NCBI GenBank assembly: GCA_017859785.1 | Contig: JAFMMJ010000001.1 | Coordinates: forward strand, 9,618-73,617 | Reading direction: 5' to 3' | From: Ilumatobacteraceae bacterium | GTDB taxonomy: Bacteria; Actinomycetota; Acidimicrobiia; Acidimicrobiales; Ilumatobacteraceae | DNA length: 64,000 nucleotides | Shown here: positions 1-64,000 of the stretch, one piece after another | Position numbering within the stretch: position 1 is the first letter of the stretch | Layout of the letters: each line of letters opens with the position of its first letter | The notes under the pieces: generated by a model | Told to the model about the DNA's origin: nothing | The model's input: the letters and a program-made list of their open reading frames with translations, nothing else | The model's database searches: none | Position numbers and translations under genes: made by a program

Positions 1-246
1 AAACACGAGATCATCGACACCGACATGGGCGGCCGCCTCGGTCTGCTCCTCACGGCGAATCGCCGCCATCTTCGGCCTCGGGATCGAATCGTCGAAACCC
101 CCCGCTTGGCCATCGGTCACGAGGCAGTAGGTGACCTGAACCCCACGGTCGGTGAGCGTCGCGATCGTGCCGGCGGCACCGAAGTCGACATCGTCGGGAT
201 GGGCGGTCACCACGAGTAGACGGTCGATCTCGTCGGGGCTCAGCAC
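1..246 (-). CDS. PIG-L/LmbE-family deacetylase (MshB/Mca-like). Only the N-terminal part is present; the gene runs off the window start.
   Basis: Not in the ORF track. Reverse-strand translation from GTG at 246 gives VLSPDEIDRLLVVTAHPDDVDFGAAGTIATLTDRGVQVTYCLVTDGQAG..., which contains the AHPDD signature of the PIG-L family. There is an in-frame TAG 8 codons upstream of the GTG. Confidence 0.75.
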   Translation of the reverse strand, partial: MLSPDEIDRLLVVTAHPDDVDFGAAGTIATLTDRGVQVTYCLVTDGQAGGFDDSIPRPKMAAIRREEQTEAAAHVGVDDLVF

Positions 247-280
247 GCCCGAGACCCTAGGTGACCCCTACCATCGACGC

Positions 281-1543
281 ATGTCTGAGATCGCCTTCGA
301 TCCACCGGCGGGACTGCCCGATATCTCGACGATGGACTTCTGGACCGCGCCCCGCGAGGAGCGCGAAGCCGCCTTCGCCGAACTGCGCGCCGCGCCGGGC
401 CTTCCGAAATATCCGGAGCGCTTCTTGGAGGGCTCGCCGTTCCCACCCGGACCCGGCTACCACGCCGTCACCCGCTACGACGACGTCTGGCAGGCGAGCC
501 GCAACCCGGAGCTCTTCTGCTCGGGGCAGGGGTCGAACATTGTCGATCTTCCCCAAGAGCTCAACGAGTTCTACGGATCGATGATCAACATGGACGACCC
601 CAAGCACTTCCGCTTGCGATCCATCGTCTCGAAGGGGTTCACCCCCCGCCACGTCACCGACCTCGAGGAGTCAGTGCGAGCCAAGGCCGCGGAGATCCTC
701 GATCGGATGCTGGCGCGCAACCCGTCGGGAACGGCCGACTTCGTCCACGAGTTCGCCGGCCCACTCCCCCTCGAGATCATCTGCTCGATGATGGGCATCC
801 CGCCCGAGGACTACGAGCGGATCTTCGACTGGACCAACACCATCCTCGGGGCGAGCGACCCCGAGTTCGGTGGCACCTACGAGCGCCTCATGGAGGTCTC
901 CCTCGAGATCTTCGCCTACGCCCAAGCTCTCGGTGAAGATCGCCGAGCGCACCCGACGAACGACATCACCTCAGCGCTCATGGCCGCCGAAGTCGACGGC
1001 GACCAGCTCACCCCACAGGAATTCGGCTCGTTCTTCATCCTCTTGGTGGTCGCCGGCAACGAGACCACACGCAACGCGATCAGCCACGGTCTGCGCGCCC
1101 TCACCGATCACCCCGACCAGCGCGACCTCTGGTTTGGCGACTTCGACACCCACACGCGAACCGCGGTCGATGAGATCGTCCGCTGGGCGACCCCGGTGAT
1201 CCACTTCCGCCGCACGGTCACCGCCGACACCGAACTCGGAGGGCAGTCCCTTGCCGAGGGAGACAAAGTCGTGCTGTTCTACGCCTCAGCGAACCGCGAC
1301 CCGGCCGCCTTCGAGCACGCCGACCGATTCGACATCGCCCGTCCGCTCCAACCCGTTCAAGTTGGATTCGGCGCGGGCGGGCCGCACTTCTGCCTCGGCG
1401 CGAACCTCGCCCGTCGTGAGATCGCCATCGCTTTCGACGAGATCCGCCGACGTCTTCCCACTCTGCGCACCGTCGGCGAGCCCGACTATCTGAAGAGCAA
1501 CTTCATCAACGGCATCAAGCGAATTCCCTGCGCCTGGGATTGA
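281..1543 (+). CDS. cytochrome P450 monooxygenase
   Basis: ORF 152..1543 trimmed to ATG 281 (MSEIAFDPP...). Motifs seen: I-helix VVAGNETTRN, ExxR (VDEIVRW) and the heme-thiolate loop FGAGGPHFCLGANLAR. Confidence 0.9.
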   Translation: MSEIAFDPPAGLPDISTMDFWTAPREEREAAFAELRAAPGLPKYPERFLEGSPFPPGPGYHAVTRYDDVWQASRNPELFCSGQGSNIVDLPQELNEFYGSMINMDDPKHFRLRSIVSKGFTPRHVTDLEESVRAKAAEILDRMLARNPSGTADFVHEFAGPLPLEIICSMMGIPPEDYERIFDWTNTILGASDPEFGGTYERLMEVSLEIFAYAQALGEDRRAHPTNDITSALMAAEVDGDQLTPQEFGSFFILLVVAGNETTRNAISHGLRALTDHPDQRDLWFGDFDTHTRTAVDEIVRWATPVIHFRRTVTADTELGGQSLAEGDKVVLFYASANRDPAAFEHADRFDIARPLQPVQVGFGAGGPHFCLGANLARREIAIAFDEIRRRLPTLRTVGEPDYLKSNFINGIKRIPCAWD

Positions 1544-1550
1544 CCACGGC

Positions 1551-2027
1551 GTGACCGTCTCAGACCGCATCCGCTGGATCGCCACCGCCACCTACGTCGG
1601 GTGGCTGACGCTGACCGCCTACGTCGCCCTCATCGTCATCGAGTTGCGTCGGGCGGCCGCGATCTCCGAGAGCCGCTTCGAGGACGGCGTCTGGGGTCAG
1701 CGCATCGAGATCGTCTCCTTCGTCGCGCTGCCTCAGAACGCGGTGATCCTCGTGCCACCGGCGATCGCCGCGGCAGTCGCCGGCGCGCTGATCGCCGCTC
1801 TGCACCCCGATGATCGGCCCGACCTCATCTGGTCGCGACGCCTCGCTCGGGTGACCGGCGGACTCGCGATCGTCGTGATCGCGCTCGCTGCGATCGGCAT
1901 CATCGGCATCCCGTTCCGCTACGCGGATCCGCTCGCTGACCTCGCCGCGATCGTGGGACGTTTGGCCGGGGTGGCGATCTCGCTCGCCGTGATCCGACTC
2001 TGCCGAGAGAGCGTCGACTCGGGCTGA
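1551..2027 (+). CDS. hypothetical integral membrane protein
   Basis: 158-aa ORF with a GTG start just after the P450 stop. It has several long hydrophobic segments. No family recognised. Confidence 0.5.
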   Translation: MTVSDRIRWIATATYVGWLTLTAYVALIVIELRRAAAISESRFEDGVWGQRIEIVSFVALPQNAVILVPPAIAAAVAGALIAALHPDDRPDLIWSRRLARVTGGLAIVVIALAAIGIIGIPFRYADPLADLAAIVGRLAGVAISLAVIRLCRESVDSG

Positions 2028-2034
2028 GCGACGC

Positions 2035-2637
2035 CTAGAAGCCGAGGTCGCCGGAGAGGAAATGGCGGCGGCAGAGGAGCTCGTAGCGGACAAGGTCGCC
2101 GAACATCTTCTGCTCGCCCGGACCAGCGGTGTCACCGACCACGACGGTCTCACCTTCGTAGACGACAAAGTCGTTGACGACGCGAGCGTTGTGGGTGGCG
2201 CGCGATCCGCACCAACACCGCGCCTCCACCTGCAGCGGCACGCGCTCATCAGCGATTTCGAGCATGCGCCGCGTGCCGTCGAAGAGCAGACCCCGGAAGT
2301 CGGTGATGAGACCGAAGGCGTAGACGTCGACCTCCATGTCGTCGACCACTCGGGCGAGCTGGTCGCACTGGGCCGGGGTGTAGAACTGCACTTCGTCGCA
2401 CACCAGGTAGTGGAGCGGCCAGTGCTCGACGGCGAGAGCGTGGAGGTCGAGTTCGGCATCGACATGAATGGCAGGTGCCCGCACACCGAGGCGGCTCGTT
2501 ACCTGGTTGCCCTCTCGGTCGAGGCAGGTGAGCAGCAGGCCGTAGAGATCGCGAGACGACAGGTTGTGATGGATCTGCAGGGCAAGCGTGCTCTTGCCCG
2601 AACCCATGGTGCCGAAACTGAAGCGAAGGTTCGCCAT
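2035..2637 (-). CDS. tdk: thymidine kinase
   Basis: P-loop GTMGSGKST and C-terminal zinc-ribbon cysteines (CWCG ... LCRRH). The 200-aa length is typical of type II Tdk. Confidence 0.9.
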   Translation of the reverse strand: MANLRFSFGTMGSGKSTLALQIHHNLSSRDLYGLLLTCLDREGNQVTSRLGVRAPAIHVDAELDLHALAVEHWPLHYLVCDEVQFYTPAQCDQLARVVDDMEVDVYAFGLITDFRGLLFDGTRRMLEIADERVPLQVEARCWCGSRATHNARVVNDFVVYEGETVVVGDTAGPGEQKMFGDLVRYELLCRRHFLSGDLGF

Positions 2638-2762
2638 CGAACCGTGACCCTACTGGCCGGGTGTGGCATGCTGGCCAAGGAGCCGAAACGGGACTCCTCC
2701 CGGGGGCGGCGACCGCACAAAACCAAGCGAATTATCGGGCGGGGGCCCGTCGGGGGGAAGAG

Positions 2763-4631
2763 ATGAGCGACACGATCGATCGCGCCGAGGTCGGGGTACT
2801 CGACCGTCTCGTGGTGAGGTTCGCAGGCGACTCCGGAGACGGTATGCAGCTCACCGGCGACCGCTTCACCTCCGTCAGCGCATCATTCGGAAACGACCTC
2901 TCGACTTTCCCCGACTTCCCGGCCGAGATCCGCGCCCCAGCCGGCACCGTCAACGGCGTCTCAAGTTTCCAGGTGCAGATCGCCAACCACGACATCACCA
3001 CCCCCGGCGATGAGCCGAACGTGCTGGTCGCGATGAACGCTGCCGCGCTGAAAGCCGACCTGCACCGTCTCGAACCGGGTGGCACCCTCATCGTCAACAC
3101 CGACTCGTTCGGTGAGCGCGACCTCGACAAGGCCGAGTACACCTCGAACCCGCTCGAGGACGGCACGGTCAGCGGCTACCGCGTCATCCCGGTCGCCATG
3201 ACCACGATCACCAAAGAGGCCTGCGAGCCCCTCGGCGTGAAGGCCCGCGACGCGGAGCGGTCGAAGAACTTCTTCGCCCTCGGCCTCGTGTCGTTCATGT
3301 ACACCCGCCCGACCGAGCCGACCCTCGAGTGGATCCAAGAGCGGTTCGGTAAGAACGAACTGGTCGCCGCCGCCAATACCGCGGCGTTCAAGGCCGGCTT
3401 CCATTACGGCGAGACCACCGAGGCCGTCGGGCACCGCTTCGAGGTGCGCCCCGCCACCCTTCCGGCCGGCGAGTACACCTCCATCACCGGCAACACCGCG
3501 CTGTCGTGGGGACTGGTCGCGGCTGGACAGCTCGCAAAACTGCCGGTCACCCTCGGCTCGTACCCGATCACCCCGGCGAGCGACATCCTCCACGAACTTT
3601 CCAAGCACAAGAACTTCGGAGTGCGCACCGTGCAAGCCGAGGACGAGATCGCAGCCGTCGGCGTGGCCCTCGGAGCCGCCTTCGCCGGCCATCTCGGTGT
3701 CACCACCACATCCGGGCCCGGTGTCGCACTGAAGAGCGAGACCATCTCGCTCGCCGTGTCGATCGAGATCCCCCTGTTGATCATCGACATCCAGCGCGGA
3801 GGCCCCTCCACCGGCCTCCCCACCAAGACCGAAGCCTCCGACCTCAACCTCGCCGTCTACGGCCGACACGGCGAAGCACCCCTCCCCGTCGTGGCGAGCT
3901 ACAGCCCCGCCGACTGCTTCCACGCCGCCATCGAAGCCGTGCGGATCGCACTCAAGTACCGCACACCGGTGATCCTGCTCTCCGACGGCTACATCGCCAA
4001 CGGCTCCGAACCCTGGCTCGTGCCCGACGCCTCAACCCTTCCGGACATCTCGGTGCCCTTCCAGACCGAGTTCAACGGCACCGACGCCGAGGGGAACCCC
4101 GTGTACCTCCCCTACCGACGCGACGAGACAACTCTCGCGCGACCGTGGGCGATCCCGGGCACCCCTGGGCTCATGCACCGCGTCGGTGGACTGGAGAAGC
4201 AGAACGAGACCGGCAACGTCAACTACACCCCCGAGAACCACGCCCTCATGGGCGACCTGCGCGCCGAGCGCATCGCCCGTATCGCCGACGACTATCCGGC
4301 CACCGAGATCCACGGTGACGTCGACGCCGAGGTGTGCATCGTCGGCTGGGGGTCGACCTGGGCGGCGATCGACTCGGCGGTGCAGCGCGAGCGCCGCAAC
4401 GGAGGTCGTGTCGCATGGGTGCATCTCCGACACCTCAACCCGCTCCCGAACGACCTCGGTGACATCTTGAAGCGCTATCGGCGCGTCATCGTTCCCGAGC
4501 TCAACCGGGGTCAGCTGTGCCGAATACTCCGCGCCGAATACCTGATCGCTGCCCAACCGGTCACGAAGGTGGCCGGCCTCCCGTTTACCGCCCGCGAGAT
4601 CGTGGACGCCCTCCACGCCGACGACAACTGA
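2763..4631 (+). CDS. korA: 2-oxoglutarate/2-oxoacid:ferredoxin oxidoreductase, alpha subunit
   Basis: ORF 2661..4631 trimmed to ATG 2763, which is preceded by the purine-rich GGGGGGAAGAG. KorA-type blocks are present (FAGDSGDGMQLTG, GSYPITPASDILHEL), and it is followed directly by korB. Confidence 0.9.
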   Translation: MSDTIDRAEVGVLDRLVVRFAGDSGDGMQLTGDRFTSVSASFGNDLSTFPDFPAEIRAPAGTVNGVSSFQVQIANHDITTPGDEPNVLVAMNAAALKADLHRLEPGGTLIVNTDSFGERDLDKAEYTSNPLEDGTVSGYRVIPVAMTTITKEACEPLGVKARDAERSKNFFALGLVSFMYTRPTEPTLEWIQERFGKNELVAAANTAAFKAGFHYGETTEAVGHRFEVRPATLPAGEYTSITGNTALSWGLVAAGQLAKLPVTLGSYPITPASDILHELSKHKNFGVRTVQAEDEIAAVGVALGAAFAGHLGVTTTSGPGVALKSETISLAVSIEIPLLIIDIQRGGPSTGLPTKTEASDLNLAVYGRHGEAPLPVVASYSPADCFHAAIEAVRIALKYRTPVILLSDGYIANGSEPWLVPDASTLPDISVPFQTEFNGTDAEGNPVYLPYRRDETTLARPWAIPGTPGLMHRVGGLEKQNETGNVNYTPENHALMGDLRAERIARIADDYPATEIHGDVDAEVCIVGWGSTWAAIDSAVQRERRNGGRVAWVHLRHLNPLPNDLGDILKRYRRVIVPELNRGQLCRILRAEYLIAAQPVTKVAGLPFTAREIVDALHADDN

Positions 4632-4641
4632 GGAACCGAAG

Positions 4642-5664
4642 ATGAGCGACAGCACCGTCACCCTCACCACCAAGAAGGACTGGGCCAGCGACCAAGAGGT
4701 GCGCTGGTGCCCCGGCTGCGGCGACTACGGGATCCTCCAGGCCGTTCAGCAACTCATGCCAGAACTCGGCGTCGCGCCCGAAAACACCGTGTTCGTCTCG
4801 GGCATCGGATGCTCCAGCCGCTTTCCCTATTACATGAACACCTACGGGATGCACTCGATCCACGGTCGTGCCCCCGCCATCGCCACCGGCGTCGCCGTTG
4901 CTCGACCCGACCTCGATGTGTGGGTGATCACCGGTGACGGCGACGGCCTCTCAATCGGCGGCAACCATCTCATTCACGCGCTGCGCCGCAACGTCAACCT
5001 CACGATCCTGCTCTTCAATAATCGGATCTACGGACTCACCAAGGGTCAGTACTCCCCCACCTCAGCCGTCGGCAAGGTCACCAAGTCGACGCCCTTCGGT
5101 TCGATCGACCCGCCGTTCAACCCACTGAGCGTCGCCCTCGGTGCCGAGGCCTCCTTCGTGGCCCGCACCCACGATCTCGACCGTCAGCACATGATGGAGA
5201 CGTTCCGCCAGGCCCATGATCATCGCGGGGCCGCCTTCGTGGAGATCTACCAGAACTGCAATGTGTTCAACGACGGCCAGTTCAACGACATCACCAAGCG
5301 ATCGGTGCGTGACGAAATGATGATCGACCTCGTCCACGGCGAGCCCATCCTCTTCGGCGCCGAACGCCAGCGCGGCGTCATGATGGGTGACGACGGCGGA
5401 CTGCGCCTCGTCGAGGTGGCCGACGTCGGCCTCGACCGGATCCTCGTCCACGACAAGCACCGCGACGCCCCATCGCTCGCTTTCGCTTTGGCCCGCCTCA
5501 ACCAGGACGACTCCTCCCCCACCCCCTTCGGCGTGTTCCGCCAAGTGGAGCGGGCCGAGTACGCCGGGGAGGTCACCCGACAGGTCGCTGCCGCCAGCGA
5601 GCGCAAGGGCGCCCCCGACCTCGACGCCCTGCTCCGCTCGAACGGCACCTGGTCGGTCGCCTGA
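4642..5664 (+). CDS. korB: 2-oxoglutarate/2-oxoacid:ferredoxin oxidoreductase, beta subunit
   Basis: Beta-subunit signatures WCPGCGDYGIL and the TPP-binding ITGDGDGLSIGGNH. The start is 10 nt after the korA stop. Confidence 0.9.
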   Translation: MSDSTVTLTTKKDWASDQEVRWCPGCGDYGILQAVQQLMPELGVAPENTVFVSGIGCSSRFPYYMNTYGMHSIHGRAPAIATGVAVARPDLDVWVITGDGDGLSIGGNHLIHALRRNVNLTILLFNNRIYGLTKGQYSPTSAVGKVTKSTPFGSIDPPFNPLSVALGAEASFVARTHDLDRQHMMETFRQAHDHRGAAFVEIYQNCNVFNDGQFNDITKRSVRDEMMIDLVHGEPILFGAERQRGVMMGDDGGLRLVEVADVGLDRILVHDKHRDAPSLAFALARLNQDDSSPTPFGVFRQVERAEYAGEVTRQVAAASERKGAPDLDALLRSNGTWSVA

Positions 5665-5674
5665 GCGCCGTCGA

Positions 5675-5700
5675 CGATGACGCTTAGGCGAGCGTCATCG
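5675..5700. terminator. hairpin between convergent korB and the hemolysin-III gene
   Basis: CGATGACGCT (5675-5684) pairs perfectly with AGCGTCATCG (5691-5700) around a 6-nt loop. It overlaps the last codons of the minus-strand gene. No T-tract, as is common in GC-rich actinobacteria. Confidence 0.45.
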
Positions 5701-6340
5701 AGCCGACCGCGACGAAATGCGCGGCCGCCGCGAACACGGTGAAGGCGTGCCAGATCTCGTGATAGCCGAAGATCTTCGGCCACGGATCCGGCCGCTTCAC
5801 GAGCATCACCGGAAACCCGATCGAATAGCTCAGCCCGCCCGCGACAATGAGCGCGAGCTGCCAAGCGCTCAGGTGGTCGAGGAGCGCAGGAGCGGCCGCC
5901 ACCGCCGCCCAACCGAGCAGCGGATAGAGCGCGTAGCCGAACCATCGAAGTGAGCGAACCTCGGCGATCTTCGCGATGACACCGAAGAGTGCGCCAGCGC
6001 CGATGGCGCTGAGCAACGGGACTCCCCACCCTCTGGGCAGGGCGACAACGCACAGGGGCACGTAGGTGCCCGCAATGAGGAGATAAATCGAGGCGTGGTC
6101 GAGGCGCTGCATGACGAGTCGCATCCGAGGCGACCAGTCGAGGCGGTGGTAAGCGGCCGAAACCCCAAACGAGATGACCAGAGTCGACAAATAAACGGCA
6201 ACCGATGAGACACGAGCCGTGCCCTCGACCGCGACGAGTAGGACGATGCCGGCTGGTAACACGCACAGCAGCGCGCCGAGATGGAACACCCCACGCAACC
6301 GAGGCCGCTCAGCGAGGCGGAGCATTGAGGATGAGGTCAC
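5684..6340 (-). CDS. hemolysin III / PAQR-family membrane protein
   Basis: Seven hydrophobic segments and family motifs (AAYHRLDWS, HEIWHAFTVFAAAAHF). Confidence 0.85.
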   Translation of the reverse strand: MTSSSMLRLAERPRLRGVFHLGALLCVLPAGIVLLVAVEGTARVSSVAVYLSTLVISFGVSAAYHRLDWSPRMRLVMQRLDHASIYLLIAGTYVPLCVVALPRGWGVPLLSAIGAGALFGVIAKIAEVRSLRWFGYALYPLLGWAAVAAAPALLDHLSAWQLALIVAGGLSYSIGFPVMLVKRPDPWPKIFGYHEIWHAFTVFAAAAHFVAVGSMTLA

Positions 6341-6352
6341 CCGAGCAACTCC

Positions 6353-7525
6353 TCAGACCGCCACGGCGCGCATCCCACGAGTGGCACGGTACAACCAGAG
6401 CGACACCGAGGTGGTCGCGACGGTGACTCCGGCCAACACCGCGGTCGTCGAGCCGACCACTCGAGCGATCGATGTCACGACGAGCGGCATCATCATGCCG
6501 GCGTAGGCCGCGGCGTAAAACGCGCCGTTGAGCGCACCCCGATCCTCTGGTCGACAGATGAGATCAACGAACCGCAGACCCGAGGTCATAGCGAGCCCCG
6601 AGGCCCCACCCATGAGCACCGCGGCCACGAAGAGCAACGGCCAGGCCCCGCTTGCGAACGCGATGAGACCGAGCAGACATCCGGTCGCGCCAACGGCGAG
6701 CGCGAGGGGCGCCGCGCGATGCGGGCCGACCCGACCCACCCAGGCCTGTGCCGGAACGATCGACACCATGGCAAGCATGCCGAGCAACCCGGAGACGAAG
6801 ACCGCAACCGACTCCATCGCCGGCTTCAAGATCACCGGGAAGAGGCCGAAGGCGAGCGACGGCATACCGAACACACCGAACGCCGTCGGCACGACGACAC
6901 GCCAGAACTCCGGGGCCGACTCGACGGGGATACCGAGGTTCGGACGGATGCGCCGACCCGGCGTACGCGTGACCGACTCGGGCGCCGCGATGAGCACCAA
7001 CAGGCCAGCAGCGATCGTCACCAGATGAATCACATACGGCAAGGTCAGCGGAGCCGGCCCCCACTGGCCGATCAGACCCGAGATCAGCGGACCAAGACCG
7101 AAACCGCTGTACATGACGACACCCACCAACCGGGCCGACCACATCGGGTCGTCTCGGCCAAGTTCTTGGATCCACGCGCTCGCCACCACGAGCACCAACC
7201 CCGACACCACCCCGAGCAGGAATCGTCCGAGGTAGAGCAGGGCGAGCGAGTCACGCCCAAACAGCAACACGACCGATGCAACACCCGAGAGCGCCACACC
7301 CGGGGCCATCACCGCACGACGCCCGAGCACATCGGAGGCGGGGCCCGAGAACACCAGAGCCGGAGCCAACCCGATCGGGTAGACCGCGAAGAGCGCCGTG
7401 AGCGTCCAAGCGCTCAATCCGAGCCGACCCTCGTAGATCAACAGCAACGGCGTCGCGACATTCGTACCAAGCGCTACGGCGAACAACGCAATGGCGACCG
7501 ACGCGCGTCCCGAGAGTCGTCCCAC
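6353..7525 (-). CDS. MFS transporter
   Basis: 390 aa with about 12 hydrophobic helices and the MFS loop motif GPASDVLGRR. Confidence 0.8.
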   Translation of the reverse strand: MGRLSGRASVAIALFAVALGTNVATPLLLIYEGRLGLSAWTLTALFAVYPIGLAPALVFSGPASDVLGRRAVMAPGVALSGVASVVLLFGRDSLALLYLGRFLLGVVSGLVLVVASAWIQELGRDDPMWSARLVGVVMYSGFGLGPLISGLIGQWGPAPLTLPYVIHLVTIAAGLLVLIAAPESVTRTPGRRIRPNLGIPVESAPEFWRVVVPTAFGVFGMPSLAFGLFPVILKPAMESVAVFVSGLLGMLAMVSIVPAQAWVGRVGPHRAAPLALAVGATGCLLGLIAFASGAWPLLFVAAVLMGGASGLAMTSGLRFVDLICRPEDRGALNGAFYAAAYAGMMMPLVVTSIARVVGSTTAVLAGVTVATTSVSLWLYRATRGMRAVAV

Positions 7526-7570
7526 GCGGGCACCGTACGCCCGCAGAGCACGCCGCGACGTGATCGGAGA

Positions 7571-9226
7571 TCAGCCGGCGACGCCGACCGCGCGCCGCTC
7601 GTCGAGGTATTGACGCAGGCGCTGCTCAGCCTCGTCGCCGAAGAGAATCTCAGCGACCTCGCGGAGCCCGGGATTGTCGAGGATGTCGGCGTCGTGCACC
7701 ACGAGATCGATCTTCGACCGGCGACGCATGAAGTCGTCGAGGCGCACGATCATCTCATGCTCAGCGGCGTTGTGTAGCTCGACCCGCAGGTAGTCGGCCG
7801 AGTCCATGACATCGGTCGCCATCGACGCGTCGTCGCGGATCGCCTCAAGCATCTCGAAGGCGCGGCGCCCGTAGCGGCGCCACAGACGATCCGACAACGG
7901 CTCGGTGTCGGGCTTGGACCGCAGGGAGTCGAGCTTCATCAACTTGGCCTGCCGGTAGAACTCGTCGCGGGTGGCCTTGGCCGGCTCGCCATACCAGTTG
8001 TGCAGATCCTTCTCGAGGGGCACACCGAGTTGCTCCACTTCAGCAGCGACCTCAGCGCCGACGTTGAGGCAGTCGGTGAGCTTGCCTCCGAACACCGTCA
8101 CCACCTGCCGCTCGTCATCGCGCTCGATCTCATGCTTGCGGCTGAGCGAGGTCCACTCGACCTTGCGCCATTCCTCGTCCTCGCCACCCTTCGGTCGCGA
8201 GACAACAAGGGGACGGACGCCGGAACGCTCCGCGATCACGTCAGCAGCGGTGAGCGGACGCTCGAGATCCATGCGCGCGTTGATCTGCTCGATGAGAAAG
8301 TCACGGTCTTCGTCGGTGACGCCGGTGTGCGGATCGTCGACGCGGGTGTCGGTGGTGCCGATCACCGAACGACGACCCATCGGGATCACGTAGAAGAGTC
8401 GCTGGGTGTCGTCGAAGAAGGCGAGGACCCGGTCGTTGCGGCCGCGCGTGAGACGGGGCACCACGAGGTGGATCCCCTTGGAGAACACGATGCGATGGTC
8501 GGTCTCGGTGCCCCACGATCCGTTGAGCTCGTCGACGAATGGCCCAGCGGCGTTCACGATGACCCGGGCCGAGGTGGTGAACTCCTCGCCGGTCTCGACG
8601 TCGCGCAACACCGCCGACCAACGATCAGTAAGCCGCTCAGCGGAGACCAGTTCGACGTAGTTGGCCGCCGCCGCTCCCGCCTCGAAGGCCGAGCGAACGA
8701 ACGAGAAGACGAACCTCGAGTCGTTATCGATGAGGTAGGCGTCTTGGTACTCGATGCCTCCTCGGGCCGTCGAGACGTTGATCGCGGGCTCTTCCGCGCT
8801 CAGAGATTCGGCCGAGAACACCTTCGGTGGTCGCGTGCCGAACTGGCCGATCATCCAATAGGCGAGCGCGCCGAGGCCAGCGAACCACGGACGGTACGGC
8901 GCGGAGCGGTCGAGTGTGGCGAGGAAGCCGATCTCGCGGATGTTGTCCGGATAGGCCTTCATGAGCCGGTTGCGGCTCCGACAGAGGTTGAACACGAGCG
9001 GCAGTTCGTAGTTCTCGAGGTACTTGAAGCCGCCCCACACCAGGTTTGACGACTCCTGAGAAGTGAACGAACCGAAATCGCTCCGGTCGATCAGCGCGAC
9101 CGAGGCGCCGCGACCGGCGAGCGAGGCCGCCGAGACCGCTCCGTTGATGCCCCCACCGACAACGAGCACATCGAACAGCCCGTCGCGGAGTCGCGAGATG
9201 TTGGACGCTCGATCAGCCACGTCCAC
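7571..9226 (-). CDS. glpD: FAD-dependent glycerol-3-phosphate dehydrogenase
   Basis: FAD fold DVLVVGGGINGAVSAASLAGRG with GlpD-family blocks throughout. Start set to GTG 9226, because the 40 further upstream codons of ORF 7571..9346 cover the IdeR-like operator of the divergent gene. The exact start is uncertain. Confidence 0.85.
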   Translation of the reverse strand: MDVADRASNISRLRDGLFDVLVVGGGINGAVSAASLAGRGASVALIDRSDFGSFTSQESSNLVWGGFKYLENYELPLVFNLCRSRNRLMKAYPDNIREIGFLATLDRSAPYRPWFAGLGALAYWMIGQFGTRPPKVFSAESLSAEEPAINVSTARGGIEYQDAYLIDNDSRFVFSFVRSAFEAGAAAANYVELVSAERLTDRWSAVLRDVETGEEFTTSARVIVNAAGPFVDELNGSWGTETDHRIVFSKGIHLVVPRLTRGRNDRVLAFFDDTQRLFYVIPMGRRSVIGTTDTRVDDPHTGVTDEDRDFLIEQINARMDLERPLTAADVIAERSGVRPLVVSRPKGGEDEEWRKVEWTSLSRKHEIERDDERQVVTVFGGKLTDCLNVGAEVAAEVEQLGVPLEKDLHNWYGEPAKATRDEFYRQAKLMKLDSLRSKPDTEPLSDRLWRRYGRRAFEMLEAIRDDASMATDVMDSADYLRVELHNAAEHEMIVRLDDFMRRRSKIDLVVHDADILDNPGLREVAEILFGDEAEQRLRQYLDERRAVGVAG

Positions 9227-9321
9227 AGGTTTCCATCTCGTGGCGCGTGTTCCAACCCCTGCTCGAAGGCGATAACGATCTGAGCCGGAACACGCCTCTT
9301 GCCTTCCATCGAGAACGCTTC

Positions 9322-9340
9322 TATTGTTAGGCACACCTAA
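9322..9340. promoter_or_regulatory. IdeR/DtxR-type iron box upstream of the Fe(III) ABC transporter
   Basis: TATTGTTAGGCACACCTAA matches 14 of 19 positions of the actinobacterial consensus TTAGGTTAGGCTAACCTAA. Its core GTTAGGCACACCTAAC is a dyad. It lies 24 nt upstream of the substrate-binding-protein start. Confidence 0.6.
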
Positions 9341-9363
9341 CACCACACGGAAATGAGTCCTTC

Positions 9364-10365
9364 GTGAAGTTCCCCCGCTCTCTCCTCCCCATCGGGCTCG
9401 CCGCAGCGGCCCTGTCAGCGACCGCTTGCGGCGGCGATGACCCGGTGACGCTCTACTCCGGGCGCGGAGAAGACCTCGTCCAGCCAGTCGTCGACTCCTG
9501 CGCCGCCTCGACCGGACTTGACATCGAGGTCCGCTATGGCGACTCCGCCGAGATGCTCCTGCTCATCCAGGAAGAAGGCGATAACAGTCCGGCCGATGTC
9601 TACTTCTCGCAGGGAGCCGGCTTTCTCGGCTTGCTCTCCGCCGACGGCGGACTCCTCCCTCTCGACGAGTCGGTGCTCAGCCGCGTGGGTGACGACAACC
9701 TCGTGTCACCGAATCGCGATTGGGTGGGTATCACCGGCCGGGCGCGAACCGTCGCCTACAACTCCGACCGCCTCAGCGCCGACGACCTGCCCGCGTCATT
9801 CGCCGACTTCACCGACCCGGCCTGGGCAGGACGAATCGGATGGGCGCCGACCAACGCGTCCTTCCAAGACCATGTGACCGCGCTCAGAACCCTGCTCGGC
9901 GAGGACGGCGCGCGTACCTGGCTCGAAGACATCATGGCGAACGACCCGATCGCTTACGGCGGCAACACCCAAGTGCTCGAAGCCGTTGCCGCGGGCGAGG
10001 TCGAGGTGGGCTTCGTGAACCACTACTACCTCTACCGATTTCTCGCGGAGGACCCGGATTTCCCGGTCGCCAACCGCTTCTACACCGACGGCGATCCGGG
10101 CGCCCTCGTCAACGTCGCCGGCGCCGGGGTTCTCGCGACCGCCGATGACCCCGATGCCGCATCAACGCTCATTGACTGCCTGCTCTCGGACGCGTCACAG
10201 CGCTACTTCGCCGAGGCCAACTTCGAACTGCCGGTGGTCGACTCCATCGAGCCCTGGTCCGACCTCCCCCGCCTCGACACTCTCACCCTCCCCGCCTTCG
10301 ACCTCAACCGACTCGCGGATCTTCAGGGGACGGTCGACCTGCTGATCGAGGTGGGCGCTCTCTGA
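9364..10365 (+). CDS. iron(III) ABC transporter substrate-binding protein (FbpA/AfuA-like)
   Basis: GTG start, signal peptide ending ...LSATAC (possible lipoprotein), and a periplasmic-binding fold typical of Fe3+ binding proteins. A two-domain permease gene follows. Confidence 0.8.
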   Translation: MKFPRSLLPIGLAAAALSATACGGDDPVTLYSGRGEDLVQPVVDSCAASTGLDIEVRYGDSAEMLLLIQEEGDNSPADVYFSQGAGFLGLLSADGGLLPLDESVLSRVGDDNLVSPNRDWVGITGRARTVAYNSDRLSADDLPASFADFTDPAWAGRIGWAPTNASFQDHVTALRTLLGEDGARTWLEDIMANDPIAYGGNTQVLEAVAAGEVEVGFVNHYYLYRFLAEDPDFPVANRFYTDGDPGALVNVAGAGVLATADDPDAASTLIDCLLSDASQRYFAEANFELPVVDSIEPWSDLPRLDTLTLPAFDLNRLADLQGTVDLLIEVGAL

Positions 10366-10387
10366 GCGCCGCCTACGCTCCCGCCTC

Positions 10388-12016
10388 GTGTCACGCTCCC
10401 GAGAGCATCTGACGCTCCGGCTGCTCGCCAGCCTCGTCGGACTCGCCGCCGCGCTCCCCTTTGGCTACCTCGTTTGGCGGACGAACGAGTACGGCTGGTC
10501 GGGAGCTCTCGACGTCGCGGTGTCCGCCCGGTCGCTCCGCCTCCTCACCTCAACGATCGGCCTCGCCGTCGCGGTCACCGCCTCAGCCGTCGCGATCTCT
10601 CTCCCCGTCGCCTGGCTAACGGTGCGCACCGACCTGCCAGCGCGCCGATTCTGGACGGTGGTGACGGCACTCCCGCTGGCCGTGCCGACCTATGTCGGAG
10701 CGTGGACCGTCATCGGGGCGCTCGGACCCCGCGGCATGCTCGCTGAGATCCTCGGCGTCGGGTCGATTCCCTCGCTGTATGGCTTCTGGGGGGCGTGGGC
10801 GGTGCTGACCCTCTTCTCGTATCCGTACGTGCTGCTCACCGTGCGAGCCGCGTGGAGTCGGCTCGACCCCGCTCTCGAGGAGGCCAGTCGCGTGCTCGGC
10901 CGATCCGGCACCGAGACGTTCATCAGAGTCGTGCTCCCTCAGTTGCGCCCCGCGCTCACCGGTGGATCGCTTCTCGTGGCGCTCTACACCCTGAGCGACT
11001 TCGGCGCCGTAACGATGCTCCGCTACGACACCTTCACCCGCGCCATCTACGTGCAGTACCGAGGCGCGCTAGATCGCGGTGCAGCGGCCGTGCTCGGACT
11101 CATCCTCGTCATCCTCACCATCGTCGTGTTGAGCGGCGAGCAGCGCTTCCGGCGGTCCGAGGTGGTGCACCGCCTGCATGGCGGCGGCGCGCGCACCGCT
11201 CCACTCGTTCGCCTCGGCGCGTGGCGAGCCACGGCGACCATCGGATTGAGCGCGCTCGTCACGCTCTCACTCGTTGTACCGGTGACGGTGATCGCGTATT
11301 GGCTGATCCGCGGCATCCGAGCTGACGAGCCCGTCCTCCCCGGGGTGAATCTCATCGTCAACAGCCTCGGTGTCTCGCTGCTCGCCGCTGTCGCAACCAC
11401 CATCGCCGCGGTGCCGGTCGTGTTGTTCGTGCGGCGCTCCCCCGGGCGTCTCGCCAACGTCGTCGAACGACTCTCATGGTCGGGGTACGCGCTACCGGGC
11501 GTCGTCGTCGCCCTCGCCCTCGTCTTCTTCGGGGCGTCCGTCCTCCCAGTCGCCTATCAGACCATCGGCATGCTCGTGTTCGCCTACGCCGTGCTGTTCC
11601 TTCCCCAAGCGATCGGAGCGGTCCGAGCGTCGCTCGCCCAAGTCACGCCGAGCATCGAGGAGGCGTCGCTCCTGCTCGGCGTGCCGCGACGGGAGACCTT
11701 CCGCCGAGTGCTCCTCCCCCTGCTTCGACCGGGCCTCGGCGCCGGAGCCGGCCTCGTGTTCTTGACCGCGATGAAAGAGCTCCCAGCGACACTGCTCCTC
11801 GCGCCCACCGGCTTCAGCACGCTCGCCACTCGGGTCTGGAATGCGACCAATGAGGGGTTCCTCGGCCGGGCCGCTGGACCAGCGCTCGCTCTCGTCGCCT
11901 TGTCGTCGGTACCGATGGCAGTGTTCCTCGCGCGCAGCGAACTGCGTGCGGAACAGACTGCTCAGACCGCGAACGCGGGCGCTGCCGAGCCGTCCGAGTC
12001 GACGGTCACCGCCTGA
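10388..12016 (+). CDS. iron ABC transporter permease (duplicated-domain FbpB type)
   Basis: 542 aa with two tandem ABC transmembrane permease domains of about 6 helices each. Confidence 0.85.
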   Translation: MSRSREHLTLRLLASLVGLAAALPFGYLVWRTNEYGWSGALDVAVSARSLRLLTSTIGLAVAVTASAVAISLPVAWLTVRTDLPARRFWTVVTALPLAVPTYVGAWTVIGALGPRGMLAEILGVGSIPSLYGFWGAWAVLTLFSYPYVLLTVRAAWSRLDPALEEASRVLGRSGTETFIRVVLPQLRPALTGGSLLVALYTLSDFGAVTMLRYDTFTRAIYVQYRGALDRGAAAVLGLILVILTIVVLSGEQRFRRSEVVHRLHGGGARTAPLVRLGAWRATATIGLSALVTLSLVVPVTVIAYWLIRGIRADEPVLPGVNLIVNSLGVSLLAAVATTIAAVPVVLFVRRSPGRLANVVERLSWSGYALPGVVVALALVFFGASVLPVAYQTIGMLVFAYAVLFLPQAIGAVRASLAQVTPSIEEASLLLGVPRRETFRRVLLPLLRPGLGAGAGLVFLTAMKELPATLLLAPTGFSTLATRVWNATNEGFLGRAAGPALALVALSSVPMAVFLARSELRAEQTAQTANAGAAEPSESTVTA

Positions 12017-13035
12017 CCGCGACTCACCGTCGGCCAACCCGGCGCTCGGCAGGCGAGGCGCGTCCCATCAGAGAGATCGACACGGATCATGTGGTCGTGA
12101 CCGAAGTACTCGATGTTGGTCACCGTGCCGTTTTCGTTCCCCTCGGCCGGGCTGACTCGCAGATGCTCGGGCCGGATGAGCACATCAACCTCACCGCTCA
12201 GAGTGTGCGTCAGCGCGACCGAACCGAGTGCTGTGTCGGCGCGATCTCCTGCCGCGTGACCGCGAACGAAGTTCGCGTCGCCGACGAACGATGCGATCCA
12301 CGCGGAGGCGGGGTCCTCGTAGAGCTCGGCCGGTGAGCCGAACTGCTCAAGGCGACCGTCGTGCATGACCGCTACCCGGTCGCCGAGCACGAACGCCTCC
12401 TCCTGATCGTGAGTGACGAACATCGCGGTGATCCCGAGGTCGGTCAACAGACGATGCACCTCGGCCCGCACCTGGACGCGAAGACCGGTGTCGAGGTTGG
12501 AGAACGGCTCGTCGAGGAGCAACACCGAGGGTCGCGGCGCGAGGGCTCGAGCGAGCGCGACCCGTTGCTGCTGACCGCCGGACAGGGTCGCGGGCATCCG
12601 CTCACCGAGCCCCGCCAGTCCGACCATGTCGAGGGACTCCTCCACCCGGCCACTGCCTCGCGCCGCTCGGTCGAGGCCGTAGCCGACGTTGTCGGCGACG
12701 CTGAGGTGAGGGAAGAGCGCCCAATCCTGGAAGACCATGCCGATACGGCGACGCTCGGGGCGCTCATGGGCGTGGCCATCGGCGACGACGCGACCCTCGA
12801 CCGTGACCGAACCGTGATCGATTCGCTCGAGACCTGCGATGCACCGAAGCAGGGTCGTCTTGCCGCAGCCGCTCGGTCCGAGGAGCGCCACGATCTCGCC
12901 GGGGGCGACATCAAGAGTGACGTCATGGAGCACCGTTGCTCCGCCGAAGGATTTTCCAACGGACTTCACTGAGAGACGGCCGCCGGCATGACCGAGACCA
13001 TCCGAACGCGCGGCGAGCACCTCGGTGTTAGGCAC
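11962..13035 (-). CDS. ABC transporter ATP-binding protein (FbpC/PotA type)
   Basis: Walker A GPSGCGKTT, signature LSGGQQQRV, Walker B LLLDEP and a C-terminal TOBE-like domain. GTG start at 13035. The 3' end overlaps the permease 3' end by 55 nt. Confidence 0.9.
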   Translation of the reverse strand: MPNTEVLAARSDGLGHAGGRLSVKSVGKSFGGATVLHDVTLDVAPGEIVALLGPSGCGKTTLLRCIAGLERIDHGSVTVEGRVVADGHAHERPERRRIGMVFQDWALFPHLSVADNVGYGLDRAARGSGRVEESLDMVGLAGLGERMPATLSGGQQQRVALARALAPRPSVLLLDEPFSNLDTGLRVQVRAEVHRLLTDLGITAMFVTHDQEEAFVLGDRVAVMHDGRLEQFGSPAELYEDPASAWIASFVGDANFVRGHAAGDRADTALGSVALTHTLSGEVDVLIRPEHLRVSPAEGNENGTVTNIEYFGHDHMIRVDLSDGTRLACRAPGWPTVSRGQAVTVDSDGSAAPAFAV

Positions 13036-13295
13036 GCTTCACATGCTACCGGTGCCCTCGGGTCTGGGCCAGCGTCGGCCGCCACAACGCCCCTCCCCCT
13101 GGGTGACACAGAGGATCCGCATCACGCATCCGCATCGACCGCCGAAACCATCGACGGTCGATGAATCCGGCCTGACAGAGTCGTTGTTGCTGGCAGAGGG
13201 ATCCCGCCTTCGACCCCTCTCGAGAGTGAGCGCACCCGAAGCACATCGTCATGTCGCCGCGCCTCATCGATGGCGCGGACCCACAGCCACGAATA

Positions 13296-13314
13296 CCGTA
13301 CACTTGTCCGTACA
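13296..13314 (+). promoter_or_regulatory. direct CCGTACA repeats just upstream of the antitoxin RBS (candidate TA operator)
   Basis: CCGTACA occurs at 13296-13302 and 13308-13314 (12-bp register). The pair ends 7 nt before the AGGAGG at 13321. Confidence 0.35.
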
Positions 13315-13330
13315 GCCAGAAGGAGGCGCC

Positions 13331-13609
13331 ATGGCGGTCAAGACCGAGAGAATCGAGGCACGACTCTCACCGGACGAGCGCGCGCTCATCGAACGGGCCG
13401 CGACCCTCACCGGCCTGTCAACCTCCGCCTTCCTGGTCGGCGCGGCGGTCGATCAGGCGGACCGCGTTCTCTCAGCATCGTGGGTCACCGCCGTGCCGGA
13501 GGACTACTTCGATCAGCTCGTGCAGGCGCTCGACGAGCCGGAGGCGGCGCCGGGGTTGCGAGCGGCCGCTGCGAGTTCGCGTGAACGGCAACGAATCGCC
13601 CGAGGGTGA
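13331..13609 (+). CDS. DUF1778-family (TacA-like) type II antitoxin
   Basis: ORF 13025..13609 trimmed to ATG 13331, which follows AGGAGG (13321-13326). The sequence MAVKTERIEARLSPDERALIERAATLTGLSTSAFLV is the ribbon-helix-helix DUF1778 pattern. Its stop overlaps the toxin start (GTGA). Confidence 0.8.
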   Translation: MAVKTERIEARLSPDERALIERAATLTGLSTSAFLVGAAVDQADRVLSASWVTAVPEDYFDQLVQALDEPEAAPGLRAAAASSRERQRIARG

Positions 13610-14106
13610 GCCTGAGAGTCGAACGCCTCGACCGGCAGTCGCTCGCCGGCTTCTCCTGCGGCAACGACGAGCTTGACGAGTGGCTCGCTCTCCACGCGAC
13701 ACCGGCGACCGGTCATGGCATACGGACCTACCTGCTCATCAACGCAGCCGAACGGGTCGTCGGGTACTTCTCGCTGGCACCCCACCTGTTGAGAAGAGGA
13801 GAGGCGCCGCGACGGCTAACACGAGGAGCGTCAGGGAACATCCCCGCCGTCCTGCTCGCCAAGTTCGCGCTCGACACGACGCTGCACGGCCAGGGCCTCG
13901 GCACCGAACTTCTCGTGCGCGCCCTGGAGACCATCCTTGGCGCCGCCCGGGAGGTCGGGGGACGAGTGATCGTCGTCGACGCGATCGATGCGGCCGCCCG
14001 GTCCTTCTACGAGCGACACGACTTTCAACCACTTCCCGGCGCACCTCACCGCCTCGTCATGAAGATGAGCACCGCAGCGCGAGCACTCAACATCGATTGG
14101 CCATGA
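13606..14106 (+). CDS. GNAT-family acetyltransferase toxin (TacT/AtaT-like)
   Basis: 166 aa with a GNAT acetyl-CoA motif region (LHGQGLGTELLVRAL). The N-terminal FSCGNDELDEWL block is typical of DUF1778-associated GNAT toxins. Confidence 0.8.
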   Translation: MSLRVERLDRQSLAGFSCGNDELDEWLALHATPATGHGIRTYLLINAAERVVGYFSLAPHLLRRGEAPRRLTRGASGNIPAVLLAKFALDTTLHGQGLGTELLVRALETILGAAREVGGRVIVVDAIDAAARSFYERHDFQPLPGAPHRLVMKMSTAARALNIDWP

Positions 14107-14127
14107 ACCACCGGTTGCAGAAAGAGC

Positions 14128-14159
14128 CGAGAGGGGGAGGCCGAAACCTCCCCCTCTCG
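14128..14159. terminator. strong bidirectional terminator hairpin between tacT-like and nrdJ
   Basis: CGAGAGGGGGAGG (14128-14140) pairs perfectly with CCTCCCCCTCTCG (14147-14159), giving a 13-bp stem and a 6-nt loop. Confidence 0.7.
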
Positions 14160-14194
14160 AGAACTCCCGGTCGAGCCGGGTGATGGCCTGGCGC

Positions 14195-17044
14195 TCAGCT
14201 ACAGCCTGAGGTGCTCCCGCACGACGGGCAGGCGTGGCAGGAACCGGCGCGCACCATGTGCACACCGCACTGCATGCACATCGGCGCATCCGAGGGCCGG
14301 AGCGCGCCACGAGCCGGGGTGTTGTCCTCGACCGTCGGCTCGATGGTGCCCGCCTCGAGACCGGCGACCAGGTCGGCGGCCGACGGGACCGTCTTCGGGT
14401 CGGCAACCACCTCAGAGCCCATCGACGACTCGATGACCGACTCTTCAACACCGGGGAGGGTCGGCTGGGTGCGCTCCTCGACGGTGAAGATCCCGAGCTC
14501 GGCGCGCTCGTCGTAGGTCATGTACTCGAGGGCGAGACGACGGAACAGGTAGTCCATGATCGAACCCGCGAAACGCACGTCCGGATCGTCGGTCATGCCG
14601 GCCGGCTCGAACTTCATGTTCACGAACGCCTCGACATAGGCGCGGATCGGCACCCCGTACTGGAGGCCGTAGCTGATCGACTTCGCGAAGGCATCCATGA
14701 TGCCCGCGAGGGTCGAGCCCTGCTTCGAGACGGTGAGGAAGATCTCGCCCGGCTGGCCGTGCTCGTACTCGCCGACGGTGGCGAAGCCCTTGCAATCGGC
14801 GACCCGGAACTCGAAGGTCTTCGAGGTGCGGGTGCGCGGCAGCTTCTGGCGGACGGCGCGGTGCACGACCTTCTCGATCACCTGAGCGGCCATCTCGCCG
14901 GCCGCCTCGACAGCGTCATCGTCGGCGCTCTCCTTCTTGGCGGTGGAGAGCGGCTGAGCAACCTTGCAGTTGTCTCGGTAGATCGCCACCGCCTTCAGGC
15001 CGAGCTCCCAAGAGAGCTGATGCAGTGCCTCGACATCCTCGACCGAGGCCTCCTCGGGCATGTTCACCGTCTTGGAGATCGCACCGGAGAGGAACGGCTG
15101 CACCGCTCCCATCATCCGGACGTGACCCTCGTAGTGGATGGTGTTGTCACCCATCGAGCAGGCGAACACCGGAATGTGCTCGGCAGCGAGATGCGGGGCG
15201 CCGAGGATCGACTTGTTCTCGTCGATGTAGGCGATGATGTCGGCGACCTGCTGGTCGTCGTAGCCCATGCGGGTCAAGGCGCGCGGGATCGTCTGGTTGA
15301 CGATCGACATCGTTCCACCGCCAACCAGCTTCTTCATCTTGACGAGGCCGAGGTCGGGCTCGATGCCGGTGGTGTCGCAGTCCATCATGAGGCCGATGGT
15401 GCCGGTCGGCGCAAGCACCGACGCCTGGCTGTTGCGGACGCCATGGGCGTCGCCGTCGCGCACCGCCGCTTCCCAAGACTGCTGGCCAGCGGCAAGGAGA
15501 TCAGCGGGCACCGCGTCGGCGCCCTCGATCTCGTAGGAGGCGTCGCGATGCATGCCAAGAACTCGGAGCATGTGCTCGGCGTTCTCCTCGAAACCCTCGA
15601 AGGGTCCAAGACGGGCCGAGGTGCGGGCGCTCGTGGCGTAGGCGTGGCCGGTCATCAGCGAGGTGAGGGCAGCAGCCCAGGCGCGACCCTCAGGCGAGTC
15701 GTAGGCGTAGCCGAGGGCCATGAGCAGCGCGCCGAGGTTGGCGTAGCCGAGGCCGAGCTGACGGAACTTGCGGCTGTTCTCGCCGATCTTCTCCGTTGGG
15801 TAGTCGGCGCGGCCGACGAGGATCTCCTGAGCGGTGAAGACCACCTCGACGGTGTGGCGATAGGCGTCCACATCGAAGGTGCCGTCGGTGTCGAGGTACT
15901 TGAGGAGGTTGATCGACGCCAGGTTGCAGGCCGAGTTGTCGATGTGCATGTACTCCGAGCACGGGTTCGAGCCGTTGATGCGGTCGGTGTTCGCAGAGGT
16001 GTGCCAGCGGTTGATCGTGGTGTCGAACTGCAGACCCGGGTCGGCGCACTCCCAGGAGGCCTGAGCGATCTGACGCCACAGGTCGCGGGCGCGCACCGTC
16101 TTGATCACCGAGCCGTCGGTGACCGCGCGAAGACCCCAATCGGCGTCCTCGACCACGGCCTGCATGAACTCGTCGGACACGCGGACCGAGTTGTTGGCGT
16201 TCTGGTACTGGATCGAGAACGAGTCGGCGCCATCAAGGTCCATATCGAAGCCAGCGTCGCGGAGCACGCGCGCCTTGCGCTCCTCCTTGACCTTGCACCA
16301 CACGAACTCCTCGACATCGGGGTGGTCGACGTTGAGGATGACCATCTTGGCCGCGCGACGGGTCTTGCCACCCGACTTGATGGTGCCGGCCGAGGCGTCG
16401 GCACCGCGCATGAAGCTGACCGGACCAGAGGCCGTGCCGCCGCCCTCGAGGAGCTCGGCGCTAGAGCGAATCTTGGAGAGGTTGACGCCGGAGCCGGAGC
16501 CACCCTTGAAGATGACGCCCTCCTCGCGGTACCAGTTGAGGATCGAGTTCATCGTGTCGTCGACCGACAGGATGAAGCAGGCGCTCGCCTGCTGGCGCAC
16601 GCCGGGCACGCCGATGTTGAACCAGACCGGGCTGTTGAAGGCCGCGCGCTGGGTGACGAGGATGTACTTCAGTTCGTCGGAGAAGGCGGTGGCCTCATCC
16701 TCGTCGGCGAAGTAGCCGCCCTCACGACCCCACGTGGTGATCGTGTTGACGACACGGTCGATGACCTGACGGACAGAGGTCTCGCGCTCGGGGGTTCCGA
16801 GGGTGCCGCGGAAGTACTTCTGGGAGACGATGTTGGTGGCGTTCACCGACCACGAGACGGGGAACTCGACATCGAGCTGCTCGAAGGCGACCGAGCCGTC
16901 CTTCCAGTTGGTGATGCGAGCGTCGCGACGCTCCCAGACCACCTCGTCGTAGGGGTTCACCCCAGGCGAACTGAACAGCCTCTTGATGCCGATGGTTCCG
17001 TCCGGTGGGGCGAGGGCTGCGGTCTTCTCGGGTGCCATCGACAT
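14195..17044 (-). CDS. nrdJ: adenosylcobalamin-dependent ribonucleoside-diphosphate reductase (class II)
   Basis: ORF 14195..17209 trimmed to ATG 17044 (AAGGAGA RBS). Class II RNR blocks run throughout, and there is a C-terminal Cys-rich tail (CMQCG...CHACPSCG). Confidence 0.92.
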   Translation of the reverse strand: MSMAPEKTAALAPPDGTIGIKRLFSSPGVNPYDEVVWERRDARITNWKDGSVAFEQLDVEFPVSWSVNATNIVSQKYFRGTLGTPERETSVRQVIDRVVNTITTWGREGGYFADEDEATAFSDELKYILVTQRAAFNSPVWFNIGVPGVRQQASACFILSVDDTMNSILNWYREEGVIFKGGSGSGVNLSKIRSSAELLEGGGTASGPVSFMRGADASAGTIKSGGKTRRAAKMVILNVDHPDVEEFVWCKVKEERKARVLRDAGFDMDLDGADSFSIQYQNANNSVRVSDEFMQAVVEDADWGLRAVTDGSVIKTVRARDLWRQIAQASWECADPGLQFDTTINRWHTSANTDRINGSNPCSEYMHIDNSACNLASINLLKYLDTDGTFDVDAYRHTVEVVFTAQEILVGRADYPTEKIGENSRKFRQLGLGYANLGALLMALGYAYDSPEGRAWAAALTSLMTGHAYATSARTSARLGPFEGFEENAEHMLRVLGMHRDASYEIEGADAVPADLLAAGQQSWEAAVRDGDAHGVRNSQASVLAPTGTIGLMMDCDTTGIEPDLGLVKMKKLVGGGTMSIVNQTIPRALTRMGYDDQQVADIIAYIDENKSILGAPHLAAEHIPVFACSMGDNTIHYEGHVRMMGAVQPFLSGAISKTVNMPEEASVEDVEALHQLSWELGLKAVAIYRDNCKVAQPLSTAKKESADDDAVEAAGEMAAQVIEKVVHRAVRQKLPRTRTSKTFEFRVADCKGFATVGEYEHGQPGEIFLTVSKQGSTLAGIMDAFAKSISYGLQYGVPIRAYVEAFVNMKFEPAGMTDDPDVRFAGSIMDYLFRRLALEYMTYDERAELGIFTVEERTQPTLPGVEESVIESSMGSEVVADPKTVPSAADLVAGLEAGTIEPTVEDNTPARGALRPSDAPMCMQCGVHMVRAGSCHACPSCGSTSGCS

Positions 17045-17203
17045 GTCTTCTCTCCTTGTGATCATTGTCGGTCGAGCGCTGCTCGGACCTGCGGGCGTCC
17101 CGCTCTGTTGTGAGGTCGGACCGACTCCCGTCGGTGCCGTTGTGCGCCCGCGGGGAGCGTTGTGCCTGAGGGCCGGTCTTCCCTGCCGCCGGACCCTGCC
17201 CGG

Positions 17204-17219
17204 ACACAAGATGTGGTGT
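17204..17219. promoter_or_regulatory. NrdR box 1
   Basis: ACACAAGATGTGGTGT fits the NrdR-box consensus acaCwAtATaTwGtgt. It lies about 160 nt upstream of the nrdJ start. Confidence 0.7.
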
Positions 17220-17245
17220 TTCGACCGCTATGCCCCACCCCGGAA

Positions 17246-17261
17246 CCACAACGAGTTGTGT
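17246..17261. promoter_or_regulatory. NrdR box 2
   Basis: CCACAACGAGTTGTGT (dyad ACAAC..GTTGT). Its centre is 42 bp from the centre of box 1, about four helical turns. Confidence 0.65.
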
Positions 17262-17496
17262 CTCCCGGACAGGACTGGCAATTACACCACTGTAGTTACG
17301 ACCCTGTCAACCACCCGCCGAAGAAATCCTGAAACCCATCCCCGCGAGCCCGACGGCGCCCCCGACGATGGACCGCGGTGCCGTGTCACAGGTCCAGAAC
17401 CTCTCGGCTCCAAACCCCTGGAGCGTGATCCAGGGGCTCGTTCCTCCGTGCACGACACCGCGGTCGATCGGTCTGCTCACCCTAGGAACGCCCCCC

Positions 17497-17578
17497 TGTG
17501 GATCGGAAGTGGACAAGTGAAAAAGGGGTGTGGAGAACCAAGAAATCCCGTGGAAAACCCATCAAGATTTGTGGACGG
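17497..17578. promoter_or_regulatory. array of five DnaA-box-like 9-mers, all in the same orientation
   Basis: The five 9-mers are TGTGGATCG (17497), AGTGGACAA (17508), TGTGGAGAA (17529), CGTGGAAAA (17549) and TGTGGACGG (17570). Each matches 7-8 of 9 positions of TGTGGA(T/C)AA. Spacings are 11, 21, 20 and 21 bp. The stretch is locally A-rich. Confidence 0.5.
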
Positions 17579-17662
17579 CCGGAGAAGCGTCGTCTCTCGT
17601 CGATGATCGCAGCTGTTCGTTGGTCTCAACCATCGACCACGAACCTGGAGCATGATCGTGGG

Positions 17663-18388
17663 GTGGACCACCGAGGAGCACCGGACGGACTCGACCTCGA
17701 GCAACTCGACGACGACGAACTCGTCCGCGCGATCGACCTCGCCTACGGCCCCGCGATACGCGACGGTGCCACCGACAGCGATGCTCCACCCGTTGAAATG
17801 TCGATGGTGACAAGCCTCGACGGCAGCGTCGCTGTCGCCGGGGGTTCGCGCGCCCTCTCCAGCCGTGTCGACCTCGCCGTGTTGCTTCGACTACGTCACC
17901 ATGCCTGCGTCACCCTCGTCGGCGCGGGAACGGTGCGTTCCGAGGACTACGCGGTACCGACCGATCCGACCGTTCGCTTCGCCGTCGTCACCGGACAAGG
18001 CGACCTCGACTGGGAGTCGGCGCTCTGGCGATCGGGCCACGCGACAGCGGTCGCACCGGAGAGCGTCGCCATCCCTGACCATGTTCCAGTAATCCGAGCC
18101 GGACACAACGACATCGACATCACTACCGTCGTTCAGCGAGTGAGCGAGCGATTCAGGTCCGGCACCGCCCCCATCCATCTCGAGGGAGGGCCGAAGCTGA
18201 ACGCGGCCCTCCACGATCACGACCTGATCGATGCGATCAACCTGACCATCTCACCGACGCTCGTCGCCGGACCGAGCCAGCGAGCCCTCGACGGCCCGAC
18301 CGAACGGCTCCGCCACTTCCGACGACGGCACGTCCTGATCGCCGGAGATCACCTGCTCACGCGGTGGGAGCGGGATCGGACTTGCTGA
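17663..18388 (+). CDS. RibD C-terminal-domain / dihydrofolate-reductase-like pyrimidine reductase family protein
   Basis: Family blocks MVTSLDGSVAV, TLVGAGTVRSEDY and IHLEGGPKLNAAL. ORF 17498..18388 trimmed to GTG 17663 (GGAG 12 nt upstream), because the Lys-rich first ~35 codons coincide with the DnaA-box array. ATG 17603 is an alternative start. Confidence 0.6.
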   Translation: MDHRGAPDGLDLEQLDDDELVRAIDLAYGPAIRDGATDSDAPPVEMSMVTSLDGSVAVAGGSRALSSRVDLAVLLRLRHHACVTLVGAGTVRSEDYAVPTDPTVRFAVVTGQGDLDWESALWRSGHATAVAPESVAIPDHVPVIRAGHNDIDITTVVQRVSERFRSGTAPIHLEGGPKLNAALHDHDLIDAINLTISPTLVAGPSQRALDGPTERLRHFRRRHVLIAGDHLLTRWERDRTC

Positions 18389-18824
18389 GCAGCTCGATCT
18401 CGCGGTGGAAATCAGCCGCCGCGTCGAAGTCCTTGTAGACCGAGGCGAACCTCAGATAGGCGACGTCGTCGAGAAGCCGGAGACGGTCGAGCACAGCCAC
18501 ACCGACCTGCGCGGTGGAAACCACCGTTCCGATCGCACGCATCTCCTCGTCGACACCGTCGACCAATGCTTCGATAGCGGCCTCGTCGAGGGATCTGCCC
18601 TTGGACGCGGCTGACACGCCAGCGATGACTTTCGCCCGATCGAAGCCCTCACGAGTGCCGTCGGACTTGACGACGAGGAGCGGCACCTCGTCCATCCGCT
18701 CAAAGGTGGTGAAGCGGTAACCGCAGTCAAGACACTCTCGGCGACGGCGGACAGCATTGCCGTCCTCGGCCAAACGCGAGTCGACGACCTTCGTGTCATC
18801 GGTACGACAGGCGGGACAATGCAC
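18357..18824 (-). CDS. nrdR: transcriptional repressor NrdR
   Basis: ORF 18357..18983 trimmed to GTG 18824 (VHCPACRTDDTKVVDSR...). It has a zinc ribbon (CPAC...CLDCG) and an ATP-cone domain. Confidence 0.92.
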   Translation of the reverse strand: MHCPACRTDDTKVVDSRLAEDGNAVRRRRECLDCGYRFTTFERMDEVPLLVVKSDGTREGFDRAKVIAGVSAASKGRSLDEAAIEALVDGVDEEMRAIGTVVSTAQVGVAVLDRLRLLDDVAYLRFASVYKDFDAAADFHREIELLSKSDPAPTA

Positions 18825-18865
18825 GCCTGAGAGGGTAATCGGGGGCCACCGTGGCCCCCGGGCAC

Positions 18866-19222
18866 TCAGGGAAGGCGAACGACCTGACCCGCCTGAATGC
18901 TCGGGCCGCCATTCAGCAGAACGAGCCGGTCGAGATACCGGTGAAGATCGACCGAGCCGTGGTGCTCGACGGCGATCGCCCACAACGTGTCACCGGGAAG
19001 GGCGGTGACCGTCGTGGGGGCGTTGGACGGCGCGGTATCGGCGGCGGAGGCAGTCACGCCGCCGATACCGGCCAGTGCTTCATTCACCGCGAGACCGGCG
19101 GTGACGACCATCAGAGCGAGCACCGTGCCGACCACCAGACGCCGACGGCGGTAGACCGCCTCGCTCGGGCGGGGGGCGACGGTGCGGATGGCGGCGGGGT
19201 TGTGGAGTGCGATGGTGCTCAT
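18866..19222 (-). CDS. LysM-domain membrane protein (ChiZ/Rv2719c-like)
   Basis: Trimmed to ATG 19222 (AGGAG RBS). One TM segment and a C-terminal LysM domain (GDTLWAIAVEHHG...LNGGPSIQAGQVVRLP). It occupies the conserved position between lexA and nrdR. Confidence 0.75.
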   Translation of the reverse strand: MSTIALHNPAAIRTVAPRPSEAVYRRRRLVVGTVLALMVVTAGLAVNEALAGIGGVTASAADTAPSNAPTTVTALPGDTLWAIAVEHHGSVDLHRYLDRLVLLNGGPSIQAGQVVRLP

Positions 19223-19340
19223 GTGGTGCTCCTGGTCTGCGTTGTTCGATGCGCCGTGGACCGTACGGAGGGGGTGTGACACCCCCGGAACGACCCGGGA
19301 ACACCGAGAATCCGTGTAGCGGCTCCGGAGAACCGCGATA

Positions 19341-19384
19341 CGAACACTTGTTCTGGGAACATTTGTACCCCGAACATCCGTTCG
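19341..19384. promoter_or_regulatory. three contiguous LexA SOS boxes in a 15-bp register
   Basis: CGAACacttGTTCT (19341-19354), GGAACatttGTACC (19356-19369) and CGAACatccGTTCG (19371-19384). The actinobacterial/Gram-positive consensus is CGAAC-N4-GTTCG. Confidence 0.7.
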
Positions 19385-19410
19385 TGTCAACCCCGCCTGG
19401 CAGAAAATTC

Positions 19411-19471
19411 CGAACACATGATCCCCGATCGAACGAACACATGTTTGACTTCGCGATCGAACGCGCGTACG
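19411..19471. promoter_or_regulatory. three further SOS-box-like sites proximal to lexA
   Basis: CGAACacatGATCC (19411-19424), CGAACacatGTTTG (19434-19447) and TCGAACgcgcGTACG (19457-19471). The last one abuts ATG 19472. Confidence 0.55.
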
Positions 19472-20113
19472 ATGCGGCCCATGGCATCGCCCAAGATCAG
19501 TGCCCGTCAGCGTGAGATCCTCACGTTCATCGAGTCGCAGATGCGCGACCGCGGTTACCCGCCGTCGGTGCGCGAGATTGGCGAGGCCGTCGGCCTCAAC
19601 TCCCCGTCAACGGTTCACACCCACCTCAACACCCTCACCCGCCTCGGCTATCTACGCCGCGACCCGACCAAGCCCCGCGCGATCGAGGTCACCTGGGATG
19701 CCAACTCCGGCGTCGCGATGGAGCGCCGCCCGGTGCGCCACGTGCCGCTGATCGGCGATGTCGCCGCAGGCACCGACGTGCTGGCCCAGGAGAACGTCGA
19801 GGAGCTCCTTCCACTCCCGGCTGACTTCACGGGCGACGGCGATCTCTTCATGCTCCGGGTGCGCGGCGAGTCGATGATCGACGCCGGCATCCTCGACGGA
19901 GACTTCGTGATCGCCGTCCAACAGCGCACCGCCGAGCGCGGCGACATCGTTGTCGCCGGAATCCCCGGCGACGAGGCGACCGTCAAGACCTACCAGCCGC
20001 GCGGCACCAACATCGTGCTCGTCCCGGCCAACCCGACGATGGAGCCGATGGAGTTTCCCGCCGACGAGGTGTCCATCTTCGGTCGCGTGGTCACTGTCAT
20101 CCGGCGTCTCTAA
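19472..20113 (+). CDS. lexA: LexA repressor
   Basis: ORF trimmed to ATG 19472 (ATG 19481 is an alternative). Winged HTH (ARQREILTFIESQ...PSVREIGEAVGL) and S24 peptidase domain (GESMIDAGILDGD). Confidence 0.92.
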   Translation: MRPMASPKISARQREILTFIESQMRDRGYPPSVREIGEAVGLNSPSTVHTHLNTLTRLGYLRRDPTKPRAIEVTWDANSGVAMERRPVRHVPLIGDVAAGTDVLAQENVEELLPLPADFTGDGDLFMLRVRGESMIDAGILDGDFVIAVQQRTAERGDIVVAGIPGDEATVKTYQPRGTNIVLVPANPTMEPMEFPADEVSIFGRVVTVIRRL

Positions 20114-20125
20114 AACCCGACCGAC

Positions 20126-20773
20126 TCAACCGAGTCTCGGGCCGCTCGGAGGGTCCCACACACTGATCACGGGACGCTCCGAAGCACCGTGTCGTCGAGA
20201 TGACGCCGCGGCCCTCGACGACACGGCGACCAACGCCGCCAAGGCGAGACCACCGATCATCACGGCCACCGCGGTTCCCCGGCGGCGAGATTCCACCTCC
20301 CGCGGGTCGAGACCGAGAGCCACGACCCCGTCGCCTTCCACCCTCACCAGATAGGGCCCGGGTTCCACCTCGACCCGGCCGAGCACCGTCGCGCGCCACC
20401 CGCCGACCGTGACCATCGAACCTCGGTCGCGATCGTCGATCTCAAGTGCCTCACCGGACGCATCAGCGATCACCACCGACCCCACCTCCACGTCATCTCG
20501 CTCCCCCGGCGTCACCGCGCCGCACGAGCCGACCGGGTCGATTGCGCCGCCGCGCTCTTCGGAGAACACGATGATGGTCCCCGAGCGATCAACTTCGAGC
20601 AACGAGTCGCACCCTCCAACAGCGCGGGCGAGACCGTCAACCACCGATGCCGGCAGCGGCCCAGCGGAGACCAAGGTGAGCGCGGTCGCTACGAGAGCCC
20701 CAACGGCCAGTAGCGCCGGAGCGATCCACCGGCGTCCCCCACCGGCCCGCGTGGGCCGGTGCGATGGTCTCAC
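20126..20773 (-). CDS. hypothetical membrane-anchored protein (TM segments at both the N and C termini)
   Basis: ORF 20126..20896 trimmed to GTG 20773, which overlaps the upstream aminotransferase stop (GTGA). No family recognised. Confidence 0.5.
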   Translation of the reverse strand: MRPSHRPTRAGGGRRWIAPALLAVGALVATALTLVSAGPLPASVVDGLARAVGGCDSLLEVDRSGTIIVFSEERGGAIDPVGSCGAVTPGERDDVEVGSVVIADASGEALEIDDRDRGSMVTVGGWRATVLGRVEVEPGPYLVRVEGDGVVALGLDPREVESRRRGTAVAVMIGGLALAALVAVSSRAAASSRRHGASERPVISVWDPPSGPRLG

Positions 20774-21900
20774 CGGTCGCCGCCCCCCGACAGGCGCGCC
20801 GCGAGAAGATCGATCCGGTCGATCGAGGTGACGACCGCGACGCGGACATGGTCGCGTCCCGCCTTGCCGTAGAACTCGCCTGGGCTCACGAGACATCCCC
20901 CCTCAACCGCCAGGCGCTCCGCGAACTCCCAGGCGTCTCCGACCCGGAACCAGAGATAAAAACCGCCAGCCGGACGCCCGATCTCCACACCCGACCAGTC
21001 GCCGATCGCGCGGGCGGCGGCATCGAGGCGGGCCAGATAGCGATCACGCTGCTCGGCCACGTGCTCGTCGTCGTCGAGGGCGACCACACCGGCGGCCTGC
21101 ACTGGACCGGGCATCATCATCCCGGCGTGCTTGCGAACCTCCGCGAGGTAGTGGACGAGTTCAGGATCGCCGGCGTAGAAGGCCACCCGCGCCCCGGCGA
21201 GATTCGACCGCTTCGAGAGCGAATGAAGGGCGATGACGCCATCGAGACCGTGCTCGAGGATCGTGCGGGCGGGCCCATCCCACGTGAACTCGGCGTAGCA
21301 CTCGTCGGAGAGCACCGGCACGCCATGAGCGCGCCCCCAAGCGGCCGCCGCGCCCAGATCGTCGAGCGCTCCGGACGGATTAGCCGGCGAATTGACCCAG
21401 AGCGCGAGCGCCCGTGCCGCGTCATCGGCGGAGATGGCGTCGAGGTCCATCACCCCATCGGCATTCGCCGGGACCGCTACCGCCCGGCAGCCCGCGAGTG
21501 TCGCCCCCATCTCGTAACTCGGATAGGCGACCTCGGGGAAAAGCACCGTGTCCCGCCCCGGCGAGCGGAGCCGCAACCACTGCGGAACCGTGGCGACGAA
21601 CTCCTTCGAACCAACGCAGGCGGCGATGGCCGAGATCGGAACGTCGATCGAGAACCGACGATTCATCCACCTCGCGGCGGCTGAGCGGAGCGCCTCCGAC
21701 CCGATCGACGGCGGGTATCCGCGCTCGGCACCGGAGTTGGCGAGGGCGGCCACGACCGAGGCGGCCGGCGCATCGAACGGTGTGCCGATCGACAGATCGA
21801 TCACCCCACCCGAGAACCGCTCCGCGTGATGGCGCAGACCATCGAGACGGTCGTATGGATACGGGGGCGGCACGAAGCCCTGCGGTGTCACGGACATCAT
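20770..21900 (-). CDS. class I/II PLP aminotransferase (succinyldiaminopimelate transaminase DapC-like)
   Basis: 376 aa. The N-terminal PPPYPYDRL...IDLSIGTP block is typical of actinobacterial DapC. The PLP-lysine region is LHSLSKRSNLAG. The start overlaps the hflX stop (ATGA). Confidence 0.75.
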   Translation of the reverse strand: MMSVTPQGFVPPPYPYDRLDGLRHHAERFSGGVIDLSIGTPFDAPAASVVAALANSGAERGYPPSIGSEALRSAAARWMNRRFSIDVPISAIAACVGSKEFVATVPQWLRLRSPGRDTVLFPEVAYPSYEMGATLAGCRAVAVPANADGVMDLDAISADDAARALALWVNSPANPSGALDDLGAAAAWGRAHGVPVLSDECYAEFTWDGPARTILEHGLDGVIALHSLSKRSNLAGARVAFYAGDPELVHYLAEVRKHAGMMMPGPVQAAGVVALDDDEHVAEQRDRYLARLDAAARAIGDWSGVEIGRPAGGFYLWFRVGDAWEFAERLAVEGGCLVSPGEFYGKAGRDHVRVAVVTSIDRIDLLAARLSGGGDR

Positions 21901-23216
21901 TCTCCCCCTTCCGCGCTCGAGGCGACGACGAACTCTCGGAGCCGCCCGAGCGAAGCATCCGAAAGCCGCACCCTCGTGCGTTGACCATCGGCCTCATCAG
22001 CGGTCGAGACGATCTGGCCCTCTCGATGCACCGAGGCGAGCACATCACCGCGATCCCACGGGATGAAGAGCTCGACCACCTCGGTGAGCGAACGCAGACG
22101 GTCGCCGAGTGTGGCGAGCATGAGATCAATCCCGTCGCCGGTGAGCGAGCTCACGGCCACCGAACCGGGATGATCCGCCACCAGGTCAGCCGCACCCGTC
22201 GGATCGAGATCGCTCTTGTTGAACACGATCATCTCGGGCACCCGATCAGCATCGATCTCCGACAACACCTCTCGCACGGCGGCGATCTGACCCTCAGGGT
22301 CGGGCGCTCCCGCGTCGACCACATGCACGAGTTGATCAGCAGTGGCCGCGACCTCAAGGGTGCCCTTGAACGCCTCGATGAGACCGTGAGGCAAGCGGCG
22401 CACAAAACCGACCGTGTCGGTCAGAAGTACCGGCTCACCACCTGGAAGAGCGAGACGCCTCGTGGTTGGATCGAGTGTCGCGAACAGTCGGTTCTCGGCG
22501 AGCACTCCCGCTTGGGTGAGTCGATTCAACAACGTGCTCTTGCCCGCGTTCGTGTAGCCGACGATCGTCACCTCGGCCAGACCCGAACGGCTCCGGCTCT
22601 TGCGCTGCAAGGCGCGAGTGGATGCCAACTCGCGCAATTCGACCTCGAGGGACCGGATGCGCCGGTTGATGCGACGGCGATCGACCTCGATCTTGGTCTC
22701 ACCACCGCCGAATCGCGCGCCGACCCCACCTCGCTGCTGGGAGAGCTTCGCCGTGCCGCCGCGGCGAAGTCTCGGCAATCGGTAACGAAGGAGAGCGAGC
22801 TCCACCTGCGCCCGCCCCTCGAGGGTGTGGGCGTTCTGGGCGAAGATGTCGAGGATCACCGCGGTGCGGTCGATAGCGGTTCGCCCGAGCAATTTCTCGA
22901 GCTGGAACTGCTGGGCCGGATTCAGCTCGTTGTCGAAGACCACCGTGTCCGCGTCGACCGCGAGACAAATCGACTTCAACTCCTCCGCCTTGCCTTTGCC
23001 GATGAAGAAGGTGTGATCCGGCGCGTCACGCCGCTGAACGAGGCGGGCGCAGACATCGGCTCCCGCGGTGTCGACCAAGAGTTCAAGCTCATCGAGGCTC
23101 GCTTCGGTGTCATCGTCCGTTGAACCAGGAAGGGTGACGCCGACGAGGACGATCTTCTCGCGGACCGTGCGATCGATCAGGGTGGCGCCGAGCGCCTCGG
23201 AATACGGGTTGCTCAC
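21897..23216 (-). CDS. hflX: GTPase HflX
   Basis: HflX N-domain plus G-domain (GYTNAGKSTLLN, LTDTVGF, NKSD). Trimmed to GTG 23216, which overlaps the dapF stop (GTGA). Confidence 0.9.
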   Translation of the reverse strand: MSNPYSEALGATLIDRTVREKIVLVGVTLPGSTDDDTEASLDELELLVDTAGADVCARLVQRRDAPDHTFFIGKGKAEELKSICLAVDADTVVFDNELNPAQQFQLEKLLGRTAIDRTAVILDIFAQNAHTLEGRAQVELALLRYRLPRLRRGGTAKLSQQRGGVGARFGGGETKIEVDRRRINRRIRSLEVELRELASTRALQRKSRSRSGLAEVTIVGYTNAGKSTLLNRLTQAGVLAENRLFATLDPTTRRLALPGGEPVLLTDTVGFVRRLPHGLIEAFKGTLEVAATADQLVHVVDAGAPDPEGQIAAVREVLSEIDADRVPEMIVFNKSDLDPTGAADLVADHPGSVAVSSLTGDGIDLMLATLGDRLRSLTEVVELFIPWDRGDVLASVHREGQIVSTADEADGQRTRVRLSDASLGRLREFVVASSAEGGE

Positions 23217-24031
23217 CGTGGTTCGATCTCGACGGTGGCGACCGCGACGGACGGACCCGACAAGACCGCGGTTCGTGTGCCGCGATCGACCGAGACGGTC
23301 ACCGTGCCACCGTCCATGTGGACCGTCACCTCCCCGTTCGCGTCGGCGGTCACGAGACCCCACTCGAGAGCGGCGACAGCGGTGGCGCACGCCCCGGTGC
23401 CGCAGGCCTCGGTGATGCCGACCCCTCGCTCGTGAACGCGCATGCGCACCTCATGAGGGCCCGGACCCGGCTCCACGATCTCGAGGTTGACCCCCGGGAC
23501 CACCGACCCGAGCGCCTCGAGGTCGACAACGGCGACGTCGTCCACGCCGACCACGGCGTGCGGGTTGCCGAGGCTGAGATGTCGAACCGGGCGATCGGGA
23601 TGACATCCCGTCTTCGCCCAGTCGGCTGGCTCGTGGGTGTCGGACACCTCCCCCATCTCGACCGAGGACACCATCGTCGTGCCGTCGTGGCTTCGGATCT
23701 CGACGGCGCGAAGGCCGGCGTCGGTGGCAACCGCCACGGTGCTCGGAACCGCCGCACCTCGATGCTCGATCCACGCCTGCGCGAAACAGCGGATGCCGTT
23801 GCCACTCATCTCAGCCGGGGAGCCGTCGGCGTTGAGCAGACGCATGACGACGTCCACCCCGGAGGGTTGATCGAGTGCGGGGGCCGACCCGATGAGCAGC
23901 CCGTCGGCTCCGATGCCCCGACGCCGGTCGCACACGGATCGGGCGAATTCGACCGCGTCGATCTCCTCGCTCAGGTCGAAGGTCACGAGGAAGTCGTTAC
24001 CAAGCCCGTGCAACTTCCGGAGGGTGGTCAC
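23213..24031 (-). CDS. dapF: diaminopimelate epimerase
   Basis: Trimmed to GTG 24031 (VTTLRKLHGLGNDFLV). Both catalytic-Cys blocks are present (NADGSPAEMSGNGIRC, ACGTGACA). Confidence 0.9.
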   Translation of the reverse strand: MTTLRKLHGLGNDFLVTFDLSEEIDAVEFARSVCDRRRGIGADGLLIGSAPALDQPSGVDVVMRLLNADGSPAEMSGNGIRCFAQAWIEHRGAAVPSTVAVATDAGLRAVEIRSHDGTTMVSSVEMGEVSDTHEPADWAKTGCHPDRPVRHLSLGNPHAVVGVDDVAVVDLEALGSVVPGVNLEIVEPGPGPHEVRMRVHERGVGITEACGTGACATAVAALEWGLVTADANGEVTVHMDGGTVTVSVDRGTRTAVLSGPSVAVATVEIEPR

Positions 24032-24059
24032 GGTTGGCCGTTCTCGGCGGGTGCGCTGA

Positions 24060-25010
24060 TCATGTGTGGTCCGTTCCGCCCGTATGGTCCCAGATCTCCT
24101 CGAGGGCGTCCATGGCCTCAAGAACGGGGTCGGCGGTGATATCAACCCAGCGTATGCGGGGGTCGCGGCGGAACCAGCGCTCCTGGCGGACCGCGAACTG
24201 GCGCGTATGAAGGATGGTCGCGTCGATCGCCTCGTCGAGGGAGCACTCGCCGCGGAGATGAGCAGCGATCTCGGCGTAGCCGAGGGCCTGTAGCGCTGTT
24301 CGCGAGGGCGAGGCACTCACAATGGCGGCGACTTCGTCGACGAATCCCGCGTCGATCATCGTGTGGACCCGGGCCTCGATTCGCTCGGCGAGAACGGCGC
24401 GCTCCCATCGCAGTCCAATCTGAGGCACCGGGGTGGGCGGGTAACGGTCGAGTCCGTCACCGAAGGATGAGAACGCCCGCCCGGTGACCTCGATGACCTC
24501 GAGGGCACGCACGACGCGGCGGAGATTCGTCGACTCCATCCGACCCGCGGCCACTGGGTCGACACTGGTCAGCCGTTCGTGCAGCGCCTCCACACCAAGT
24601 TCGCGCGCCTCATCCTCGAGGCGAGCGCGCACCACGTCGTCGCCACCAGCGAGTTCAAGACCATCGACCGCGCACCGGTGATAGAGCCCGGTTCCTCCAA
24701 CCAAAAGCGCGCGATTGCCGTGTCGACCGATGTCGGTCAACGACTCGCTGAGGAGATCCCGAAAGCGACCGACGGTGAACTCCTCGCAGGGCTCGCATAC
24801 ATCGATGAGATGGTGCGGCACCGCCGCGCGCTCCTCCGGGCTCGGCGAGGCGGTGCCGATGTCCATCCCCCGATACACCTGCATCGAGTCGACCGAGACG
24901 ATTTCGACGTCGACGTGCCGTTTCGCGAACGCGAGCGCGAGGGACGACTTCCCCGAAGCCGTCGCCCCGATGAGCGCCACCCGAGCTGTGTCAGCCATCG
25001 GGTCAGCCAT
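24060..25010 (-). CDS. miaA: tRNA dimethylallyltransferase
   Basis: Trimmed to ATG 25010 (MADPMADTARVALIGATASGKSSLA, with P-loop). ATG 24998 is an equally possible start created by a 12-bp tandem duplication. Confidence 0.9.
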   Translation of the reverse strand: MADPMADTARVALIGATASGKSSLALAFAKRHVDVEIVSVDSMQVYRGMDIGTASPSPEERAAVPHHLIDVCEPCEEFTVGRFRDLLSESLTDIGRHGNRALLVGGTGLYHRCAVDGLELAGGDDVVRARLEDEARELGVEALHERLTSVDPVAAGRMESTNLRRVVRALEVIEVTGRAFSSFGDGLDRYPPTPVPQIGLRWERAVLAERIEARVHTMIDAGFVDEVAAIVSASPSRTALQALGYAEIAAHLRGECSLDEAIDATILHTRQFAVRQERWFRRDPRIRWVDITADPVLEAMDALEEIWDHTGGTDHT

Positions 25011-25013
25011 CGG
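24990..25013. repeat. perfect 12-bp tandem duplication at the miaB-miaA junction
   Basis: GTCAGCCATCGG occurs twice (24990-25001 and 25002-25013). On the coding strand this duplicates ATG-GCT-GAC-CCG (MADP-MADx). Confidence 0.9.
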
Positions 25014-25014
25014 A

Positions 25015-26433
25015 TCAGATCGAAAGCACGGGGATCCGCGTGCGGTGAGTGGCCTCGGAGATGAGGTCGACGAAACGTCCCTCAAGGAAGTGGGGGGCGC
25101 CGCGAGTGACCTCGACGGTCGCGTAGGACCCGGCACGAAGGGGACGAGGAGGCACGAAGTGGACGAGCTTGTTCTGACGGGTTCGCCCTGAGAGAACCGA
25201 CGGGTCACGCTTCGATGGGCCCTCCACCAAGACCTCCTCGATCCGGCCGACCCGAGCCTCGTGACGAGCGAGCGCGGAGCGCTCGACGACGATCCTCAGT
25301 CGCTCGAACCGATCGCGCGCGACCTCCGGATCGACGAAGTCGTCAACGGCCTCCGCGGCCTCGGTGCCGGGACGCGGCGAGTAGATGAAGGTGTAGGCGT
25401 AGTCGTACTCGGCGGCCGCGGCCACTTCGAGGGTGCGCTCGAAATCGTCTTCGGTCTCGCCGGGGAAGCCGACGATGATGTCGGTCGACACGGCCAGGTC
25501 GTCGATGGTGGCGCGAGCCTCGGCGAGGCGGTCGAGATAGCGCTCGGCGGTGTAGCCGCGGTGCATCAGCGCGAGCACACGGTCGCTGCCGGACTGCAGG
25601 GGGTAGTGCAGGTGCTCGCACACCTCCGCCGTCGCCGCCATCGCCTCGAAGGTTTCCGTCCGCATGTCCTTCGGGTGAGGACTGGTGAAACGAACCCGTC
25701 GGATGCCCTCAACCGCGCCGACGGCACCGAGCAGGTCGGCGAACAGCGGGCGCGGACGCGCCTCCGCATCGCCGGCGCGTCGTAGCGCGAGTTGGAGGTC
25801 GCGACCGTAGGAGTTGACGTTCTGGCCAAGCAGGGTGACCTCGGTGACCCCGTCGGCCGCGAATCGCGCCACCTCGGCGACGACGTCGTCGAAGGGACGC
25901 GATACCTCCGCCCCTCGAACCGCCGGCACGATGCAGAACGCGCAGTTGTTGTCGCAACCGATCTGAATGGTCACCCACGCCGAATGGGACACCTCGCGTC
26001 GCACGGGAAGCGCGGAGGGGAAGAGCACCTCGTCGTCGACGACGGCCTCCTCGAAGATCTCGGTGATCGGACCGTGCCGCTCGACCGAGTCGAGCAGTTC
26101 CGCGGTGCGATGGACGTTGTGGGTGCCGAGCACCACGTCGACGTAGGGAGCCCGCTCACGGACGGTCTCGCGGTCTTTCTGCGCCAAGCACCCAGCGACC
26201 ACGATCCGACGGCCGGGTGCCGCGTCCTTCCAGGTCTTCAAGTGGCCGAGATTGCCGTAGAGCTTGTTGTCGGCGTTCTCGCGGATGCAGCAGGTGTTGA
26301 GCACCACCACATCGGCCCCATCGAGATCATCGGCCTCACTGAACCCGTCGCTCTCCAGCAGGCCCGCGATCCGCTCGGAGTCGTGCTCGTTCATCTGGCA
26401 CCCGTAGGTGCGAACGACATATCGACCCGACAT
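25015..26433 (-). CDS. miaB: tRNA-2-methylthio-N6-dimethylallyladenosine synthase (radical SAM)
   Basis: UPF0004 N-domain (TYGCQMNEHDSE), radical-SAM motif CDNNCAFCIVP and a C-terminal TRAM domain. Confidence 0.92.
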   Translation of the reverse strand: MSGRYVVRTYGCQMNEHDSERIAGLLESDGFSEADDLDGADVVVLNTCCIRENADNKLYGNLGHLKTWKDAAPGRRIVVAGCLAQKDRETVRERAPYVDVVLGTHNVHRTAELLDSVERHGPITEIFEEAVVDDEVLFPSALPVRREVSHSAWVTIQIGCDNNCAFCIVPAVRGAEVSRPFDDVVAEVARFAADGVTEVTLLGQNVNSYGRDLQLALRRAGDAEARPRPLFADLLGAVGAVEGIRRVRFTSPHPKDMRTETFEAMAATAEVCEHLHYPLQSGSDRVLALMHRGYTAERYLDRLAEARATIDDLAVSTDIIVGFPGETEDDFERTLEVAAAAEYDYAYTFIYSPRPGTEAAEAVDDFVDPEVARDRFERLRIVVERSALARHEARVGRIEEVLVEGPSKRDPSVLSGRTRQNKLVHFVPPRPLRAGSYATVEVTRGAPHFLEGRFVDLISEATHRTRIPVLSI

Positions 26434-26454
26434 GGAGCCGAGGCTAACGCTGCC

Positions 26455-27993
26455 TCATCGCAGTCCGAGCCGCGCGAACTGCTCCCCCGGGGCGTCGACC
26501 TGCTCGAGCGCGTGACGAAGGAGTTCCACGGCCTCTGGCTCGAGCGCCGAACCCGCGCGATCCTCTGCGAAGGCAGGGTCGTCGGCCAGATGCAGGTGAT
26601 GATCGTCGACCGGCATCGCGTGGGACCAGAACGGCAAGAGATCGCCCTCAACGAAGGGCTGGCGGATCACGGGCACCTCCGAACCGGGCATCGACCGCAG
26701 TTCGGCTCGGCCGTCGGGACGCGGGAAGCGGTAGCCGGGGACCGCGTGTTCGATCGGCATCGACGACCAGCGATTCGACCACATCGCGAGCGGATACGGA
26801 TCGCCGACGGCTGATCGGCCGTAGGTGCGCTCGGCATCGACGACATAGACATGCCGCGACCAGTAGCCAGCGAGCAAATGATCGCGCACCGAATCGACGC
26901 GGCCCTCAATCAGATCGACAAGGGAGCGACCGTGAGTGCGGTGCTCCGGGGTCACGCCGAAGACCTCGCACAGGGTCGCATGGAGGTCGACGGTCGTGGT
27001 TAACGCCTTCTCGCGGCGGGGTTCAACGCCAGGCCAGCGGACCATTAGCGGTATGCGAGCGAGTTCGGGCCACAGCGGCGCACCCGGCTTGCCGAAGAGA
27101 TCACGCTCCCCGAGGTAGAGGCCGTGGTCGGTGCACACCATGACAGCGACGTCATCGCCGAGACGGTCAACGGCGTCGAGCACCTGACCGAACCAGTGGT
27201 CGATCATCGAGAGTTTCGAGCCGTAGTTGCAGCGGATGTGCGCAGCCTCCCGCGGGGTGAGGACACCTCGCTCGAGGGCACCCACCGCATAGGGCGGCCA
27301 GATCAACCGCTCCCCTTCCCAGTCCGCGTCATACATGGATGCCCAAGGTTCAGGGGTGTCGAAGGGCTCATGCGGATCGAACTCGTCGATGAGCAGCAGG
27401 AAGCGGTCGTGGTGAGGCGCGGACACATCCAGCCATTCGGCGGCCGCCCGCATCGTCCTCGGGCCAGGGAAGTCGGCTTCATCTCGGAACCAGGTGCGCG
27501 AGTCGTCGTACGGGCGATGAATCGGAGCCGGCCGCGCGGGCAAGGCCGGGGCGCCGACAGCGGTGGCGTCGGCATGGGTTCGCCACGGGTCGTTCTCGCT
27601 TCCGCGCAGGTACTCCCAGGCGGTGAAGTCGGTGTGGTAGTTCTCGCCGCCGGTTTCGAACAGATGAGGGTGATCGGTCACGAGCATCGTCGTGACCCCG
27701 GATCGACGAAGCGACGCGGTGATCGACTCCTCCCACACCTCAATCGAGCCCCACGGCCTCCAGAGGAAGTCGAGCGAGCCGACCAACAGATCGTGCCGAG
27801 CTGGAATGCACGGCAGGGAACCGACGTGATGTCGATCGAACACGACCGACTCCCGAGCGAACCGGTCGAGGTTCGGCGTCTCGAACTCGTCCGATCCCCA
27901 TGCGCCGAGAAGGTGCCGGTTCAAGCTGTCGAGCAGCACGACTACCACACGGTCCGGTCGCTTCAGCGCGGAGGCATCGCCGTGCGGGTCCAT
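26455..27993 (-). CDS. sulfatase-family protein (alkaline-phosphatase superfamily)
   Basis: N-terminal LLDSLNRH...SLPCIPARHDLLVGS contains the CxPxR formylglycine motif. Confidence 0.8.
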   Translation of the reverse strand: MDPHGDASALKRPDRVVVVLLDSLNRHLLGAWGSDEFETPNLDRFARESVVFDRHHVGSLPCIPARHDLLVGSLDFLWRPWGSIEVWEESITASLRRSGVTTMLVTDHPHLFETGGENYHTDFTAWEYLRGSENDPWRTHADATAVGAPALPARPAPIHRPYDDSRTWFRDEADFPGPRTMRAAAEWLDVSAPHHDRFLLLIDEFDPHEPFDTPEPWASMYDADWEGERLIWPPYAVGALERGVLTPREAAHIRCNYGSKLSMIDHWFGQVLDAVDRLGDDVAVMVCTDHGLYLGERDLFGKPGAPLWPELARIPLMVRWPGVEPRREKALTTTVDLHATLCEVFGVTPEHRTHGRSLVDLIEGRVDSVRDHLLAGYWSRHVYVVDAERTYGRSAVGDPYPLAMWSNRWSSMPIEHAVPGYRFPRPDGRAELRSMPGSEVPVIRQPFVEGDLLPFWSHAMPVDDHHLHLADDPAFAEDRAGSALEPEAVELLRHALEQVDAPGEQFARLGLR

Positions 27994-28055
27994 GTCCGGA
28001 ACTTAGTGCGGCTGATGTCTGGAACATCTCGGGTCGACAGCGGTTGACTGCAGTC

Positions 28056-29426
28056 ATGACGGAAGCTCCGGAGCACTTCGACCTCGTGATCATCGGATCA
28101 GGCTCAGGGAACCACATCCCCGACTACCTCGATGATCGACGCATCGCGATCGTCGAGCGTGACGTCTTCGGAGGAACCTGCCTGAATCGGGGATGCATCC
28201 CCTCGAAGATGTTCGTCCTCCCCGCCGATCGACTCACCGAAGCAGCCGAAGCGGACCGTCTCGGGATTGACATCCCGGCGGGTCGCGCCGACTGGGCCGC
28301 CATCAGGGATCGCATCTTCAACCGGATCGACCCGATCTCGGCCAGCGGACGCGACTACCGCGCCGAGCGGTGCCCGAATATCACCCTTATCGAGGGGACC
28401 GCCTGCTTCATCGACGCCTCCACCATCGACGTCGATGGACGACGAATCACCGGAGACGACATCCTCATCGCCGTTGGATCGCGACCCGTGGTGCCACCGA
28501 TCCCAGGTCTCGTCGAAACCGGGTTCCATACAAGCGACTCGATCATGCGTCTCGATGCGCTCCCGGAGCGCCTCGGCATCATCGGCGGCGGTTACATCGC
28601 GGCCGAGATGGGCCACGTGTTCGCCGGCCTCGGCTCGCGGGTGTCGATGTTTAACCGCTCAGATCGACTGCTGTCGTCCCACGACCACGAGATCTCGCAA
28701 CGCTTCACTGAGGTGTTCGGCCGTCGAGTCGATCTCCACCTCGGTCATCTGCCGACGCGGGTGGAGCGCCGTGACGGCAGCATCGTCGTGCACGACCCTG
28801 AGGGCGAGATCGTGGTTGACCAACTGCTTGTCGCCACCGGACGGGAACCCAACAGCGACCTCCTCGAAGCGGAGCGGGCAGGCCTCACCATGCACCATCA
28901 CGGAACGATCGTGGTCGACGAGTTCCAGCGCACTTCTGTTCCCCGCATGTGGGCGGTCGGAGACGTGGCGAACAACAACAACCTCAAGCACGTCGCCAAC
29001 GCCGAAGCCCACGCCGCCTTCTGGAACATCGCCCACCCCGATGACCTACATCGAGTCGACCTCGGCCCGATCCCGGCCGCCGTGTTCAGCCATCCCCAGA
29101 TCGCCGCCGTTGGCGTGACCGAATCCGAGGCATCGGAGCAGGGCATCGACGTCGTGATCGGCCGCCGCGACTACGGCGGTACCGCCTACGGCTGGGCGCT
29201 CGCCGATGAGACATCCTTCGCGAAGGTGATCGTGGATCGATCCACGGGATTCGTGGTCGGGGCGCACATCATCGGCCCTCAGGCGGCCACGCTGATCCAA
29301 CCGCTCGTGCAAGGGATGCGTTTCGGTCAGACGGCCCGAGAGTTGGCGGAGGACGTGTACTACATCCACCCGGCGCTCACCGAGGTCGTTGAGAACGCCC
29401 TCCTGGAAGCGGTCGGTCAACTCTGA
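28056..29426 (+). CDS. mtr: pyridine nucleotide-disulfide oxidoreductase, mycothione-reductase-like
   Basis: Trimmed to ATG 28056. FAD fold DLVIIGSGSGN, redox-active disulfide GGTCLNRGCIPSK and a C-terminal dimerisation-domain HP motif. The symbol is tentative. Confidence 0.75.
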   Translation: MTEAPEHFDLVIIGSGSGNHIPDYLDDRRIAIVERDVFGGTCLNRGCIPSKMFVLPADRLTEAAEADRLGIDIPAGRADWAAIRDRIFNRIDPISASGRDYRAERCPNITLIEGTACFIDASTIDVDGRRITGDDILIAVGSRPVVPPIPGLVETGFHTSDSIMRLDALPERLGIIGGGYIAAEMGHVFAGLGSRVSMFNRSDRLLSSHDHEISQRFTEVFGRRVDLHLGHLPTRVERRDGSIVVHDPEGEIVVDQLLVATGREPNSDLLEAERAGLTMHHHGTIVVDEFQRTSVPRMWAVGDVANNNNLKHVANAEAHAAFWNIAHPDDLHRVDLGPIPAAVFSHPQIAAVGVTESEASEQGIDVVIGRRDYGGTAYGWALADETSFAKVIVDRSTGFVVGAHIIGPQAATLIQPLVQGMRFGQTARELAEDVYYIHPALTEVVENALLEAVGQL

Positions 29427-29466
29427 GGCTTACCGGGCACCCCAGCAGGGTGCTCGGTAAGGGGTT

Positions 29467-29895
29467 ATGGTCACTTTCATGATCGCGATCCTTCTCGACA
29501 CACCCGGTTACCGAATCATGGCGCTGCTCCACATCCTGAGCGCCATCGTCGCCTTCGGCCCGCTCCTCCTTTATTCCGGGCTCCACAAGGCTGGTGAGAC
29601 GACCACGATCGCCCGACTGCATATGCGCCTCACCTTCCCAGCGCTGATCGCGCTCTGGGTGCTCGGCATGGGGCTCGCTGGAATGTCCGAGGACAACTAC
29701 AAGGTGGCCGACCCGTGGATCAGCATCTCGATCGTGATCTGGGCAGTGCTCGTCGCCGTCAGTTGGCTCATGATTCGGCCCGCCATCTCGAGCGACAGCC
29801 CGTCGGCTGCGTCTCGCATGGCAGCGGGCACCGGCATCAGCCACACCTTGCTGCTGATCGGTTTGATCCTGATGGTGTGGAAGCCCGGGGCCTGA
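29467..29895 (+). CDS. hypothetical membrane protein (4 TM)
   Basis: 142 aa, ATG start, four hydrophobic helices. No family recognised. Confidence 0.5.
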   Translation: MVTFMIAILLDTPGYRIMALLHILSAIVAFGPLLLYSGLHKAGETTTIARLHMRLTFPALIALWVLGMGLAGMSEDNYKVADPWISISIVIWAVLVAVSWLMIRPAISSDSPSAASRMAAGTGISHTLLLIGLILMVWKPGA

Positions 29896-29904
29896 GCCCC
29901 GGGC
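29883..29904. terminator. hairpin between the convergent membrane-protein gene and recA
   Basis: GCCCGGGGC (29883-29891) pairs with GCCCCGGGC (29896-29904) around a 4-nt loop that contains the plus-strand gene's TGA. Confidence 0.5.
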
Positions 29905-29932
29905 CCTCAGCACCGTGAACTAACCGGAACGG

Positions 29933-30982
29933 TCAGTCGATCTCGATCGGCTCGTCGTCGGCCTCGGTGAACTCCTCAGCGTCGACCTCGCTGTCGCGAA
30001 GACCGGCCGCCACCAGCACCTTCTCGCTGATCTCGACCATCACCTCGGGGTGCTCGGTGAGGAAGTTCTTGGCGTTCTCACGGCCCTGGCCGAGCTGTTC
30101 GCCCTCGTAGGTGAACCAGGCTCCCGACTTCGTGACGATGCCGAGGTCGACCGCCATGTCGATGAGGGTGCCCTCACGGCTGATCCCCTTGCCATACATG
30201 ATGTCGAATTCCGCCTGACGGAAGGGAGGCGACACCTTGTTCTTGACGACCTTGACGCGGGTGCGGTTGCCGACGACCTCAGCCCCGTCTTTCAGGGACT
30301 CGATGCGGCGGATGTCGAGGCGGACCGACGAGTAGAACTTGAGGGCTCGCCCACCCGGAGTGGTCTCGGGGGAGCCGAACATCACGCCAATCTTCTCGCG
30401 CAGCTGGTTGATGAACACCGCGATGGTGCCCGTCTTGTTGAGGTTGGCGGTGATCTTGCGGAGCGCCTGGCTCATGAGCCGAGCCTGCAAACCGACGTGG
30501 CTGTCACCCATCTCACCCTCGATCTCGGCCCGAGGTGTGAGGGCAGCGACCGAGTCAATGACGATCACGTCGATGGCGCCGGAGCGCACGAGCATGTCGG
30601 CGATCTCAAGGGCCTGCTCGCCGGTGTCAGGCTGGGAGATGAGCAACTGGTCGACGTCGACTCCGATGGCCCGGGCGTAGATCGGATCCATGGCGTGCTC
30701 GGCATCGATGTAGGCGCAGGTGCCGCCGTTGCGCTGGGCCTCGGCGACGACATGCATCGCGAGGGTGGACTTACCCGAGGACTCCGGGCCGTAGATCTCG
30801 GTGACGCGACCGCGCGGAAGACCACCGATGCCGAGAGCGAGATCGAGGGAGAGGGCACCAGTCGAGATCGCCTCGATGGCCATCGAGCCCTTCTCTCCCA
30901 TTCGCATGATCGAGCCCTTGCCGAACTGCTTGTCGATCTGGGCGAGTGCCATGTCGAGTGCCTTGTCGCGGTCGTTGCTCAT
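29933..30982 (-). CDS. recA: recombinase RecA
   Basis: Trimmed to ATG 30982 (AGGAGG RBS). The sequence [30 protein letters not shown]... has Walker [10 protein letters not shown]. It is 349 aa and contiguous, with no intein. Confidence 0.95.
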
Positions 30983-31135
30983 AACGGCTGCCTCCTGTGT
31001 GGTGTTGGTGGGCTCGGGCCCGGGTGTGGTGCCGACCGGTTGATCGGTGTCGGCGAACCTATGAAGGGGGTGTGACAGCGGCCGGGGCCCCGTCACGGGT
31101 GAGTCGTTGGCTGGGAACGACATCAATGTAACTCA

Positions 31136-31150
31136 TCGAACATGCGTTCG
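31136..31150. promoter_or_regulatory. SOS box upstream of recA
   Basis: TCGAACatgcGTTCG has perfect half-sites. It lies about 150 nt upstream of the recA ATG. Confidence 0.8.
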
Positions 31151-31200
31151 CAAGCACCAATGTTGTTCGATCGCGTCGGCTGAACCGCCGACGGCGCAGG

Positions 31201-31680
31201 TCAGAGCGTGCCGTCTCGCCGACCCGCCATCTCGTCCTCATCAGGTCGACGCATGAAGAGGTCGACCGCCTGCCAGAGGGTGAACGAGATCGGGTACCAG
31301 ATAGCCGGTCCGGCGAGAGCGATCGCACCGACGATCACCACGATCGGAACGGTCGGGATGTCGGGCAAGGTCAACACGACCGCCACGAGGATGGCGATCA
31401 GGATCGACAGGAAGGTCAAGATGATGTTGGCCGTCGTCGCTCCGAGTTCGAACGCTTCGTCACCGCGACGATACGGATGACGACACCGTCGGCATCGGTC
31501 CGTTCGCGTGAACCACCCCGTGAAGTACGCGCGACGATCCCCGCACCATGGGCAACGGCGCGTCAACCCACGAGCCATCAATCGGAGGAAGCCCGGGAAC
31601 TCGGTGATCGGCGTAGCGACAGTCCCGTCGATGGAGCCGGATTCGGCGCGCTCAGGGGTCGAGTCGTCGGGGGGCGACAC
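31201..31680 (-). CDS. DUF983-like membrane protein
   Basis: Zinc-ribbon-like CPWCG...CRRCRH followed by two TM helices. GTG start; its position is uncertain. Confidence 0.6.
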   Translation of the reverse strand: MSPPDDSTPERAESGSIDGTVATPITEFPGFLRLMARGLTRRCPWCGDRRAYFTGWFTRTDRCRRCRHPYRRGDEAFELGATTANIILTFLSILIAILVAVVLTLPDIPTVPIVVIVGAIALAGPAIWYPISFTLWQAVDLFMRRPDEDEMAGRRDGTL

Positions 31681-31697
31681 GCCGATGAACCTAACGC

Positions 31698-32540
31698 ATG
31701 GTGGGCCTGCGCTTCAGGCACACTTGTGGCGTGCAACGCTCGTTCTCCGCTGTGCTGCTCCTCGTGGCGGCCATCGCCATCGGGATGAGCATCGGCGCCT
31801 GGTGGCTCGACCGAACGGTGTTCTCCCCAAGCCCCTCCCCCGATCTCGCCGAGGCGGTGCTCGACGACGCCGAGATCCGCCTCGAGATCAACGCCTTCAT
31901 CTCGGCGCGCACCGCGAGTGTTCTCGAGACGACGCCGGATGCCCTCGGCGCGTTCCTCGAGGAATCGGTGCTGCCAACGCCCGGCGGCGCCGTCGAGCTC
32001 GCCGAGTTCGTGCAACGCGCCCACCTTCGGGTCATCGGAAGCAACGACGACTCGATCGTGATCGTGCCAAGCGAACTCGTGCGCATCGTGCGCGACGAGC
32101 GGGCCTATGAGGCCGAGGCGGCGACCGTGCCCGTTCCGGTGATCGGCACCCTGAAGACCTTCCATACGGCAGCGGGCTGGATTTTCCGGATTGCGGGCGG
32201 CATCGGCCTGCTCACGCTGCTCGCCGGCCTCATCACCCGCCCGTATCGGTCAGAGATCGTCCGGGCTATCGCCGAGTTGCTCATGTCGATCGGCATCTGG
32301 ATGGTCGTGCTCGGCTACGCGGTGCCTGTGCACGTCGTGCCGGCTATCGACAACAACACCTGGACCGGGCTCGCCCCGCGGCTCGCCCTGCGCGTCGCGC
32401 CGACCACCATCGGCGCGGCGATCGTGTTGGTCTTCGGAGGACTCGCGCTCCTCCTAGCCAGCCTGAGCGGAGGTCGACGCCGGCAGTGGTCGTCACCGAT
32501 CCCGGCGATGCAGAACCGCGACCAGCACCGCTGGAGCTGA
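31698..32540 (+). CDS. hypothetical integral membrane protein
   Basis: 280 aa, ATG start, an N-terminal TM segment and several C-terminal TM segments. No family recognised. Confidence 0.5.
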   Translation: MVGLRFRHTCGVQRSFSAVLLLVAAIAIGMSIGAWWLDRTVFSPSPSPDLAEAVLDDAEIRLEINAFISARTASVLETTPDALGAFLEESVLPTPGGAVELAEFVQRAHLRVIGSNDDSIVIVPSELVRIVRDERAYEAEAATVPVPVIGTLKTFHTAAGWIFRIAGGIGLLTLLAGLITRPYRSEIVRAIAELLMSIGIWMVVLGYAVPVHVVPAIDNNTWTGLAPRLALRVAPTTIGAAIVLVFGGLALLLASLSGGRRRQWSSPIPAMQNRDQHRWS

Positions 32541-32552
32541 GCGCGAACTCCC

Positions 32553-33920
32553 TCAGCCGGTGAGTTCGGCCACGAACTCACCGAAGACATCGGCGTAACG
32601 CATCGCGTCCTGATCGGTGTGCATCACCGAGATCAGCCATTGCTCATCGAGACCCGGGGGAAGCAACACCCCGCGGTTGATGCCGTGGATCCACTGGGCG
32701 AACGCGAGGTCGAAATCGGTCGCCTTGTAGTCGCGGTAGTTCCGGACGCGCTCTCTCGACCAGGTGATGCATCCCTTCGCCCCGAACTCGACGGTGTGCG
32801 CCGGGATGCCCGAGTCGTCGATGATCGACTGGCAGGCCTCGACGAGTCGATGGTTGCGGTCGACCGTCTCGCCCACCACGTCGCGAGTGCACGCTTCGGT
32901 GAGGGTGGCCTTCACGGCCGCCATCACGAGAGGGTTGCCGTTGTACGTGCCGAGGTGGAGCACCGTGCCGTCGGTGATGTGCGCCATCAAATCGGCTCGA
33001 CCGCCGAACGCGCCGACGGGGAATCCGCCGCCGATCGACTTGGCGAGGGTGATCAGGTCGGGGCGCACGCCGAGCTGGTTGGTAGCACCGCCGTAGCCCG
33101 CGGTGATCCCCGTCTTCACCTCGTCGAAGATCAACAGCGTGCCGTGACGCTCGGTGATCTCGCGGACGGCTTCGAGATAGCCCGGGTCTGGCAGGCAGAT
33201 GCCGATGTTCTCCATCACTGGCTCGACAATGAAGCAGGCGACGTCTCCCCCGGAGAGCGCGCGGTCGAGGGCCTCGGGATTGTTGTAGGGGATGACGATG
33301 ACGTCATCGATGGTGCCCTGAGTGATACCGGCCGACTGCGGCACCGAGTTGGGACGATCAGCGGGGCCCGCCAGATCGAGCGGGGGCTTGTTGGAGATCA
33401 TCACCTCGTCGTGGTGACCGTGGTAGCCGCCCTCCACTTTCACGATCCGCTCGCGGCCCGTCACCCCGCGCGCGAGGCGGATGGCGTCCATCGTCGCCTC
33501 GGTGCCCGAGTTCGTCGGGCGCCACATCGGGAAGCCGTAGCGGTCGCGAAGGATCTCGCCGACCTCGCCGTTGAGTTCACATGGCGTGACGTAGAGCGTG
33601 CCCGAGTCGAGCTGCTCGGCGACCGCTCGACGGACAGCCGGGTGCATGTGGCCGGCGAAGAGCGCTCCGAAACCCATGTCGTAGTCGACGTAGACGTTGC
33701 CATCGACATCGGTCATGTGGGCTCCGGCGGCGTGCCGAACCACGATGGGATGCGGGTCGTACGCCTGGAAACTCGACGGCACCCCGGCCGGCATGACCTG
33801 GCGTGTGCGGTCGGTGGCCGCCTGCGAGCCGGCGGTCCGCTCCGCGTAGCGAGCGACCTCTCGCTCGGTGATCTTCTTCGCTCGGGCGACGAGACCCGTC
33901 TCGGCTTCCGTCGTCGTCAT
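32553..33920 (-). CDS. class III PLP aminotransferase (glutamate-1-semialdehyde aminomutase-like family)
   Basis: Family blocks TNSGTEATM, LLIFDEVKTG and TLAKSIGGGFP. Start moved to ATG 33920 (GAGGAG 6 nt upstream). ATG 33938 is the outer bound. Confidence 0.85.
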   Translation of the reverse strand: MTTTEAETGLVARAKKITEREVARYAERTAGSQAATDRTRQVMPAGVPSSFQAYDPHPIVVRHAAGAHMTDVDGNVYVDYDMGFGALFAGHMHPAVRRAVAEQLDSGTLYVTPCELNGEVGEILRDRYGFPMWRPTNSGTEATMDAIRLARGVTGRERIVKVEGGYHGHHDEVMISNKPPLDLAGPADRPNSVPQSAGITQGTIDDVIVIPYNNPEALDRALSGGDVACFIVEPVMENIGICLPDPGYLEAVREITERHGTLLIFDEVKTGITAGYGGATNQLGVRPDLITLAKSIGGGFPVGAFGGRADLMAHITDGTVLHLGTYNGNPLVMAAVKATLTEACTRDVVGETVDRNHRLVEACQSIIDDSGIPAHTVEFGAKGCITWSRERVRNYRDYKATDFDLAFAQWIHGINRGVLLPPGLDEQWLISVMHTDQDAMRYADVFGEFVAELTG

Positions 33921-34035
33921 GTCGACTCCTCGTGACATACGTGCGACCCACCTCGGCGGCAGTGTCGCGCGATACCCCTGCGATATCGCGTTGCCAAGAA
34001 ACTACCAGAGCCCCCGATTGGGCACCGGCGGCGGA

Positions 34036-35244
34036 TCAGCTGCGCGGCACCTTGATCCAGGGAAGGTCTTTGTCGACCCGTGGCTCACCGGGCAAGCCGA
34101 GTACCTGCTCGCCGATGATGTTCTTCAAGATCTCCGAGGTGCCGCCTTCGATCGAGTTGGCCCGCACTCGCAGGAACGCGTACTGCGGACTCTTGGAGGC
34201 TCCGGTCGCATCGAGCTCGGTGGGGCGGCGGAACGTGTAGTCGTAGTCGACCATCCCCGCGGCGCCGAGCAGATCGATGCAGAAGTCGTAGAGCTCCTTG
34301 TTGAGGTTGGCGAACTCGAGTTTCGCGACCGACCCCTCGGGACCGGGGTTGCCGGTCCGGAGCGACTCGGCGGCTCGGAGGTTGGTAAGGCGCGCCACCT
34401 CGCCGCGAACCCAGAGCTCCATCAGCCGCGCCTTGCGGGTCTCGGTGCGCTCGGTCGCATCGAGGTCGGCCCAAATCCGTACCGCGTCGTTCGCGGGTCC
34501 ACCCCGCACCGGCTTCGAGGAGCCGGCTCCCCCCGAACCGATCGCAGTTCGTTCGTTCATCAGGGTGGTGAGCGCGACGCGCCAGCCCTCACCCTCGGCG
34601 CCGATGCGTTGATCGTCGGGGATCCGAGTGTCGGTGAGGTACACCTCGTTGAACTCGGCCTCTCCGGTGATCTGGCGAAGTGGACGCACCTCGACACCCG
34701 GAGCCCGCATGTCGACGGCGAAGTAGGTCATGCCCCGGTGCTTCGGAGACTCGGGGTCGGTCCTCGTGACCAGCATTCCCCAGTCGGCGAGGTGCGCGAG
34801 CGTGTTCCACACCTTCTGGCCGTTCACGATCCACTCGTCACCGTCGCGCACGGCGCGGGTGGCGAGTCCGGCGAAGTCGGACCCGGCGCCCGGCTCGGAG
34901 AACAGTTGGCACCAACGCTCCTCGCCGGTGAACATCGGACGCAGGAACCGTCGCTTCTGCTCCTCCGAGCCATGGGTCACGATCGTCGGACCGGCGAGGG
35001 CCTGAAAGAACGACGTCGGGTCGGCAGCGGCCGCTCCAGCGGAGCGCATCCGCTTCTCGATCTCGCGGTTCAGATCGGGTCGGAACCCGAGTCCTCCGAG
35101 GCCCTCGGGAAAATGCACCCAAGCGAGACCCGCGTCGAACCGCGCTCCGCGGAACTCACGATCGTCCATCGACTTCGGGTCGTGATCAGCGAGGAAGGCC
35201 TCGACGCGCTCGACAACGGTCTGCAACTGGGTGTCAGTGCTCAT
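34036..35244 (-). CDS. acyl-CoA dehydrogenase
   Basis: ACAD N, middle and C domains (e.g. WCQLFSEPGAGSD, IEGGTSEILKNIIGE). Start at ATG 35244 (GGGAG upstream) or GTG 35250. Confidence 0.88.
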   Translation of the reverse strand: MSTDTQLQTVVERVEAFLADHDPKSMDDREFRGARFDAGLAWVHFPEGLGGLGFRPDLNREIEKRMRSAGAAAADPTSFFQALAGPTIVTHGSEEQKRRFLRPMFTGEERWCQLFSEPGAGSDFAGLATRAVRDGDEWIVNGQKVWNTLAHLADWGMLVTRTDPESPKHRGMTYFAVDMRAPGVEVRPLRQITGEAEFNEVYLTDTRIPDDQRIGAEGEGWRVALTTLMNERTAIGSGGAGSSKPVRGGPANDAVRIWADLDATERTETRKARLMELWVRGEVARLTNLRAAESLRTGNPGPEGSVAKLEFANLNKELYDFCIDLLGAAGMVDYDYTFRRPTELDATGASKSPQYAFLRVRANSIEGGTSEILKNIIGEQVLGLPGEPRVDKDLPWIKVPRS

Positions 35245-35311
35245 CGGCACAGTCTCCCAGAGCGGGCGGGTGGGGAACGACCCACGCCATGGCAGACTGT
35301 CGCCCGCACAT

Positions 35312-35389
35312 GGTGGGCGTAGCTCAGGTGGTTAGAGCGTCAGGTTGTGGCCCTGAAGGCCGGGGGTTCAAGTCCCCTCGCTCACCCCA
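35312..35389 (+). tRNA. tRNA-His (anticodon GTG)
   Basis: The cloverleaf can be drawn by hand. It has the extra G(-1) at 35312, acceptor GTGGGCG/CGCTCAC, anticodon loop TTGTGGC, T-loop GGTTCAAGT and an encoded CCA. Confidence 0.9.
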
Positions 35390-35443
35390 GGGCCCGGGCA
35401 GTTGGGCGGTGGTTGGCCTCCGCCTACACTGCCCGGGCTTCGA

Positions 35444-35518
35444 CCGCCTCTAGCTCAACGGCAGAGCAGTGGACTCTTAATCCATTGGTTCTGGGTTCGA
35501 ATCCCAGGGGGCGGACCA
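35444..35518 (+). tRNA. tRNA-Lys (anticodon CTT)
   Basis: Acceptor CCGCCTC/GGGGCGG, D-arm GCTCAACGGCAGAGC, anticodon loop CTCTTAA, T-arm CTGGGTTCGAATCCCAG and an encoded CCA. Confidence 0.9.
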
Positions 35519-35533
35519 CCGCGCCGCTCCGGC

Positions 35534-36232
35534 TCAGCCGGCGAGCGGTGAGGCCAACCGACTGGTGACGGCCTCGCGAACCTGATCGTCGAAGCTGCGC
35601 ACGTGCGCCTCGACGAGCGCGGCGACACGATCGGCGTCGCCCACGCGGAAACCATCGAGGATCTCCCGGTGCTCGTCGACGGCGTGACGAGTGTCGGCCA
35701 CCTCGGCGAGATACATGTGCCACACCCGGTCGCTCTGCGCGTAGAGCATGTCGAGCGTGTCGGTCATGAACCGGTTGCCGGCGGCTGACCAGATGAGTTC
35801 GTGGCAGCGGCGGTCGACCTCGAGGAGATCCTCGGGGGCGAGTCCGGGTTGATCGGCGCCAGCGATGACCTCGGCCATCTCGCTCCAATCAGCGGCCGAT
35901 CCGCGGTGCGCGGCGAGCCTCGCGGCGTAGGGCTCGAGGATCGCTCGGGTCTCGTACAGCATCGAGAGTTCGTCGACATCGATGGAGGAGACGAACATGC
36001 CGCGCCTTGGGATGACGGTGACGAATTGTTCCCGGGCGAGACGCTGGAGCGCTTCGCGGATCGGGGTGCGGCCGATACCGAACTCAGCCTGGAGCGTCTC
36101 CTCACGGAGCACGTCGCCGGGCGCCAGATCGAGTCGGACGATCCGTCGGCGGAGGCTCTCGTAGGCCTGTGTACTCAGTGGGATATTCGTGATACATTGA
36201 TGATATATCAGGTCCGCTCGGGTCGCACCCAC
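35534..36232 (-). CDS. GntR-family transcriptional regulator (FadR/FCD subfamily)
   Basis: Winged HTH (YESLRRRIVRLDLAPGDVLREETLQAEFGIGRTPIREALQRL) and a C-terminal FCD domain. The GTG start at 36232 is uncertain because codons 8-17 lie in an AT-rich palindromic patch. Confidence 0.85.
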   Translation of the reverse strand: MGATRADLIYHQCITNIPLSTQAYESLRRRIVRLDLAPGDVLREETLQAEFGIGRTPIREALQRLAREQFVTVIPRRGMFVSSIDVDELSMLYETRAILEPYAARLAAHRGSAADWSEMAEVIAGADQPGLAPEDLLEVDRRCHELIWSAAGNRFMTDTLDMLYAQSDRVWHMYLAEVADTRHAVDEHREILDGFRVGDADRVAALVEAHVRSFDDQVREAVTSRLASPLAG

Positions 36233-36285
36233 CGGGTTCGATACGAGAGACCGGACACCGATTCCACAACAACAGGGGGATTCCC

Positions 36286-38823
36286 GTGGGTGACACCGTT
36301 CCCAGCAACGCCAAGTGCGTGATCATCGGAGCCGGCATCGTCGGCAACTGCCTCGCCGGGCACCTCGCCCGGCTCGGCTGGAAGGACATGGTCCTGCTCG
36401 ACAAGGGTCCGCTTCCCAACCCAGGCGGCTCTACCGGACACGCCTCCAACTTCATCTTCCCCGTCGACCACAACAAGGAGATGGCCCTCCTCGGCGTCCA
36501 GTCGGCCAACCAGTACCGCGATGTGCAGCGCAGCGTCGACTCCGGCGGCATCGAGGTCGCCCGCACCGAGGAGCGTTGGCAGGAACTGCAGCGCCGCATG
36601 ACCAGCGCCCGCGCCTGGGGAGTCGAGGCCCGTCTGCTCACCCCCGCCGAGGTCAAGGAACTCGTCCCCTTCATCAACGAGGACGTCATCCTCGGCGGCT
36701 TCTACTGCCCCACCGTGTCCGTCGTCGACTCCCTCGACACCGGAACCATCTTCCGCAACGAGGCCATCGACAAGGCCGACCTCAAGGTGTTCGCCAACAC
36801 CGAGGTCATGACGCTCGAGACCGTCGACGAGCCGGCCACCGGCCGCAAGCGCATCTCGGCCGTCGTCACCGACAAGGGTCGCATCGAGGCCGAGTACGTC
36901 GTCATCGCCTGCGGCTGCTGGTCGAACCGCATCGCCAATATGGCCGGCGCCACCATCCCCCTCGTGCCCGCCGTCCACCAGATGGCCGACGTCGGCCCGA
37001 TCGACGTGCTCGTCGAGACCAACTCCGAGATCGACTACCCGATCGTCCGCGACATGGACACCTTCTGCTACGAGCGTCAGTCATCGGGCTCGATGGAGGT
37101 CGGCTCCTACGCCCACCGTCCGATCCTGCATCACCCCGACTCGATCCCGTCCAACGAGGAAGCGGCCCTCTCCCCCACCGAGATGCCCTTCACACAGGAC
37201 GACTTCGACCCGCAGATGGAGCAGGCCATCGAACTGATGGACATGCTCGGCGACGCCGAGATCAAGTACGCCATCAACGGACTGCTCAGCCTCACCCCCG
37301 ATGCCATGCCCTGCCTCGGCGAGACCGTCGAGGTGAAGAACCTCTGGTCGGCCGCGGCCGTCTGGGTGAAGGAGGGCCCCGGAATGGCTCAGGTGGTCGC
37401 CGAGTGGATGACCTACGGCTACCCGCGCGTCATCGACCCGCACGGCGCCGACATCGCACGCTTCTACAACCACGAGCGCAACGACGAGCACATCTGGGCT
37501 CGCGCCTCCGAGCACTTCAACAAGACCTACGGCATCGTTCACCCGGCCGAGCAGTGGGAGTCGCGACGCGCCCTGCAGACCTCGCCTTACTACTCGCGCC
37601 AGCAGGACCTCGGGGCCTTCTTCTTCCAGGCCCGCACCTGGGAGCGCCCCCAGTGGTACGAGTCGAACGCCGACCTCGTCGAGCGTTACAACGTCGCCGA
37701 CCGCGAAGCCGAATGGGACCGCCGCTGGTGGAGCCCGATCACTGTCGGCGAGCACCTCAACATGCGCGAGAACTGCGGCATGGTCGATCTCTCGGCCTTC
37801 CAGATCTTCGACCTCTCGGGCCCCGGCGCCGTTGAGTTCGCCGACTACCTGTCGGTCAACAAGATCGGCCCGGTTGGACGCGCCACGTACACCCCGTGGC
37901 TCACCCCCGACGCCGGCTTCCACTCCGACCTCACCATGCAGCGCATTGGCGAGGACACCGTGCGCGTCGTGACCGGCGTGTTCGACGGAGGGCGTGACCT
38001 CGCCTGGATCCGCAACTACATGCCGACCGACGGCTCGGTGACCGTCACCGACCGCACCCTCGAGATCTCCACGCTCGGCGTGTGGGGACCGAACGCGCCG
38101 GCGCTCCTCGCCACGCTCACCTCGGCCGACCTCTCCCACGAGGGCTCCCCCTACGGCTCACTCATCGACGTCGACCTCGACTGCGGGGGCACGACGGTGC
38201 CCGCCAAGCTGTTCCGGATCTCCTACGTCGGCGACACCGGCTGGGAGATCTACGTCGACTGGAACAACGGCCCGGCCCTGTGGGACGCCCTCATGGCCAA
38301 CGGTCGCGAGGCGTTCGGCCTGCGGCCGACCGGCGGCGGGGTGTACGGCACCTCGGGTCGCCTCGAGAAGGGCTACCGACTCCAGGGCGCCGAACTCGAG
38401 AGCGAGTACAACCCGCTCGAGGCGGGCCTCGCCCGGCCGAAGGTGAAGTCCGCTGACTTCATCGGCAAAGCCGCCTACCTCGCCGCCCGCGAGAAGGGCG
38501 AGCCCGAAGTGGTCATGTGCACCATGACCGTCGAGGACTCGACCGATTCCGAGGGGCGTGTCCGCTACCTCCAGGGCGGCAACGAGCCGATCCTCGACGC
38601 CGACGGCAACCGCATCACCGACAGCCACGGCCGCGTGTCCCGCGTGACCACCGCGGGCTACGGCCCGTCGATCGGCAAGCAGATCCTGATGGGGTATCTG
38701 CCCCGCGAACTCTCCGCCCCCGGCACCGATCTCAAAGTCATGTACTTCAACGAGATCTACCCGATCAAGGTGGTCGGCACCGGCGGGCCGTTCGATCCCG
38801 ACGACAGCCGTCTGAAGGGCTGA
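36286..38823 (+). CDS. dimethylglycine/sarcosine dehydrogenase-family flavoenzyme (FAD oxidoreductase fused to a GcvT-like folate-binding aminomethyltransferase domain)
   Basis: 845 aa. N-terminal FAD fold KCVIIGAGIVGNCLAGHL and a C-terminal GcvT-type domain. etfB and etfA follow directly. Confidence 0.88.
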   Translation: MGDTVPSNAKCVIIGAGIVGNCLAGHLARLGWKDMVLLDKGPLPNPGGSTGHASNFIFPVDHNKEMALLGVQSANQYRDVQRSVDSGGIEVARTEERWQELQRRMTSARAWGVEARLLTPAEVKELVPFINEDVILGGFYCPTVSVVDSLDTGTIFRNEAIDKADLKVFANTEVMTLETVDEPATGRKRISAVVTDKGRIEAEYVVIACGCWSNRIANMAGATIPLVPAVHQMADVGPIDVLVETNSEIDYPIVRDMDTFCYERQSSGSMEVGSYAHRPILHHPDSIPSNEEAALSPTEMPFTQDDFDPQMEQAIELMDMLGDAEIKYAINGLLSLTPDAMPCLGETVEVKNLWSAAAVWVKEGPGMAQVVAEWMTYGYPRVIDPHGADIARFYNHERNDEHIWARASEHFNKTYGIVHPAEQWESRRALQTSPYYSRQQDLGAFFFQARTWERPQWYESNADLVERYNVADREAEWDRRWWSPITVGEHLNMRENCGMVDLSAFQIFDLSGPGAVEFADYLSVNKIGPVGRATYTPWLTPDAGFHSDLTMQRIGEDTVRVVTGVFDGGRDLAWIRNYMPTDGSVTVTDRTLEISTLGVWGPNAPALLATLTSADLSHEGSPYGSLIDVDLDCGGTTVPAKLFRISYVGDTGWEIYVDWNNGPALWDALMANGREAFGLRPTGGGVYGTSGRLEKGYRLQGAELESEYNPLEAGLARPKVKSADFIGKAAYLAAREKGEPEVVMCTMTVEDSTDSEGRVRYLQGGNEPILDADGNRITDSHGRVSRVTTAGYGPSIGKQILMGYLPRELSAPGTDLKVMYFNEIYPIKVVGTGGPFDPDDSRLKG

Positions 38824-38826
38824 GCC

Positions 38827-39591
38827 GTGCGGATCCTCGTCTGCGTGAAGCGGGTACCCGCGCCCGGTTCCAAGATCAACATCACCGCCGACGGCCAACG
38901 CGTCGACGATGCCAACCTCGGTCACACCACGAGCCCCCACGAGGAGTGCGCGGTGGAGGCCGCGAGTCAACTCATCGAGGAGCACGGCGGTGAGGCCGTC
39001 GTGCTCACCCTCGGCGGAGTCGAGGCCGAGGAACAACTCCGTTACGCGGTCAGCGTTGGCATGCACAGCGGAGTGCTCCTCGCCACCGACGGCGGCGAAT
39101 GGGATCCGCAGCGCACCGCCGCGGCGATCGCGAGCGCCATCACCAACCTCGAGGCGAGCGGCGGACCCTTCGATCTCGTGCTGTTCGGCAACGAGTCGGC
39201 CGATTCGAGCGGTTTCCAGGTCGGCATCCGGGTGGCCCACACCCTCGGACGCCCCATGGTGAACGGCGCCAAGGGCCTCCGCGTCGACGGCGGTACCGCC
39301 CACGTCGAGCGTGAGGCCGACGCCGGACGCGAGGCGTACGAGCTGCCGCTTCCGGCCGTGGTCGGCGTGAAGGAGGGCATCAACCTGCCTCGCTACCCGA
39401 CCATGAAGGGACGTCTCGCGTCGAAGAAGGCCGGTGTGGTCACCGTCGAGCCCGCCGGGGAAGCCGGTGGACTCGCCATGGTCACGTTGAAGCCACCGCC
39501 GGAGCGAACCAACGAGACCGTCATCCTCGGCAACGGCCCCGAGGCCGCCGCAGCGGTCGTCGACGTACTCGAAGAGATCGGAGTCCTGTGA
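38827..39591 (+). CDS. etfB: electron transfer flavoprotein, beta subunit
   Basis: MRILVCVKRVP... is the canonical EtfB N-terminus. 254 aa. Confidence 0.9.
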   Translation: MRILVCVKRVPAPGSKINITADGQRVDDANLGHTTSPHEECAVEAASQLIEEHGGEAVVLTLGGVEAEEQLRYAVSVGMHSGVLLATDGGEWDPQRTAAAIASAITNLEASGGPFDLVLFGNESADSSGFQVGIRVAHTLGRPMVNGAKGLRVDGGTAHVEREADAGREAYELPLPAVVGVKEGINLPRYPTMKGRLASKKAGVVTVEPAGEAGGLAMVTLKPPPERTNETVILGNGPEAAAAVVDVLEEIGVL

Positions 39592-40553
39592 TGGAAGGCA
39601 CCACGCTCGTCGTCATCGAACACGACCGAGGCGCACTGGCTGAGGCGTCCCTTGAGGCCTTGGCCGCCGCACGCGCTCTCGGCACCCGCGTCGAGGCGCT
39701 CACGATCGGCGCCGACGCCGACGGACTCACCGACACCCTCGCCGCCCATGGCGCCAGCACGCATCATCGCGCCCACCATGAGATGCTCACCGACTACGCC
39801 CCGGAGGCCTGGGGCGAGGTGGTCGCCGCGGCCGTGCGCTCGATGTCGCCGGCGGTGCTGATGGCTTGCGGGACCGACCGTGGCAACGAGGTGCTCGCCC
39901 AAGCCGCCGCCCGACTCGACCTCCCCTTCGCGGCGAACTGCACGGACCTCTCCCCCGGAGACACCCTCAACATGACCCGGCTGCGCTGGGGTGGTTCACT
40001 CCTCGAAGAGGCGACGCTCTCGGCGCCGATGTGGATCGTTTCGGTGGCCCATCACCTCCACGAGCCCTCCGAAGCGCCGACCGAGTGCTCCATCTCGGAC
40101 CTGCCGGTCGATCTCGACCCCTCACTCGCCCGCTCTCGGGTGACCGCCCGGGTCGAGCGCGAGGCCGGAGTCACCCTCTCGTCGGCCCCGGTGGTGGTCG
40201 GCGGCGGACGCGGAGTCGGCTCGCCCGAAGGTTTCGCTCCGCTCGCCGAACTCGCCGCCGAGCTCGGCGGGGTGGTCGGCTGCTCTCGAGCGGTCACCAA
40301 CAACGGCTGGCGAAGCCACACCGATCAGGTCGGCCAAACCGGCACGCGAATCGCGCCCGACGTGTACATCGCTTGCGGTATCAGCGGCGCGATCCAGCAC
40401 TGGGTGGGCGCCATGGCGTCGAAGAACATCATCGCCATCAACACCGACCCCCAGGCGAACATGGTCACCAAGGCCGGTCACGCCGTCATCGGCGACCTCC
40501 ACAAGGTGATCCCCGCGATCACCGAGGAGATCCGACGCCGCCGCGCCAGCTGA
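39588..40553 (+). CDS. etfA: electron transfer flavoprotein, alpha subunit
   Basis: The start overlaps the etfB stop. The C-terminal FAD-binding block is YIACGISGAIQHWVGM-like (YIACGISGAIQHWVGAMAS). Confidence 0.9.
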   Translation: MMEGTTLVVIEHDRGALAEASLEALAAARALGTRVEALTIGADADGLTDTLAAHGASTHHRAHHEMLTDYAPEAWGEVVAAAVRSMSPAVLMACGTDRGNEVLAQAAARLDLPFAANCTDLSPGDTLNMTRLRWGGSLLEEATLSAPMWIVSVAHHLHEPSEAPTECSISDLPVDLDPSLARSRVTARVEREAGVTLSSAPVVVGGGRGVGSPEGFAPLAELAAELGGVVGCSRAVTNNGWRSHTDQVGQTGTRIAPDVYIACGISGAIQHWVGAMASKNIIAINTDPQANMVTKAGHAVIGDLHKVIPAITEEIRRRRAS

Positions 40554-40566
40554 GCGGCGTCGAACG

Positions 40567-41457
40567 TCAGGCCAGCAGCTGCTCGTGCCAGAGGCGCGTG
40601 TCGGCCACCGAGTTGAAGGTGAACGAGTGGATCGCCTCAATGTCGAGCTCACCGGCGCACGCCGCCAACTCGACCACCATGTCGGTCGGGTCGAACCCGC
40701 CCGGTGACATGAGGGCCATCACCGTCGAACGGTTCTTCGACAGATAACGGAGCGAGGCTCCGATACCGAGGCGCGTGCCGACGGTCATCAGCCGGGTGCG
40801 GTCGACCACCCCGGGGAGCCCAAGCCGGATCGGCAGATGCATCCCGGCGGCGCGCTCGGCGCGCAACCAGTCGACGATTTTCTCGGTGTCGAAGCACATC
40901 TGAGTGGAGCACCACCCGTGCACCCCGGCCTCGTCGAGCACCGCCTGCTTGGCGAGGAGCTGCTCAGAGGCGACCGCGGCGTCGAACATGGCGTGACCAT
41001 CGGGGTACCCGGTGACGCCGATGGCCTTCATGCCGTGGTCGTGAGTCACGAGATCGCGCAGGAACGCCAGCGCCCCCTCATAAGGGCCGGCGGGCTCGGG
41101 CGCGTCGCCGGCGACGATGAACACCTCATCGACCCCTGACGACTTCAACCAGGAGGCGAGTTCCGCGGTGTGATCGGGACCCTCCACGAGTCGAGTAGCG
41201 ATATGCGGAACCGGCCGATGCCCGAGCGCCACGAGCCGGTCGGTGATCTCCCGAGTGGCCGGGATGCCCTTCGCCGGCGAGCAGGTCACCGAGACGTTCG
41301 CGCCAGGCGGCAGGTCATCGATGGCCTGCTCGACCGACTTCATCGGAATCAGCTCGTAATGGAGGCCGGTGACGAGTTCGCGCACGGCGGGGTCGTCGAC
41401 GCGGACAGCGGAGTCGCGACCGCGGCCAGGGATGAGTCGTTTGAGGGTGGTGAGCAC
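40567..41457 (-). CDS. metF: methylenetetrahydrofolate reductase family protein
   Basis: 296 aa with MTHFR TIM-barrel blocks (YELIPMKS..., VFIVAGD, CFD). GTG start with GAGAGGAG RBS. It is the last gene of the corrinoid methyltransferase operon. Confidence 0.8.
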   Translation of the reverse strand: MLTTLKRLIPGRGRDSAVRVDDPAVRELVTGLHYELIPMKSVEQAIDDLPPGANVSVTCSPAKGIPATREITDRLVALGHRPVPHIATRLVEGPDHTAELASWLKSSGVDEVFIVAGDAPEPAGPYEGALAFLRDLVTHDHGMKAIGVTGYPDGHAMFDAAVASEQLLAKQAVLDEAGVHGWCSTQMCFDTEKIVDWLRAERAAGMHLPIRLGLPGVVDRTRLMTVGTRLGIGASLRYLSKNRSTVMALMSPGGFDPTDMVVELAACAGELDIEAIHSFTFNSVADTRLWHEQLLA

Positions 41458-41469
41458 GTTCGCTCCTCT

Positions 41470-43035
41470 CTAGGCGAACTCGTCGGGGATCTCACCCCGG
41501 CGTCGCTCGACATATTCGGTCAGTTCCTCGGCGATCGCCTCGTCGAGCGGGGGCGGCTCATAGGAGGCGAGTTGCTCCTTCCAGATGCGGTTCGCGCGCT
41601 GGGCGGCATCGAGCCCTCCCTCCTCGGTCCACTGCTCGAAACTCGAGTTGTCCGAGGTCGTCGAGCGGTAGAAGGCCGACTCGAAGTTGGCGAGGGTGTG
41701 CGCCGTGCCGAGGAAGTGGTTGCCCGGCTCGTTATCGCGGATCGCGTCGACCGCCTGGCCGTTCTCCGAGAGGTCAAGGCCTTGCACGAGCTTGTGCATC
41801 GCGCCGAGTTGGTCGCAGTCGAGGATGAACTTCTCGTAGCCGATGGCGAGCCCACCCTCAAGCCAGCCCGCCGCGTGGAGCACGAAGTTGACTCCGCCAA
41901 GCACGGTCGGCATGAGTGTCGCCATCGACTCGTAGGCGGCCTGAGCATCGGGCAACTTAGAAGCGCACAGCGAGCCACCCGACCGGAACGGCACATTGAG
42001 TCGCCGGGCGAGGGCGGCAACCGTGTACAGCACGATCGCTGGCTCCGGAGTGCCGAACGTCGGTGCGCCGGTCTGCATCGACATCGACGAGGCGAACGAT
42101 CCGAACACGACCGGCGAGCCCGGCCGCACCAACTGCGCGAAGGTCATTCCAACGAGCGCCTCGGCGAGGGTCTGAGCCGCCACACCCGCCGGGGTGACGG
42201 GTGCCATCGCGCCGGAGAGAATGAACGGGGTGAAGATCGACGCCTGGTTGTTCTCGGCGTAGACCTCGGCGGCCTCGAGCATCGTCGCGTCCCACACCAG
42301 CGGCGAGGAGGCGTTGATCAGGCTGGTCATCACCGTTCGGTCGGCCAGATCGCCACCGAAGGCGATCCGGGCCATCTCCACGGAATCGGCGGCGCGCGAA
42401 CCAGCGGTCACCGAACCCATGAACGGCTTGTCGCTGTAGCGGAGATGCGCGTGCACCATGTCGAGGTGCCGCTTCGACACCGGCACATCGACCGGCTCGC
42501 ACACCGTGCCACCAGAGTGGTGGAGATACGGCGACATGTAGGAGAGGCGGACGAAGTTCTCGAAGTCGGCCAGCGTCGCGTAGCGGCGGCCGGCGTCGAG
42601 GTCGTGCACGAACGGTGAGCCGTAGTTCGGCGCGAACACCGTCGCGTCGCCGCCGATCTGCACGTTGCGTTCCGGGTTGCGGCCGTGCTGGGTGTAGATC
42701 GCTGGGGCAGTCGCGGTGACGATCGAGCGGCACAAACCCCTCGGGAATCGCACTCGCGTGCCATCGACATCAGCTCCAGCCGCTCGGAACCGCTCGATGG
42801 CGGATGGGTAGTCGCGGATCTCCACACCCACCTCGGCGAGGATGGTCTCGGCGTTGTGCTCGAGGAGCTCGAGGCCCTCAGACGACACGATGTCGAGCGG
42901 CGTGAGCGAGCGGGTGATGAACGCGTCCGCTCCCGTCGAAGCGGCAGCGCGGGCGGCTTTGCGGGCCGATCGCCCTCCCCCGCGGCGACCCGCTCGCTCG
43001 GAGCCGGTGTCAGTTGTGGTGTCGGCATCGGTCAT
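41470..43035 (-). CDS. MttB-superfamily (trimethylamine methyltransferase-like) methyltransferase, non-pyrrolysine type; quaternary-amine:corrinoid methyltransferase candidate
   Basis: 521-aa uninterrupted ORF with no internal TAG and MttB-family blocks throughout. The ATG overlaps the upstream stop (ATGA). Confidence 0.85.
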   Translation of the reverse strand: MTDADTTTDTGSERAGRRGGGRSARKAARAAASTGADAFITRSLTPLDIVSSEGLELLEHNAETILAEVGVEIRDYPSAIERFRAAGADVDGTRVRFPRGLCRSIVTATAPAIYTQHGRNPERNVQIGGDATVFAPNYGSPFVHDLDAGRRYATLADFENFVRLSYMSPYLHHSGGTVCEPVDVPVSKRHLDMVHAHLRYSDKPFMGSVTAGSRAADSVEMARIAFGGDLADRTVMTSLINASSPLVWDATMLEAAEVYAENNQASIFTPFILSGAMAPVTPAGVAAQTLAEALVGMTFAQLVRPGSPVVFGSFASSMSMQTGAPTFGTPEPAIVLYTVAALARRLNVPFRSGGSLCASKLPDAQAAYESMATLMPTVLGGVNFVLHAAGWLEGGLAIGYEKFILDCDQLGAMHKLVQGLDLSENGQAVDAIRDNEPGNHFLGTAHTLANFESAFYRSTTSDNSSFEQWTEEGGLDAAQRANRIWKEQLASYEPPPLDEAIAEELTEYVERRRGEIPDEFA

Positions 43036-45044
43036 GCCGGAACTCCTCTCGCTCTGCGTCTCGGTCGCCCCGATCCCGAAGCGGGAGCGGAGGCGGATGG
43101 TTTGGGAAGGTTGATCGCCGTCGCGAGGTGCGGGGTGGGATCGGTGCTGTGCGGCACCCCCATCGCGGCGACGAAGAGCTCTTGGAAGCGCGGCTCCGTG
43201 GCCGTCTCGATCTTCACGATGTCGTTGGCGGCGTCTTCAAGTTCGGCGCGCATCGTCCGCGACAGGAGCGCTTGAACGGCTCCGGTGCCGGCGGCGTTAC
43301 CAACAGAACGCACCTTCTCAACCGGGCAGTCGGGAACCAGACCGAGGACCAACGCCCGAAGCGGGTCGATATGGGCGCCGAAGGCACCGGCCAAGCGGAC
43401 ATCGGTGATCTCCGGCCGGCCGGCGTGCTCAACGAGGAGGTCGATGCCAGCACGCAGCGCCGCCTTGGCGAGTTGAATCGCTCGGACGTCGTTTTGAGTG
43501 ATCGCGATCCGGCTGCCTCCCACCTCGGAGAGGACGTAACTGAAGGTCCGACCGTCAGCCACCACCCGACTCGTGCGCTCGGCGAGCGATCCGTCGATCA
43601 CCCCATTGGAATCGATAACCCCGGCGAGGTACATCTCGGCGATCGCGTCGATCACACCTGATCCGCAGATGCCGCTCGGCCCGGATGGACCCGTCGCCGC
43701 TGAGAACCCCTCCTCATCGGACCAGAGATCGACACCGATCACCCGGAAACGCGGCTCGAGCGTGTCGCGGTCGATGCGCACCGTCTCGATCGACCCGTGC
43801 GTCGCCCGCTGGCCGCTGCTCAACTGGGCCCCCTCGAAGGCCGGGCCGGTCGGGCTGGAGGCAGCGAACACCCGCTCGCGATCCCCGAGGACGATCTCAG
43901 CGTTGGTGCCAATGTCGACGAGCAGTTGCGTGGTCTCCGAGCGGTGCGGACCCTCGGCGAGCACCGCCGCGGCGGTGTCGGCGCCGACGTGGCCAGCAAT
44001 GCACGGAGCCACGTAACAGCGGGCGTACGGCAGAGTGAGATCGAGGTCGCCGGCACGGGTGACGAGCGCGCGGTTCGTGGTGAGGGTGAAGGGGGCCTGG
44101 CCGAGAGGTGTCGGATCGAGGCCGAGCACGAGATGGTGCATGATCGGATTGCCAACGAGCACCACCTCGAGCACGTACTCGCGGAAACTCTCGATCTGGT
44201 CGACCAGTTCCCCGATCAGGCCGTCGACGGCGGTGCGGACGGCCGCCGTGAGTTCCGCCTCGCCTCCCGGATTCATCATCACGTACGACACGCGGCTCAT
44301 GAGGTCCTCGCCGAACCGGATCTGCGGGTTCATGCGCCCCGCGCTGGCCAGCACCTCGCCGGTGGAGAGATCGCACAGGTGCCCGGCGATGGTGGTCGAC
44401 CCGATGTCGATCGCCACGCCGAGCAAGGCGTCGACGAAGCCCGGCCACACGGCGACCACCTGGTCGCTCTCGTCGACGACGACCGTCACCGCTCCCGAGC
44501 CGCGATCGATCGCCGGCTGGAGCATGGGCAGGGCGCGCAACGGCACATGAGGGGCGGTTCGACCGTGCTGGTCTCGGACCGAGAGCCGGACGAGATCGGC
44601 CAGGCTCCGGTCGTCGCCGAGTTCGGGTTGGGGAACCTCGACGAACCACGCGGTGAACGACGGGTCGACGGTGAACGCCGGCAGGTCGAGGTCCTTTCGG
44701 ACCACCTGACGGTGCACCTGGCTCTCCGGTGGAACCTCGATCACCACGTCGCCACATACCGTGGCGGCGCAGCCGAGTCGGCGCCCCGCGACGAGCGGTC
44801 GCGCTCCTCGGTAGTCGGTCTCGATGGATGCCCGCGGACCGAGCGCGTCGTTAGCGACCTCCATCCCCCACTTCGCGTGGACACCGGTCGACACCTCGAC
44901 CTGGCAGCGCCCACAGATACCGCGACCACCGCAGACCGTGTCGAGATCGACGCCGAGCGAACGGGCGGCATCGAGCACGGACGTTCCCTCCTCGACCGAG
45001 CCGTTCAGGCCCGACGGGGTGAAGACGATCCGATGCTCGCTCAT
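43032..45044 (-). CDS. corrinoid reductive activase (RamA-like: [2Fe-2S] ferredoxin domain + ASKHA/DUF4445 ATPase)
   Basis: N-terminal plant-type ferredoxin motif (CGGRGICGRCQV) followed by a large ASKHA-fold domain. Confidence 0.85.
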   Translation of the reverse strand: MSEHRIVFTPSGLNGSVEEGTSVLDAARSLGVDLDTVCGGRGICGRCQVEVSTGVHAKWGMEVANDALGPRASIETDYRGARPLVAGRRLGCAATVCGDVVIEVPPESQVHRQVVRKDLDLPAFTVDPSFTAWFVEVPQPELGDDRSLADLVRLSVRDQHGRTAPHVPLRALPMLQPAIDRGSGAVTVVVDESDQVVAVWPGFVDALLGVAIDIGSTTIAGHLCDLSTGEVLASAGRMNPQIRFGEDLMSRVSYVMMNPGGEAELTAAVRTAVDGLIGELVDQIESFREYVLEVVLVGNPIMHHLVLGLDPTPLGQAPFTLTTNRALVTRAGDLDLTLPYARCYVAPCIAGHVGADTAAAVLAEGPHRSETTQLLVDIGTNAEIVLGDRERVFAASSPTGPAFEGAQLSSGQRATHGSIETVRIDRDTLEPRFRVIGVDLWSDEEGFSAATGPSGPSGICGSGVIDAIAEMYLAGVIDSNGVIDGSLAERTSRVVADGRTFSYVLSEVGGSRIAITQNDVRAIQLAKAALRAGIDLLVEHAGRPEITDVRLAGAFGAHIDPLRALVLGLVPDCPVEKVRSVGNAAGTGAVQALLSRTMRAELEDAANDIVKIETATEPRFQELFVAAMGVPHSTDPTPHLATAINLPKPSASAPASGSGRPRRRARGVPA

Positions 45045-45056
45045 GTCAGGAATCGC

Positions 45057-45956
45057 TCACTCGGAGCGACGCCTCCTCCGACCCTCTCGGCTACCGCGAC
45101 CACCCTCGGCGGAAGGGTCGCGGTTCTCTCGGATCCACGCGGCGCAGTCACGGTCGTTGCCCATGAGCACGTCGGCGGCCATGACGGCTGCTTTCACCTC
45201 GGCGTGCATGGGGTTCATGATCGCCGAGGTCATCCCAGACGAGATCGCCATCGACAAGAAGGTGCCGGTGACGACATGACGATTCGGGAGACCGAAGCTC
45301 ACATTCGAAGCGCCGCAGGTGGTGTTGACCCCGAGTTCCTCGCGGAGCCGGCGCACCAGCGCGAACGCCTGGCGACCGGCCGTTCCCATCGCGCCGATCG
45401 GCATGACGAGCGGGTCGACGACGACATCCGCGGCGGGGATCCCGTGATCGGCGGCCCGCTCAACGATCCGCTTGGCGACGGCGAAACGCACATTGGGATC
45501 CTCCGAGATGCCGGTCTCATCGTTCGAGATCGCCACCACGGCAGCGCCATGACGAGCGACGAGTGGAAGCACCCGCTCCATGACCTCGTCCTCGCCGGTG
45601 ACCGAGTTGACCAATGCCTTGCCCTGGTAGACGCCGAGGCCGGCTTCGAGCGCCTCGATGATGGAGGAGTCGATGGAGAGCGGGACGTCGGTGATCGACT
45701 GAACGAGTTGCACCGCCCGCGCGAGCAGCGCCGGCTCATCGGCGAGCGGAATACCCGCGTTCACATCGAGCATGTGCGCGCCGGCGGCCACCTGGGCGAG
45801 AGCGTCGGCCTCGACGCGGGAGAAATCGCCGTTCTTCATCTCCTCGGCGAGGAGTTTGCGTCCGGTCGGGTTGATCCGCTCACCGATCATCACAAACGGT
45901 CGCTCGAATCCGATCACGACCTCTTTGGTCGCGGAGCTGATCAGGGTGTCGGTCAT
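45057..45956 (-). CDS. methyltetrahydrofolate:corrinoid methyltransferase (pterin-binding domain, MtgA/MeTr-like)
   Basis: Pterin-binding barrel blocks (IGERINPTGRK, LDVNAG, LVNSV, CGASNVSFGLP). Confidence 0.85.
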   Translation of the reverse strand: MTDTLISSATKEVVIGFERPFVMIGERINPTGRKLLAEEMKNGDFSRVEADALAQVAAGAHMLDVNAGIPLADEPALLARAVQLVQSITDVPLSIDSSIIEALEAGLGVYQGKALVNSVTGEDEVMERVLPLVARHGAAVVAISNDETGISEDPNVRFAVAKRIVERAADHGIPAADVVVDPLVMPIGAMGTAGRQAFALVRRLREELGVNTTCGASNVSFGLPNRHVVTGTFLSMAISSGMTSAIMNPMHAEVKAAVMAADVLMGNDRDCAAWIRENRDPSAEGGRGSREGRRRRRSE

Positions 45957-45973
45957 GGGTTCTCCTCGGAGGA

Positions 45974-46360
45974 TCAGTCGGGTGTGTCGTTCTCGTCGTC
46001 GAGTTCCTCGAGGGCGAGGAGTTCGGACTGTGGGACCTCGTCGTCGACGATGTCGGCTTCGAATCCGCCGACATAGGCGAGTCGTCCGAGATGCTCGCGG
46101 GGGTATCTCGCCTCGAGGCGGGCGGCCTCGGCCTCAGCAGCCTCGGCTGGATCGCCGTCGATGGGCACCGACACGCGACGCCACTGAGCGACGTCCTCGT
46201 CGGCGGTCACGATGCCGGCCTTGCGCTTCGCACGATCGATCGCGCGCTGGAACTTGGCTGACAGCGCCACTTGATGGCGCTCCCGCCCGCGCTGTCCATT
46301 CACTTGAGCAGGGATGTCCCGCCACAAGATGGTGACCACCTCTGCCCCACCTCGCGGCAT
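45974..46360 (-). CDS. small conserved hypothetical protein embedded in the corrinoid operon
   Basis: 128 aa (..VTILWRDIPAQVNGQ..). It is tightly packed between DUF1638 and the methyl-THF methyltransferase. The acidic C-terminus is low-complexity. Function unknown. Confidence 0.6.
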   Translation of the reverse strand: MPRGGAEVVTILWRDIPAQVNGQRGRERHQVALSAKFQRAIDRAKRKAGIVTADEDVAQWRRVSVPIDGDPAEAAEAEAARLEARYPREHLGRLAYVGGFEADIVDDEVPQSELLALEELDDENDTPD

Positions 46361-46361
46361 C

Positions 46362-46963
46362 TCAGACCCCCGCCCCGCTCAACCCGACGGCGACGGCCTC
46401 GCGAAGGTGCTCACGACCGGTGGCGATGATCTCCAGCGGAAGGGCCAAGCGGCGGGCGGCCGCCTCAGCCGCCTCTCGCACCTCTGGCTCGTCACCTTGG
46501 GTGAGCAACACAACGCGCGTGTACGCGGCGAAGTACATGTCGCGCAGTTCCGGGTGTCGGTCGAGACCGAGGCCGGACCACACGAGGGCGTCGAAGTGCC
46601 TGGCGAGGAAATCGGTCAAGTAGAAGGTGCCGAGCTCCTCTGAGTGAAGGCGTTCGAACTCGTCGACACCGCTCAAGAAGGCGTAGCAGTGAGCGCCCGG
46701 AAGGCGCCGAACATCCCGCGGGGTCGAAGCGATCCAGGCGTCGAGCAGGCCGCCGGTGCCGCAGTCGGCGTAACCGAGGAGGACGCTCCGGTCGAGTGGT
46801 TCATCGCTGAGTCGCTCCTCGATCGCGGGAACGATCCCATCGGGTCGGTTGTGCAACGGCGCGGGCAGGTAGTCGACCTCGACGGATTCGGCGAGTTCGT
46901 CGACCTCCAGCACGGCCCGCAGCTCACGGGCGAGAGCACCGCAGGCGAGCACGAGCGGACGGG

Positions 46964-46967
<4 letters not shown>
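46362..46967 (-). CDS. DUF1638-domain protein
   Basis: 201 aa. The start overlaps the corrinoid-protein stop (ATGA). Pattern LACGALARE...YLPAPLHNRP...GYADCGTGG is typical of DUF1638. Confidence 0.7.
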
Positions 46968-47689
<722 letters not shown>

Positions 47690-47791
47690 CTCCTGGGAAC
47701 ACGCTCAGAGAGCCCCGAGGGGTCCTCGCTCATGGGTATTGGAATCCATGCGACCCTGCGGTCGGACCCCGTGATTCACTTCCGGAACTTG

Positions 47792-47808
47792 GTTCCGTCA
47801 TACGGAAC
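47792..47808. promoter_or_regulatory. 17-bp palindromic operator upstream of the corrinoid operon
   Basis: GTTCCGT-CAT-ACGGAAC has perfect 7-bp arms. It lies about 100 nt upstream of the corrinoid-protein start. A second dyad, ATACGGA-N5-TCCGTAT, overlaps it at 47800-47818. Confidence 0.55.
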
Positions 47809-47906
47809 AGGTCCGTATGGTGAAATTCTAGCATCCCGAACTGCGACCTGTGACATCCGTCAAGCCCACCATTCCGCCAGGCGGAACCACCGTCTCCGTG
47901 GCCGAT

Positions 47907-48665
47907 TCAGGGCTGGAGACTGCCCGCGAGGCGCTTCGACACGCGCGCAGCGGTGCGCACCACGGCACGGGTGATCGCGTCACGTCGGTCCGGATCGGGG
48001 AACCGATAGGCCGGGCCGTGAACATGGATCGCGGCGATCACCGATCCCGCCGGATTGAAGATCGGCGCCGCCACCGAGTTGATGCCCTCGGCCATCTCCT
48101 CCATCGTCCAGGCGAAACCGTCGCGGCGGACCGACTCGAGGCGCCGAATGATCGCAACCGGGTCGGTGACGGAGCGCTCACACCAGGGTTCGAACGGGTC
48201 GGCGAGAGCCGCCGCCTGCTCCTCGTCAGAGGAGAACGCCAGCAGAACCAACCCTGAGGAGACCACGTGAGCGTCGACGGTTTCTCCGGTCCAGTCGCGC
48301 AACTGCACCTCTTGGCCAGCGTTCACTTGATCGAGGTAGTAGACCCCGCGGCCCTCCAAAACACCGATCCCCGCGTCCTCTTCGAGCAGGTCCACGAGGT
48401 CCTGGAGATGCGGACGGCTGATCGAGACGATGTTGCGACCCGGTGATGCGGCGGCGCTCAGCTCGATGAGGGTCTCCCCCAGTCCGTAGGAGCTGGAGTT
48501 CTCGCTCTGCTCGACCGCGCCGAGATCGACGAGGGTCGACAGCAGGCGCGCCACCGTGCTCTTCGGGAGGTCGGTCCGCTCGGCGATCTCGGACACGCCA
48601 GCCGGTCCGGTGGACAGGCTGCGCAGCACCGAGAAGGCGCGGTTGACTGACTGGACTCCTGACAT
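47907..48665 (-). CDS. IclR-family transcriptional regulator
   Basis: Trimmed to ATG 48665 (GGGAGG RBS). N-terminal HTH (VQSVNRAFSVLRSLS...GVSEIAERTDLPKSTVARLL) and a C-terminal IclR effector domain. Confidence 0.88.
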   Translation of the reverse strand: MSGVQSVNRAFSVLRSLSTGPAGVSEIAERTDLPKSTVARLLSTLVDLGAVEQSENSSSYGLGETLIELSAAASPGRNIVSISRPHLQDLVDLLEEDAGIGVLEGRGVYYLDQVNAGQEVQLRDWTGETVDAHVVSSGLVLLAFSSDEEQAAALADPFEPWCERSVTDPVAIIRRLESVRRDGFAWTMEEMAEGINSVAAPIFNPAGSVIAAIHVHGPAYRFPDPDRRDAITRAVVRTAARVSKRLAGSLQP

Positions 48666-48684
48666 GTTCCTCCCTGATCTCCCA

Positions 48685-48705
48685 CTGTTCCACAATGTGG
48701 AACAG
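48685..48705. promoter_or_regulatory. perfect 21-bp palindrome upstream of iclR (candidate IclR operator)
   Basis: CTGTTCCAC-AAT-GTGGAACAG lies 20 nt upstream of the iclR ATG. Confidence 0.6.
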
Positions 48706-48739
48706 ATGCCAACCTCAGGGGCGGGAAAATCCGACCGGA

Positions 48740-49621
48740 TTAGAACGCGCCGAGCATCCTCGCGGCGGCGAGGGTGTTCTCGAGCAGGCAGCCGATCGTC
48801 ATCGGACCGGTCCCACCGGGCATCGGCGTGATCGCGCCTGCGACCGCTTGCACTCGATCGAAATCGACATCGCCGACGATGCCGTCAGCCGTGCGCGACA
48901 CGCCGACATCGAGCACCGCGGCTCCTGGTCGGACATGGTCGGGACCGATCATGTGCGCCTGGCCGGCGGCCGCGACGATGATGTCGGCCTCGCGACACAC
49001 CTCGATCAGATCGGATGTGCGCGAGTGGGCAAGGGTGACCGTCGCATCGCAGCCCCGTCGACCGAGCAGCAGCACCTGAGGGAGCCCGACCAAGGTCGAC
49101 CGCCCAACGACGACCGCTCGACGACCGGAGGTCTCGATTCCGTAACGCTCGATCAGGCGCATGACACCGAGCGGCGTGCAGGGCACATGCCCGGGCAAGT
49201 CACGAACGAGGCGACCGAGTGAGCGCTCGGTGAGCCCGTCGACATCCTTCTCCGGTGGCAACAGTGCGAGGACCGGCTCCGGGTCAAGATGCGCTGGCAG
49301 AGGGAGCTGCACGAGGATCCCGTGCACCGTCGGGTCAGCCACGAGGGCGGCCACCTGCTCCTCCACCTCAGCCTGGGTGGCCGACTCCGGAAGTTCGACC
49401 CCACGCGAGACGAGACCGGCCTCCTCGGCCTTGCGGTGCTTCATCCGCACATAGATCTGGCTCGGCTTGTCGGCGCCGACGAGCACCGTCGCGAGGCACA
49501 CCTCAGGCGAGCCCGCCGCCTCAATCTCAGACCGGAGGCGCGACACCGTCTCATCGCGCAGACGGTTGCCGTCGAGGAGGATCGCCCCTCCGGCTGTGCG
49601 CTCGACGCTGTCGGAGGTCAC
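48740..49621 (-). CDS. folD: bifunctional methylene-THF dehydrogenase / methenyl-THF cyclohydrolase
   Basis: FolD blocks (LATVLVGADKPSQIYVRMK, GILVQLPLP, VVVGRSTLVGLP, PMPGGTGPMT). The start overlaps the fhs stop. Confidence 0.92.
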   Translation of the reverse strand: MTSDSVERTAGGAILLDGNRLRDETVSRLRSEIEAAGSPEVCLATVLVGADKPSQIYVRMKHRKAEEAGLVSRGVELPESATQAEVEEQVAALVADPTVHGILVQLPLPAHLDPEPVLALLPPEKDVDGLTERSLGRLVRDLPGHVPCTPLGVMRLIERYGIETSGRRAVVVGRSTLVGLPQVLLLGRRGCDATVTLAHSRTSDLIEVCREADIIVAAAGQAHMIGPDHVRPGAAVLDVGVSRTADGIVGDVDFDRVQAVAGAITPMPGGTGPMTIGCLLENTLAAARMLGAF

Positions 49622-51315
49622 GAAAGGCCCACGATCTGGCCGTCGTCATCGATGTCGATGCGGGCGGCCGCGGGCGAGGAGGCGAGACCGGGCATAGTGC
49701 TCATGTCGCCGCAGATCGGGTAGACGAAACCAGCACCGACGCTCGCGCGAGCCTCGCGCACCGTCAGGGTGTGTCCGGTGGGCGCGCCCTTCAGGCTCGG
49801 ATCACCGGAGATCGACAGGTGCGTCTTGGCGATGCACACCGGCAGTCCTCCGAAGCCGTTGTCCTCGTAGTTCTGCAATTGGCGGCTGGCGGCTGCGGTG
49901 TAGTCGACACGCGCCGCGCCATAGATCGTGGTGGCGACCTTCTCGATCTTGGTCTTCAGCGGATCGGAGTCCTCATAGAGGAAGCCGAAGTCGCTCGGCT
50001 CCTCACACGCCTCGATGACCGCCTCGGCCAACTCGACCGCGCCCGCTCCCCCGTCGGCGAAGTGGGTGCACACAGCGACGCGCGCGCCGAGCGACTCGCC
50101 GAAACGTCGGATGGCCTCGTGCTCGGAGGGATGGTCGGTCGGGAAGGCGTTGATGGCGATCACCGGGGTGACACCGTGAGCCTTCACGTTCTCGACCTGC
50201 TTGCGTAGGTTCTCCGCTCCAGCCATCACGTCGTCCGGGTTCTCGGCGAGCAGGTCCTCGGGGAGGGCCTTGCCGGCGACGATGCGGTACTTGCCGGAGT
50301 GGGCCTTAAGCGCGCGGACCGTCGCCACGAGCACCGCGGCATCGGGGGTGAGTCCTGAGGCGCGGCACTTGATGTTGAAGAACCGCTCGGCCCCCATATC
50401 GGCGCCGAAGCCAGCCTCGGTGATGAGGTAATCGCCGCCGCGGATACCGATGAGGTCGCCGACGACGGAGGAGTTGCCGTGGGCGATGTTGCCGAACGGA
50501 CCGGCGTGGACGATCACCGGGGTGTTCTCGATCGTCTGCAACAGGTTGGGAGCCAAGGCGTCGCGCATGATCACCGACATCGAGCCGGCACCGTTCAAGT
50601 CCTCAGCGGTCACCGGACGGTTGTCGTTCGTGTAGCCGACCACGATGCGACCGAGACGCGCGCGGAGATCCTCAGCGGAGGTGGCGAGCGCGAGGATCGC
50701 CATGACCTCCGAAGCCGCGGTGATGTCGAAGCCGGTCTGCCGGGTCACCCCGTCCATTCGGCCGCCGAGCCCGATGACGATGTTGCGCAACGCGCGATCG
50801 TTCACGTCGAGCACGCGACGCCAGGTGATGTTGTTGAGGTCGAGTCCGAGTTCGTTGCCGTGATGGAGGTGGTTGTCGACCATCGCCGACAGCAGGTTGT
50901 GGGCAGCGGTTACCGCATGGAAGTCGCCGGTGAGGTGCAAGTTGAGCAGTTCCATCGGGATGACCTGGCTGTAGCCACCTCCGGCCGCTCCACCCTTGAT
51001 GCCGAAGGTCGGCCCCATCGAGGGTTGCCGAAGCGAAAGGACCGCGTTCTTGCCGACATGAGACATCGCCTGGCCGAGACCGACCGAGGTGGTCGTCTTG
51101 CCCTCACCGAGCGGGGTCGGGGTGATGGCGGTGACGACGACGTACTTCGCCTTCGGCCGATCGGCCAGTTCGTCGATCGCGTCGAGGCTGATCTTGGCCA
51201 ACTCGGTGCCGTAGGGCCGGAGCAGGTGCTCTCCGATCCCCATCTTCGCCGCGACCTCGGGCATCGGCTTCGGAACGGCGGCTCGGGCGATCTCAAGATC
51301 GGACGGAAAACTCAT
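49618..51315 (-). CDS. fhs: formate-tetrahydrofolate ligase
   Basis: FTHFS signatures (TPTPLGEGKTTT, GGAAGGGYSQV, HAGPFGNIAHGNSS). 565 aa. Confidence 0.95.
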   Translation of the reverse strand: MSFPSDLEIARAAVPKPMPEVAAKMGIGEHLLRPYGTELAKISLDAIDELADRPKAKYVVVTAITPTPLGEGKTTTSVGLGQAMSHVGKNAVLSLRQPSMGPTFGIKGGAAGGGYSQVIPMELLNLHLTGDFHAVTAAHNLLSAMVDNHLHHGNELGLDLNNITWRRVLDVNDRALRNIVIGLGGRMDGVTRQTGFDITAASEVMAILALATSAEDLRARLGRIVVGYTNDNRPVTAEDLNGAGSMSVIMRDALAPNLLQTIENTPVIVHAGPFGNIAHGNSSVVGDLIGIRGGDYLITEAGFGADMGAERFFNIKCRASGLTPDAAVLVATVRALKAHSGKYRIVAGKALPEDLLAENPDDVMAGAENLRKQVENVKAHGVTPVIAINAFPTDHPSEHEAIRRFGESLGARVAVCTHFADGGAGAVELAEAVIEACEEPSDFGFLYEDSDPLKTKIEKVATTIYGAARVDYTAAASRQLQNYEDNGFGGLPVCIAKTHLSISGDPSLKGAPTGHTLTVREARASVGAGFVYPICGDMSTMPGLASSPAAARIDIDDDGQIVGLS

Positions 51316-51412
51316 CGTTGTTCACCCCTGATTCGGTGGTTTGTCGGCAGAATGAGCGGGCTGTTGGCCCGCCGACGCGTGGCCGGCGCGGATTGTCGCA
51401 CAGGTCACACTC

Positions 51413-51447
51413 GTTCCACAATACGGATTCATTCCAAGATGTGGAAC
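51413..51447. promoter_or_regulatory. two adjacent imperfect copies of the 17-bp operator in the fhs / formate dehydrogenase divergent region
   Basis: GTTCCAC-AAT-ACGGATT (51413-51429) and ATTCCAA-GAT-GTGGAAC (51431-51447). The outer arms are perfect matches to the iclR palindrome. Confidence 0.55.
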
Positions 51448-51478
51448 GATACACCGCTTCTCAACTAACCTAAACGTC

Positions 51479-53395
51479 ATGCCACGGCACCGCCACCAGC
51501 CTCTCGACCGCCTCACCACCCCACTCGTTCGGGAGAACGGCGCGCTCCGCCCCGCCACCTGGGACGAAGCCCTCGACCGGGCCGCCGAGGGATTCCGCCG
51601 CGCCGGTGGCGGTCAGTCAGTCGGTGTGTTCTCCTGCTCGAAGTCGACAAACGAGATGAACTTCATCGCGCAGAAGCTCGCCCGAGTCGCACTCGGTACG
51701 AACAACATCGACTCCTGCAACCGAACTTGACACGCTCCCTCGGTGGTCGGTCTGGCCGCCACATTCGGAGCGGGAGGAGGCACCTCCTCCTACGCGGAGG
51801 CCGAGGCCGCCGACGTCATCATCATGTGGGGCTCGAACGCCCGCAACGCGCACCCGATCTTCTTCCACCACGTGCTCACCGCCGTGAACAACGGCGCGCG
51901 CCTGTTCGTGGTCGACCCTCGACGCAGCGAGACGGCGCGCTTCGCTGACCGCTGGCTCGGACTCGAGGTCGGCACCGACATCGCGCTCTCCAACACGATC
52001 GCCCGCGAGATCATCCACGCCGGTCTCGCCCACACCGACTTCATTGAGCGGGCCACCAGTGGATTCGAGGAGTACGCCGCGTCGGTCGAGGAGTGGACCC
52101 TCGAGCGCGGTGAGTCGGTCACCGGCGTGCCAGCCGAAGCCATCCGAGAACTCGCCCACGCCTACGCCGGCGCGAAGGCCGCCCAGTTGTGCTGGACCCT
52201 CGGCATCACCGAGCACCACAACGGTGTCGACAACGTCCTCTCACTGTGCAACCTCGCCCTCCTCACCGGCCAGGTCGGGCGCTACGGCGCCGGACTCACC
52301 CCATTGCGCGGACAGAACAACGTCCAGGGAGGCGGCGACATGGGCGCGCTTCCCAACAAGTTGCCCGGCTTCCAAGACGTCACCGACGACGAGGCTCGAG
52401 CGAAGTTCGACGCGCGTTGGTCAGCGACCGTCCCACCGGAGAACGGCTGGCACCTCACGCAGATGTTCGACGCGATGGAGCGCGGCGACCTCACCTCGCT
52501 ACTCGTCATCGGCGAGAACCCGGCGCAGAGCGAGGCCGACGTCTCGCGGGCGATCGACCTGCTCTCCTCCCGCGATCACCTGGTCGTTCTCGACATCCAC
52601 ATGACCGGCACCGCCGAACTCGCCGACGTCGTGTTGCCGGGGAGCGCCTCATGGTGCGAATCGGATGGCACGGTCACCAACTCCGAACGTCGAGTGCAAC
52701 GCGTCCGCAAGGCCATCAACCCACCCGGCGAGGCCCGCGACGACATCGACATCCTGCTCGACCTCGCCGCCCGTCTCGGCCACGACTGGAACTACCGCGA
52801 TCACGAGGAAATCTGGGACGAGTTGCGGTCGCTGTCACCCATGCACGCCGGCATGCCGTGGTGGCGTCTCGAGGAACTCGGCGGCATTCAGTGGCCCTGC
52901 TATTCAGAAGACACGCTGGAGCCGCCCTTCCTCCACGGTCGCCTGTGGGCCGAGGACCCCGCCGAGCGCGGTCGACCCGCCCCGTTCGCCGTCGTCATCG
53001 ACGAGCCACCCGTCGAGGCCGTCGACGAGGAGTTCCCGCTCCGCCTCACCACCGGTCGACGTCTCGACTCGTACAACACCGGCGTGCAATCGGGCGGGTT
53101 CTCCTCGCCAAATCGCGCGGGTGAGACCGTCGACGTCTCACCTGGTGACGCTGACCGCCTCGGAGTCGCCAATGGCGAGATCGTCCGCGTGAGCTCGCGA
53201 CGCGGCGCGGTCGAGGCGCCGATCAGGATCGACCGGGGACTCCGCGACGGGCTGGTATTCATGACCTTCCACTTCCCCGATGAGGTCGATGTGAACCAGT
53301 TGACGATCGACGCCGTCGACCCCCGTTCGGGAACGGCGGAGTTCAAGGCTGCCGCTGTCCGTATCGACCGGATCACCCCGGCGGCGACAGGCTGA
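51479..53395 (+). CDS. formate dehydrogenase catalytic subunit, molybdopterin (bis-MGD) module only. The in-frame TGA at 51728-51730 is read as selenocysteine.
   Basis: ORFs 51479..51730 and 51743..53395 share one frame. The junction reads NNIDSCNRT-U-HAPSVVGLAATFGAGG, matching the CxR(V/L)-U/C-H-xPSVxGL active-site block of FdhF/FdhA. A SECIS-like hairpin follows. The start ATG has no obvious RBS. Confidence 0.8.
51731..51771 (+). promoter_or_regulatory. bacterial SECIS-like mRNA hairpin
   Basis: The upper stem GGTGGTC (51742-51748) / GGCCGCC (51754-51760) has the loop GGTCT and starts 11 nt after the TGA, the same spacing as in E. coli fdhF. The lower stem is GCTCC (51734-51738) / GGAGC (51767-51771). 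Confidence 0.65.
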
Positions 53396-53401
53396 GCAGA
53401 C

Positions 53402-55045
53402 ATGGAGGCAATCAAGCGGACGACCCCGGCATCCGATGCCGAGCGCGAGGCGATCGAGAGCGTGCTCGGGCCGTCCGACGACCGTCTCGGTCGCGACGCT
53501 GTCGCCGGTCATGTCGTCCGTGGGCAGCGGCACCTGCTGCTGCCTTGTCTCCACGCCCTCAATGACCGGATCGGCTGGATCAGCTCTCCAGCGATCGATC
53601 ACCTCGCCACGCGACTCGGCGCCTCCCCCGCCGAGATCCACGCGGTAGCCAGCTTCTACGGGCTCTTCTCTCTCAGCCCCCGTGAGCCCGTCCAGCGCCA
53701 CGTCTGCATCGACCTCGCCTGCCGGGCGGCCGGCGGGCCGACTGAACACAGCGTCGACCACGAAGCGCACCCCGCGCCCTGCCTCGGACTCTGCGACCGC
53801 GCCCCCGCCGCCATCACCATCGGCGGCCACGACCCCGAACCGGACCCCGCGTCCGCCGCCGTCGATCGCGCCGAGGACGACGTCCTGCTGCGGCGAGTCG
53901 GCGCGGGCGACCCGGTCGACCTCGACGCCTACCTCGCCGACGGCGGGTTCTCAGCACTCGAGCGCGCCCGAGATCTCGGCCCCGAGGGAATCATCAGCGC
54001 CGTCGAGGCCTCTGGACTCACCGGTCGGGGCGGAGCCGGATTCCCGACGGCCCGCAAATGGGACGCGGTCCGCACCCAGCCCGTCACCCCCCACCACCTG
54101 ATCTGCAACGCCGACGAGTCCGAACCGGGCACCTTCAAGGATCGGACCCTGATCGAGAACGACCCGTACGCCCTGATCGAGTCGATGGCGATCGCCTCGC
54201 TCGCCATCGGCTGCGAACTCGGGCGGGTATACCTGCGCGGCGAGTATCTCCGCGCCCACCTGACCCTGTCGACAGCCATCGAGCGCTGCCGCTCCGCCGG
54301 TTTGCTCGGAGCGTTGGCGGGCTTCGATATCGAGATCATCCGCGGCGCGGGCGCCTACATCTGCGGGGAGGAGACGGCGATCTTCAACTCCATCGAGGGA
54401 TACCGCGGCGAACCACGGAACAAGCCGCCGTTCCCGTTCGAGTCGGGGCTGTTCGGTGAGCCGACCGCGGTGAACAACGTCGAGACGTTGATGAACGTGC
54501 CCTCCATCATCGCCGAGGGCCGCCAAGCAGACCGCCGGCTCTTCTGCTTGTCGGGCGCCGTGCGCCGCCCCGGCGTCATCGAAGCGCCCATCGGCATCAC
54601 CCTCGGAGCGCTGATCGAGCGCGCGGGAGGTCTCCGTGAGGGCTCGGAGCTTCGCGCCGTCATGCTCGGCGGAGCCGCCGGCGGCTTCGCCGGTCCGGCC
54701 GACCTCGATCTTCCCCTCGATGACGCCCGACTCCGCGAGGTCGGGCTCACCCTCGGCTCCGGCGTCGTGATGGTCCACGATCAGCACGTCGACCTCGTCG
54801 ATCAATTGCGACGGATCGCCGCGTTCTTCCGCGACGAGTCCTGCGGGCAATGCGTCCCCTGCCGCGTCGGAACCGTCAGGCAGGAAGAGGCCATCGAGCG
54901 ACTCGCCTCCGGAACGGGCGAGGCCGACCTCTCACTGCTGCGCGATATCGCTGGCGCCATGCGCGACGCGAGCATCTGCGGTCTTGGTCAGACGGCGGCC
55001 AACGCGATCCAGTCGGCCGTCGTGCGGCTCGGGGTGCTGACATGA
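53402..55045 (+). CDS. NAD(H)-binding diaphorase subunit: fused NuoE-like [2Fe-2S] and NuoF-like FMN/[4Fe-4S] domains (FdsG-FdsB type)
   Basis: NuoE cysteines (VCIDLAC ... CLGLCDRAP). NuoF motifs GLTGRGGAGFPTARKW, ICNADESEPGTFKDR and ESCGQCVPCRVG. Confidence 0.88.
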   Translation: MEAIKRTTPASDAEREAIESVLGPSDDRLGRDAVAGHVVRGQRHLLLPCLHALNDRIGWISSPAIDHLATRLGASPAEIHAVASFYGLFSLSPREPVQRHVCIDLACRAAGGPTEHSVDHEAHPAPCLGLCDRAPAAITIGGHDPEPDPASAAVDRAEDDVLLRRVGAGDPVDLDAYLADGGFSALERARDLGPEGIISAVEASGLTGRGGAGFPTARKWDAVRTQPVTPHHLICNADESEPGTFKDRTLIENDPYALIESMAIASLAIGCELGRVYLRGEYLRAHLTLSTAIERCRSAGLLGALAGFDIEIIRGAGAYICGEETAIFNSIEGYRGEPRNKPPFPFESGLFGEPTAVNNVETLMNVPSIIAEGRQADRRLFCLSGAVRRPGVIEAPIGITLGALIERAGGLREGSELRAVMLGGAAGGFAGPADLDLPLDDARLREVGLTLGSGVVMVHDQHVDLVDQLRRIAAFFRDESCGQCVPCRVGTVRQEEAIERLASGTGEADLSLLRDIAGAMRDASICGLGQTAANAIQSAVVRLGVLT

Positions 55046-55914
55046 CAACGATCGACGGCACCGCTTCGGACACAGCGACGGTCGAGGCGATCATCGACGG
55101 GGTAACCGTTCGTGTGGCCGAAGGCACGACGATCCTCGACGCCTGCGGCGGTCGGGGATGCGGCATTCCCACCCTGTGCTACGGCGAGACGATCACCCCA
55201 CGCAACGCCTGCCGCGTCTGCATGGTGGAGGTGGAGGGCTCGCGCACCCTGGTTCCCTCCTGCTCGCGTCCGGTGACCGAGGGCATGGTCGTCACGACGC
55301 GTTCCGAGCGGATCGACCACTCGAGGCGGATGGTGCTCGAGTTCCTCGGCTCCTCGGTCGACCTCTCGCTCACCGACCATGTCGAAGAGTGGAACACCGA
55401 GTACGGCGCCGACCCGACGCGATACGGCTCAGAGGCCGCTCGAGTGGACGAGCCGGTTCGCATCGACAACGACCTCTACATCCGCGACTACTCCAAGTGC
55501 ATCCTGTGCTACCAGTGCGTCGACGCTTGCGGAGAGCAGTGGCAGAACAGTTTCGTGATCGACATCGCCGGACGGGGCTTCGACGCTCGGGTGTCGACCG
55601 AGCACGACGTCTCACTCCCTGATTCCGGATGTGTCTACTGCGGCAACTGCATCCAGGTCTGCCCGACCGGAGCGCTGATGTTCACCTCGGAGTACACCAT
55701 GCGCCAAGCGGGCACCTGGGACGAGTCGCGTCAGACCCAGGTCGACACGGTCTGCGGATATTGCGGGGTGGGCTGCAACCTCACCCTCCACGTGCAAGAC
55801 GACTCGATCGTGAAGGTGACCTCACCAGCCGACAGCGGCATCACGAGCGGCAACCTCTGCGTGAAGGGACGCTTCGGCTTCCAACACGCGCAGAACCGTC
55901 CCTCCGCCGACTGA
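55042..55914 (+). CDS. formate dehydrogenase alpha-subunit N-terminal Fe-S module, encoded as a separate gene ([2Fe-2S], two ferredoxin-type [4Fe-4S], and the molybdopterin-oxidoreductase Fe4S4 domain)
   Basis: Trimmed to ATG 55042 (ATGA overlap with the upstream stop). Cysteine motifs seen: LCYGE..ACRVCMV..SC, CILCYQCVDAC, CVYCGNCIQVCP and CGYCGVGCNL...CVKGRFGF. The protein ends exactly where the 51479 ORF's homology begins. Confidence 0.85.
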   Translation: MTTIDGTASDTATVEAIIDGVTVRVAEGTTILDACGGRGCGIPTLCYGETITPRNACRVCMVEVEGSRTLVPSCSRPVTEGMVVTTRSERIDHSRRMVLEFLGSSVDLSLTDHVEEWNTEYGADPTRYGSEAARVDEPVRIDNDLYIRDYSKCILCYQCVDACGEQWQNSFVIDIAGRGFDARVSTEHDVSLPDSGCVYCGNCIQVCPTGALMFTSEYTMRQAGTWDESRQTQVDTVCGYCGVGCNLTLHVQDDSIVKVTSPADSGITSGNLCVKGRFGFQHAQNRPSAD

Positions 55915-55939
55915 CCCGGCGAGGATCAGCCGACGTCGG

Positions 55940-57091
55940 TCACGTTCCGCCCATGGCGGCGACGATGCGCTCGAGCATGAACGGGCTCGTCGCCATGTTG
56001 AGGCGCACGTGCCCCGAGCCCTCGCGACCGAACTGCGGGCCAGGACTCACCTCGACCCCGCGCTCCCGGAAGATGTCGCGCGGCGCCTCTCCCTCTCCGA
56101 GATGCGAGCAGTCGATCCAGGCCAGATACGTGGCCTCCGGAGGGGTGTAGCGCGCGCCCGGGAGATGGCGACCGAGGAGATCGACGAGGGAACGGCGATT
56201 CTCATCGAGCACCCCCATAACGGCCGACAGCCAGTCGCCGCCGTCGGTCCACGCGGCAACCGCCGCCTCGACCGCGATGAGGTTCGGTGCGCCGAAGAAG
56301 TGATCGGGAAACGAGCGCAGCCGTCGCTCGAGTTCGGCGTGCCCGACATGCATCACCGCCCACCGGAGGCCAGCGAGGTTGAACGCCTTCGAGGCCGAGG
56401 TGACCGTCACCGTGCGGCGGGCCGCCCACTCCGACACCGACGCGAAGGGCACGTGGGTCTCGGCATCCGATGGGTCGTCGTAGACCAGGTCCGAGTGGAT
56501 CTCGTCGGAGACCACGACGAGCTCCGCTGCCTCAGCGATCTCCGCGAGGCGCTCCAATTCACGACGGCGGAAACGATGACCGGTCGGATTGTGCGGATGG
56601 CACAGGATGAGCAGACGCGGCCGCTGCGCGGCGATGATCGACTCGACCTCGTCCAACCGGTCAGCGCCGACCGGCAACTCGACGATGCGTCGATCCATCT
56701 CTCGAAGTGAGTTGAGGAACGGGTGATAGGCGGGGGTGTGCAGCGCGATCGGATCACCGGGCTCGGTGAGGAGTTCGATAGCGATGCGGACCCCCTGCAA
56801 CACATCGGCAACGTCGTGGACCCGCTCGATGTCGGGCGACCATCCCCACCTCGAGTTCATCCTCTCAACGAAGAGCCGGCCGGCCGGCGACGGCGTCGGA
56901 CCCCAATTCGGATAGCCGAGAGCGCCTCGAGCGACGAGCGCGCTGAGTCTCTCGCTGATCGCTGGGGCGATCGGGAAGTCCATGTCGGCCACCCATGCCG
57001 CGAGGCGTCCCGGGTGCGCCTGCCACTTCACGCCAGGGGTCGATGCCAGCATCGCTGGATCGAGGGAACGGAGACCGAAGAGGTCGCTCAT
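55940..57091 (-). CDS. PatB/MalY-type PLP-dependent C-S lyase (class I/II aminotransferase fold)
   Basis: Trimmed to ATG 57091 (ATGA overlap with the upstream stop). MalY/PatB N-terminal block VKWQAHPGRLAAWVADMDFPIAP and PLP-lysine region SASKAFNLAG. Confidence 0.82.
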   Translation of the reverse strand: MSDLFGLRSLDPAMLASTPGVKWQAHPGRLAAWVADMDFPIAPAISERLSALVARGALGYPNWGPTPSPAGRLFVERMNSRWGWSPDIERVHDVADVLQGVRIAIELLTEPGDPIALHTPAYHPFLNSLREMDRRIVELPVGADRLDEVESIIAAQRPRLLILCHPHNPTGHRFRRRELERLAEIAEAAELVVVSDEIHSDLVYDDPSDAETHVPFASVSEWAARRTVTVTSASKAFNLAGLRWAVMHVGHAELERRLRSFPDHFFGAPNLIAVEAAVAAWTDGGDWLSAVMGVLDENRRSLVDLLGRHLPGARYTPPEATYLAWIDCSHLGEGEAPRDIFRERGVEVSPGPQFGREGSGHVRLNMATSPFMLERIVAAMGGT

Positions 57092-57795
57092 CCCGCTTCG
57101 TCCGTCAGCCCGAGATCCCGGAGGCGTCGCTGCATGAACACCGGGACCTCGAAACCGTCTCCTGCCTCGGCGCGGCGAGTGGCCGGACCGTCCTCGGCCC
57201 ACTCATGACAGGAGCCGATGTTCATTCTCCAGGTGTCGTCGACGGTTCCCTCGAACAGCCTCATCCGCAGCGACGGGCTTTCACCCTCGGGCAGCTCAGC
57301 GGAGAACATCGACCAGGTGCACTGCACCGCGACCGGACCCATCGCGAGGAGAAGGGCGGTCGTATGGGTGCATCCGCGCGGCCCGCCGAACAGTTCGCGG
57401 ACTCGACCGGAGTACCCGCGGGCGATCGATACGCCCTCAAGCGAGCGGTAGTGCTCGGTAATCGTCGGGCAGGTTCCGTGCGGATACGACTCGAAGGTCA
57501 CCTCGCAGCGCTCGATCACGAGGGAGGGGAAACTGACCTCCATCTCGACGATCATGTGATGCACGATGATCGGGTCGGGATCATGGGAGATGTAGAGGCC
57601 AGGGGGCTTCTGATCGCGCACCCCTCCCCTGATGAGGATTCGATCGGAGGAGAGTCGATACGCCCTCACGCGGTACTCGCGGTCGTGGATCGGCTCGAGA
57701 GTTCCATCCTCGGGGAGGATGTCGTCTCGATCCCAGGCGGTCGTCGGGGTCGATGCGCTCACCCCGTGATGTTCGCAGAGCCGCGGTCCCGGCAC
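57088..57795 (-). CDS. hypothetical protein, DUF2889-like
   Basis: 235 aa with a conserved-looking RGCTHTTALL motif. Translationally coupled to patB. The GTG start is uncertain. Confidence 0.5.
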   Translation of the reverse strand: MPGPRLCEHHGVSASTPTTAWDRDDILPEDGTLEPIHDREYRVRAYRLSSDRILIRGGVRDQKPPGLYISHDPDPIIVHHMIVEMEVSFPSLVIERCEVTFESYPHGTCPTITEHYRSLEGVSIARGYSGRVRELFGGPRGCTHTTALLLAMGPVAVQCTWSMFSAELPEGESPSLRMRLFEGTVDDTWRMNIGSCHEWAEDGPATRRAEAGDGFEVPVFMQRRLRDLGLTDEAG

Positions 57796-57820
57796 CGAGC
57801 CGCGTGGCTACGGTGACGGC

Positions 57821-58420
57821 GTGGACCCATCTGCGGATGGCGGGGCTCGATCCCGCGACGCGACGACCGCGGTCGTGGTCGCTGATCGTCGAGGACGTGC
57901 CGCGTCGATGGCGACCGCGGTGCTGGTCGAACGTCTCTCCGCTCGTCACCGCGTCGAGTTGATCGACCTGGCGGGCTTCGGTGTCGCGATGACGGCAGCG
58001 GAGCGCCGCGCTTACGAGTCCGACGAGCCGATCGTCGACGCCGGAGTTCGTTCCTCCGCCGAGGCCGTCACCCGGGCCGAGGTGGTTGCCTTTGTGACCC
58101 CTCTCCAGTCGAGCGGTCTGTCCGCGCCAGTGAAGGGGTGGATCGATCGGGTACTCGTCCCAGGGGTTGGATTCGTCATCGGTGACGACGGGCGCATGCG
58201 ACCCGGTCTCGGTCACATCCGGCAACTCATCACGGTGAGCGTCGATGACCGCAGTCGGCTCCGTCGACTCCGTGAGGGCGACAGCGCGCGCCGAGTGGTC
58301 GCGAGAGCGCTCCGACTCGTGTGCGGTTGGTCGACTCGATCCTCGTGGATCCGCATTCGGTCGGAGGCCTCGGCGGCTGAGATCAGCGACGCAATGGCAG
58401 GAGCGGCCCGCCGATGGTGA
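57821..58420 (+). CDS. flavodoxin-fold NAD(P)H dehydrogenase (quinone)-like protein, divergent copy
   Basis: The C-terminal half matches the Flavodoxin_2 pattern (VVAFVTPLQSSGLSAPVKGWIDRVLVPGVGF). The N-terminal (Y)xHP flavin-binding motif is replaced by VVVADRRGR. GTG start. Confidence 0.5.
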   Translation: MDPSADGGARSRDATTAVVVADRRGRAASMATAVLVERLSARHRVELIDLAGFGVAMTAAERRAYESDEPIVDAGVRSSAEAVTRAEVVAFVTPLQSSGLSAPVKGWIDRVLVPGVGFVIGDDGRMRPGLGHIRQLITVSVDDRSRLRRLREGDSARRVVARALRLVCGWSTRSSWIRIRSEASAAEISDAMAGAARRW

Positions 58421-58911
58421 CGCTCGTCTACTGCCATCCCGTCGAGGGCTCCCTCACCTCCGCTGTTCGCGATAGCGCGGTCGAGGCCCTCGGTGGCACG
58501 ACACCGCACATCGTCGACCTGTCTGATCCTGATCGCGACACGGCCGCGCTCGCGATGACCGACGCTGACGCCCTCGCGCGATCGAGCTCGCTGATCCTCG
58601 TCTACCCGACATGGTGGAGTGGACCTCCCGCCGCCCTTCAGAACTGGTTCGACGAGGTGTGGAGCCCGTCGGCTCGTTTCGACACGATCCAGCGAATCGT
58701 CGTGTGCACCTCACATGGCTCGTCCAAGTTCGTCAACTCCCTCGAAGGCGAGAGCGGGAAGCGAACCGTGTCCCGCTACCTCCGGCCGCGATGCGCTCGG
58801 CGCTGCCGAGTGGAATGGATCGCGCTCTACGGGCTCGACCGCTGCGGGCCGGACCGTCGGGCCCGACATCTCGAGCGGGTCGGGCGCAGGATCAGCGCCC
58901 TCGGGAGCTGA
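58414..58911 (+). CDS. flavodoxin-fold NAD(P)H dehydrogenase (quinone) family protein
   Basis: MVTLVYCHPVEGSLTSAV... and LILVYPTWWSGPPAALQNWFDEVW are typical Flavodoxin_2 blocks. It overlaps the preceding paralog by 7 nt. Confidence 0.65.
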   Translation: MVTLVYCHPVEGSLTSAVRDSAVEALGGTTPHIVDLSDPDRDTAALAMTDADALARSSSLILVYPTWWSGPPAALQNWFDEVWSPSARFDTIQRIVVCTSHGSSKFVNSLEGESGKRTVSRYLRPRCARRCRVEWIALYGLDRCGPDRRARHLERVGRRISALGS

Positions 58912-59800
58912 CCGCGACCGCGACCTCCGCGGCTACCGCCGCGTTGTTCTCCGCGAGAGCCAGGTTCGCGGGAACGCTGTCACCATCCGTGGCGGCGCTG
59001 ATGCGGGCGAGCACGAACGGAGTGACCGCAGCTCCTCGAACTCCCTCGGCCGCGGCGTCGGCGAGCGCGTCGGCGAGCGCCGAGTCGATCGTCGTCGGGT
59101 CGAGTTCATCGTCGGCCGGGATCGGAACGGTGAGCAACACCCCCCGCTCAGGGCGGGTCCGCGCCGCGAGCACCGCGGCGACCTCGTCGGCCGACTCGAC
59201 CCGGTGAGGCACCCGCAGGCCACTCGAGCGGGTGTAGAAGGCCGGCAGCTCATCGTGTCGCCATCCGAGCACCGGAACACCCGCCGTCTCGAGGTGCTCG
59301 AGGGTGCGGGCGAGGTCGAGGAAGGCCTTCGCACCGGCGCATACCGTCACCAGCGGGTGGGAGGCGATCGCGTCGAGATCTGCGCTGACGTCGCCGGTGT
59401 CGGCGACCTCGCGATGAACGCCGCCGATGCCGCCGGTCGCGAAAACCGAGATCCCAGCGGCCGATGCCAGCGCGAGGGCCGCCGAGACGGTGGTCGCACC
59501 GAACTCCCAGCCTTGGGCGATGGCCACCGGGATATCCCGCTCCGCTGACTTGCGCGCGGCTCCGAGGATTCGATCATGCTCGTCCTCGGAGACTCCGACC
59601 CTCGGCACACCGTCGAGGACGGCCGTCACCGCGGGAACCGCACCGTTCGCGACAACCGCCGCGAGGCACCGATCGAGTGCCTCTCGGTTCGCCGGTGATG
59701 GCAGGCCGAGATGAGAGAAGATCGTCGATTCGAGAGCGACGACCGGACGCCCCTCATGGAGCGCCTCAGCGACCTCGGGAGCGAGAACCGGTTCGATCAC
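58892..59800 (-). CDS. psuG: pseudouridine-5'-phosphate glycosidase
   Basis: IndA/PsuG blocks (VVALESTIFSHLGLP, GATTVSA, FATGGIGGVHR). Trimmed to GTG 59800, because the upstream codons overlap the preceding gene's 3' end. Confidence 0.88.
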   Translation of the reverse strand: MIEPVLAPEVAEALHEGRPVVALESTIFSHLGLPSPANREALDRCLAAVVANGAVPAVTAVLDGVPRVGVSEDEHDRILGAARKSAERDIPVAIAQGWEFGATTVSAALALASAAGISVFATGGIGGVHREVADTGDVSADLDAIASHPLVTVCAGAKAFLDLARTLEHLETAGVPVLGWRHDELPAFYTRSSGLRVPHRVESADEVAAVLAARTRPERGVLLTVPIPADDELDPTTIDSALADALADAAAEGVRGAAVTPFVLARISAATDGDSVPANLALAENNAAVAAEVAVAVSSRGR

Positions 59801-59819
59801 GGTGTCAGTGTGGCCGGGT

Positions 59820-61058
59820 TCACCTATCGCGCACGAATCTCGACACCACCTCGACGTGGTGGCTGCCCGGGAACAGGTCGAGGGCGATCGCCGACTCGAG
59901 CTGGAAGCCGGCCTCCGCCAGAAGCGCCGCGTCACGGGCCATCGACACCGGGTCGCACGAGACCAACCCGACAACGGCGGGCCGGAGTCGTTCGACGGCG
60001 GCGACCCCTGGTCGTCCGAGGCCAGAGCGCGCCGGATCGGCGATCACCACATCGGGCGTGGGGGCGTCGGGTGAGGCGCGCCACGCCCCCACCTCGGAGG
60101 TCACGACATCGATCTCAGTCGGCGGAGGATCCAGGCGCGGGAGGTTGACCAGAGCATCCGCGGTCGCCGACCGCGAGCTCTCCACCACCGTCAGGCGTCG
60201 CGCCGAGGAACCGAGCCCTCCGGCAAGAAGCCCGACGCCGCCGTAGAGGTCGACGAGGTGCTCGGCGTCGGTGCACTCGGGAACCATGCGCGCCAAGGTC
60301 CCAATCAGGAGGCCAGCCGCCTCAGGACCGCTTTGGAAGAACGAGCCGGCCGAAACTCGGAGCCTCAGGAGTCCGCTCGCTGAGTCGACCACCTCCTCGA
60401 TGGCGGCGTCGCGACCGGTGCGTGTCTCGGTGGGAAGCCCCAACACCTCGCCTACCCGACGGTCCCAGCGGGCGGTCGATCCACCATCGTGACCCGACAC
60501 GCGAAGGGTCGCCTCGAGCCCCGGGGTGAGACGCATCTCATCGAGCAGCTCGACGAGCCGAGGGTGGGCGACCTCGCATCCGGCGATCGGCACCGCAGTG
60601 TTCGAGGACTCCATCCGGAGCGAGGGTTTCCCCGCCTCGTCGCCGATCACCCTCATCGTCGTCCGGTAGCCGGTTCGCGAGACCGACCCGCCATCGACGA
60701 CGTCGAAGTCGATCCGCGCTGTACGGCGGAGGGCTTCGACAACCACGCCGACCTTGTGCGTCATCTGGGCCGCGTCAGCCACCTCAGCCCAGTCGCAGCC
60801 ACCACATCCAGCCCGCCGCGCCGCGCAGCTCGCGACGATGCGGTCGGGGCTTGCCGAGAGAACCGAGGAGAGCCGAGCGCGAGACCAGTCACGGCGAGCA
60901 TCGATCACCGAGGCCACAACGCGATCCCCGGGCACCGCTCCTCGCACGAAGACGATCCTGCCGTCCGCTGAGCGAGCGAGGCTCTCACCTCCAGCGACGA
61001 ATCTCTCCGGCTCGAGCTCGACCTCGTCGCCGACAGCCGGCGGGCCGTCCGGTGGCAT
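59820..61058 (-). CDS. TRAM-domain class I SAM-dependent RNA (uracil-5-)-methyltransferase (RumA/TrmA family)
   Basis: N-terminal TRAM domain, Cys cluster CAARRAGCGGCDW, SAM motif DLYGGVGLLAG and a C-terminal catalytic-Cys region (VGLVSCDP). Confidence 0.85.
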   Translation of the reverse strand: MPPDGPPAVGDEVELEPERFVAGGESLARSADGRIVFVRGAVPGDRVVASVIDARRDWSRARLSSVLSASPDRIVASCAARRAGCGGCDWAEVADAAQMTHKVGVVVEALRRTARIDFDVVDGGSVSRTGYRTTMRVIGDEAGKPSLRMESSNTAVPIAGCEVAHPRLVELLDEMRLTPGLEATLRVSGHDGGSTARWDRRVGEVLGLPTETRTGRDAAIEEVVDSASGLLRLRVSAGSFFQSGPEAAGLLIGTLARMVPECTDAEHLVDLYGGVGLLAGGLGSSARRLTVVESSRSATADALVNLPRLDPPPTEIDVVTSEVGAWRASPDAPTPDVVIADPARSGLGRPGVAAVERLRPAVVGLVSCDPVSMARDAALLAEAGFQLESAIALDLFPGSHHVEVVSRFVRDR

Positions 61059-61116
61059 TCACGGATGCTAGACCGCACCCCGATCGGCCGAGCACCCGAC
61101 TCGGCGACGGCGACCG

Positions 61117-61141
61117 GGAATCATCGGGCCGGAATCATCGG
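61117..61141. repeat. 11-bp direct repeat in the rumA-like / rpe divergent region
   Basis: GGAATCATCGG occurs at 61117-61127 and 61131-61141 (14-bp register), about 30 nt upstream of the rpe ATG. Confidence 0.8.
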
Positions 61142-61171
61142 CGCGAAGCAATGGGGGCCTAACCTCAGCCC

Positions 61172-61858
61172 ATGGCTCGCCCGATCCAGATCGCGCCCTC
61201 CGTACTGCCAGCCGACTTCGCTCGGCTCGGTGAGGAGGTGGCCGCCCTCGAGGAGGCCGGATGCGATCTCATCCAATGGGACGTGATGGACGGGAACTTC
61301 GTGCCGAACCTCACCTTCGGGCCCGATGTGATCGCCGCTGCTCGCCGCCACACCTCACTTCCGTTCGAAGCTCATCTCATGGTTGCCGATCCCGACCTCA
61401 TGGCGGGGCGATATGTCGAGGCGGGATGCTCGCGACTGATCGTGCACGTCGAAGCCTGCGCGCACCTGCACCGCACCCTTCAGAACATCGCGTCTCTCGG
61501 GGCGACCGCGGCAGTCGCGCTCAATCCATCGACCCCGGCAACGGAGATCGCGCACATCTTGGACCTCGTCGATCTCGTGCTCGTGATGACCGTCAATCCA
61601 GGCTTCGGCGGGCAGGCCTACATCGCCTCGATGGAGCCGAAGATCGCTCAGGTCCGCGCGATGATCGATGCCGCGGGTCTCGCCGACACCGTCGACCTTG
61701 AAGTCGACGGTGGCATCTCCTCATCGACGGTGAGCGGCGCCGCGGCTGCCGGAGCCAATCTCCTCATCGCGGGTAGCGCCCTTTACCGGCACCCGGACGG
61801 GCTCTCGGCCGCGGTCGCCGAACTGCGATCCCTCGCCTCGGCTGCCCGCCCGGTCTGA
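61172..61858 (+). CDS. rpe: ribulose-phosphate 3-epimerase
   Basis: IAPSVLPADFARLGEEV...DVMDGNFVPNLTFG and MTVNPGFGGQ are canonical Rpe blocks. Confidence 0.92.
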   Translation: MARPIQIAPSVLPADFARLGEEVAALEEAGCDLIQWDVMDGNFVPNLTFGPDVIAAARRHTSLPFEAHLMVADPDLMAGRYVEAGCSRLIVHVEACAHLHRTLQNIASLGATAAVALNPSTPATEIAHILDLVDLVLVMTVNPGFGGQAYIASMEPKIAQVRAMIDAAGLADTVDLEVDGGISSSTVSGAAAAGANLLIAGSALYRHPDGLSAAVAELRSLASAARPV

Positions 61859-61865
61859 GGCGAGA

Positions 61866-62528
61866 TCAACGGCGTCGTAGCGAGCGGAGGAAACCAGCCG
61901 CGCTGACCCGGAGCAGCGCGAGCAGGAAGATCACCGCGACGACGATCGCGAACGGCACGATCACGGTCGCGGCGAGACGCGTGCGGTCCTCAAGAAGGTT
62001 GTCAAGGAGGCCCGTCTCGACCTCCATCCCGATCGGGGTGAGGGTCAGGATCGGATCCTCGAAGTCGGGGCAGATGACGTCATCCTCGGACACACCGATG
62101 ATCTCATCGCCGGCGAAGTTGACCGGCTCGGGCGCGAGCTTCGAGACGAGGATCCCGATATCCGGATCGATCTCGGCGCCGACGAGGTAGCGCTCACCCG
62201 GGTCGAGGTATTGGGCGTCGTAACCAAAGCGAACATCCACCAGCCCTCCGCGGTCGAAGGAGCCAAGTTCACCTGAGCGGACCGTGACATCGGTGAAACG
62301 AACGGTGCGGTCATCGGTCGCGGCGACCTCACCGAGGAACACCACATCCGGGGCAGCAGGCGCGGCGCAGCCAAGGGGTACCGGCACGAGCGGGAGCGTT
62401 CCGGGTGTAGTCCCCGCCACCACGCCCCCGTCGTCGGCGGGGGGTTCGTCTTGGGCGAGCGCGACACTCGAGGCGAGGGAGGAGGCCACGAGCAGGGCGA
62501 TAGCGAGGCTGACGCGACGCGGACCCAC
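61866..62528 (-). CDS. hypothetical secreted protein with a C-terminal membrane anchor
   Basis: Signal peptide (LAIALLVASSLASSVALAQD), an acidic middle region and a C-terminal TM helix followed by RRR. No family recognised. Confidence 0.5.
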   Translation of the reverse strand: MGPRRVSLAIALLVASSLASSVALAQDEPPADDGGVVAGTTPGTLPLVPVPLGCAAPAAPDVVFLGEVAATDDRTVRFTDVTVRSGELGSFDRGGLVDVRFGYDAQYLDPGERYLVGAEIDPDIGILVSKLAPEPVNFAGDEIIGVSEDDVICPDFEDPILTLTPIGMEVETGLLDNLLEDRTRLAATVIVPFAIVVAVIFLLALLRVSAAGFLRSLRRR

Positions 62529-62564
62529 GCCCGAACAGTACCGAGGGACCGCCGCGGACGGCCG

Positions 62565-63350
62565 TCAGCGGCCCCGGAAGACGGGATCGCGCTTGTCGAT
62601 GAAGGCGCCCATCGCCTCGGCGACATCCTCGGTGGAGAACGTCACGGTCTGAGCGAGACCCTCGTCGTCGAGGGCCTGCTCGAGCGTGACGTCGAAGGAG
62701 TTGTTGAGGAGCCGCTTCGACATCGCGAGGGCGATCGGCGGTCCGGCGGCCAAGCGAGCGGCGATCGCGTCGACCGTGTCGTCGAGTTCCGCCTCGGGCA
62801 CCACGCGGTTCACCAACCCGATCCGATCAGCCTCGGCCGCGTCGATGATGTCGGCGAGCAACACGAGTTCTTTCGCGCGGTGCATGCCGACCAGCCGTGG
62901 CAGGAGCCAGGAGCCCCCGAAGTCGACGACGAGGCCGCGTCGAGCGAAGATCTCGGAGAACCGGGCGCCCTCAGCCGCGATCACCATGTCGCAGGCGAGC
63001 GCCATGTTGAGGCCGGCCCCGGCAGCCACCCCGCGCACCTTCGCCACGGTCGGCTGGGCCAGGCGCTGGAGCGACAGGCAGAGATCGCCGATGTGACGCA
63101 TCGAGTGGAGCATGTGGCGCGACCGCGTCTCCTCTCCCGACACGTCGGCACCCGAGCAGAAATCACCACCAGCCCCGGTGAGGATGACGGCCCGCACGTC
63201 ATCGGCGGAGTGCAGGGCCCGAACAACGTCGGACAACTCCTCCCACATCACCGAATTTGCGGCGTTCTTCCGACGCGGCCGGTTCATCGTGATCGTGACC
63301 ACACGATCGGCTTCGTCGACGATGAGCGTCTCGTAGGGCCCCCACGGCAT
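62565..63350 (-). CDS. enoyl-CoA hydratase/isomerase (crotonase family)
   Basis: Crotonase oxyanion-hole blocks (AVILTGAGGDFCSGADV, VRGVAAGAGLNMALACD). Confidence 0.88.
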   Translation of the reverse strand: MPWGPYETLIVDEADRVVTITMNRPRRKNAANSVMWEELSDVVRALHSADDVRAVILTGAGGDFCSGADVSGEETRSRHMLHSMRHIGDLCLSLQRLAQPTVAKVRGVAAGAGLNMALACDMVIAAEGARFSEIFARRGLVVDFGGSWLLPRLVGMHRAKELVLLADIIDAAEADRIGLVNRVVPEAELDDTVDAIAARLAAGPPIALAMSKRLLNNSFDVTLEQALDDEGLAQTVTFSTEDVAEAMGAFIDKRDPVFRGR

Positions 63351-63365
63351 CGCCTCACCATACTG

Positions 63366-63482
63366 ATGGGCATGGGATTCAATCCGTACCGGAGATTCCG
63401 CGCCCGGCCCTCCGACTATGTGCTGGTGGCGAGCGCGCTCGCAGTGGCGGCGGGGCTCGTCATGTGGGGCGTCTTCGGCTGA
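63366..63482 (+). CDS. possible 38-aa single-TM small protein
   Basis: MGMGFNPYRRFRARPSDYVLVASALAVAAGLVMWGVFG fills the gap between two minus-strand genes and has a basic N-terminus plus one TM helix. There is no clear RBS. It is the tail of a long shadow ORF. Confidence 0.3.
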   Translation: MGMGFNPYRRFRARPSDYVLVASALAVAAGLVMWGVFG

Positions 63483-63488
63483 ACGTGG

Positions 63489-63830
63489 TCAGAACGCGGC
63501 CTCGTACCGCTCGACGGCGACCCCGGTGATCGCTACGACGTCGAAACGGAACGAATCGACATCGGGACGTCGAACTTGGATCCATTCCTCGGCCGCTCGC
63601 CGCAGCCGTCGCTGCTTGTCGGGGCCGACGGCCGCTACCGGCCCTCCATGCGAGTGCCGGGCCCGGGTCTTCACCTCGCAGAACACGATCACGCCAGCTC
63701 GTCCGACGATCAGATCGATCTCACCGTGCCGGCACGCCCAGTTTCGCTCGACCACGCGGTAGCCGTCGCGGCGGTAGTGGAGAGCGGCGAGCCGCTCACC
63801 CCATGAGCCTCTGGCGGCTGTTGCCGACAT
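63489..63830 (-). CDS. YraN-family (UPF0102) endonuclease-like protein
   Basis: The GEIDLIV...VFCEVKTR motif is characteristic of YraN. It sits just downstream of rplS, as in many bacteria. Confidence 0.85.
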   Translation of the reverse strand: MSATAARGSWGERLAALHYRRDGYRVVERNWACRHGEIDLIVGRAGVIVFCEVKTRARHSHGGPVAAVGPDKQRRLRRAAEEWIQVRRPDVDSFRFDVVAITGVAVERYEAAF

Positions 63831-63896
63831 GCGTCCTCCTTCGGGCCCATTCGGGCCGTCGACGGGGACGCTCTCAGGCGTCGATACGCGAGGGGA

Positions 63897-64000
63897 TCAG
63901 AAGTCGCGCTTCTCGCGGATGCGAGCAGACTTACCGACCCGGTCACGCAGGTAGTAGAGCTTCGCGCGGCGGACGTCGCCACGCTTGACGACCTCGATCT
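63897..64000 (-). CDS. rplS: 50S ribosomal protein L19, C-terminal end (5' part lies outside the window)
   Basis: Not in the ORF track. Reverse translation gives ...[33 protein letters not shown], with the stop at 63897-63899. Confidence 0.85.

What the first reader, a model, noticed from the sequence alone, without database searches (positions are those of the whole stretch)
17497..17578. Helically phased array of five same-orientation DnaA-box-like motifs upstream of the nrdJ promoter
An unusually A-rich patch in otherwise GC-rich DNA carries five 9-mers: TGTGGATCG, AGTGGACAA, TGTGGAGAA, CGTGGAAAA and TGTGGACGG. All are on one strand. Each matches 7-8 of 9 positions of the reverse DnaA box TGTGGA(T/C)AA; the actinobacterial box is TTGTCCACA. 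Their start-to-start spacings are 11, 21, 20 and 21 bp, integral helical turns as needed for a DnaA filament. No dnaA or dnaN gene and no AT-rich unwinding element is nearby, so this is not oriC. In E. coli, DnaA boxes regulate nrdAB, and non-origin DnaA-box clusters (datA, DARS, the B. subtilis DBCs) titrate or recharge DnaA. The array lies about 240-320 bp upstream of the NrdR boxes and about 85 bp upstream of my preferred start for the RibD-like gene. The ORF track translates it as an implausible Lys/Arg-rich N-terminus.
Basis: partly seen in the sequence, partly recalled or inferred. Interest (0 to 1): 0.6.

Follow-up and report, generated by a model that had tools for sequence, protein, structure and literature searches.

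The report
DnaA-box array controlling a nrdJ promoter
A conserved row of binding sites for the replication initiator DnaA sits directly against a promoter that reads toward the B12-dependent ribonucleotide reductase gene in a freshwater Acidimicrobiia bacterium, which most likely ties DNA-precursor supply to replication start, a known type of circuit seen here in a new lineage and enzyme class.

Summary
Five same-strand GTGGA-core 9-mers start at 17497, 17508, 17529, 17549 and 17570, with spacings of 11, 21, 20 and 21 bp.

**More than chance.** A matrix trained only on this genus's oriC and dnaA promoters ranks the array third among box clusters in the genome. oriC ranks second. Twenty simulated genomes never reached four hits in 110 bp.

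**Conserved.** Boxes 1-3 are present in all 19 genus genomes that hold that part of the region. The pair of boxes 1 and 2, separated by 2 bp, recurs across the family.

**New here.** Exactly 12 nt from box 1 lies a conserved TANNNT -10 hexamer on the minus strand, at 17479-17484. This defines a distal promoter, P2, reading toward nrdJ, with the box pair in the -35 position. The dnaB helicase promoter has the same box-N12-(-10) layout. These are the only two such sites in the genome.

**Rejected readings.** The Lys/Arg-rich ORF over the array is not coding; the RibD_C-like gene starts leaderless at GTG 17663. The array is not an origin; oriC, with DnaA-trios, lies between dnaA and dnaN on another contig.

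**Verdict.** This is a DnaA operator array at a ribonucleotide reductase promoter, a new member of a known kind. DnaA binding and the sign of regulation are inferred, not shown.

The parts
17497..17505 (+). DnaA box 1, TGTGGATCG. It is the promoter-proximal half of the box pair. It spans about -33 to -25 of the minus-strand promoter P2.
   Evidence: Sequence. TGTGGA(T/A)CG is present in all 19 genus genomes that hold this part. The family-level counterpart is (A/T)(A/T)TCCACA on the nrdJ strand.
17508..17516 (+). DnaA box 2, AGTGGACAA, 8 of 9 to the actinobacterial box. It is the distal half of the box pair, separated from box 1 by 2 bp, and is centred near -40 of P2.
   Evidence: AGTGGACAA is invariant in the genus. 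It scored 10.6 bits with the first oriC-trained matrix. A 2-3 bp gap is the preferred DnaA binding unit in E. coli ChIP-seq (PMC11317965).
17529..17537 (+). DnaA box 3, TGTGGAGAA.
   Evidence: A GTGGA core lies 20-21 bp from box 2 in every genus genome. It scored 12.0 bits.
17549..17557 (+). DnaA box 4, CGTGGAAAA.
   Evidence: It scored 11.6 bits. Most genus members carry TGGGGAC at the same offset. The same variant, CGTGGAAAT, occurs in the oriC box run of the genus.
17570..17578 (+). DnaA box 5, TGTGGACGG.
   Evidence: It scored 9.2 bits. It is present at +73 only in the G000/G010/G014 subclade. Other genus members have a box at +63/64, which forms a second pair with box 4.
17479..17484 (-). 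The -10 hexamer TAGGGT of the distal promoter P2, which reads toward nrdJ. It lies exactly 12 nt from box 1.
   Evidence: Across the genus the hexamer varies (TAGGGT, TAGTGT, TAATCT, TAAGGT, TAGGAT) but always fits TANNNT, while the 12-nt spacer varies. In named family genomes, 13 of 14 box pairs of the TCCACTTCC(A/T)(A/T)TCCACA type have TANNNT at exactly 12 nt. No transcription start was mapped.
17281..17310 (-). Proximal nrdJ promoter P1: -35 TTGACA (17305-17310), an 18-nt spacer, and -10 TGTAAT (17281-17286).
   Evidence: Sequence. This is the best-conserved block of the intergenic region in the genus. The consensus scan did not list it, because TGTAAT lacks A at position 2.
17204..17261 (.). 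Two NrdR boxes, ACACAAGATGTGGTGT and CCACAACGAGTTGTGT, downstream of P1 in the nrdJ leader.
   Evidence: Sequence. They are conserved in the genus alignment. The nrdR gene lies at 18357-18983.
14195..17065 (-). nrdJ, class II B12-dependent ribonucleotide reductase. The probable start is ATG 17065.
   Evidence: Pfam hits Ribonuc_red_lgC, Ribonuc_red_2_N and TSCPD. Alignment with relatives begins just after this ATG.
17651..18388 (+). RibD_C-like (pyrimidine reductase family) gene with a leaderless-type promoter: -10 CATGAT (17651-17656), 6 nt, then start GTG 17663.
   Evidence: Pfam RibD_C, E = 1.5e-19; NCBIfam pyrimidine reductase family, below cut-off. CA(N3)T, 6 nt and GTG are conserved in the genus. 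The frame is closed within or after the array in 15 of the 18 genus genomes in which box 1 could be located.

Best explanation
The array is a DnaA operator in the shared control region of nrdJ and a divergent RibD_C-like gene.

**Core and position.** Its core is a pair of DnaA boxes, box 2 and box 1, separated by 2 bp. The pair sits 12 nt upstream of the -10 hexamer of a distal, minus-strand promoter (P2). P2 reads through the NrdR-controlled proximal promoter P1 into nrdJ. The pair therefore occupies the -25 to -44 region, where a -35 element would normally be. Three more boxes lie at two-turn intervals on the same helical face. They would add cooperative DnaA binding.

**Proposed function.** When active DnaA accumulates, its occupancy of the array changes P2 output. 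This would couple dNTP synthesis by the class II reductase to replication initiation. NrdR at P1 would separately report the dNTP/ATP balance.

**Shown:**
- the motifs, their genomic rarity and their identity with the organism's oriC box type;
- conservation of the boxes, of the 12-nt spacing and of the -10 hexamer;
- the same layout at the dnaB promoter.

**Inferred:**
- that DnaA is the binding protein;
- that P2 fires;
- the sign of regulation (activation by replacing the -35 contact, repression by occlusion, or both depending on DnaA level, as at E. coli nrdAB).
For: 1. **Box identity.** Unbiased 6-mer counts in 18 genus dnaA-dnaN spacers and dnaA upstream regions put TGTGGA/TCCACA at 48 observed against 1.2 expected, and 53 against 1.35. 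A matrix built only from those regions scores four of the five array boxes above 8 bits. It ranks the array third in the genome, with oriC second. Simulated genomes never reach 4 hits.
2. **Same variants in oriC.** The oriC of the genus contains the same box variants in a same-strand run: TGTGGATCA, AGTGGATGA, TGTGGTCAA, CGTGGAAAT, spaced 12, 12 and 11 bp.
3. **Conservation in the genus.** Synteny holds in all 20 genus genomes with the region. Boxes 1-3 are present in all 19 that hold that part.
4. **Conservation beyond the genus.** In 80 named Acidimicrobiia genomes, box density is 3.4 per kb upstream of nrdJ against 0.7 per kb inside it. Orientation is biased 153 to 59. Twenty loci carry the pair with a 2-bp gap, against 0 in control sequence.
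5. **Promoter P2.** TANNNT lies exactly 12 nt after the pair in the genus and in 13 of 14 family cases, while the spacer sequence varies.
6. **Same layout at dnaB.** Same-orientation boxes, then CCCACA, N12 and GA(G/A)AGT, occur at the dnaB helicase promoter. This holds in 22 of the 23 genus genomes; the remaining one has GAGCAT at that place. nrdJ and dnaB are the only two matches to 'box pair + N12 + [TG]ANNNT' in the genome.
7. **Canonical DnaA.** The organism's DnaA scores 416 bits to B. subtilis DnaA, and its domain IV carries GGRDHTTVIHA.
8. **Precedent.** DnaA controls nrdAB in E. coli, is bound upstream of nrdD, and prefers pairs of boxes 2-3 bp apart (PMC8203912; PMC11317965).
Against:
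- P2 rests on conservation alone. It lies about 200 bp upstream of a strong, conserved P1, so its contribution to nrdJ mRNA is unknown.
- Box 1 is weak: 7 of 9 matches, and 8.1 bits with the first matrix.
- Spacings of 20-21 bp do not give the contiguous 11-bp arrays seen in oriC filaments.
- Boxes 4 and 5 differ between subclades.
- The densest box cluster in the genome (contig C13) sits upstream of an unknown RNA with no evident link to replication. The motif therefore does not mark replication genes only.
- The array could act on the divergent RibD_C-like gene instead of nrdJ, or on both.
Confidence: 0.7

Rival explanations
1. The array is a DnaA reservoir or DnaA-state control site, like datA, DARS or the B. 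subtilis DnaA-box clusters. Its main role would be to titrate or recycle DnaA and so set initiation timing. Its position next to nrdJ would be incidental.
For: - It is one of only four dense clusters in the genome.
- The largest cluster (C13) is not next to a replication gene, which suggests that some clusters have non-promoter roles.
- Five co-oriented boxes are more than a simple operator needs.
Against: - The invariant 12-nt register between box 1 and a conserved -10 hexamer, across genus and family, argues for promoter coupling.
- The same register occurs at dnaB.
- The association with nrdJ persists across many genera even though the rest of the array changes.
- Titration and regulation are not mutually exclusive.
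Confidence: 0.12
2. A different sequence-specific protein, for example an OmpR/PhoB-type response regulator that reads direct repeats at 11-bp phasing, binds the GTGGA repeats. The likeness to DnaA boxes would then be coincidental.
For: - Direct repeats 11 bp apart that overlap a -35 region are typical of winged-helix response regulators (general knowledge).
- Several boxes deviate at the first position (A, C or G in place of T).
- No binding data exist.
Against: - The same 9-mer family is the most enriched word at oriC and the dnaA promoter of the genus.
- The matrix from those sites finds oriC, nrdJ, dnaB and C13 as the top clusters.
- The target set (nrdJ, dnaB, dnaA) matches known DnaA regulons.
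- I know of no actinobacterial regulator with a TGTGGAYAA site other than DnaA.
Confidence: 0.08
3. The array acts chiefly on the divergent RibD_C-like gene, a DHFR-fold reductase, and not on nrdJ.
For: In most genus members the last box ends about 27 nt upstream of the -10 of the leaderless RibD_C-like promoter. In the C13 unit, an array in the same orientation lies upstream of a + strand promoter.
Against: - The distance from the array to the RibD_C promoter is not conserved: about 27 nt in most genomes, 72 nt in the G000 clade. The distance to the minus-strand -10 is invariant.
- Most of the 22 family loci with three or more co-oriented boxes upstream of nrdJ showed no divergent RibD_C gene within the fetched flank; only L082 and L129 did.
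Confidence: 0.06
4. The array is a second or cryptic replication origin, or it is part of a real coding N-terminus of the 296-aa ORF.
For: It has five co-oriented boxes in a locally A+T-richer patch, and ORF 17498-18388 is open across it.
Against: - The real origin lies between dnaA and dnaN on contig C76. It has boxes in both orientations and the module ATCCACA, GC cluster, CTACTATCGCTACTG (DnaA-trios).
- At the array there is no trio run and no AT-rich unwinding element; the lowest-G+C 40-mer, at 42.5%, is the array itself.
- There is no GC-skew switch nearby.
- The frame is closed in 15 of the 18 genus genomes in which box 1 could be located, and box spacing varies by 1 nt between genomes.
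Confidence: 0.02

Closest known systems
E. coli nrdAB promoter, with its pair of DnaA boxes and a DnaA-ATP site, and the DnaA-bound nrdDG upstream region
   Same: - DnaA boxes in a ribonucleotide reductase control region that also carries NrdR boxes.
- A pair of same-orientation boxes 2-3 bp apart is the binding unit.
- The logic couples dNTP supply to initiation (PMC8203912; PMC11317965).
   Different: - The enzyme here is a class II (B12-dependent) reductase in Acidimicrobiia.
- There are five boxes, not two or three.
- The box pair sits at a fixed 12 nt from the -10 of a separate distal promoter about 200 bp upstream of the NrdR-controlled one.
- No Fis or IciA sites can be assessed, and there are no experimental data.
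DnaA regulons of Caulobacter crescentus and Bacillus subtilis (predicted boxes at dnaB, dnaQ and RNR genes; eight stable DnaA-binding regions in B. subtilis)
   Same: - A small set of dense box clusters outside oriC.
- The clusters lie at replication and nucleotide genes, including dnaB and RNR (PMC2533591 is listed).
   Different: - The lineage differs.
- A strict box-N12-(-10) register is shared by nrdJ and dnaB here.
- One cluster lies upstream of an unknown RNA.
datA, DARS1/2 and Streptomyces non-origin DnaA-box clusters
   Same: All are clusters of DnaA boxes away from oriC that could bind several DnaA molecules.
   Different: Those loci act on DnaA availability or nucleotide state and are not locked to a promoter -10. 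No IHF-type site or DARS-like box arrangement was examined here.
Bacterial core origin (DnaA boxes, GC cluster, DnaA-trios)
   Same: Both have two co-oriented DnaA boxes followed by a G+C-rich stretch.
   Different: At the array the G+C stretch is followed by a single TANNNT hexamer, not a run of trinucleotide repeats, and no AT-rich region follows. The true module of this type lies next to dnaN.

Membership tests
DnaA-regulated promoter / non-origin DnaA-box cluster | Several sites match the DnaA-box consensus as defined at the organism's own oriC and dnaA promoter. | tested here: met
   A matrix trained only on genus oriC and dnaA-promoter sites scores four of five boxes above 8 bits; the fifth (box 1) scored 8.1 bits with the first matrix. 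The cluster ranks third in the genome, next to oriC.
DnaA-regulated promoter / non-origin DnaA-box cluster | A pair of same-orientation boxes separated by 2-3 bp, the preferred DnaA binding unit. | tested here: met
   Boxes 1 and 2 are separated by 2 bp. This holds throughout the genus and recurs in 20 of 80 family loci, against 0 in controls. The criterion comes from PMC11317965.
DnaA-regulated promoter / non-origin DnaA-box cluster | The boxes are positioned at or next to a promoter. | tested here: inconclusive
   A conserved TANNNT lies exactly 12 nt from box 1, and dnaB has the same register.
DnaA-regulated promoter / non-origin DnaA-box cluster | DnaA binds the site, and transcription changes with DnaA level or nucleotide state. 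| not testable with these tools
   This needs EMSA or footprinting, DAP-seq or reporter assays. The organism's DnaA has a canonical domain IV.
Chromosomal origin (oriC) | DnaA boxes together with DnaA-trios and an AT-rich unwinding element, usually next to dnaA or dnaN, and a GC-skew switch. | tested here: not met
   dnaA and dnaN, with the box + GC + CTACTATCGCTACTG module, are on contig C76. At the array there is no trio run, no 40-mer below 42.5% G+C and no skew switch.
datA / DARS / DnaA-box-cluster titration sites | The site affects DnaA availability or nucleotide state; accessory IHF or Fis sites are present. | not testable with these tools
Response-regulator direct-repeat operator (OmpR/PhoB type) | Direct repeats at 10-11 bp that match the consensus of a known regulator. 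| tested here: not met
   The 11-bp phasing is present. The repeat, however, is the oriC box of this genus and not a known response-regulator motif. This comparison rests on my own knowledge of published consensus sites.
Protein-coding sequence (N-terminal extension of the RibD_C-like protein) | The reading frame and peptide are conserved in homologues. | tested here: not met
   The frame is closed within or after the array in 15 of the 18 genus genomes in which box 1 could be located. There are 1-nt spacing differences between boxes. Homologues align only from residue ~42 of the GTG-17663 protein.

The most novel reading that the evidence does not exclude
Ilumatobacteraceae-like Acidimicrobiia may have a distinct class of DnaA-dependent promoters. 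In these, a pair of DnaA boxes fixed 12 nt upstream of the -10 hexamer would replace the -35 element, so that DnaA acts as the promoter-recognition partner of RNA polymerase for replication-supply genes (nrdJ P2 and dnaB). The same initiator would also hold the genome's largest box array, in front of an undescribed ~370-nt structured RNA. That RNA could be a DnaA-controlled regulatory RNA, or the array there could be a datA-like locus.
Probability: 0.25. Interest if true: 0.6.

Novelty: new member of a known kind. Interest (0 to 1): 0.42.

Why it matters
DnaA control of ribonucleotide reductase is established for class Ia (and is likely for class III) in E. coli. It has only been proposed elsewhere. 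This finding shows that the link is wired into a class II, B12-dependent reductase in an abundant, uncultured freshwater actinobacterial lineage.

It also gives a precise, testable architecture: a box pair, 12 nt, then the -10 hexamer, shared with dnaB. A short list of box clusters (oriC, dnaA, nrdJ, dnaB and one RNA locus) outlines a compact DnaA regulon for organisms that cannot yet be grown.

In addition, it corrects the annotation of the neighbouring RibD_C-like gene, which has a leaderless start at 17663.

Tried and rejected
- **Rfam, 16500-18500, both strands, E up to 1:** no match, so no known riboswitch or sRNA explains the region.
- **Small ORF between P2 and P1:** stops occur in all frames in several genomes.
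- **DnaA-trio reading of the TAG.. element left of box 1:** rejected. Only one or two trio-like units are present, 8 nt from the box. The variation pattern keeps T-A-N3-T on the minus strand, which is the signature of a -10 hexamer.
- **Consensus promoter scan:** it did not list P1 or P2, because it requires a good -35 and A at position 2 of the -10.
- **ORF-based intergenic mask:** of little use in this high-G+C genome, since 98% of bases are covered by some ORF. The residual non-ORF DNA has 0.67 hits per kb.
- **The C13 RNA:** no Rfam match (best E = 0.79). Folding of its 3' domain gives three hairpins but only two covarying pairs. I left it unresolved.
- **First strict genome scan for the box-N12-(-10) module:** it found nothing because the thresholds were too high. 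The relaxed scan found exactly nrdJ and dnaB.

Full report
**Observation**

The five 9-mers are at the stated coordinates, all on the + strand:
- TGTGGATCG, 17497
- AGTGGACAA, 17508
- TGTGGAGAA, 17529
- CGTGGAAAA, 17549
- TGTGGACGG, 17570

The start-to-start spacings are 11, 21, 20 and 21 bp. The patch has 49% G+C in a genome of 66.5%.

The pattern GTGGA-N6-GTGGA-N16-GTGGA occurs once in the window and in none of 100 dinucleotide-preserving shuffles. In the whole 1.96-Mb assembly (114 contigs, 98.8% complete), only two places have four or more same-strand GTGGA within 90 bp. One is this array. The other is an array on contig C13 with almost the same spacing plan.

**Context**

- nrdJ (class II reductase) lies on the minus strand, with a probable ATG at 17065.
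- A RibD_C-like gene lies on the plus strand.
- nrdR lies at 18357-18983 on the minus strand.

This synteny is kept in all 20 genus genomes that contain the region. Record titles of the closest NrdJ loci place the organism among freshwater Acidimicrobiia of the Ilumatobacteraceae type. Rfam finds nothing in 16500-18500.

**Are these DnaA boxes of this organism?**

dnaA and dnaN lie on contig C76. I collected the dnaA-dnaN spacers and dnaA upstream regions of 18 genus genomes.

An unbiased 6-mer count gives TGTGGA/TCCACA 48 observed against 1.2 expected in the spacers. In the dnaA promoters it is 53 against 1.35. The spacer ends with ATCCACA, a short G+C cluster and CTACTATCGCTACTG. This is the box plus DnaA-trio module of a bacterial core origin, so the true oriC is there. 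It also holds a same-strand run, TGTGGATCA / AGTGGATGA / TGTGGTCAA / CGTGGAAAT, spaced 12, 12 and 11 bp. These are the same box variants as in the nrdJ array.

An 11-column matrix trained only on ten representative oriC and dnaA-promoter sequences (111 sites) gives 939 hits of at least 8 bits in the genome, or 0.48 per kb. Ranking 110-bp windows gives:

| Rank | Locus | Hits |
|---|---|---|
| 1 | C13:16335-16410 | 6, all one strand |
| 2 | oriC | 5 |
| 3 | nrdJ array | 4 (box 1 falls just under the threshold) |
| 4 | C68:3280-3316 | 3, strong |

Twenty order-3 Markov genomes never exceeded 3 hits on any strand. Residual non-ORF DNA has 0.67 hits per kb.

The DnaA protein is canonical. It scores 416 bits to B. 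subtilis DnaA, and domain IV carries RQIAMY...GGRDHTTVIHA.

**Conservation**

Box spacing in the genus:
- Boxes 1-3 occur in all 19 genus genomes that hold that part of the region, at 0, +11 and +31/32.
- The string CCCTGTGGA(T/A)CG(A/G)AAGTGGACAAC is nearly invariant.
- Most members carry TGGGGAC/T boxes at +52/53 and +63/64, which makes a second pair.
- The G000/G010/G014 subclade has CGTGGAAAA at +52 and TGTGGACGG at +73.

BLAST of the 501-bp intergenic query against the genus recovers two conserved islands. One is the array. The other is a block at 17278-17326.

In 80 named species-level genomes:
- Box density is 3.4 per kb in the 800 bp upstream of nrdJ, against 0.7 per kb inside nrdJ.
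- Orientation is biased 153 to 59.
- 26 loci have three or more hits within 110 bp, up to seven, usually all co-oriented.

Several order-level genomes also show co-oriented clusters.

**What the comparison adds: a promoter locked to the array**

Twelve nucleotides to the left of box 1 lies ACCCTA (17479-17484). Its reverse complement, TAGGGT, varies among genus members (TAGTGT, TAATCT, TAAGGT, TAGGAT). It always keeps T-A-N3-T, while the 12-nt spacer varies freely.

In the named family genomes, the pair TCCACTTCC(A/T)(A/T)TCCACA is followed at exactly 12 nt by TANNNT in 13 of 14 cases. The hexamers seen include TACCGT, TATCGT, TACATT, TATGTT, TAGGTT, TATGCT and TATGAT. The fourteenth case is offset by one nucleotide. 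The pair itself is found in 20 loci and in none of the control sequences.

This is the signature of an actinobacterial -10 element on the minus strand. It implies a distal promoter, P2, with a start near 17472 that reads toward nrdJ. Box 1 then covers about -33 to -25, and box 2 about -44 to -36. No good -35 hexamer is present.

About 200 bp downstream lies a strong conventional promoter, P1: TTGACA (17305-17310), 18 nt, TGTAAT (17281-17286). P1 is followed by the two NrdR boxes (17204-17261). All of these are conserved.

The distance from the array to the RibD_C-like promoter is not conserved. It is about 27 nt in most genus members and 72 nt in the G000 clade. The array is therefore anchored on the nrdJ side.

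**A second promoter of the same design**

The fourth-ranked cluster lies between rplI and dnaB, the replicative helicase (TIGR00665, 566 bits). In all 23 genus genomes, same-orientation boxes spaced about 12 bp end in CCCACA. A -10-like hexamer follows 12 nt later: GA(G/A)AGT in 22 genomes and GAGCAT in one. In most of them the ATG is 8-9 nt further on.

A genome-wide scan for 'two boxes 11-12 bp apart + N12 + [TG]ANNNT' returns only nrdJ P2 and dnaB. Together with the three conserved boxes at the dnaA promoter, the clusters mark dnaA, oriC, dnaB and nrdJ. This is the gene set expected of a DnaA regulon. PMC8203912 covers nrdAB in E. coli, proposed RNR control in B. subtilis and Caulobacter, and dnaB in Caulobacter. 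PMC11317965 reports ChIP-seq peaks at nrdA and nrdD, and a preference for pairs of boxes 2-3 bp apart.

**Mechanism**

Most likely, DnaA binds the pair at the -35 position of P2, with the three further boxes on the same helical face adding cooperativity. The outer boxes are not contiguous 11-bp neighbours, so this is not a continuous oriC-type filament. DnaA occupancy would set the output of a second nrdJ promoter that NrdR does not control at initiation.

The sign cannot be read from sequence:
- The absence of a -35 and a box centred near -40 fit activation.
- Overlap with the -35 region fits repression.
- E. coli nrdAB shows both, depending on DnaA-ATP level.

DnaA binding, P2 activity and the sign of regulation are all inferences.

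**Rejected or less likely readings**

- **Coding.** The 296-aa ORF from 17498 is open in G000. The frame is closed within or after the array in 15 of the 18 genus genomes in which box 1 could be located, including the nearest relative. Box spacing also differs by 1 nt between genomes. The first in-frame start after the stop is the GTG that follows CA(N3)T by 6 nt, which is a leaderless layout. The gene therefore starts at GTG 17663.
- **Origin.** There are no DnaA-trios, no AT-rich element and no skew switch, and the real origin is elsewhere.
- **Titration site.** This is possible as a second role. The fixed promoter register argues for regulation.
- **Another regulator.** This is not excluded without binding data. 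It is unparsimonious, given the identity with the oriC boxes.

**Relation to earlier notes of this scan**

Several AI notes describe co-oriented DnaA-box arrays before nrdJ or nrdR in Chloroflexota, alphaproteobacteria, Bacteroidota and other actinobacteria. I did not test them. They are leads, not evidence. If they are right, this case is one of a widespread pattern, which lowers its surprise value.

**Verdict**

This is a real, conserved regulatory element. It is best filed as a DnaA operator array at a ribonucleotide reductase promoter, a new member of a known kind. Its useful new detail is the register of box pair, N12 and -10, shared with dnaB. Interest is moderate.

Noticed in passing
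L002 (G000 contig C13) 16337-16860: This is the densest DnaA-box cluster in the genome: seven co-oriented boxes, spaced roughly 11, 12, 11, 21, 20 and 11 bp. It lies just upstream of a conserved promoter (TTGACC, 17 nt, CAGAGT). The promoter drives a ~370-nt RNA with a variable purine-rich middle and a highly conserved, structured 3' domain ending in a long hairpin. Rfam has no match (best E = 0.79). The unit is flanked by an agmatinase gene in five genus genomes, by an MFS transporter gene in G002, and in G003 by no recognisable gene within about 500 bp (a UGSC-family ORF lies further on). It therefore looks autonomous. It could be an unknown sRNA or riboswitch-like leader, or the array could be a datA-like locus.
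   Followed up: partly
L004 (G000 contig C68) 3263-3326: Co-oriented DnaA boxes (TGTGGGAAG, TGTGGATTA, TGTGGACAA) lie directly upstream of the dnaB helicase gene. The proximal box sits 12 nt from a GAGAGT -10-like hexamer. The boxes are conserved in all 23 genus genomes.
   Followed up: yes
L003 (G000 contig C76) 5560-5660 and 7095-7337: The chromosomal origin lies in the dnaA-dnaN spacer. It has boxes in both orientations and, next to dnaN, the module AATCCACA, ACAC, CTACTATCGCTACTG (DnaA-trio type). The dnaA promoter carries three conserved boxes, with genus consensus TTTTCCACA ga TGTGGATAA aca TGTGGGTA.
   Followed up: partly
L002 (contig C13) 16150-16280, minus strand: A short leader ORF, MRNATTAARIIIIR, with four consecutive Ile codons, is followed by a G+C-rich hairpin upstream of a citramalate/isopropylmalate synthase-like gene. 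It looks like an Ile-sensing transcription attenuator. The block is conserved in all genus genomes.
   Followed up: no
window 17277-17300: A block of about 20 nt, GCAATTACACCA(C/T)TGTAGTTA, covers the -10 and spacer of nrdJ promoter P1. It is conserved far more than a promoter spacer needs. It resembles a degenerate third NrdR box (ACACCA.TGTAGTT).
   Followed up: no
window 17386-17398 and 17443-17465: Two further conserved blocks lie between P2 and P1: CACAGGTCCAGAA and GTTCCTCCGTGCACGACACCGCG. No conserved ORF covers them, and their function is unknown. They could be another operator or a leader RNA element.
   Followed up: partly
window 17651-17665: The RibD_C-like (pyrimidine reductase family) gene appears to be leaderless: CATGAT, 6 nt, then GTG 17663. 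The annotated 296-aa ORF overextends it by 55 codons.
   Followed up: yes
window 48608-48695: Three matches to the DnaA-box matrix, in mixed orientation, fall within 88 bp. This is one of five three-hit clusters in the genome that may be chance. I did not examine it.
   Followed up: no

Follow-up and report, generated by a model that had tools for sequence, protein, structure and literature searches.

The 20-kb stretch at positions 35534-55914 of the analyzed window, a 64,000-nucleotide contig segment from a member of the Ilumatobacteraceae (Acidimicrobiia), combines genes for B12-dependent demethylation of a betaine-type substrate with genes for the oxidation of CH3-THF to CO2. The cluster is probably catabolic, converting the N-methyl groups of glycine betaine or a close acidic quaternary amine to CO2 in an aerobic member of this family, a reading to which we assign a probability of about 0.7. 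The lineage is uncultured, aquatic and soil-dwelling, and known mainly from MAGs. Cultured Ilumatobacter indicate a family of aerobic heterotrophs.

Gene content and organization

All genes that an earlier note had named in this stretch are present where it placed them (Table 1), with intact domains and strong family matches in Pfam and NCBIfam profile searches. They all use the reading frame whose third codon positions are GC-rich, and the intergenic distances of -4 to 17 nt inside each transcription unit are operon-like. Since the GC content is uniform (0.64-0.69) and no integrase was found, the stretch is a gene cluster rather than the compositional "island" of that note. Both demethylation systems that it described side by side are encoded, namely the MttB/corrinoid set and a dimethylglycine (DMG)-type flavoenzyme with EtfBA, as are all steps from CH3-THF to CO2 (MTHFR, FolD, FTHFS, and an NAD-type FDH). 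The claimed route is complete only as regards the C1 unit; that of the carbon skeleton is incomplete in the window, which has no genes for betaine transport, sarcosine oxidase/dehydrogenase, glycine cleavage (P/H/L), or the serine cycle. The window also lacks acetyl-CoA synthase genes, and the homocysteine-binding subunit (PF02574, MtgE) is absent from both the corrinoid operon and the entire window. The context described earlier, with NrdJ and a P450 in the same window, was recovered. As that note had stated, neither B12 synthesis genes nor BtuCDF-type genes occur among the annotated ORFs of the window, and no cobalamin riboswitch was detected in the whole window at Rfam gathering thresholds or in 35000-56500 at E<=1.

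Table 1. Features of the cluster and its context, in window coordinates
Feature	Position	Strand	Main evidence
P450	152-1543		
NrdJ	14195-17209	-	
GntR/FCD-family regulator	35534-36232	-	PF00392 71.8, PF07729 85.8 bits
DMG dehydrogenase/oxidase-like flavoenzyme with folate-binding GcvT domain	36286-38823	+	DAO 149, FAO_M 50, GCV_T 195, GCV_T_C 40 bits
EtfB, electron transfer flavoprotein beta	38827-39591	+	PF01012 90.9 bits
EtfA, electron transfer flavoprotein alpha	39588-40553	+	ETF 100.8, ETF_alpha 108.1 bits
MTHFR-like, last gene of corrinoid operon	40567-41457	-	Weak Pfam MTHFR match, 26.7 bits
MttB-superfamily methyltransferase, non-pyrrolysine, MtgB-like	41470-43035	-	PF06253 733 bits
RACo-type ATP-dependent reductive activase of corrinoid protein	43032-45044	-	2Fe-2S and ASKHA domains; Fer2 30, RACo_linker 48, Raco_middle 155, RACo_C_ter 276 bits
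Pterin-binding methyl-corrinoid:THF methyltransferase, MtgA/MtgD-like	45057-45956	-	Pterin_bind 98 bits
PF13769 ("virulence factor") small protein	45974-46360	-	PF13769 66 bits
DUF1638 protein	46362-46967	-	PF07796 83.8 bits
Corrinoid (B12-binding) protein, MtgC-like	46964-47689	-	B12-binding 94.5, B12-binding_2 58.4 bits
IclR-family regulator	47907-48695	-	IclR_C 109.6, HTH_IclR 60.1 bits
FolD (methylene-THF dehydrogenase/methenyl-THF cyclohydrolase)	48740-49621	-	THF_DHG_CYH_C 190.5, THF_DHG_CYH 110.9 bits
FTHFS (formate-THF ligase)	49618-51315	-	PF01268 837 bits; NF010030 815 bits (cutoff 652)
FDH catalytic Mo/W-bisPGD subunit without own Fe-S domains	51479-53395	+	Fdh-alpha model 525 bits
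SECIS hairpin	51725-51779	+	Rfam SECIS_3 24.4 bits (family threshold 63)
In-frame TGA (selenocysteine)	51728-51730	+	
NuoE-NuoF fusion, FDH diaphorase subunit (2Fe-2S, FMN/NAD(H) site, 4Fe-4S)	53402-55045	+	2Fe-2S_thioredx 58, Complex1_51K 143, SLBB 40, NADH_4Fe-4S 84 bits
Stand-alone N-terminal Fe-S part of FDH alpha (2Fe-2S, 2x4Fe-4S, Molybdop_Fe4S4)	55042-55914	+	Fer2_4 65.5, Fer4_7 36.6, Molybdop_Fe4S4 59.4 bits

The corrinoid module

The MttB homologue matches the full PF06253 model (positions 1-500) and is predicted to catalyze substrate:corrinoid methyl transfer. It scores 676 bits against S. meliloti 4YYC, 400 bits against the D. hafniense glycine betaine methyltransferase (2QNE/9YCE), which is its strongest functionally defined relative, and 112 bits against the pyrrolysine-type MttB (7XCL). 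Its ORF has no internal stop codon, and Leu356 occupies the position aligned with pyrrolysine. Betaine binding by D. hafniense MtgB involves four residues, Y97, R312, H348, and F356 (PMC13080624). Three of them are kept here as Y138, R351, and H387, while the fourth is replaced by Gly395, with Trp391 nearby in an invariant AGWLEGGL motif. The specificity of the D. hafniense enzyme has further determinants beyond these four residues. Glycine betaine is the likeliest substrate.

The pterin-binding methyltransferase exceeds the cutoff of NF005719 (355.7 bits; cutoff 259). The corrinoid protein carries a DIHDIG His-on motif at residue 116, and its top NCBIfam models are both MtgC, at 201 and 171 bits, under their cutoffs. 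The activase is an ATP-dependent reductive activase, as the earlier note proposed, but the RamA type was rejected: the protein is of the RACo type, with an N-terminal 2Fe-2S domain (motif Cys38/44/47/92), and scores 343 bits with the AcsV model and 108 bits with the RamA model, both under their cutoffs. An IclR gene lies upstream of the operon, separated from mtgC by 217 nt, and holds this position in many related loci, including one from Paracoccaceae.

Two conserved accessory genes of the operon had been overlooked. The DUF1638 gene is found in 56 of 58 loci; its counterparts are genetically linked to the split MetH in Phaeobacter (PMC5764234) and induced on betaine in Ruegeria (PMC12478193). 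Its product is probably an accessory protein with a link to the reactivation of the corrinoid. The PF13769 gene occurs in 60 of 63 Acidimicrobiia loci and is missing from two proteobacterial ones. Its product has a conserved basic N-terminal half followed by an acidic tail; no solved structural relative was found, and the AF2 model is poor.

The MTHFR-like protein aligns over its full length with S6MTHFR (7XG9) at 126 bits, as opposed to at most 36 bits with ordinary MTHFRs. Its best solved relative is thus a CH3-THF-oxidizing "type 4" enzyme, an affinity absent from the earlier note. S6MTHFR does not use NADH, and its family couples with THF-dependent demethylases. The catalytic Glu/Asp/Gln are kept, but the type-4 signature is only partly so, as four of the seven S6MTHFR residues compared differ (L48S, F215V, C219L, and P268T), including C219, which is important for S6MTHFR activity. 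The gene adjoins MttB in 65 of 74 species loci.

The dimethylglycine-type flavoenzyme

The best solved relative of the flavoenzyme is the Arthrobacter DMG oxidase 1PJ5 (430 bits, full length); mammalian DMGDH scores about 260 bits. The enzyme is predicted to convert DMG, and possibly also sarcosine, with THF to CH2-THF. The etfA and etfB genes overlap by 4 nt, and PDB matches of EtfB do not separate the bifurcating and non-bifurcating types. The GntR/FCD gene is divergent from the flavoenzyme gene across a 53-nt gap and accompanies DMGDH-EtfBA at the loci of other species, with 59-71% identity.

A split selenocysteine formate dehydrogenase

The NAD-type FDH reported earlier is present (51479-55914, plus strand), but its alpha subunit is not a single gene: it is encoded by two genes whose order is permuted, and one of these contains an in-frame TGA. 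Both the selenocysteine use and the permuted split had escaped the earlier note. The TGA lies in the motif CNRT-U-HAPSVVGL at the FdhH Sec140 position, and positions 135-672 of the Fdh-alpha model are matched downstream of it. The whole Rfam SECIS_3 model aligns exactly at the TGA, with a score far under the family threshold, and the hairpin following the TGA is SECIS-like with compensatory changes. Both elements are kept in two related genomes (L009 and L011) and are conserved across three diverged genomes; the FDH proteins of the genomes that keep them share only 63-83% identity. The annotations of two assemblies, L006 and L011, show a single product across the TGA, of 638 and 643 aa, respectively.

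The N-terminal piece aligns with residues 21-305 of R. capsulatus FdsA, and the Mo subunit begins at FdsA residue 307. The best 120 homologues of this piece are all stand-alone proteins of 274-307 aa. The FDH junctions are tight, with a 6-nt gap and an ATGA at which the start of the N-terminal piece overlaps the NuoEF stop, and the gene order is identical in L009 and L011. The conservation of both the TGA with its SECIS and the split argues that the FDH is functional in design, and its three pieces would assemble into one enzyme.

Conservation of the modules in related species

We compared 80 species-level genomes encoding a close MttB relative, of which 56 loci had enough flanking DNA. Of these 56, 46 contain all seven genes of the corrinoid core, whose clustering is more than chance. 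Among the 32 loci for which 9 kb of flanking DNA was available on each side, 7 have DMGDH-EtfBA beside the core, and the three modules occur all together in the closest relatives only. The cluster is a union of three modules, each conserved separately. The corrinoid module of relatives has genes for OpuAC and a GMC (choline-dehydrogenase-like) oxidoreductase at its flanks, and the FolD-FTHFS-FDH module has an OpuA-type ABC transporter as a neighbor; relatives also have a second MttB beside DAO, ornithine-cyclodeaminase-like, and PutA genes. On a P. aminovorans plasmid, the same component set adjoins carnitine-to-betaine genes.

Proposed pathway and alternatives

In the proposed pathway, the MttB homologue would methylate the Co(I) form of the MtgC-like corrinoid protein, and the pterin-binding methyltransferase would pass the methyl group to THF. 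Slippage of the corrinoid to Co(II) would be frequent in an aerobe, and the RACo-type activase would re-reduce it at the cost of ATP, probably aided by DUF1638 and perhaps by the PF13769 protein. The type-4-like MTHFR would then oxidize CH3-THF to CH2-THF. Dimethylglycine would yield CH2-THF directly through the DMGDH/DMGO-like flavoenzyme, whose electrons would pass to its own EtfBA. CH2-THF from both sources would be oxidized to CO2 with formation of NAD(P)H by FolD, FTHFS in reverse with a gain of ATP, and the NAD-linked Sec-FDH. The two demethylase units may be under GntR and IclR control.

A model built on genetics and proteomics in the aerobic marine bacterium Ruegeria pomeroyi comprises the same component set. 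There, the PF06253 protein MtgB, MtgC, the pterin-binding MtgD, a RamA-like protein, DUF1638, and MetF2 are induced on glycine betaine together with the H4F C1-oxidation pathway, and genetics shows that growth on betaine requires both MtgC and MtgD (PNAS 2025; PMC12478193). The earlier statement that such corrinoid systems had been characterized mainly in strict anaerobes has been outdated since 2025. The logic proposed in that note, from betaine to DMG and CH3-THF, from DMG to CH2-THF, and from C1 units to CO2, matches this model. It is also supported by the affinities of the MTHFR to S6MTHFR and of the flavoenzyme to DMG oxidase, and by the recurring DMGDH-EtfBA, betaine-transporter, and choline-dehydrogenase-like neighbors in relatives.

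The same machinery might instead serve another quaternary or tertiary amine, such as proline betaine, carnitine, gamma-butyrobetaine, choline/phosphocholine, or an as yet unrecognized compound, with the DMGDH-like enzyme acting on the product or independently. Only one of the two aromatic residues binding the betaine nitrogen is conserved, R312 and H348 are common to MttB-superfamily members with differing substrates, and the setting of the second MttB in relatives suggests that the family uses other substrates as well; moreover, MtgB was assigned in Ruegeria from proteomics only (PMC12478193). We nevertheless consider this rather unlikely, given that the MttB orthologue is repeatedly accompanied by a DMG oxidase/dehydrogenase homologue that has an Etf of its own, that OpuAC and choline-dehydrogenase-like genes are neighbors in relatives, and that the closest functionally defined relative acts on glycine betaine. 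It is quite improbable that the main function of the corrinoid module is that of a split cobalamin-dependent methionine synthase supplied with CH3-THF by the THF genes, since the operon includes MttB, lacks the PF02574 subunit, contains an MTHFR nearest to the oxidizing type, and adjoins the catabolic partners FolD-FTHFS-FDH and DMGDH-Etf. Such a synthase in Phaeobacter inhibens nonetheless has the same four component types, namely a corrinoid protein, a pterin-binding subunit, a RACo-like activase, and DUF1638 (PMC5764234). In addition, R. pomeroyi MtgC and MtgD mutants are methionine auxotrophs, and, among marine genomes that encode MtgBCD, about 70% lack MetH (PMC12478193).

Two further readings concern the C1 genes. 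FDH, FTHFS, and FolD are reversible and are also the enzymes with which formate assimilation begins, and the flavoenzyme carries a GcvT-like domain; formate or CO2 might thus be reduced through formyl-THF to methylene- or methyl-THF in a reductive-glycine-like or methyl-synthesis route. This direction is very unlikely with an MTHFR closest to an enzyme that oxidizes CH3-THF without NADH, two demethylases feeding C1 units in, no glycine-cleavage P/H/L or acetyl-CoA synthase genes in the window, and a host family of aerobic heterotrophs. Decay of the FDH, which would end the pathway at formate, could be read from the window alone, where a stop codon seems to interrupt alpha and the C-terminal part is followed, 1.6 kb further downstream, by the N-terminal part. 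It is hardly credible in view of the TGA lying exactly at the catalytic Sec/Cys position before a hairpin with compensatory changes, the persistence of both in diverged proteins, the stand-alone homologues, the tight junctions, and the products called across the TGA.

Catabolism of betaine methyl groups to CO2 thus remains the preferred reading, and a dual role in demethylation and methionine synthesis is possible and compatible with it. Since MtgC and MtgD of Ruegeria double as a split methionine synthase (PMC12478193), the module may be partly biosynthetic here as well. With a pathway logic that corresponds to the MtgBCD/RamA-like/DUF1638/MetF2 scheme of R. pomeroyi, the cluster represents a known kind of system in a new host and a new phylum.

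Gene content and organization of the cluster

Since the GC content of the window is high (0.64–0.69), genes were picked by third-position GC and then checked against Pfam and NCBIfam. The resulting map places 17 genes between 35534 and 55914, arranged in four transcription units with an intra-unit gene spacing of −4 to 17 nt. With these genes mapped, every component that the earlier note had named for this stretch was confirmed in its place by its Pfam and NCBIfam matches. The context genes cited there, NrdJ (14195–17209), a P450 (152–1543), GlpD, and an acyl-CoA dehydrogenase, are likewise present. A scan for promoters and terminators returned counts no better than those in shuffled sequence, and a promoter-like site with an extended −10 element in the gap between the IclR gene and mtgC (47854–47825) was not significant. 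Rfam searches at gathering thresholds over the whole window and at E ≤ 1 over the cluster returned no cobalamin, THF, or glycine riboswitch, and the annotated window ORFs include no B12 synthesis or uptake gene; both points agree with the earlier note, which had reported no visible B12 riboswitch, biosynthesis gene, or transporter.

Features of the cluster and its left border (window positions)
Feature	Position	Strand	Remarks
tRNA-His(GTG)	35313–35389	+	directly left of cluster
tRNA-Lys(CTT)	35444–35518	+	directly left of cluster
GntR/FCD regulator	35534–36232	−	own transcription unit
DAO+FAO_M+GCV_T+GCV_T_C flavoenzyme	36286–38823	+	first gene of unit 2
EtfB	38827–39591	+	unit 2
EtfA	39588–40553	+	unit 2
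MTHFR-like protein	40567–41457	−	last gene of minus-strand series
MttB	41470–43035	−	PF06253
RACo-type activase	43032–45044	−	minus-strand series
Pterin-binding methyltransferase	45057–45956	−	minus-strand series
PF13769 protein	45974–46360	−	minus-strand series
DUF1638 protein	46362–46967	−	minus-strand series
Corrinoid protein (MtgC-like)	46964–47689	−	PF02607, PF02310
IclR	47907–48695	−	after FolD; 217-nt gap before corrinoid protein gene
FolD	48740–49621	−	after FTHFS
FTHFS	49618–51315	−	first transcribed gene of the long minus-strand series
Formate dehydrogenase operon	51479–55914	+	unit 4

The corrinoid methyltransferase system

The families of MtgB, MtgC, MtgD, the activase, DUF1638, and the second MTHFR are all six represented in one operon (40567–47689). 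The MttB homolog matches PF06253 with 733.5 bits over residues 18–517, corresponding to model positions 1–500 and thus to the full-length TIM-barrel domain. Its ORF is uninterrupted and contains no in-frame UAG; the residue opposite the pyrrolysine ("X") of M. barkeri MttB (7XCL) is Leu356, and the score against the pyrrolysine-MttB equivalog TIGR02369 is 257 bits, below the cutoff of 525. The protein is predicted to be a non-pyrrolysine methyltransferase of the MttB superfamily. An Rfam PYLIS_3 match lies inside mttB (41871–41970, minus strand; 37.5 bits against a threshold of 38). As a pyrrolysine signal it was rejected, because it starts at the Leu356 codon of an ORF without UAG, and for the same reason it probably reflects nucleotide homology at the coding level rather than a functional element.

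The solved relatives of MttB are the S. meliloti protein 4YYC (676 bits), D. hafniense MtgB (400 bits), and the pyrrolysine-containing MttB (112 bits). In MtgB, mutagenesis and a ligand-bound structure identified Y97 and F356 as betaine contacts through cation–π interactions and R312 and H348 as contacts to the carboxylate (PMC13080624). Three of these four residues, Y97, R312, and H348, are kept here as Y138, R351, and H387. The position of F356 is occupied by Gly395, with Trp391 located four residues upstream in an AGWLEGGL motif, which is invariant in this MttB clade and in 4YYC.

The corrinoid protein contains both B12-binding domains, the cap (PF02607, 58 bits) and the Rossmann domain (PF02310, 94.5 bits), and carries the DxHxxG His-on motif as DIHDIG at residue 116. 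Its top NCBIfam models are those of MtgC, with 201 bits against a cutoff of 370. The pterin-binding protein scores above the cutoff of the methyl-THF:corrinoid methyltransferase model. The activase has four Pfam domains in the RACo order (N-terminal 2Fe-2S, linker, middle, and ASKHA), and the 2Fe-2S cysteines Cys38, Cys44, Cys47, and Cys92 are present. In RamA, an ASKHA domain is combined with a ferredoxin domain at the C-terminus, which carries two 4Fe-4S clusters. The window protein lacks a Fer4 domain and reaches 108 bits against the RamA model TIGR04270, whose cutoff is 500. The ATP-dependent activase that the earlier note had called RamA-like is of the RACo type and, by its low score and N-terminal 2Fe-2S domain, not a member of the RamA subfamily, although it should work like RamA. 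No homocysteine-binding MtgE (PF02574) is found among the annotated window ORFs.

Outside the cluster, 2661–5664 on the plus strand encodes a two-subunit 2-oxoacid:ferredoxin oxidoreductase (POR/POR_N/PFOR_II and a TPP-binding subunit), beside the P450 and a thymidine kinase; the surroundings otherwise look aerobic. This enzyme could be a low-potential electron source.

Conservation of the cluster

Within the assembly collection, 138 blocks encode exactly this MttB protein; those of their contigs that were read come from metagenome assemblies and MAGs, and their sources, where named, are Ilumatobacteraceae (Acidimicrobiia, Actinomycetota). A scan with one genome per species yielded 343 genomes with an MttB relative. 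The best 80 of these 343 genomes are, with few exceptions, MAGs of Acidimicrobiia sampled in lake, river, groundwater, and soil habitats, and their loci were searched by tblastn with the 17 cluster proteins. The complete seven-gene core, from the corrinoid protein gene to the MTHFR-like gene, is present in 46 of the 56 loci with enough flank, and individual core genes in 88–100% of the loci having enough flank. Of the 32 loci flanked by 9 kb or more on either side, seven have the genes for the dimethylglycine-dehydrogenase (DMGDH)-like flavoenzyme and EtfBA within that distance of MttB, and four have FolD or FTHFS there. Both sets are found near MttB only in the closest relative among these 32 loci. 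Elsewhere, FolD–FTHFS and the divergent formate dehydrogenase (FDH) operon form a conserved unit of their own. Since the modules are conserved separately and come together in the closest relative only, the "20-kb island" of the earlier note is a junction of three separately conserved modules.

The term island could also be understood as a horizontally acquired segment. The adjacency of tRNA-His and tRNA-Lys is the sole island-like feature, and the composition bears no sign of insertion. Horizontal acquisition was rejected because GC is uniform at 0.64–0.69 throughout the window and the flanks consist of core genes such as recA, lexA, nrdJ, and miaB; no integrase or transposase is found among the annotated window ORFs.

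Several related loci differ in their neighborhoods. In a Paracoccaceae MAG (locus L091, OY769916.1), 8146–11479 carries IclR–MtgC–MttB with protein identities of 59, 81, and 79% to the window, and other Alphaproteobacteria (S. meliloti and Paracoccus plasmids) are only 61–64% identical. This difference suggests transfer of the module between phyla. Other Ilumatobacteraceae also vary in what flanks the corrinoid module. In locus L007, the neighbors (12477–15354 and 20447–21566) are PutA, an ornithine-cyclodeaminase-like gene, an oxidase of the DAO family, and another MttB. These neighbors may point to proline betaine, and relatives with such an arrangement suggest that other substrates are also used in the MttB family. 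In locus L008 (1–4911), an OpuAC binding protein and a choline-dehydrogenase-like GMC oxidoreductase flank the corrinoid module. An OpuA-type transporter is among the neighbors of the FolD–FTHFS–FDH module in relatives.

Proposed oxidation of C1 units and demethylation of dimethylglycine

The MTHFR-like protein (296 aa) barely passes as a Pfam match with 26.7 bits. Its top solved relative by a wide margin is S6MTHFR (7XG9), with 126 bits over residues 19–290, whereas ordinary MTHFRs reach at most 36 bits. S6MTHFR from Sphingobium lignivorans SYK-6 (7XG9/7XLF) binds FAD and oxidizes CH3-THF without using NADH, and it defines the "type 4" MTHFRs, which couple with THF-dependent demethylases; the type-specific residues are located in loop β2–α3 (L48 and P49), helix α8 (F215 and C219), and loop β8–α11 (P268 and F269) (PMC11868366). 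The catalytic Glu21, Asp107, and Gln175 are aligned identically in the window protein, and R78, P49, and F269 are also kept. The changes L48S, F215V, C219L, and P268T leave P49 and F269 as the only type-specific residues. The gene closes the MttB/MtgC/pterin-methyltransferase operon and, in 65 of 74 loci, has MttB as a neighbor; with S6MTHFR it shares a neighboring THF-dependent demethylase, the genomic signature of type 4. Membership in type 4 was withheld because L48, F215, C219, and P268 are replaced. The protein is classified by its alignment as type-4-like, and it may represent a separate sub-branch. FolD and FTHFS are canonical in both Pfam and NCBIfam.

The flavoenzyme contains all of the DAO (FAD), FAO_M, folate-binding GCV_T, and GCV_T_C domains. 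Its top solved relative is the dimethylglycine oxidase of Arthrobacter globiformis (1PJ5; 430 bits, full length). The Arthrobacter oxidase and mitochondrial DMGDH have the same four-domain architecture, and etfBA genes of its own come directly after the window gene. This gene order suggests that the flavoenzyme, like the mitochondrial one, is a dehydrogenase donating to ETF rather than an H2O2-forming oxidase. The PDB matches do not separate bifurcating from non-bifurcating Etf; a role of Etf as a low-potential electron supply to the activase was dropped as unsupported.

A split formate dehydrogenase with an in-frame TGA codon

The FDH operon provides a diaphorase module made up of a NuoE-like 2Fe-2S part and a NuoF-like FMN/NAD site, both encoded in a single fused gene. 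It further encodes a NuoG-like Fe-S chain joined to a catalytic bis-PGD domain, whose ligand site has a Sec codon. The Mo-domain ORF as called begins at position 135 of the Fdh-alpha model. Reading upstream in frame gives MPRH...NNIDSCNRT-TGA-HAPSVVGL, in which the TGA (51728–51730) occupies the Sec/Cys metal-ligand position (motif CNRT-U-HAPSVVGL). A hairpin follows at 51725–51779 with an MFE of −22 kcal/mol, and Rfam SECIS_3 matches exactly at the TGA over the whole model and with compensatory pairs, at a score of 24.4 bits that falls far short of the threshold (63). Two other Ilumatobacteraceae loci (L009 and L011), with FDH proteins 63–83% identical, retain both the TGA and the hairpin. 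Gene callers split the Mo-subunit gene of the window at the TGA into 83 and 550 aa, and the assemblies of loci L006 and L011 list one product spanning the TGA (638 and 643 aa, respectively). For alignment to solved enzymes, Cys was substituted for Sec in the Mo-subunit segment. Within the window, none of selA, selB, selC (tRNA-Sec), or selD is found, and the only tRNAs are tRNA-His and tRNA-Lys.

The alpha subunit is not a single polypeptide. It is encoded by two genes (55042–55914 and 51479–53395) in the permuted order C-piece, NuoEF, N-piece. The N-piece (55042–55914; 290 aa) contains 2Fe-2S, two 4Fe-4S clusters, and Molybdop_Fe4S4, and its gene shares an ATGA overlap with the preceding NuoE–NuoF gene. 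It aligns to residues 21–305 of R. capsulatus FdsA, and the Mo subunit begins at FdsA 307, placing the cut at approximately FdsA 306. The best 120 homologs of the N-piece are all 274–307 aa long. Stand-alone N-pieces are found down to approximately 41–59% identity, and fused alpha subunits (770–980 aa) appear at approximately 40%. The gene order recurs in other Ilumatobacteraceae. The split Sec-FDH is accordingly predicted to be a conserved design and not a product of decay. Its gene order could be an operon-level circular permutation, possibly originating from a duplication followed by deletions.

The same cofactor modules are present in two NAD-dependent Mo/W formate dehydrogenases, FdsGBA of Rhodobacter capsulatus (6TG9) and Fdh1AB of Methylorubrum extorquens (7E5Z/7VW6), and the beta subunit of M. 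extorquens Fdh1 is a similar NuoE–NuoF fusion. In contrast to these enzymes, the window alpha subunit is cut after Molybdop_Fe4S4, its pieces are permuted, and its predicted metal ligand is Sec, at a position where the reference enzymes carry Cys. Selenocysteine FDH has already been reported in mycobacteria, and Sec use in an actinobacterium is therefore not new in itself. The searchable literature contains nothing relevant on Acidimicrobiia and selenocysteine FDH.

Beyond the FDH operon, a PatB-type C–S lyase gene (PLP enzyme; 55940–57202, minus strand) is convergent with the operon end at a distance of 25 nt. Two overlapping tandem ORFs (57821–58420 and 58414–58911, plus strand) each encode a Flavodoxin_2 fold (NAD(P)H quinone-reductase-like) and may be tandem paralogs or one frameshifted gene.

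The accessory proteins DUF1638 and PF13769

In the small PF13769 ("virulence factor") protein, the N-terminal half is basic and strongly conserved, and the tail (ELLALEELDD) is acidic. Of 63 corrinoid modules from Acidimicrobiia, 60 include its gene, which is missing in the loci of Paracoccaceae and P. aminovorans. AlphaFold2 with a 30-sequence alignment yielded a mean pLDDT of 49.5 for this protein, too poor for a fold search, and the single-sequence model of DUF1638 (pLDDT 47.3) was discarded. Profiles of both families against PDB sequences returned nothing meaningful and no solved relative. Ten diverged DUF1638 sequences, one of them from Paracoccus, share invariant Cys9, Cys69 (in ADCGTGG), and His93–Cys94, which hint at a metal or cluster site. 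Price et al. (2018) linked a RamA-like protein and DUF1638 to B12 reactivation and split MetH (PMC5764234). PF13769 together with DUF1638 could be a missing factor that holds the corrinoid active under oxygen.

The most original features of the cluster are the Sec-dependent, split, permuted FDH and the conserved PF13769 gene, both of which the earlier note had missed. The joint proposal that the FDH is an undescribed split, permuted, NAD-linked Sec variant in an aerobe, and that PF13769 and DUF1638 may form a factor for maintaining the corrinoid under oxygen, is a tentative one, to which we give somewhat less than even odds.

Comparison with known systems

The closest counterpart in components is found in Ruegeria pomeroyi DSS-3. 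During aerobic growth on glycine betaine, this bacterium induces PF06253 proteins, the B12-binding MtgC, the pterin-binding MtgD, a RamA-like protein, DUF1638, and a second MTHFR (MetF2), along with the H4F pathway of C1 oxidation (Mausz et al., PNAS 2025, PMC12478193). The genes for later demethylation and C1 oxidation often lie together with this set in other marine Proteobacteria (PMC12478193). The same study notes that mtgE is often not co-located; it describes the systems for Alpha-, Gamma-, and Deltaproteobacteria and assigns only 5% of the mtgC reads from the ocean to Actinomycetota. The description in the earlier note of the corrinoid-dependent set as characterized mainly in strict anaerobes has thus been outdated by the aerobic R. 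pomeroyi system (PNAS 2025, PMC12478193), a relative of the split MetH in Phaeobacter inhibens (PMC5764234). The likeness to R. pomeroyi MtgBCD lies in an aerobic host and the same component list, which includes an ASKHA-type reductive activase bearing a ferredoxin domain and a second MTHFR feeding THF-linked C1 oxidation; it was drawn by components rather than protein by protein. The parts are scattered in R. pomeroyi, whereas those of the window stand in one operon. The window further differs in its Actinomycetota (Acidimicrobiia) host, the extra conserved PF13769 gene, the lack of a nearby MtgE, and the direct joining of the cluster to the putative Sec-dependent split FDH.

The MtgABC system of Desulfitobacterium hafniense, which transfers methyl groups from glycine betaine to THF anaerobically (MtgB structures 2QNE/9YCE), uses the same three-component chemistry, and the 400-bit match of MttB to MtgB is near full length. 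In contrast to that system, F356 of MtgB is replaced by Gly, the corrinoid protein falls below the MtgC cutoff, the host is aerobic, and methyl-THF would pass to a type-4-like MTHFR instead of a Wood–Ljungdahl or anaerobic-respiration context. Plasmid IV of Paracoccus aminovorans (NZ_LN832562.1) carries the same core within 8 kb, beside carnitine-degradation genes: MttB (64% identical), B12-binding, DUF1638, MTHFR, methyl-THF:cobalamin methyltransferase, and ASKHA genes. It differs in a two-gene MTHFR (catalytic and "MTHFR C-terminal domain"), in the absence of PF13769, and in gene order and orientation. Since the R. pomeroyi components and the P. aminovorans set match the window cluster, the cluster is the same kind of system as that of R. 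pomeroyi, in compact form and in a phylum for which the searchable literature holds no description; a search for Ilumatobacter and betaine methyltransferase returned nothing relevant.

Proposed pathway and its significance

We propose, with a probability of about 0.7, that the cluster converts glycine betaine to CH3-THF via the corrinoid relay and dimethylglycine to CH2-THF via the flavoenzyme. In this pathway, glycine betaine would be demethylated through the relay, which delivers the methyl group to THF, and the resulting dimethylglycine would be demethylated by the flavoenzyme. All C1 units would then be oxidized by the type-4-like MTHFR, FolD, FTHFS acting in reverse, and Sec-FDH. Family relationships and synteny give good support to both the corrinoid-to-THF relay and the oxidative direction. 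Glycine betaine is the most likely substrate, as judged from the three of four conserved binding residues, the recurrent DMGDH–Etf adjacency, and the betaine-related neighbors in relatives, namely OpuAC with the GMC oxidoreductase and the OpuA-type transporter. The interpretation of the earlier note is supported. Its "complete route" holds only for the C1 unit; uptake, sarcosine demethylation, and the fate of glycine are not encoded in the window, nor are B12 supply, selenium supply, or any methionine-synthase role.

The compact gene set is convenient for reconstitution, both to address the roles of DUF1638 and PF13769 and to examine how a Co(I) enzyme is kept functional in air. The split, permuted Sec-FDH offers a natural experiment on the divisibility of the FDH alpha subunit. 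Ilumatobacteraceae, among them the acIV lineages of freshwater, have a wide distribution that covers lakes, rivers, soils, and coastal water. Should the proposed pathway be correct, these bacteria would consume glycine betaine by a cobalamin-dependent route, and the recently recognized aerobic MtgBCD pathway would reach beyond marine Proteobacteria into Actinomycetota, and into freshwater and soil habitats. The host would then depend on both B12, through NrdJ and MtgC, and selenium, through Sec-FDH, which would bear on micronutrient cross-feeding.

Follow-up and report, generated by a model that had tools for sequence, protein, structure and literature searches.

The window analysed here (the whole stretch of 64,000 nt of Ilumatobacteraceae DNA) contains two open reading frames on the forward strand, 51479–51730 and 51743–53395, and the question they raise is whether the TGA codon at the end of the first terminates a short gene or is translated within a long one. 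The initial annotation joined them across the TGA as a selenocysteine (Sec) formate dehydrogenase, and they do share one frame: read-through translation gives a gene of 638 codons (51479–53395) with a single internal stop, the TGA at 51728–51730 (codon 84), and a junction that reads ...NNIDSCNRT*HAPSVVGLAATFG. Comparison with related sequences makes it highly probable that this codon is translated as Sec in the catalytic subunit of an NAD-linked Mo/W formate dehydrogenase, and everything that the earlier reading predicted at the sequence level was borne out, with codon, relatives and hairpin in agreement. As it had also foreseen, automated annotation splits the gene, which appears in public MAGs as separate genes of 83 and 550 aa, and each of the 120 top database homologues is 526–568 aa long and covers 81–86% of the query. 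Such mis-calls affect hundreds of relatives as well as the public MAGs of an Ilumatobacteraceae species that has been widely sampled, so that the capacity for formate oxidation, and the selenium dependence, of this lineage of abundant aquatic and soil actinobacteria are under-reported.

The position of the codon can be read directly from pairwise alignment with E. coli FdhH, where residue 84 falls on Sec140 (codon 140 of fdhF being TGA), His85 on His141 and Arg277 on Arg333, placing the TGA just where the initial annotation had put it, at the Sec140-His141 pair. Residue 84 also aligns with the catalytic Cys of Thermoanaerobacter kivui FdhF (7QV7), and is predicted to be the Mo/W ligand. The resemblance to E. 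coli fdhF noted for the codons that follow was confirmed as well, with 21 of the first 27 nt from the TGA onward being identical, and 27 of 41 nt, and the E. coli sequence quoted for that comparison was correct (100% match in 5413 E. coli records). Overall protein identity to FdhH is about 37%.

For comparison, 80 related loci were taken from other genomes, 70 of the Acidimicrobiia type and ten Pseudonocardiaceae orthologues. All 70 of the former carry TGA at the aligned codon, never TAA or TAG, and all ten of the latter carry a Cys codon (TGC or TGT), so both the conservation of the codon and the pairing of Sec with Cys among orthologues are direct observations. The 70 TGA loci share 71–96% protein identity, have no frameshifts or other stops and keep both halves of the protein, and in nearly all loci with a long enough contig the tblastn alignments cross the TGA, extending from query residues 1–11 to about 632. 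The GTG at 51743, which the ORF finder took as the start of the downstream frame, is GTC in six relatives, and re-initiation at that codon is therefore not conserved. The exact protein is present in 116 blocks of public assemblies, which rules out sequencing error. These observations bear on the simplest alternative, that the TGA terminates translation and that the 83 aa and 550 aa products are either non-functional or separate, as in a pseudogene or two independent fragments. Although gene callers produce exactly this split, and the Sec machinery was not seen in the sequence available (see below), a decayed or divided gene does not account for an identical stop at one aligned position in 70 loci with both halves intact, for a break that coincides with the metal-ligand codon, for the loss of the presumed restart in six relatives, or for the selection on the RNA hairpin described next, and this alternative is considered extremely improbable. 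When the tree is rooted at its midpoint, the Cys forms fall within those with Sec, and this would point to a replacement of Sec by Cys, perhaps following gene transfer.

Translation of the TGA as Sec would call on a SECIS element, and a candidate lies within the coding sequence at 51733–51772 on the forward strand, identified by its fold, a sub-threshold match to Rfam SECIS_3, covariation and frozen synonymous sites. The upper stem pairs 51742–51748 with 51754–51760 (7 bp, including two G.U pairs), begins 11 nt after the UGA and is capped by the apical loop GGUCU (51749–51753). The lower stem pairs 51733–51738 with 51767–51772, and here the 5 bp given by the initial annotation is the number conserved across the family, while the window itself pairs 6 bp. 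Folded as a single sequence, the element has an energy of -23.2 kcal/mol (z = -2.43; 3 of 200 shuffles were equally stable). For the window sequence alone, the minimum-energy structure given by RNAfold has a shifted upper-stem register with a bulged U and a CUG triloop, but the comparative data favour the register proposed at the outset, which lacks the bulged U: in an alignment of 71 sequences this register pairs 90% of cells, against 23–61% for slid registers, and its covariation score was reached by none of 500 shuffles.

That the RNA hairpin is under selection can be seen directly. All 63 distinct sequences keep the upper stem's six core pairs. Pair 21-33 is a G-C in 57 of them and a C-G in the other six, without broken intermediates and through changes at synonymous sites, although one or two evolutionary events may be enough to explain the switch. 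Among relatives the GGTCT loop does not vary. Across codons +5 to +9 (Val Val Gly Leu Ala) the compensated pair is the sole source of synonymous variation, compared with 1.5–2.1 bits at flanking four-fold codons, and Gly +7 is encoded by GGT in 70 of 70 loci, despite a genome of 66% G+C. In the Cys orthologues the hairpin has been lost, with 32 of 60 upper-stem pairs left and a loop of GGGCT or GGCCT. A palindrome located upstream occurs in the closest relatives only, plus one similar site in locus L045.

A covariance-model check of this region had been proposed. In a search of 301 nt, SECIS_3 (RF01989) was the sole Rfam family matched, at 51725–51779 with E = 0.0024, and the match was full-length (model positions 1–59) with the core UGA-CAC...GGUCUGGCC; however, its 24.4 bits lie far below the gathering score of 63, at which threshold Rfam gave no match, and the hairpin is therefore not a SECIS_3 member by the Rfam criterion. 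The likeness to the SECIS of E. coli fdhF extends to a hairpin 11 nt after a UGA at the aligned catalytic codon, a 7-nt 5' arm and then GGUC in the loop. The window element differs in having two G.U pairs in the upper stem, no bulged U, and a 5-nt loop closed by C-G. The bulged U of the E. coli fdhF SECIS is important for SelB binding. By homology to that system, a ribosome reaching the UGA would meet the GGUCU loop offered to SelB-GTP-Sec-tRNA(Sec), and SelB would deliver Sec in place of termination.

The machinery for this was sought in the sequence available. ARAGORN found no tRNA-Sec in the window or in 61 related loci, NCBIfam and Pfam scans found no sel genes among the 40 ORFs of the window, and none were found within about 8–10 kb past either window end, where the proteins encoded near each end were looked up. 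Likewise, when E. coli SelA, SelB and SelD were used as tblastn queries, nothing was found in the window or in 84 related loci; the SelD query was the one compared with PDB, where its match was near-exact. Evidence that this genome has the machinery thus comes from family-level literature: published tables score Ilumatobacter coccineus and I. nonamiensis as positive for SelD, SelA and SelB, with 15 and 10 selenoproteins, respectively (PMC5029168, Tables S1 and S2), and selA, selB, selC and selD have been reported in another Acidimicrobiia order (bioRxiv 10.64898/2026.04.03.716425).

A different reading keeps SECIS-dependent recoding by a SelB-like factor, but has Cys or some other residue inserted by a tRNA-Sec-like tRNA. 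In some bacteria a tRNA of this kind is reportedly charged with Cys, according to Mukai and colleagues. The delivered amino acid would look the same from sequence alone, and the orthologous enzyme of the Pseudonocardiaceae works with Cys. Against this, a plain TGC gives Cys without any recoding machinery, and the tables for the two Ilumatobacter species include SelA and SelD, whose only use is in making Sec, as well as 10–15 selenoproteins (PMC5029168), so that insertion of another residue appears very unlikely. Reassignment of UGA across the genome was also considered and is ruled out by the TGA stop codons of the operon's first two genes; a scan of the window for other coding ORFs interrupted by TGA returned ordinary gene boundaries only. 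A Sec formate dehydrogenase, as preferred here, is an ordinary, well-known kind of selenoprotein: no bacterial selenoprotein family is more common than the formate dehydrogenase alpha subunit, and Sec use by Ilumatobacter is already on record, so a specialist would not be surprised by it.

Assignment of the catalytic gene to the Mo/W-bis-PGD formate dehydrogenases draws on Pfam, TIGR01591 and PDB matches. Its best structural relatives are, without exception, formate dehydrogenases or CO2 reductases, among them T. kivui FdhF (7QV7, E = 9e-148), and residues 307–931 of Rhodobacter capsulatus FdsA align with it. Along with the Molybdopterin and Molydop_binding domains it has the Sec/Cys-His pair and the catalytic Arg (in RGQ), and its active-site motif, U-H...RGQ, corresponds to class I of the motif classes in PMC8808070. 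The gene could still encode a selenoprotein that acts on a different substrate, some other Mo/W-bis-PGD oxidoreductase: it scores 635.2 bits against the TIGR01591 (Fdh-alpha) model, slightly below the curated cut-off of 666.25, nitrate-reductase models also match it, at lower scores, and some homologues bear the JGI name 'YjgC'. The deficit, however, arises because the first 50 profile positions are missing (positions 51–672 of 672 are matched), and the protein has both the Sec/Cys-His pair specific to formate dehydrogenases and the arginine of RGQ. A gene for formate-tetrahydrofolate ligase (FTHFS; 49618–51315, reverse strand; Pfam FTHFS, E = 6e-252), an enzyme that makes formate, is divergent from the formate dehydrogenase gene and adjoins it in 38 of the 80 related loci. 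Activity on another substrate is consequently thought improbable, to about the same degree as insertion of another residue at the UGA.

The missing profile positions lead to the less expected, and more interesting, part of this locus, which is a conserved split and reordering of the alpha subunit. In Pfam searches the catalytic gene has the Molybdopterin and Molydop_binding domains only, and Molybdop_Fe4S4, the domain of the proximal 4Fe-4S cluster, is absent. The initial annotation made no mention that the N-terminal Fe-S domains are missing from this gene and encoded two genes downstream. Immediately following, at 53402–55045 on the forward strand, is a diaphorase subunit gene of 547 aa, a fusion of a NuoE-like (2Fe-2S) and a NuoF-like (FMN, NAD(H), 4Fe-4S) module with matches to 2Fe-2S_thioredx, Complex1_51K, SLBB and NADH_4Fe-4S and to TIGR01959 (nuoF_fam, E = 3e-117); in the related loci, a NuoE-NuoF fusion gene is invariably next after the catalytic gene. 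The third gene (55042–55914, forward strand), whose ATG overlaps the stop of the second (ATGA), is called in public MAGs as a gene of 290 aa. By its sequence and Pfam matches it specifies an Fe-S subunit with a 2Fe-2S domain like that of the NuoG N-terminus, two 4Fe-4S clusters and, at its C-terminus, the Molybdop_Fe4S4 domain. It aligns to residues 21–305 of R. capsulatus FdsA and, judged by this alignment, corresponds to the absent N-terminal third of an alpha subunit of the FdsA type.

The alpha subunit is thus divided between genes 1 and 3 of the block, at the equivalent of FdsA residue 306/307, and together with gene 2 these encode the catalytic module and all of the NuoF-like FMN/NAD, NuoE-like 2Fe-2S and NuoG-like Fe-S modules; no FdsC/FdhD or FdsD gene is found within the three genes. 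The order of catalytic module, NuoE-NuoF fusion and Fe-S module is kept wherever a locus is of sufficient length to reveal it, and the split is conserved both in the Acidimicrobiia, with Sec, and in the Pseudonocardiaceae, with Cys. On balance, these features tip slightly in favour of an NAD-linked formate dehydrogenase of an uncharacterised subtype, in which an FdsA-type alpha subunit would be circularly permuted at the operon level and the proximal 4Fe-4S cluster supplied in trans. No description of a split or permuted alpha architecture of this kind was found in the searchable literature. We know of no characterised Mo/W-bis-PGD enzyme in which the domain of the proximal cluster is on a separate chain.

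Several known enzymes help to place this arrangement. The metal ligand of the FdsABG and Fdh1AB enzymes is Cys. FdsABG of R. capsulatus (6TG9/6TGA) and Cupriavidus necator, and Fdh1AB of Methylorubrum extorquens (7VW6, 7E5Z), have the same domain set as the window block, but their alpha subunit is one polypeptide of about 950–990 aa, whereas that of the window is two, encoded in reverse order on either side of the flavoprotein gene. Gene 2 joins the NuoE and NuoF modules, while FdsABG has separate FdsB and FdsG, and the ligand of the window enzyme, unlike theirs, is predicted to be Sec. The best matches to the catalytic module are FdhF of the T. kivui HDCR (7QV7) and archaeal FdhA (7BKB, 9T1S), at E = 1e-139 to 1e-148, and 9T1S has an X, the file's sign for a non-standard residue, presumably Sec, at the aligned ligand position. 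As the query begins at their residue 58-59, these proteins retain the proximal 4Fe-4S domain, and their electron-transfer partners differ from those of the window enzyme. E. coli FdhH likewise carries an N-terminal 4Fe-4S domain that the window protein lacks, and passes its electrons to hydrogenase 3, whereas the partners here are NuoE/F/G-like. Formylmethanofuran dehydrogenase, some forms of which contain Sec, has its Mo/W-bis-PGD catalytic unit on two polypeptides, FwdB and FwdD, the split taking off the C-terminal Molydop_binding domain. The split in the window differs in taking off the N-terminal 4Fe-4S domain.

If the three polypeptides assemble as proposed, this would be a natural Mo/W-bis-PGD enzyme with its proximal Fe-S domain as a separate chain, and the Sec and Cys orthologues would form a set in which to compare both ligands in an oxygen-exposed, NAD-linked enzyme. 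From the alignments, Sec84 would be the Mo or W ligand in the bis-PGD cofactor, with His85 and Arg277 completing the formate site. The enzyme is probably cytoplasmic, and by domain homology to FdsABG its electrons would pass to the proximal 4Fe-4S cluster on the separate 290 aa Fe-S subunit, then through the other clusters of that subunit to the NuoE/NuoF-like flavoprotein and finally to NAD+. The neighbouring genes suggest what it may serve. The transcription unit of the FTHFS gene also includes FolD (methylene-THF dehydrogenase/cyclohydrolase; 48740–49621, reverse strand; Pfam THF_DHG_CYH and THF_DHG_CYH_C), and genes of an MttB-family corrinoid methyltransferase system are nearby. In this context FTHFS is the likely source of the formate, and methyl groups could be channelled from the MttB-family system to THF and then through FolD and FTHFS, the formate released at the end of this pathway being oxidised by the Sec formate dehydrogenase.

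The TGA at 51728–51730 lies within a gene at 51479–53395 on the forward strand, and the two ORFs of the ORF list that flank it (51479–51730 and 51743–53395) share one common frame. Translated over 51479–53395, the gene has 638 codons and one internal stop, around which the peptide runs ...TNNIDSCNRT*HAPSVVGLAATFG. The initial annotation had joined the two pieces across this codon, placed it at the Sec140–His141 position of E. coli FdhH, and pointed to a likeness between the codons that follow and those of E. coli fdhF, all of which held on closer comparison. By pairwise alignment, Sec140, His141 and Arg333 of FdhH correspond to residue 84 (the TGA), His85 and Arg277 of the window protein, at about 37% overall identity. 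The fdhF stretch it quoted was correct, being found at 100% identity in 5413 E. coli records with genes annotated as selenocysteine-containing fdhF, where the TGA is codon 140; counted from the TGA, the two genes agree at 21 of 27 nt and, over a longer stretch, at 27 of 41.

The protein carries the Pfam domains Molybdopterin and Molydop_binding and lacks Molybdop_Fe4S4. Its top NCBIfam model is TIGR01591 (formate dehydrogenase alpha), matched over profile positions 51–672 of 672 at 635 bits, where the cut-off is 666. The closest proteins of solved structure are without exception formate dehydrogenases or CO2 reductases (T. kivui HDCR FdhF, archaeal FdhA, M. extorquens Fdh1A, E. coli FdhH and R. 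capsulatus FdsA). Relative to FdhF-type chains, it begins at about their residue 58–60. The active-site motif U-H...RGQ is that of class I in the scheme of PMC8808070. The enzyme agreed with the Sec-containing FDH-alpha family in every sequence property tested and departed from the FdhF/FdsA protein models on two formal points, since a separate chain carries its N-terminal Fe-S domain. We take the observation as confirmed and hold its interpretation as a selenocysteine formate dehydrogenase with high confidence.

One genome per GTDB species was scanned for related loci, and the best 80 of 593 relatives were taken. Among these, all 70 Acidimicrobiia-type loci, mainly from Ilumatobacteraceae MAGs (71–96% protein identity), have TGA at the corresponding codon, and all ten Pseudonocardiaceae loci (L065–L068, L070, L073–L075, L077 and L078, from Amycolatopsis and Kutzneria) have TGC or TGT, so that the codon is conserved and Sec is paired with Cys among the orthologues. 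In nearly all loci with a long enough contig, tblastn alignments run unbroken over the TGA, from query residues 1–11 to about 632, indicating that both halves are in one frame and under protein-level constraint. GTG 51743, the downstream start chosen by ORF finders, is GTC in six relatives, so re-initiation there is not conserved. The codon context at 51725–51733, and at the aligned positions of the 70 loci, is constrained: the Thr codon before the UGA is ACT, seldom used in these G+C-rich genomes, in 65 of 70 sequences, and the His codon after it is CAC in 70/70. In a midpoint-rooted neighbour-joining tree, the Cys-type orthologues nest among deep Sec-type branches, which would suggest that Cys replaced Sec, perhaps following a transfer of the gene into Pseudonocardiaceae. 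Five MAG records (L022, L036, L038, L041 and L080) are titled Acidobacteria, Ferrithrix thermotolerans DSM 19514, Bifidobacterium breve or Armatimonadota and hold this Ilumatobacteraceae-type locus at 71–76% identity, four with the same neighbour genes and L080 with the catalytic gene only; their taxonomic labels or binning are probably wrong.

The hairpin described in the initial annotation is there. Its 7-bp upper stem (51742–51748 with 51754–51760, two of the pairs being G.U) begins after a spacing of 11 nt from the UGA and is capped by a GGUCU loop (51749–51753), and the lower stem pairs 51733–51738 with 51767–51772. The 48-nt element folds at -23.2 kcal/mol (RNAfold, z = -2.43), with the upper register of the minimum-energy structure slightly shifted, a peculiarity of the window sequence. 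In a 301-nt search, the sole Rfam match in the region is SECIS_3 at 51725–51779, with 24.4 bits (E = 0.0024), far under the gathering score of 63, which no Rfam match reached. By Rfam's score criterion the element is not a SECIS_3 member; in mode of action it is likened to the UGA/SECIS system of E. coli fdhF.

Pairs of this structure were then counted in an alignment of 71 Sec-type sequences (63 distinct), and they show that the RNA structure is under selection. All six core pairs of the upper stem are standard pairs in 63/63 distinct sequences, the GGTCT loop is invariant, and the lower stem is 92.7% paired, including one A-U for U-A exchange. Over the whole structure, pairing amounts to 90%, compared with 23–61% in slid registers, and the observed covariation score was reached by none of 500 shuffles. 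At pair 21-33, 57 sequences have G-C and six have C-G, with no unpaired intermediates; both bases are third codon positions, and the changes (GTG to GTC, GCC to GCG) are synonymous. On the neighbour-joining tree, four deep branches carry the C-G variant, with at least one independent switch, probably two, a poorly resolved count. Apart from this compensated pair, codons +5 to +9 (Val Val Gly Leu Ala) show no synonymous variation in the per-codon analysis, compared with 1.5–2.1 bits at adjoining four-fold codons; the genome has about 66% G+C, and Gly +7 is GGT in 70/70 sequences. A Thr-to-Ala change that occurs only in the window sequence and the two relatives nearest to it turns a U-A pair into U.G and keeps the stem. 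The Cys orthologues keep 32 of 60 upper-stem pairs and have GGGCT or GGCCT loops.

No tRNA-Sec or sel genes were found in the 64-kb window or about 8–10 kb beyond either end, nor any tRNA-Sec in the flanks of 60 related loci, and tblastn with E. coli SelA, SelB and SelD (the SelD query checked against PDB) gave no match in the window or 84 related loci. Support from the literature is indirect: Ilumatobacter coccineus and I. nonamiensis are listed as SelD+, SelA+ and SelB+, the former with 15 known selenoproteins and the latter with 10 (Peng et al. 2016, PMC5029168, Tables S1 and S2), and selA, selB, selC and selD are reported from all complete genomes of another Acidimicrobiia order (2026 preprint, bioRxiv 10.64898/2026.04.03.716425). 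A SelB-type hairpin under selection in 70 genomes would be hard to explain without SelB. Since FDH alpha is the most widespread bacterial selenoprotein, present in 822 organisms (PMC5029168), and Ilumatobacter is already known to use Sec, the window enzyme can be regarded as a further member of a known family. By homology, SelB-GTP-Sec-tRNA(Sec) would bind the apical loop with the ribosome positioned on the UGA, leading to insertion of Sec84, which would ligate Mo or W, with His85 and Arg277 completing the active site.

The expectation that automated annotation would split the gene was borne out, an 83-aa and a 550-aa gene being called at the locus in MAGs. The best 120 matches listed in a protein-collection search (81–99% identity) are all of 526–568 aa, all but one of 545–568 aa, and cover 81–86% of the query, so each of them starts downstream of the TGA; 116 blocks of public assemblies contain the exact 550-aa product. 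The practical use of the finding is to correct a systematic mis-annotation that affects an abundant lineage.

The initial annotation did not notice the curiosity of the locus, its split and permuted architecture. The FdsA-type alpha subunit at 51479–55914 is split and its parts reordered: the catalytic module comes first (51479–53395), followed by a NuoE-NuoF fusion (gene 2, 53402–55045) and a 290-aa Fe-S module (gene 3, 55042–55914) with 2Fe-2S, two 4Fe-4S and, at its end, Molybdop_Fe4S4 domains; the ATG of gene 3 overlaps the stop codon of gene 2. Residues 21–305 of R. capsulatus FdsA correspond to gene 3 and 307–931 to the catalytic gene, which thus begins at FdsA residue 307, and the sum is exactly one FdsA. 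The same order is seen in every related locus long enough, Sec and Cys forms alike. In one sub-clade (L006, L033, L036–L039, L049 and L051) about 2 kb of unrelated genes separate the catalytic and NuoEF genes. In L037 this insert (7960–9946) holds two opposite-strand genes, a 368-aa ORF resembling by eye a zinc-type alcohol dehydrogenase and a 295-aa ORF of no assigned family, so the three FDH genes there cannot be one simple operon. When the Fe-S module was searched against 1.84 billion representative proteins, free-standing forms (about 264–321 aa) were found down to roughly 41–59% identity and fused proteins of 770–900 aa from about 43% downward, which argues that the split form is a derived clade among fused enzymes. 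No description of this architecture was found in a non-exhaustive literature search, and it may be new.

From the domains, electrons would pass from the active site through Fe-S clusters to the FMN/NAD(H) module. The adjoining FTHFS (formate-tetrahydrofolate ligase) and FolD genes are divergent from the FDH genes, and formate made by FTHFS may be oxidised by FDH; together, the neighbour genes would form a methyl-group oxidation route with formate as its end. Upstream of these and of an adjoining IclR-family regulator (47907–48695) is a methyl-group catabolism cluster at 36286–47689. It encodes an 845-aa sarcosine/dimethylglycine-oxidase-like GcvT fusion with ETF beta and alpha, an uninterrupted 521-aa MttB-family methyltransferase with no in-frame TAG in its gene, a RACo/RamA-like corrinoid activase, a methyl-THF:corrinoid methyltransferase and an MtgC-like corrinoid protein, and looks like glycine-betaine-type demethylation feeding a route through THF, FolD, FTHFS and FDH. 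A perfect 10-nt inverted repeat at 51411–51449 (TCGTTCCACA-N19-TGTGGAACGA) lies between the divergent FTHFS and FDH genes, some 30 nt before the start codon of FDH, and is a candidate operator; the IclR-family regulator named above is encoded in the same window. Conservation of the repeat is limited to the two closest relatives, and the related locus L045 has a similar site. Elsewhere in the window are ordinary housekeeping genes, namely those for a B12-dependent ribonucleotide reductase (14195–17209), LexA (19418–20113), RecA (29933–31126), and tRNA-His and tRNA-Lys (35313–35518).
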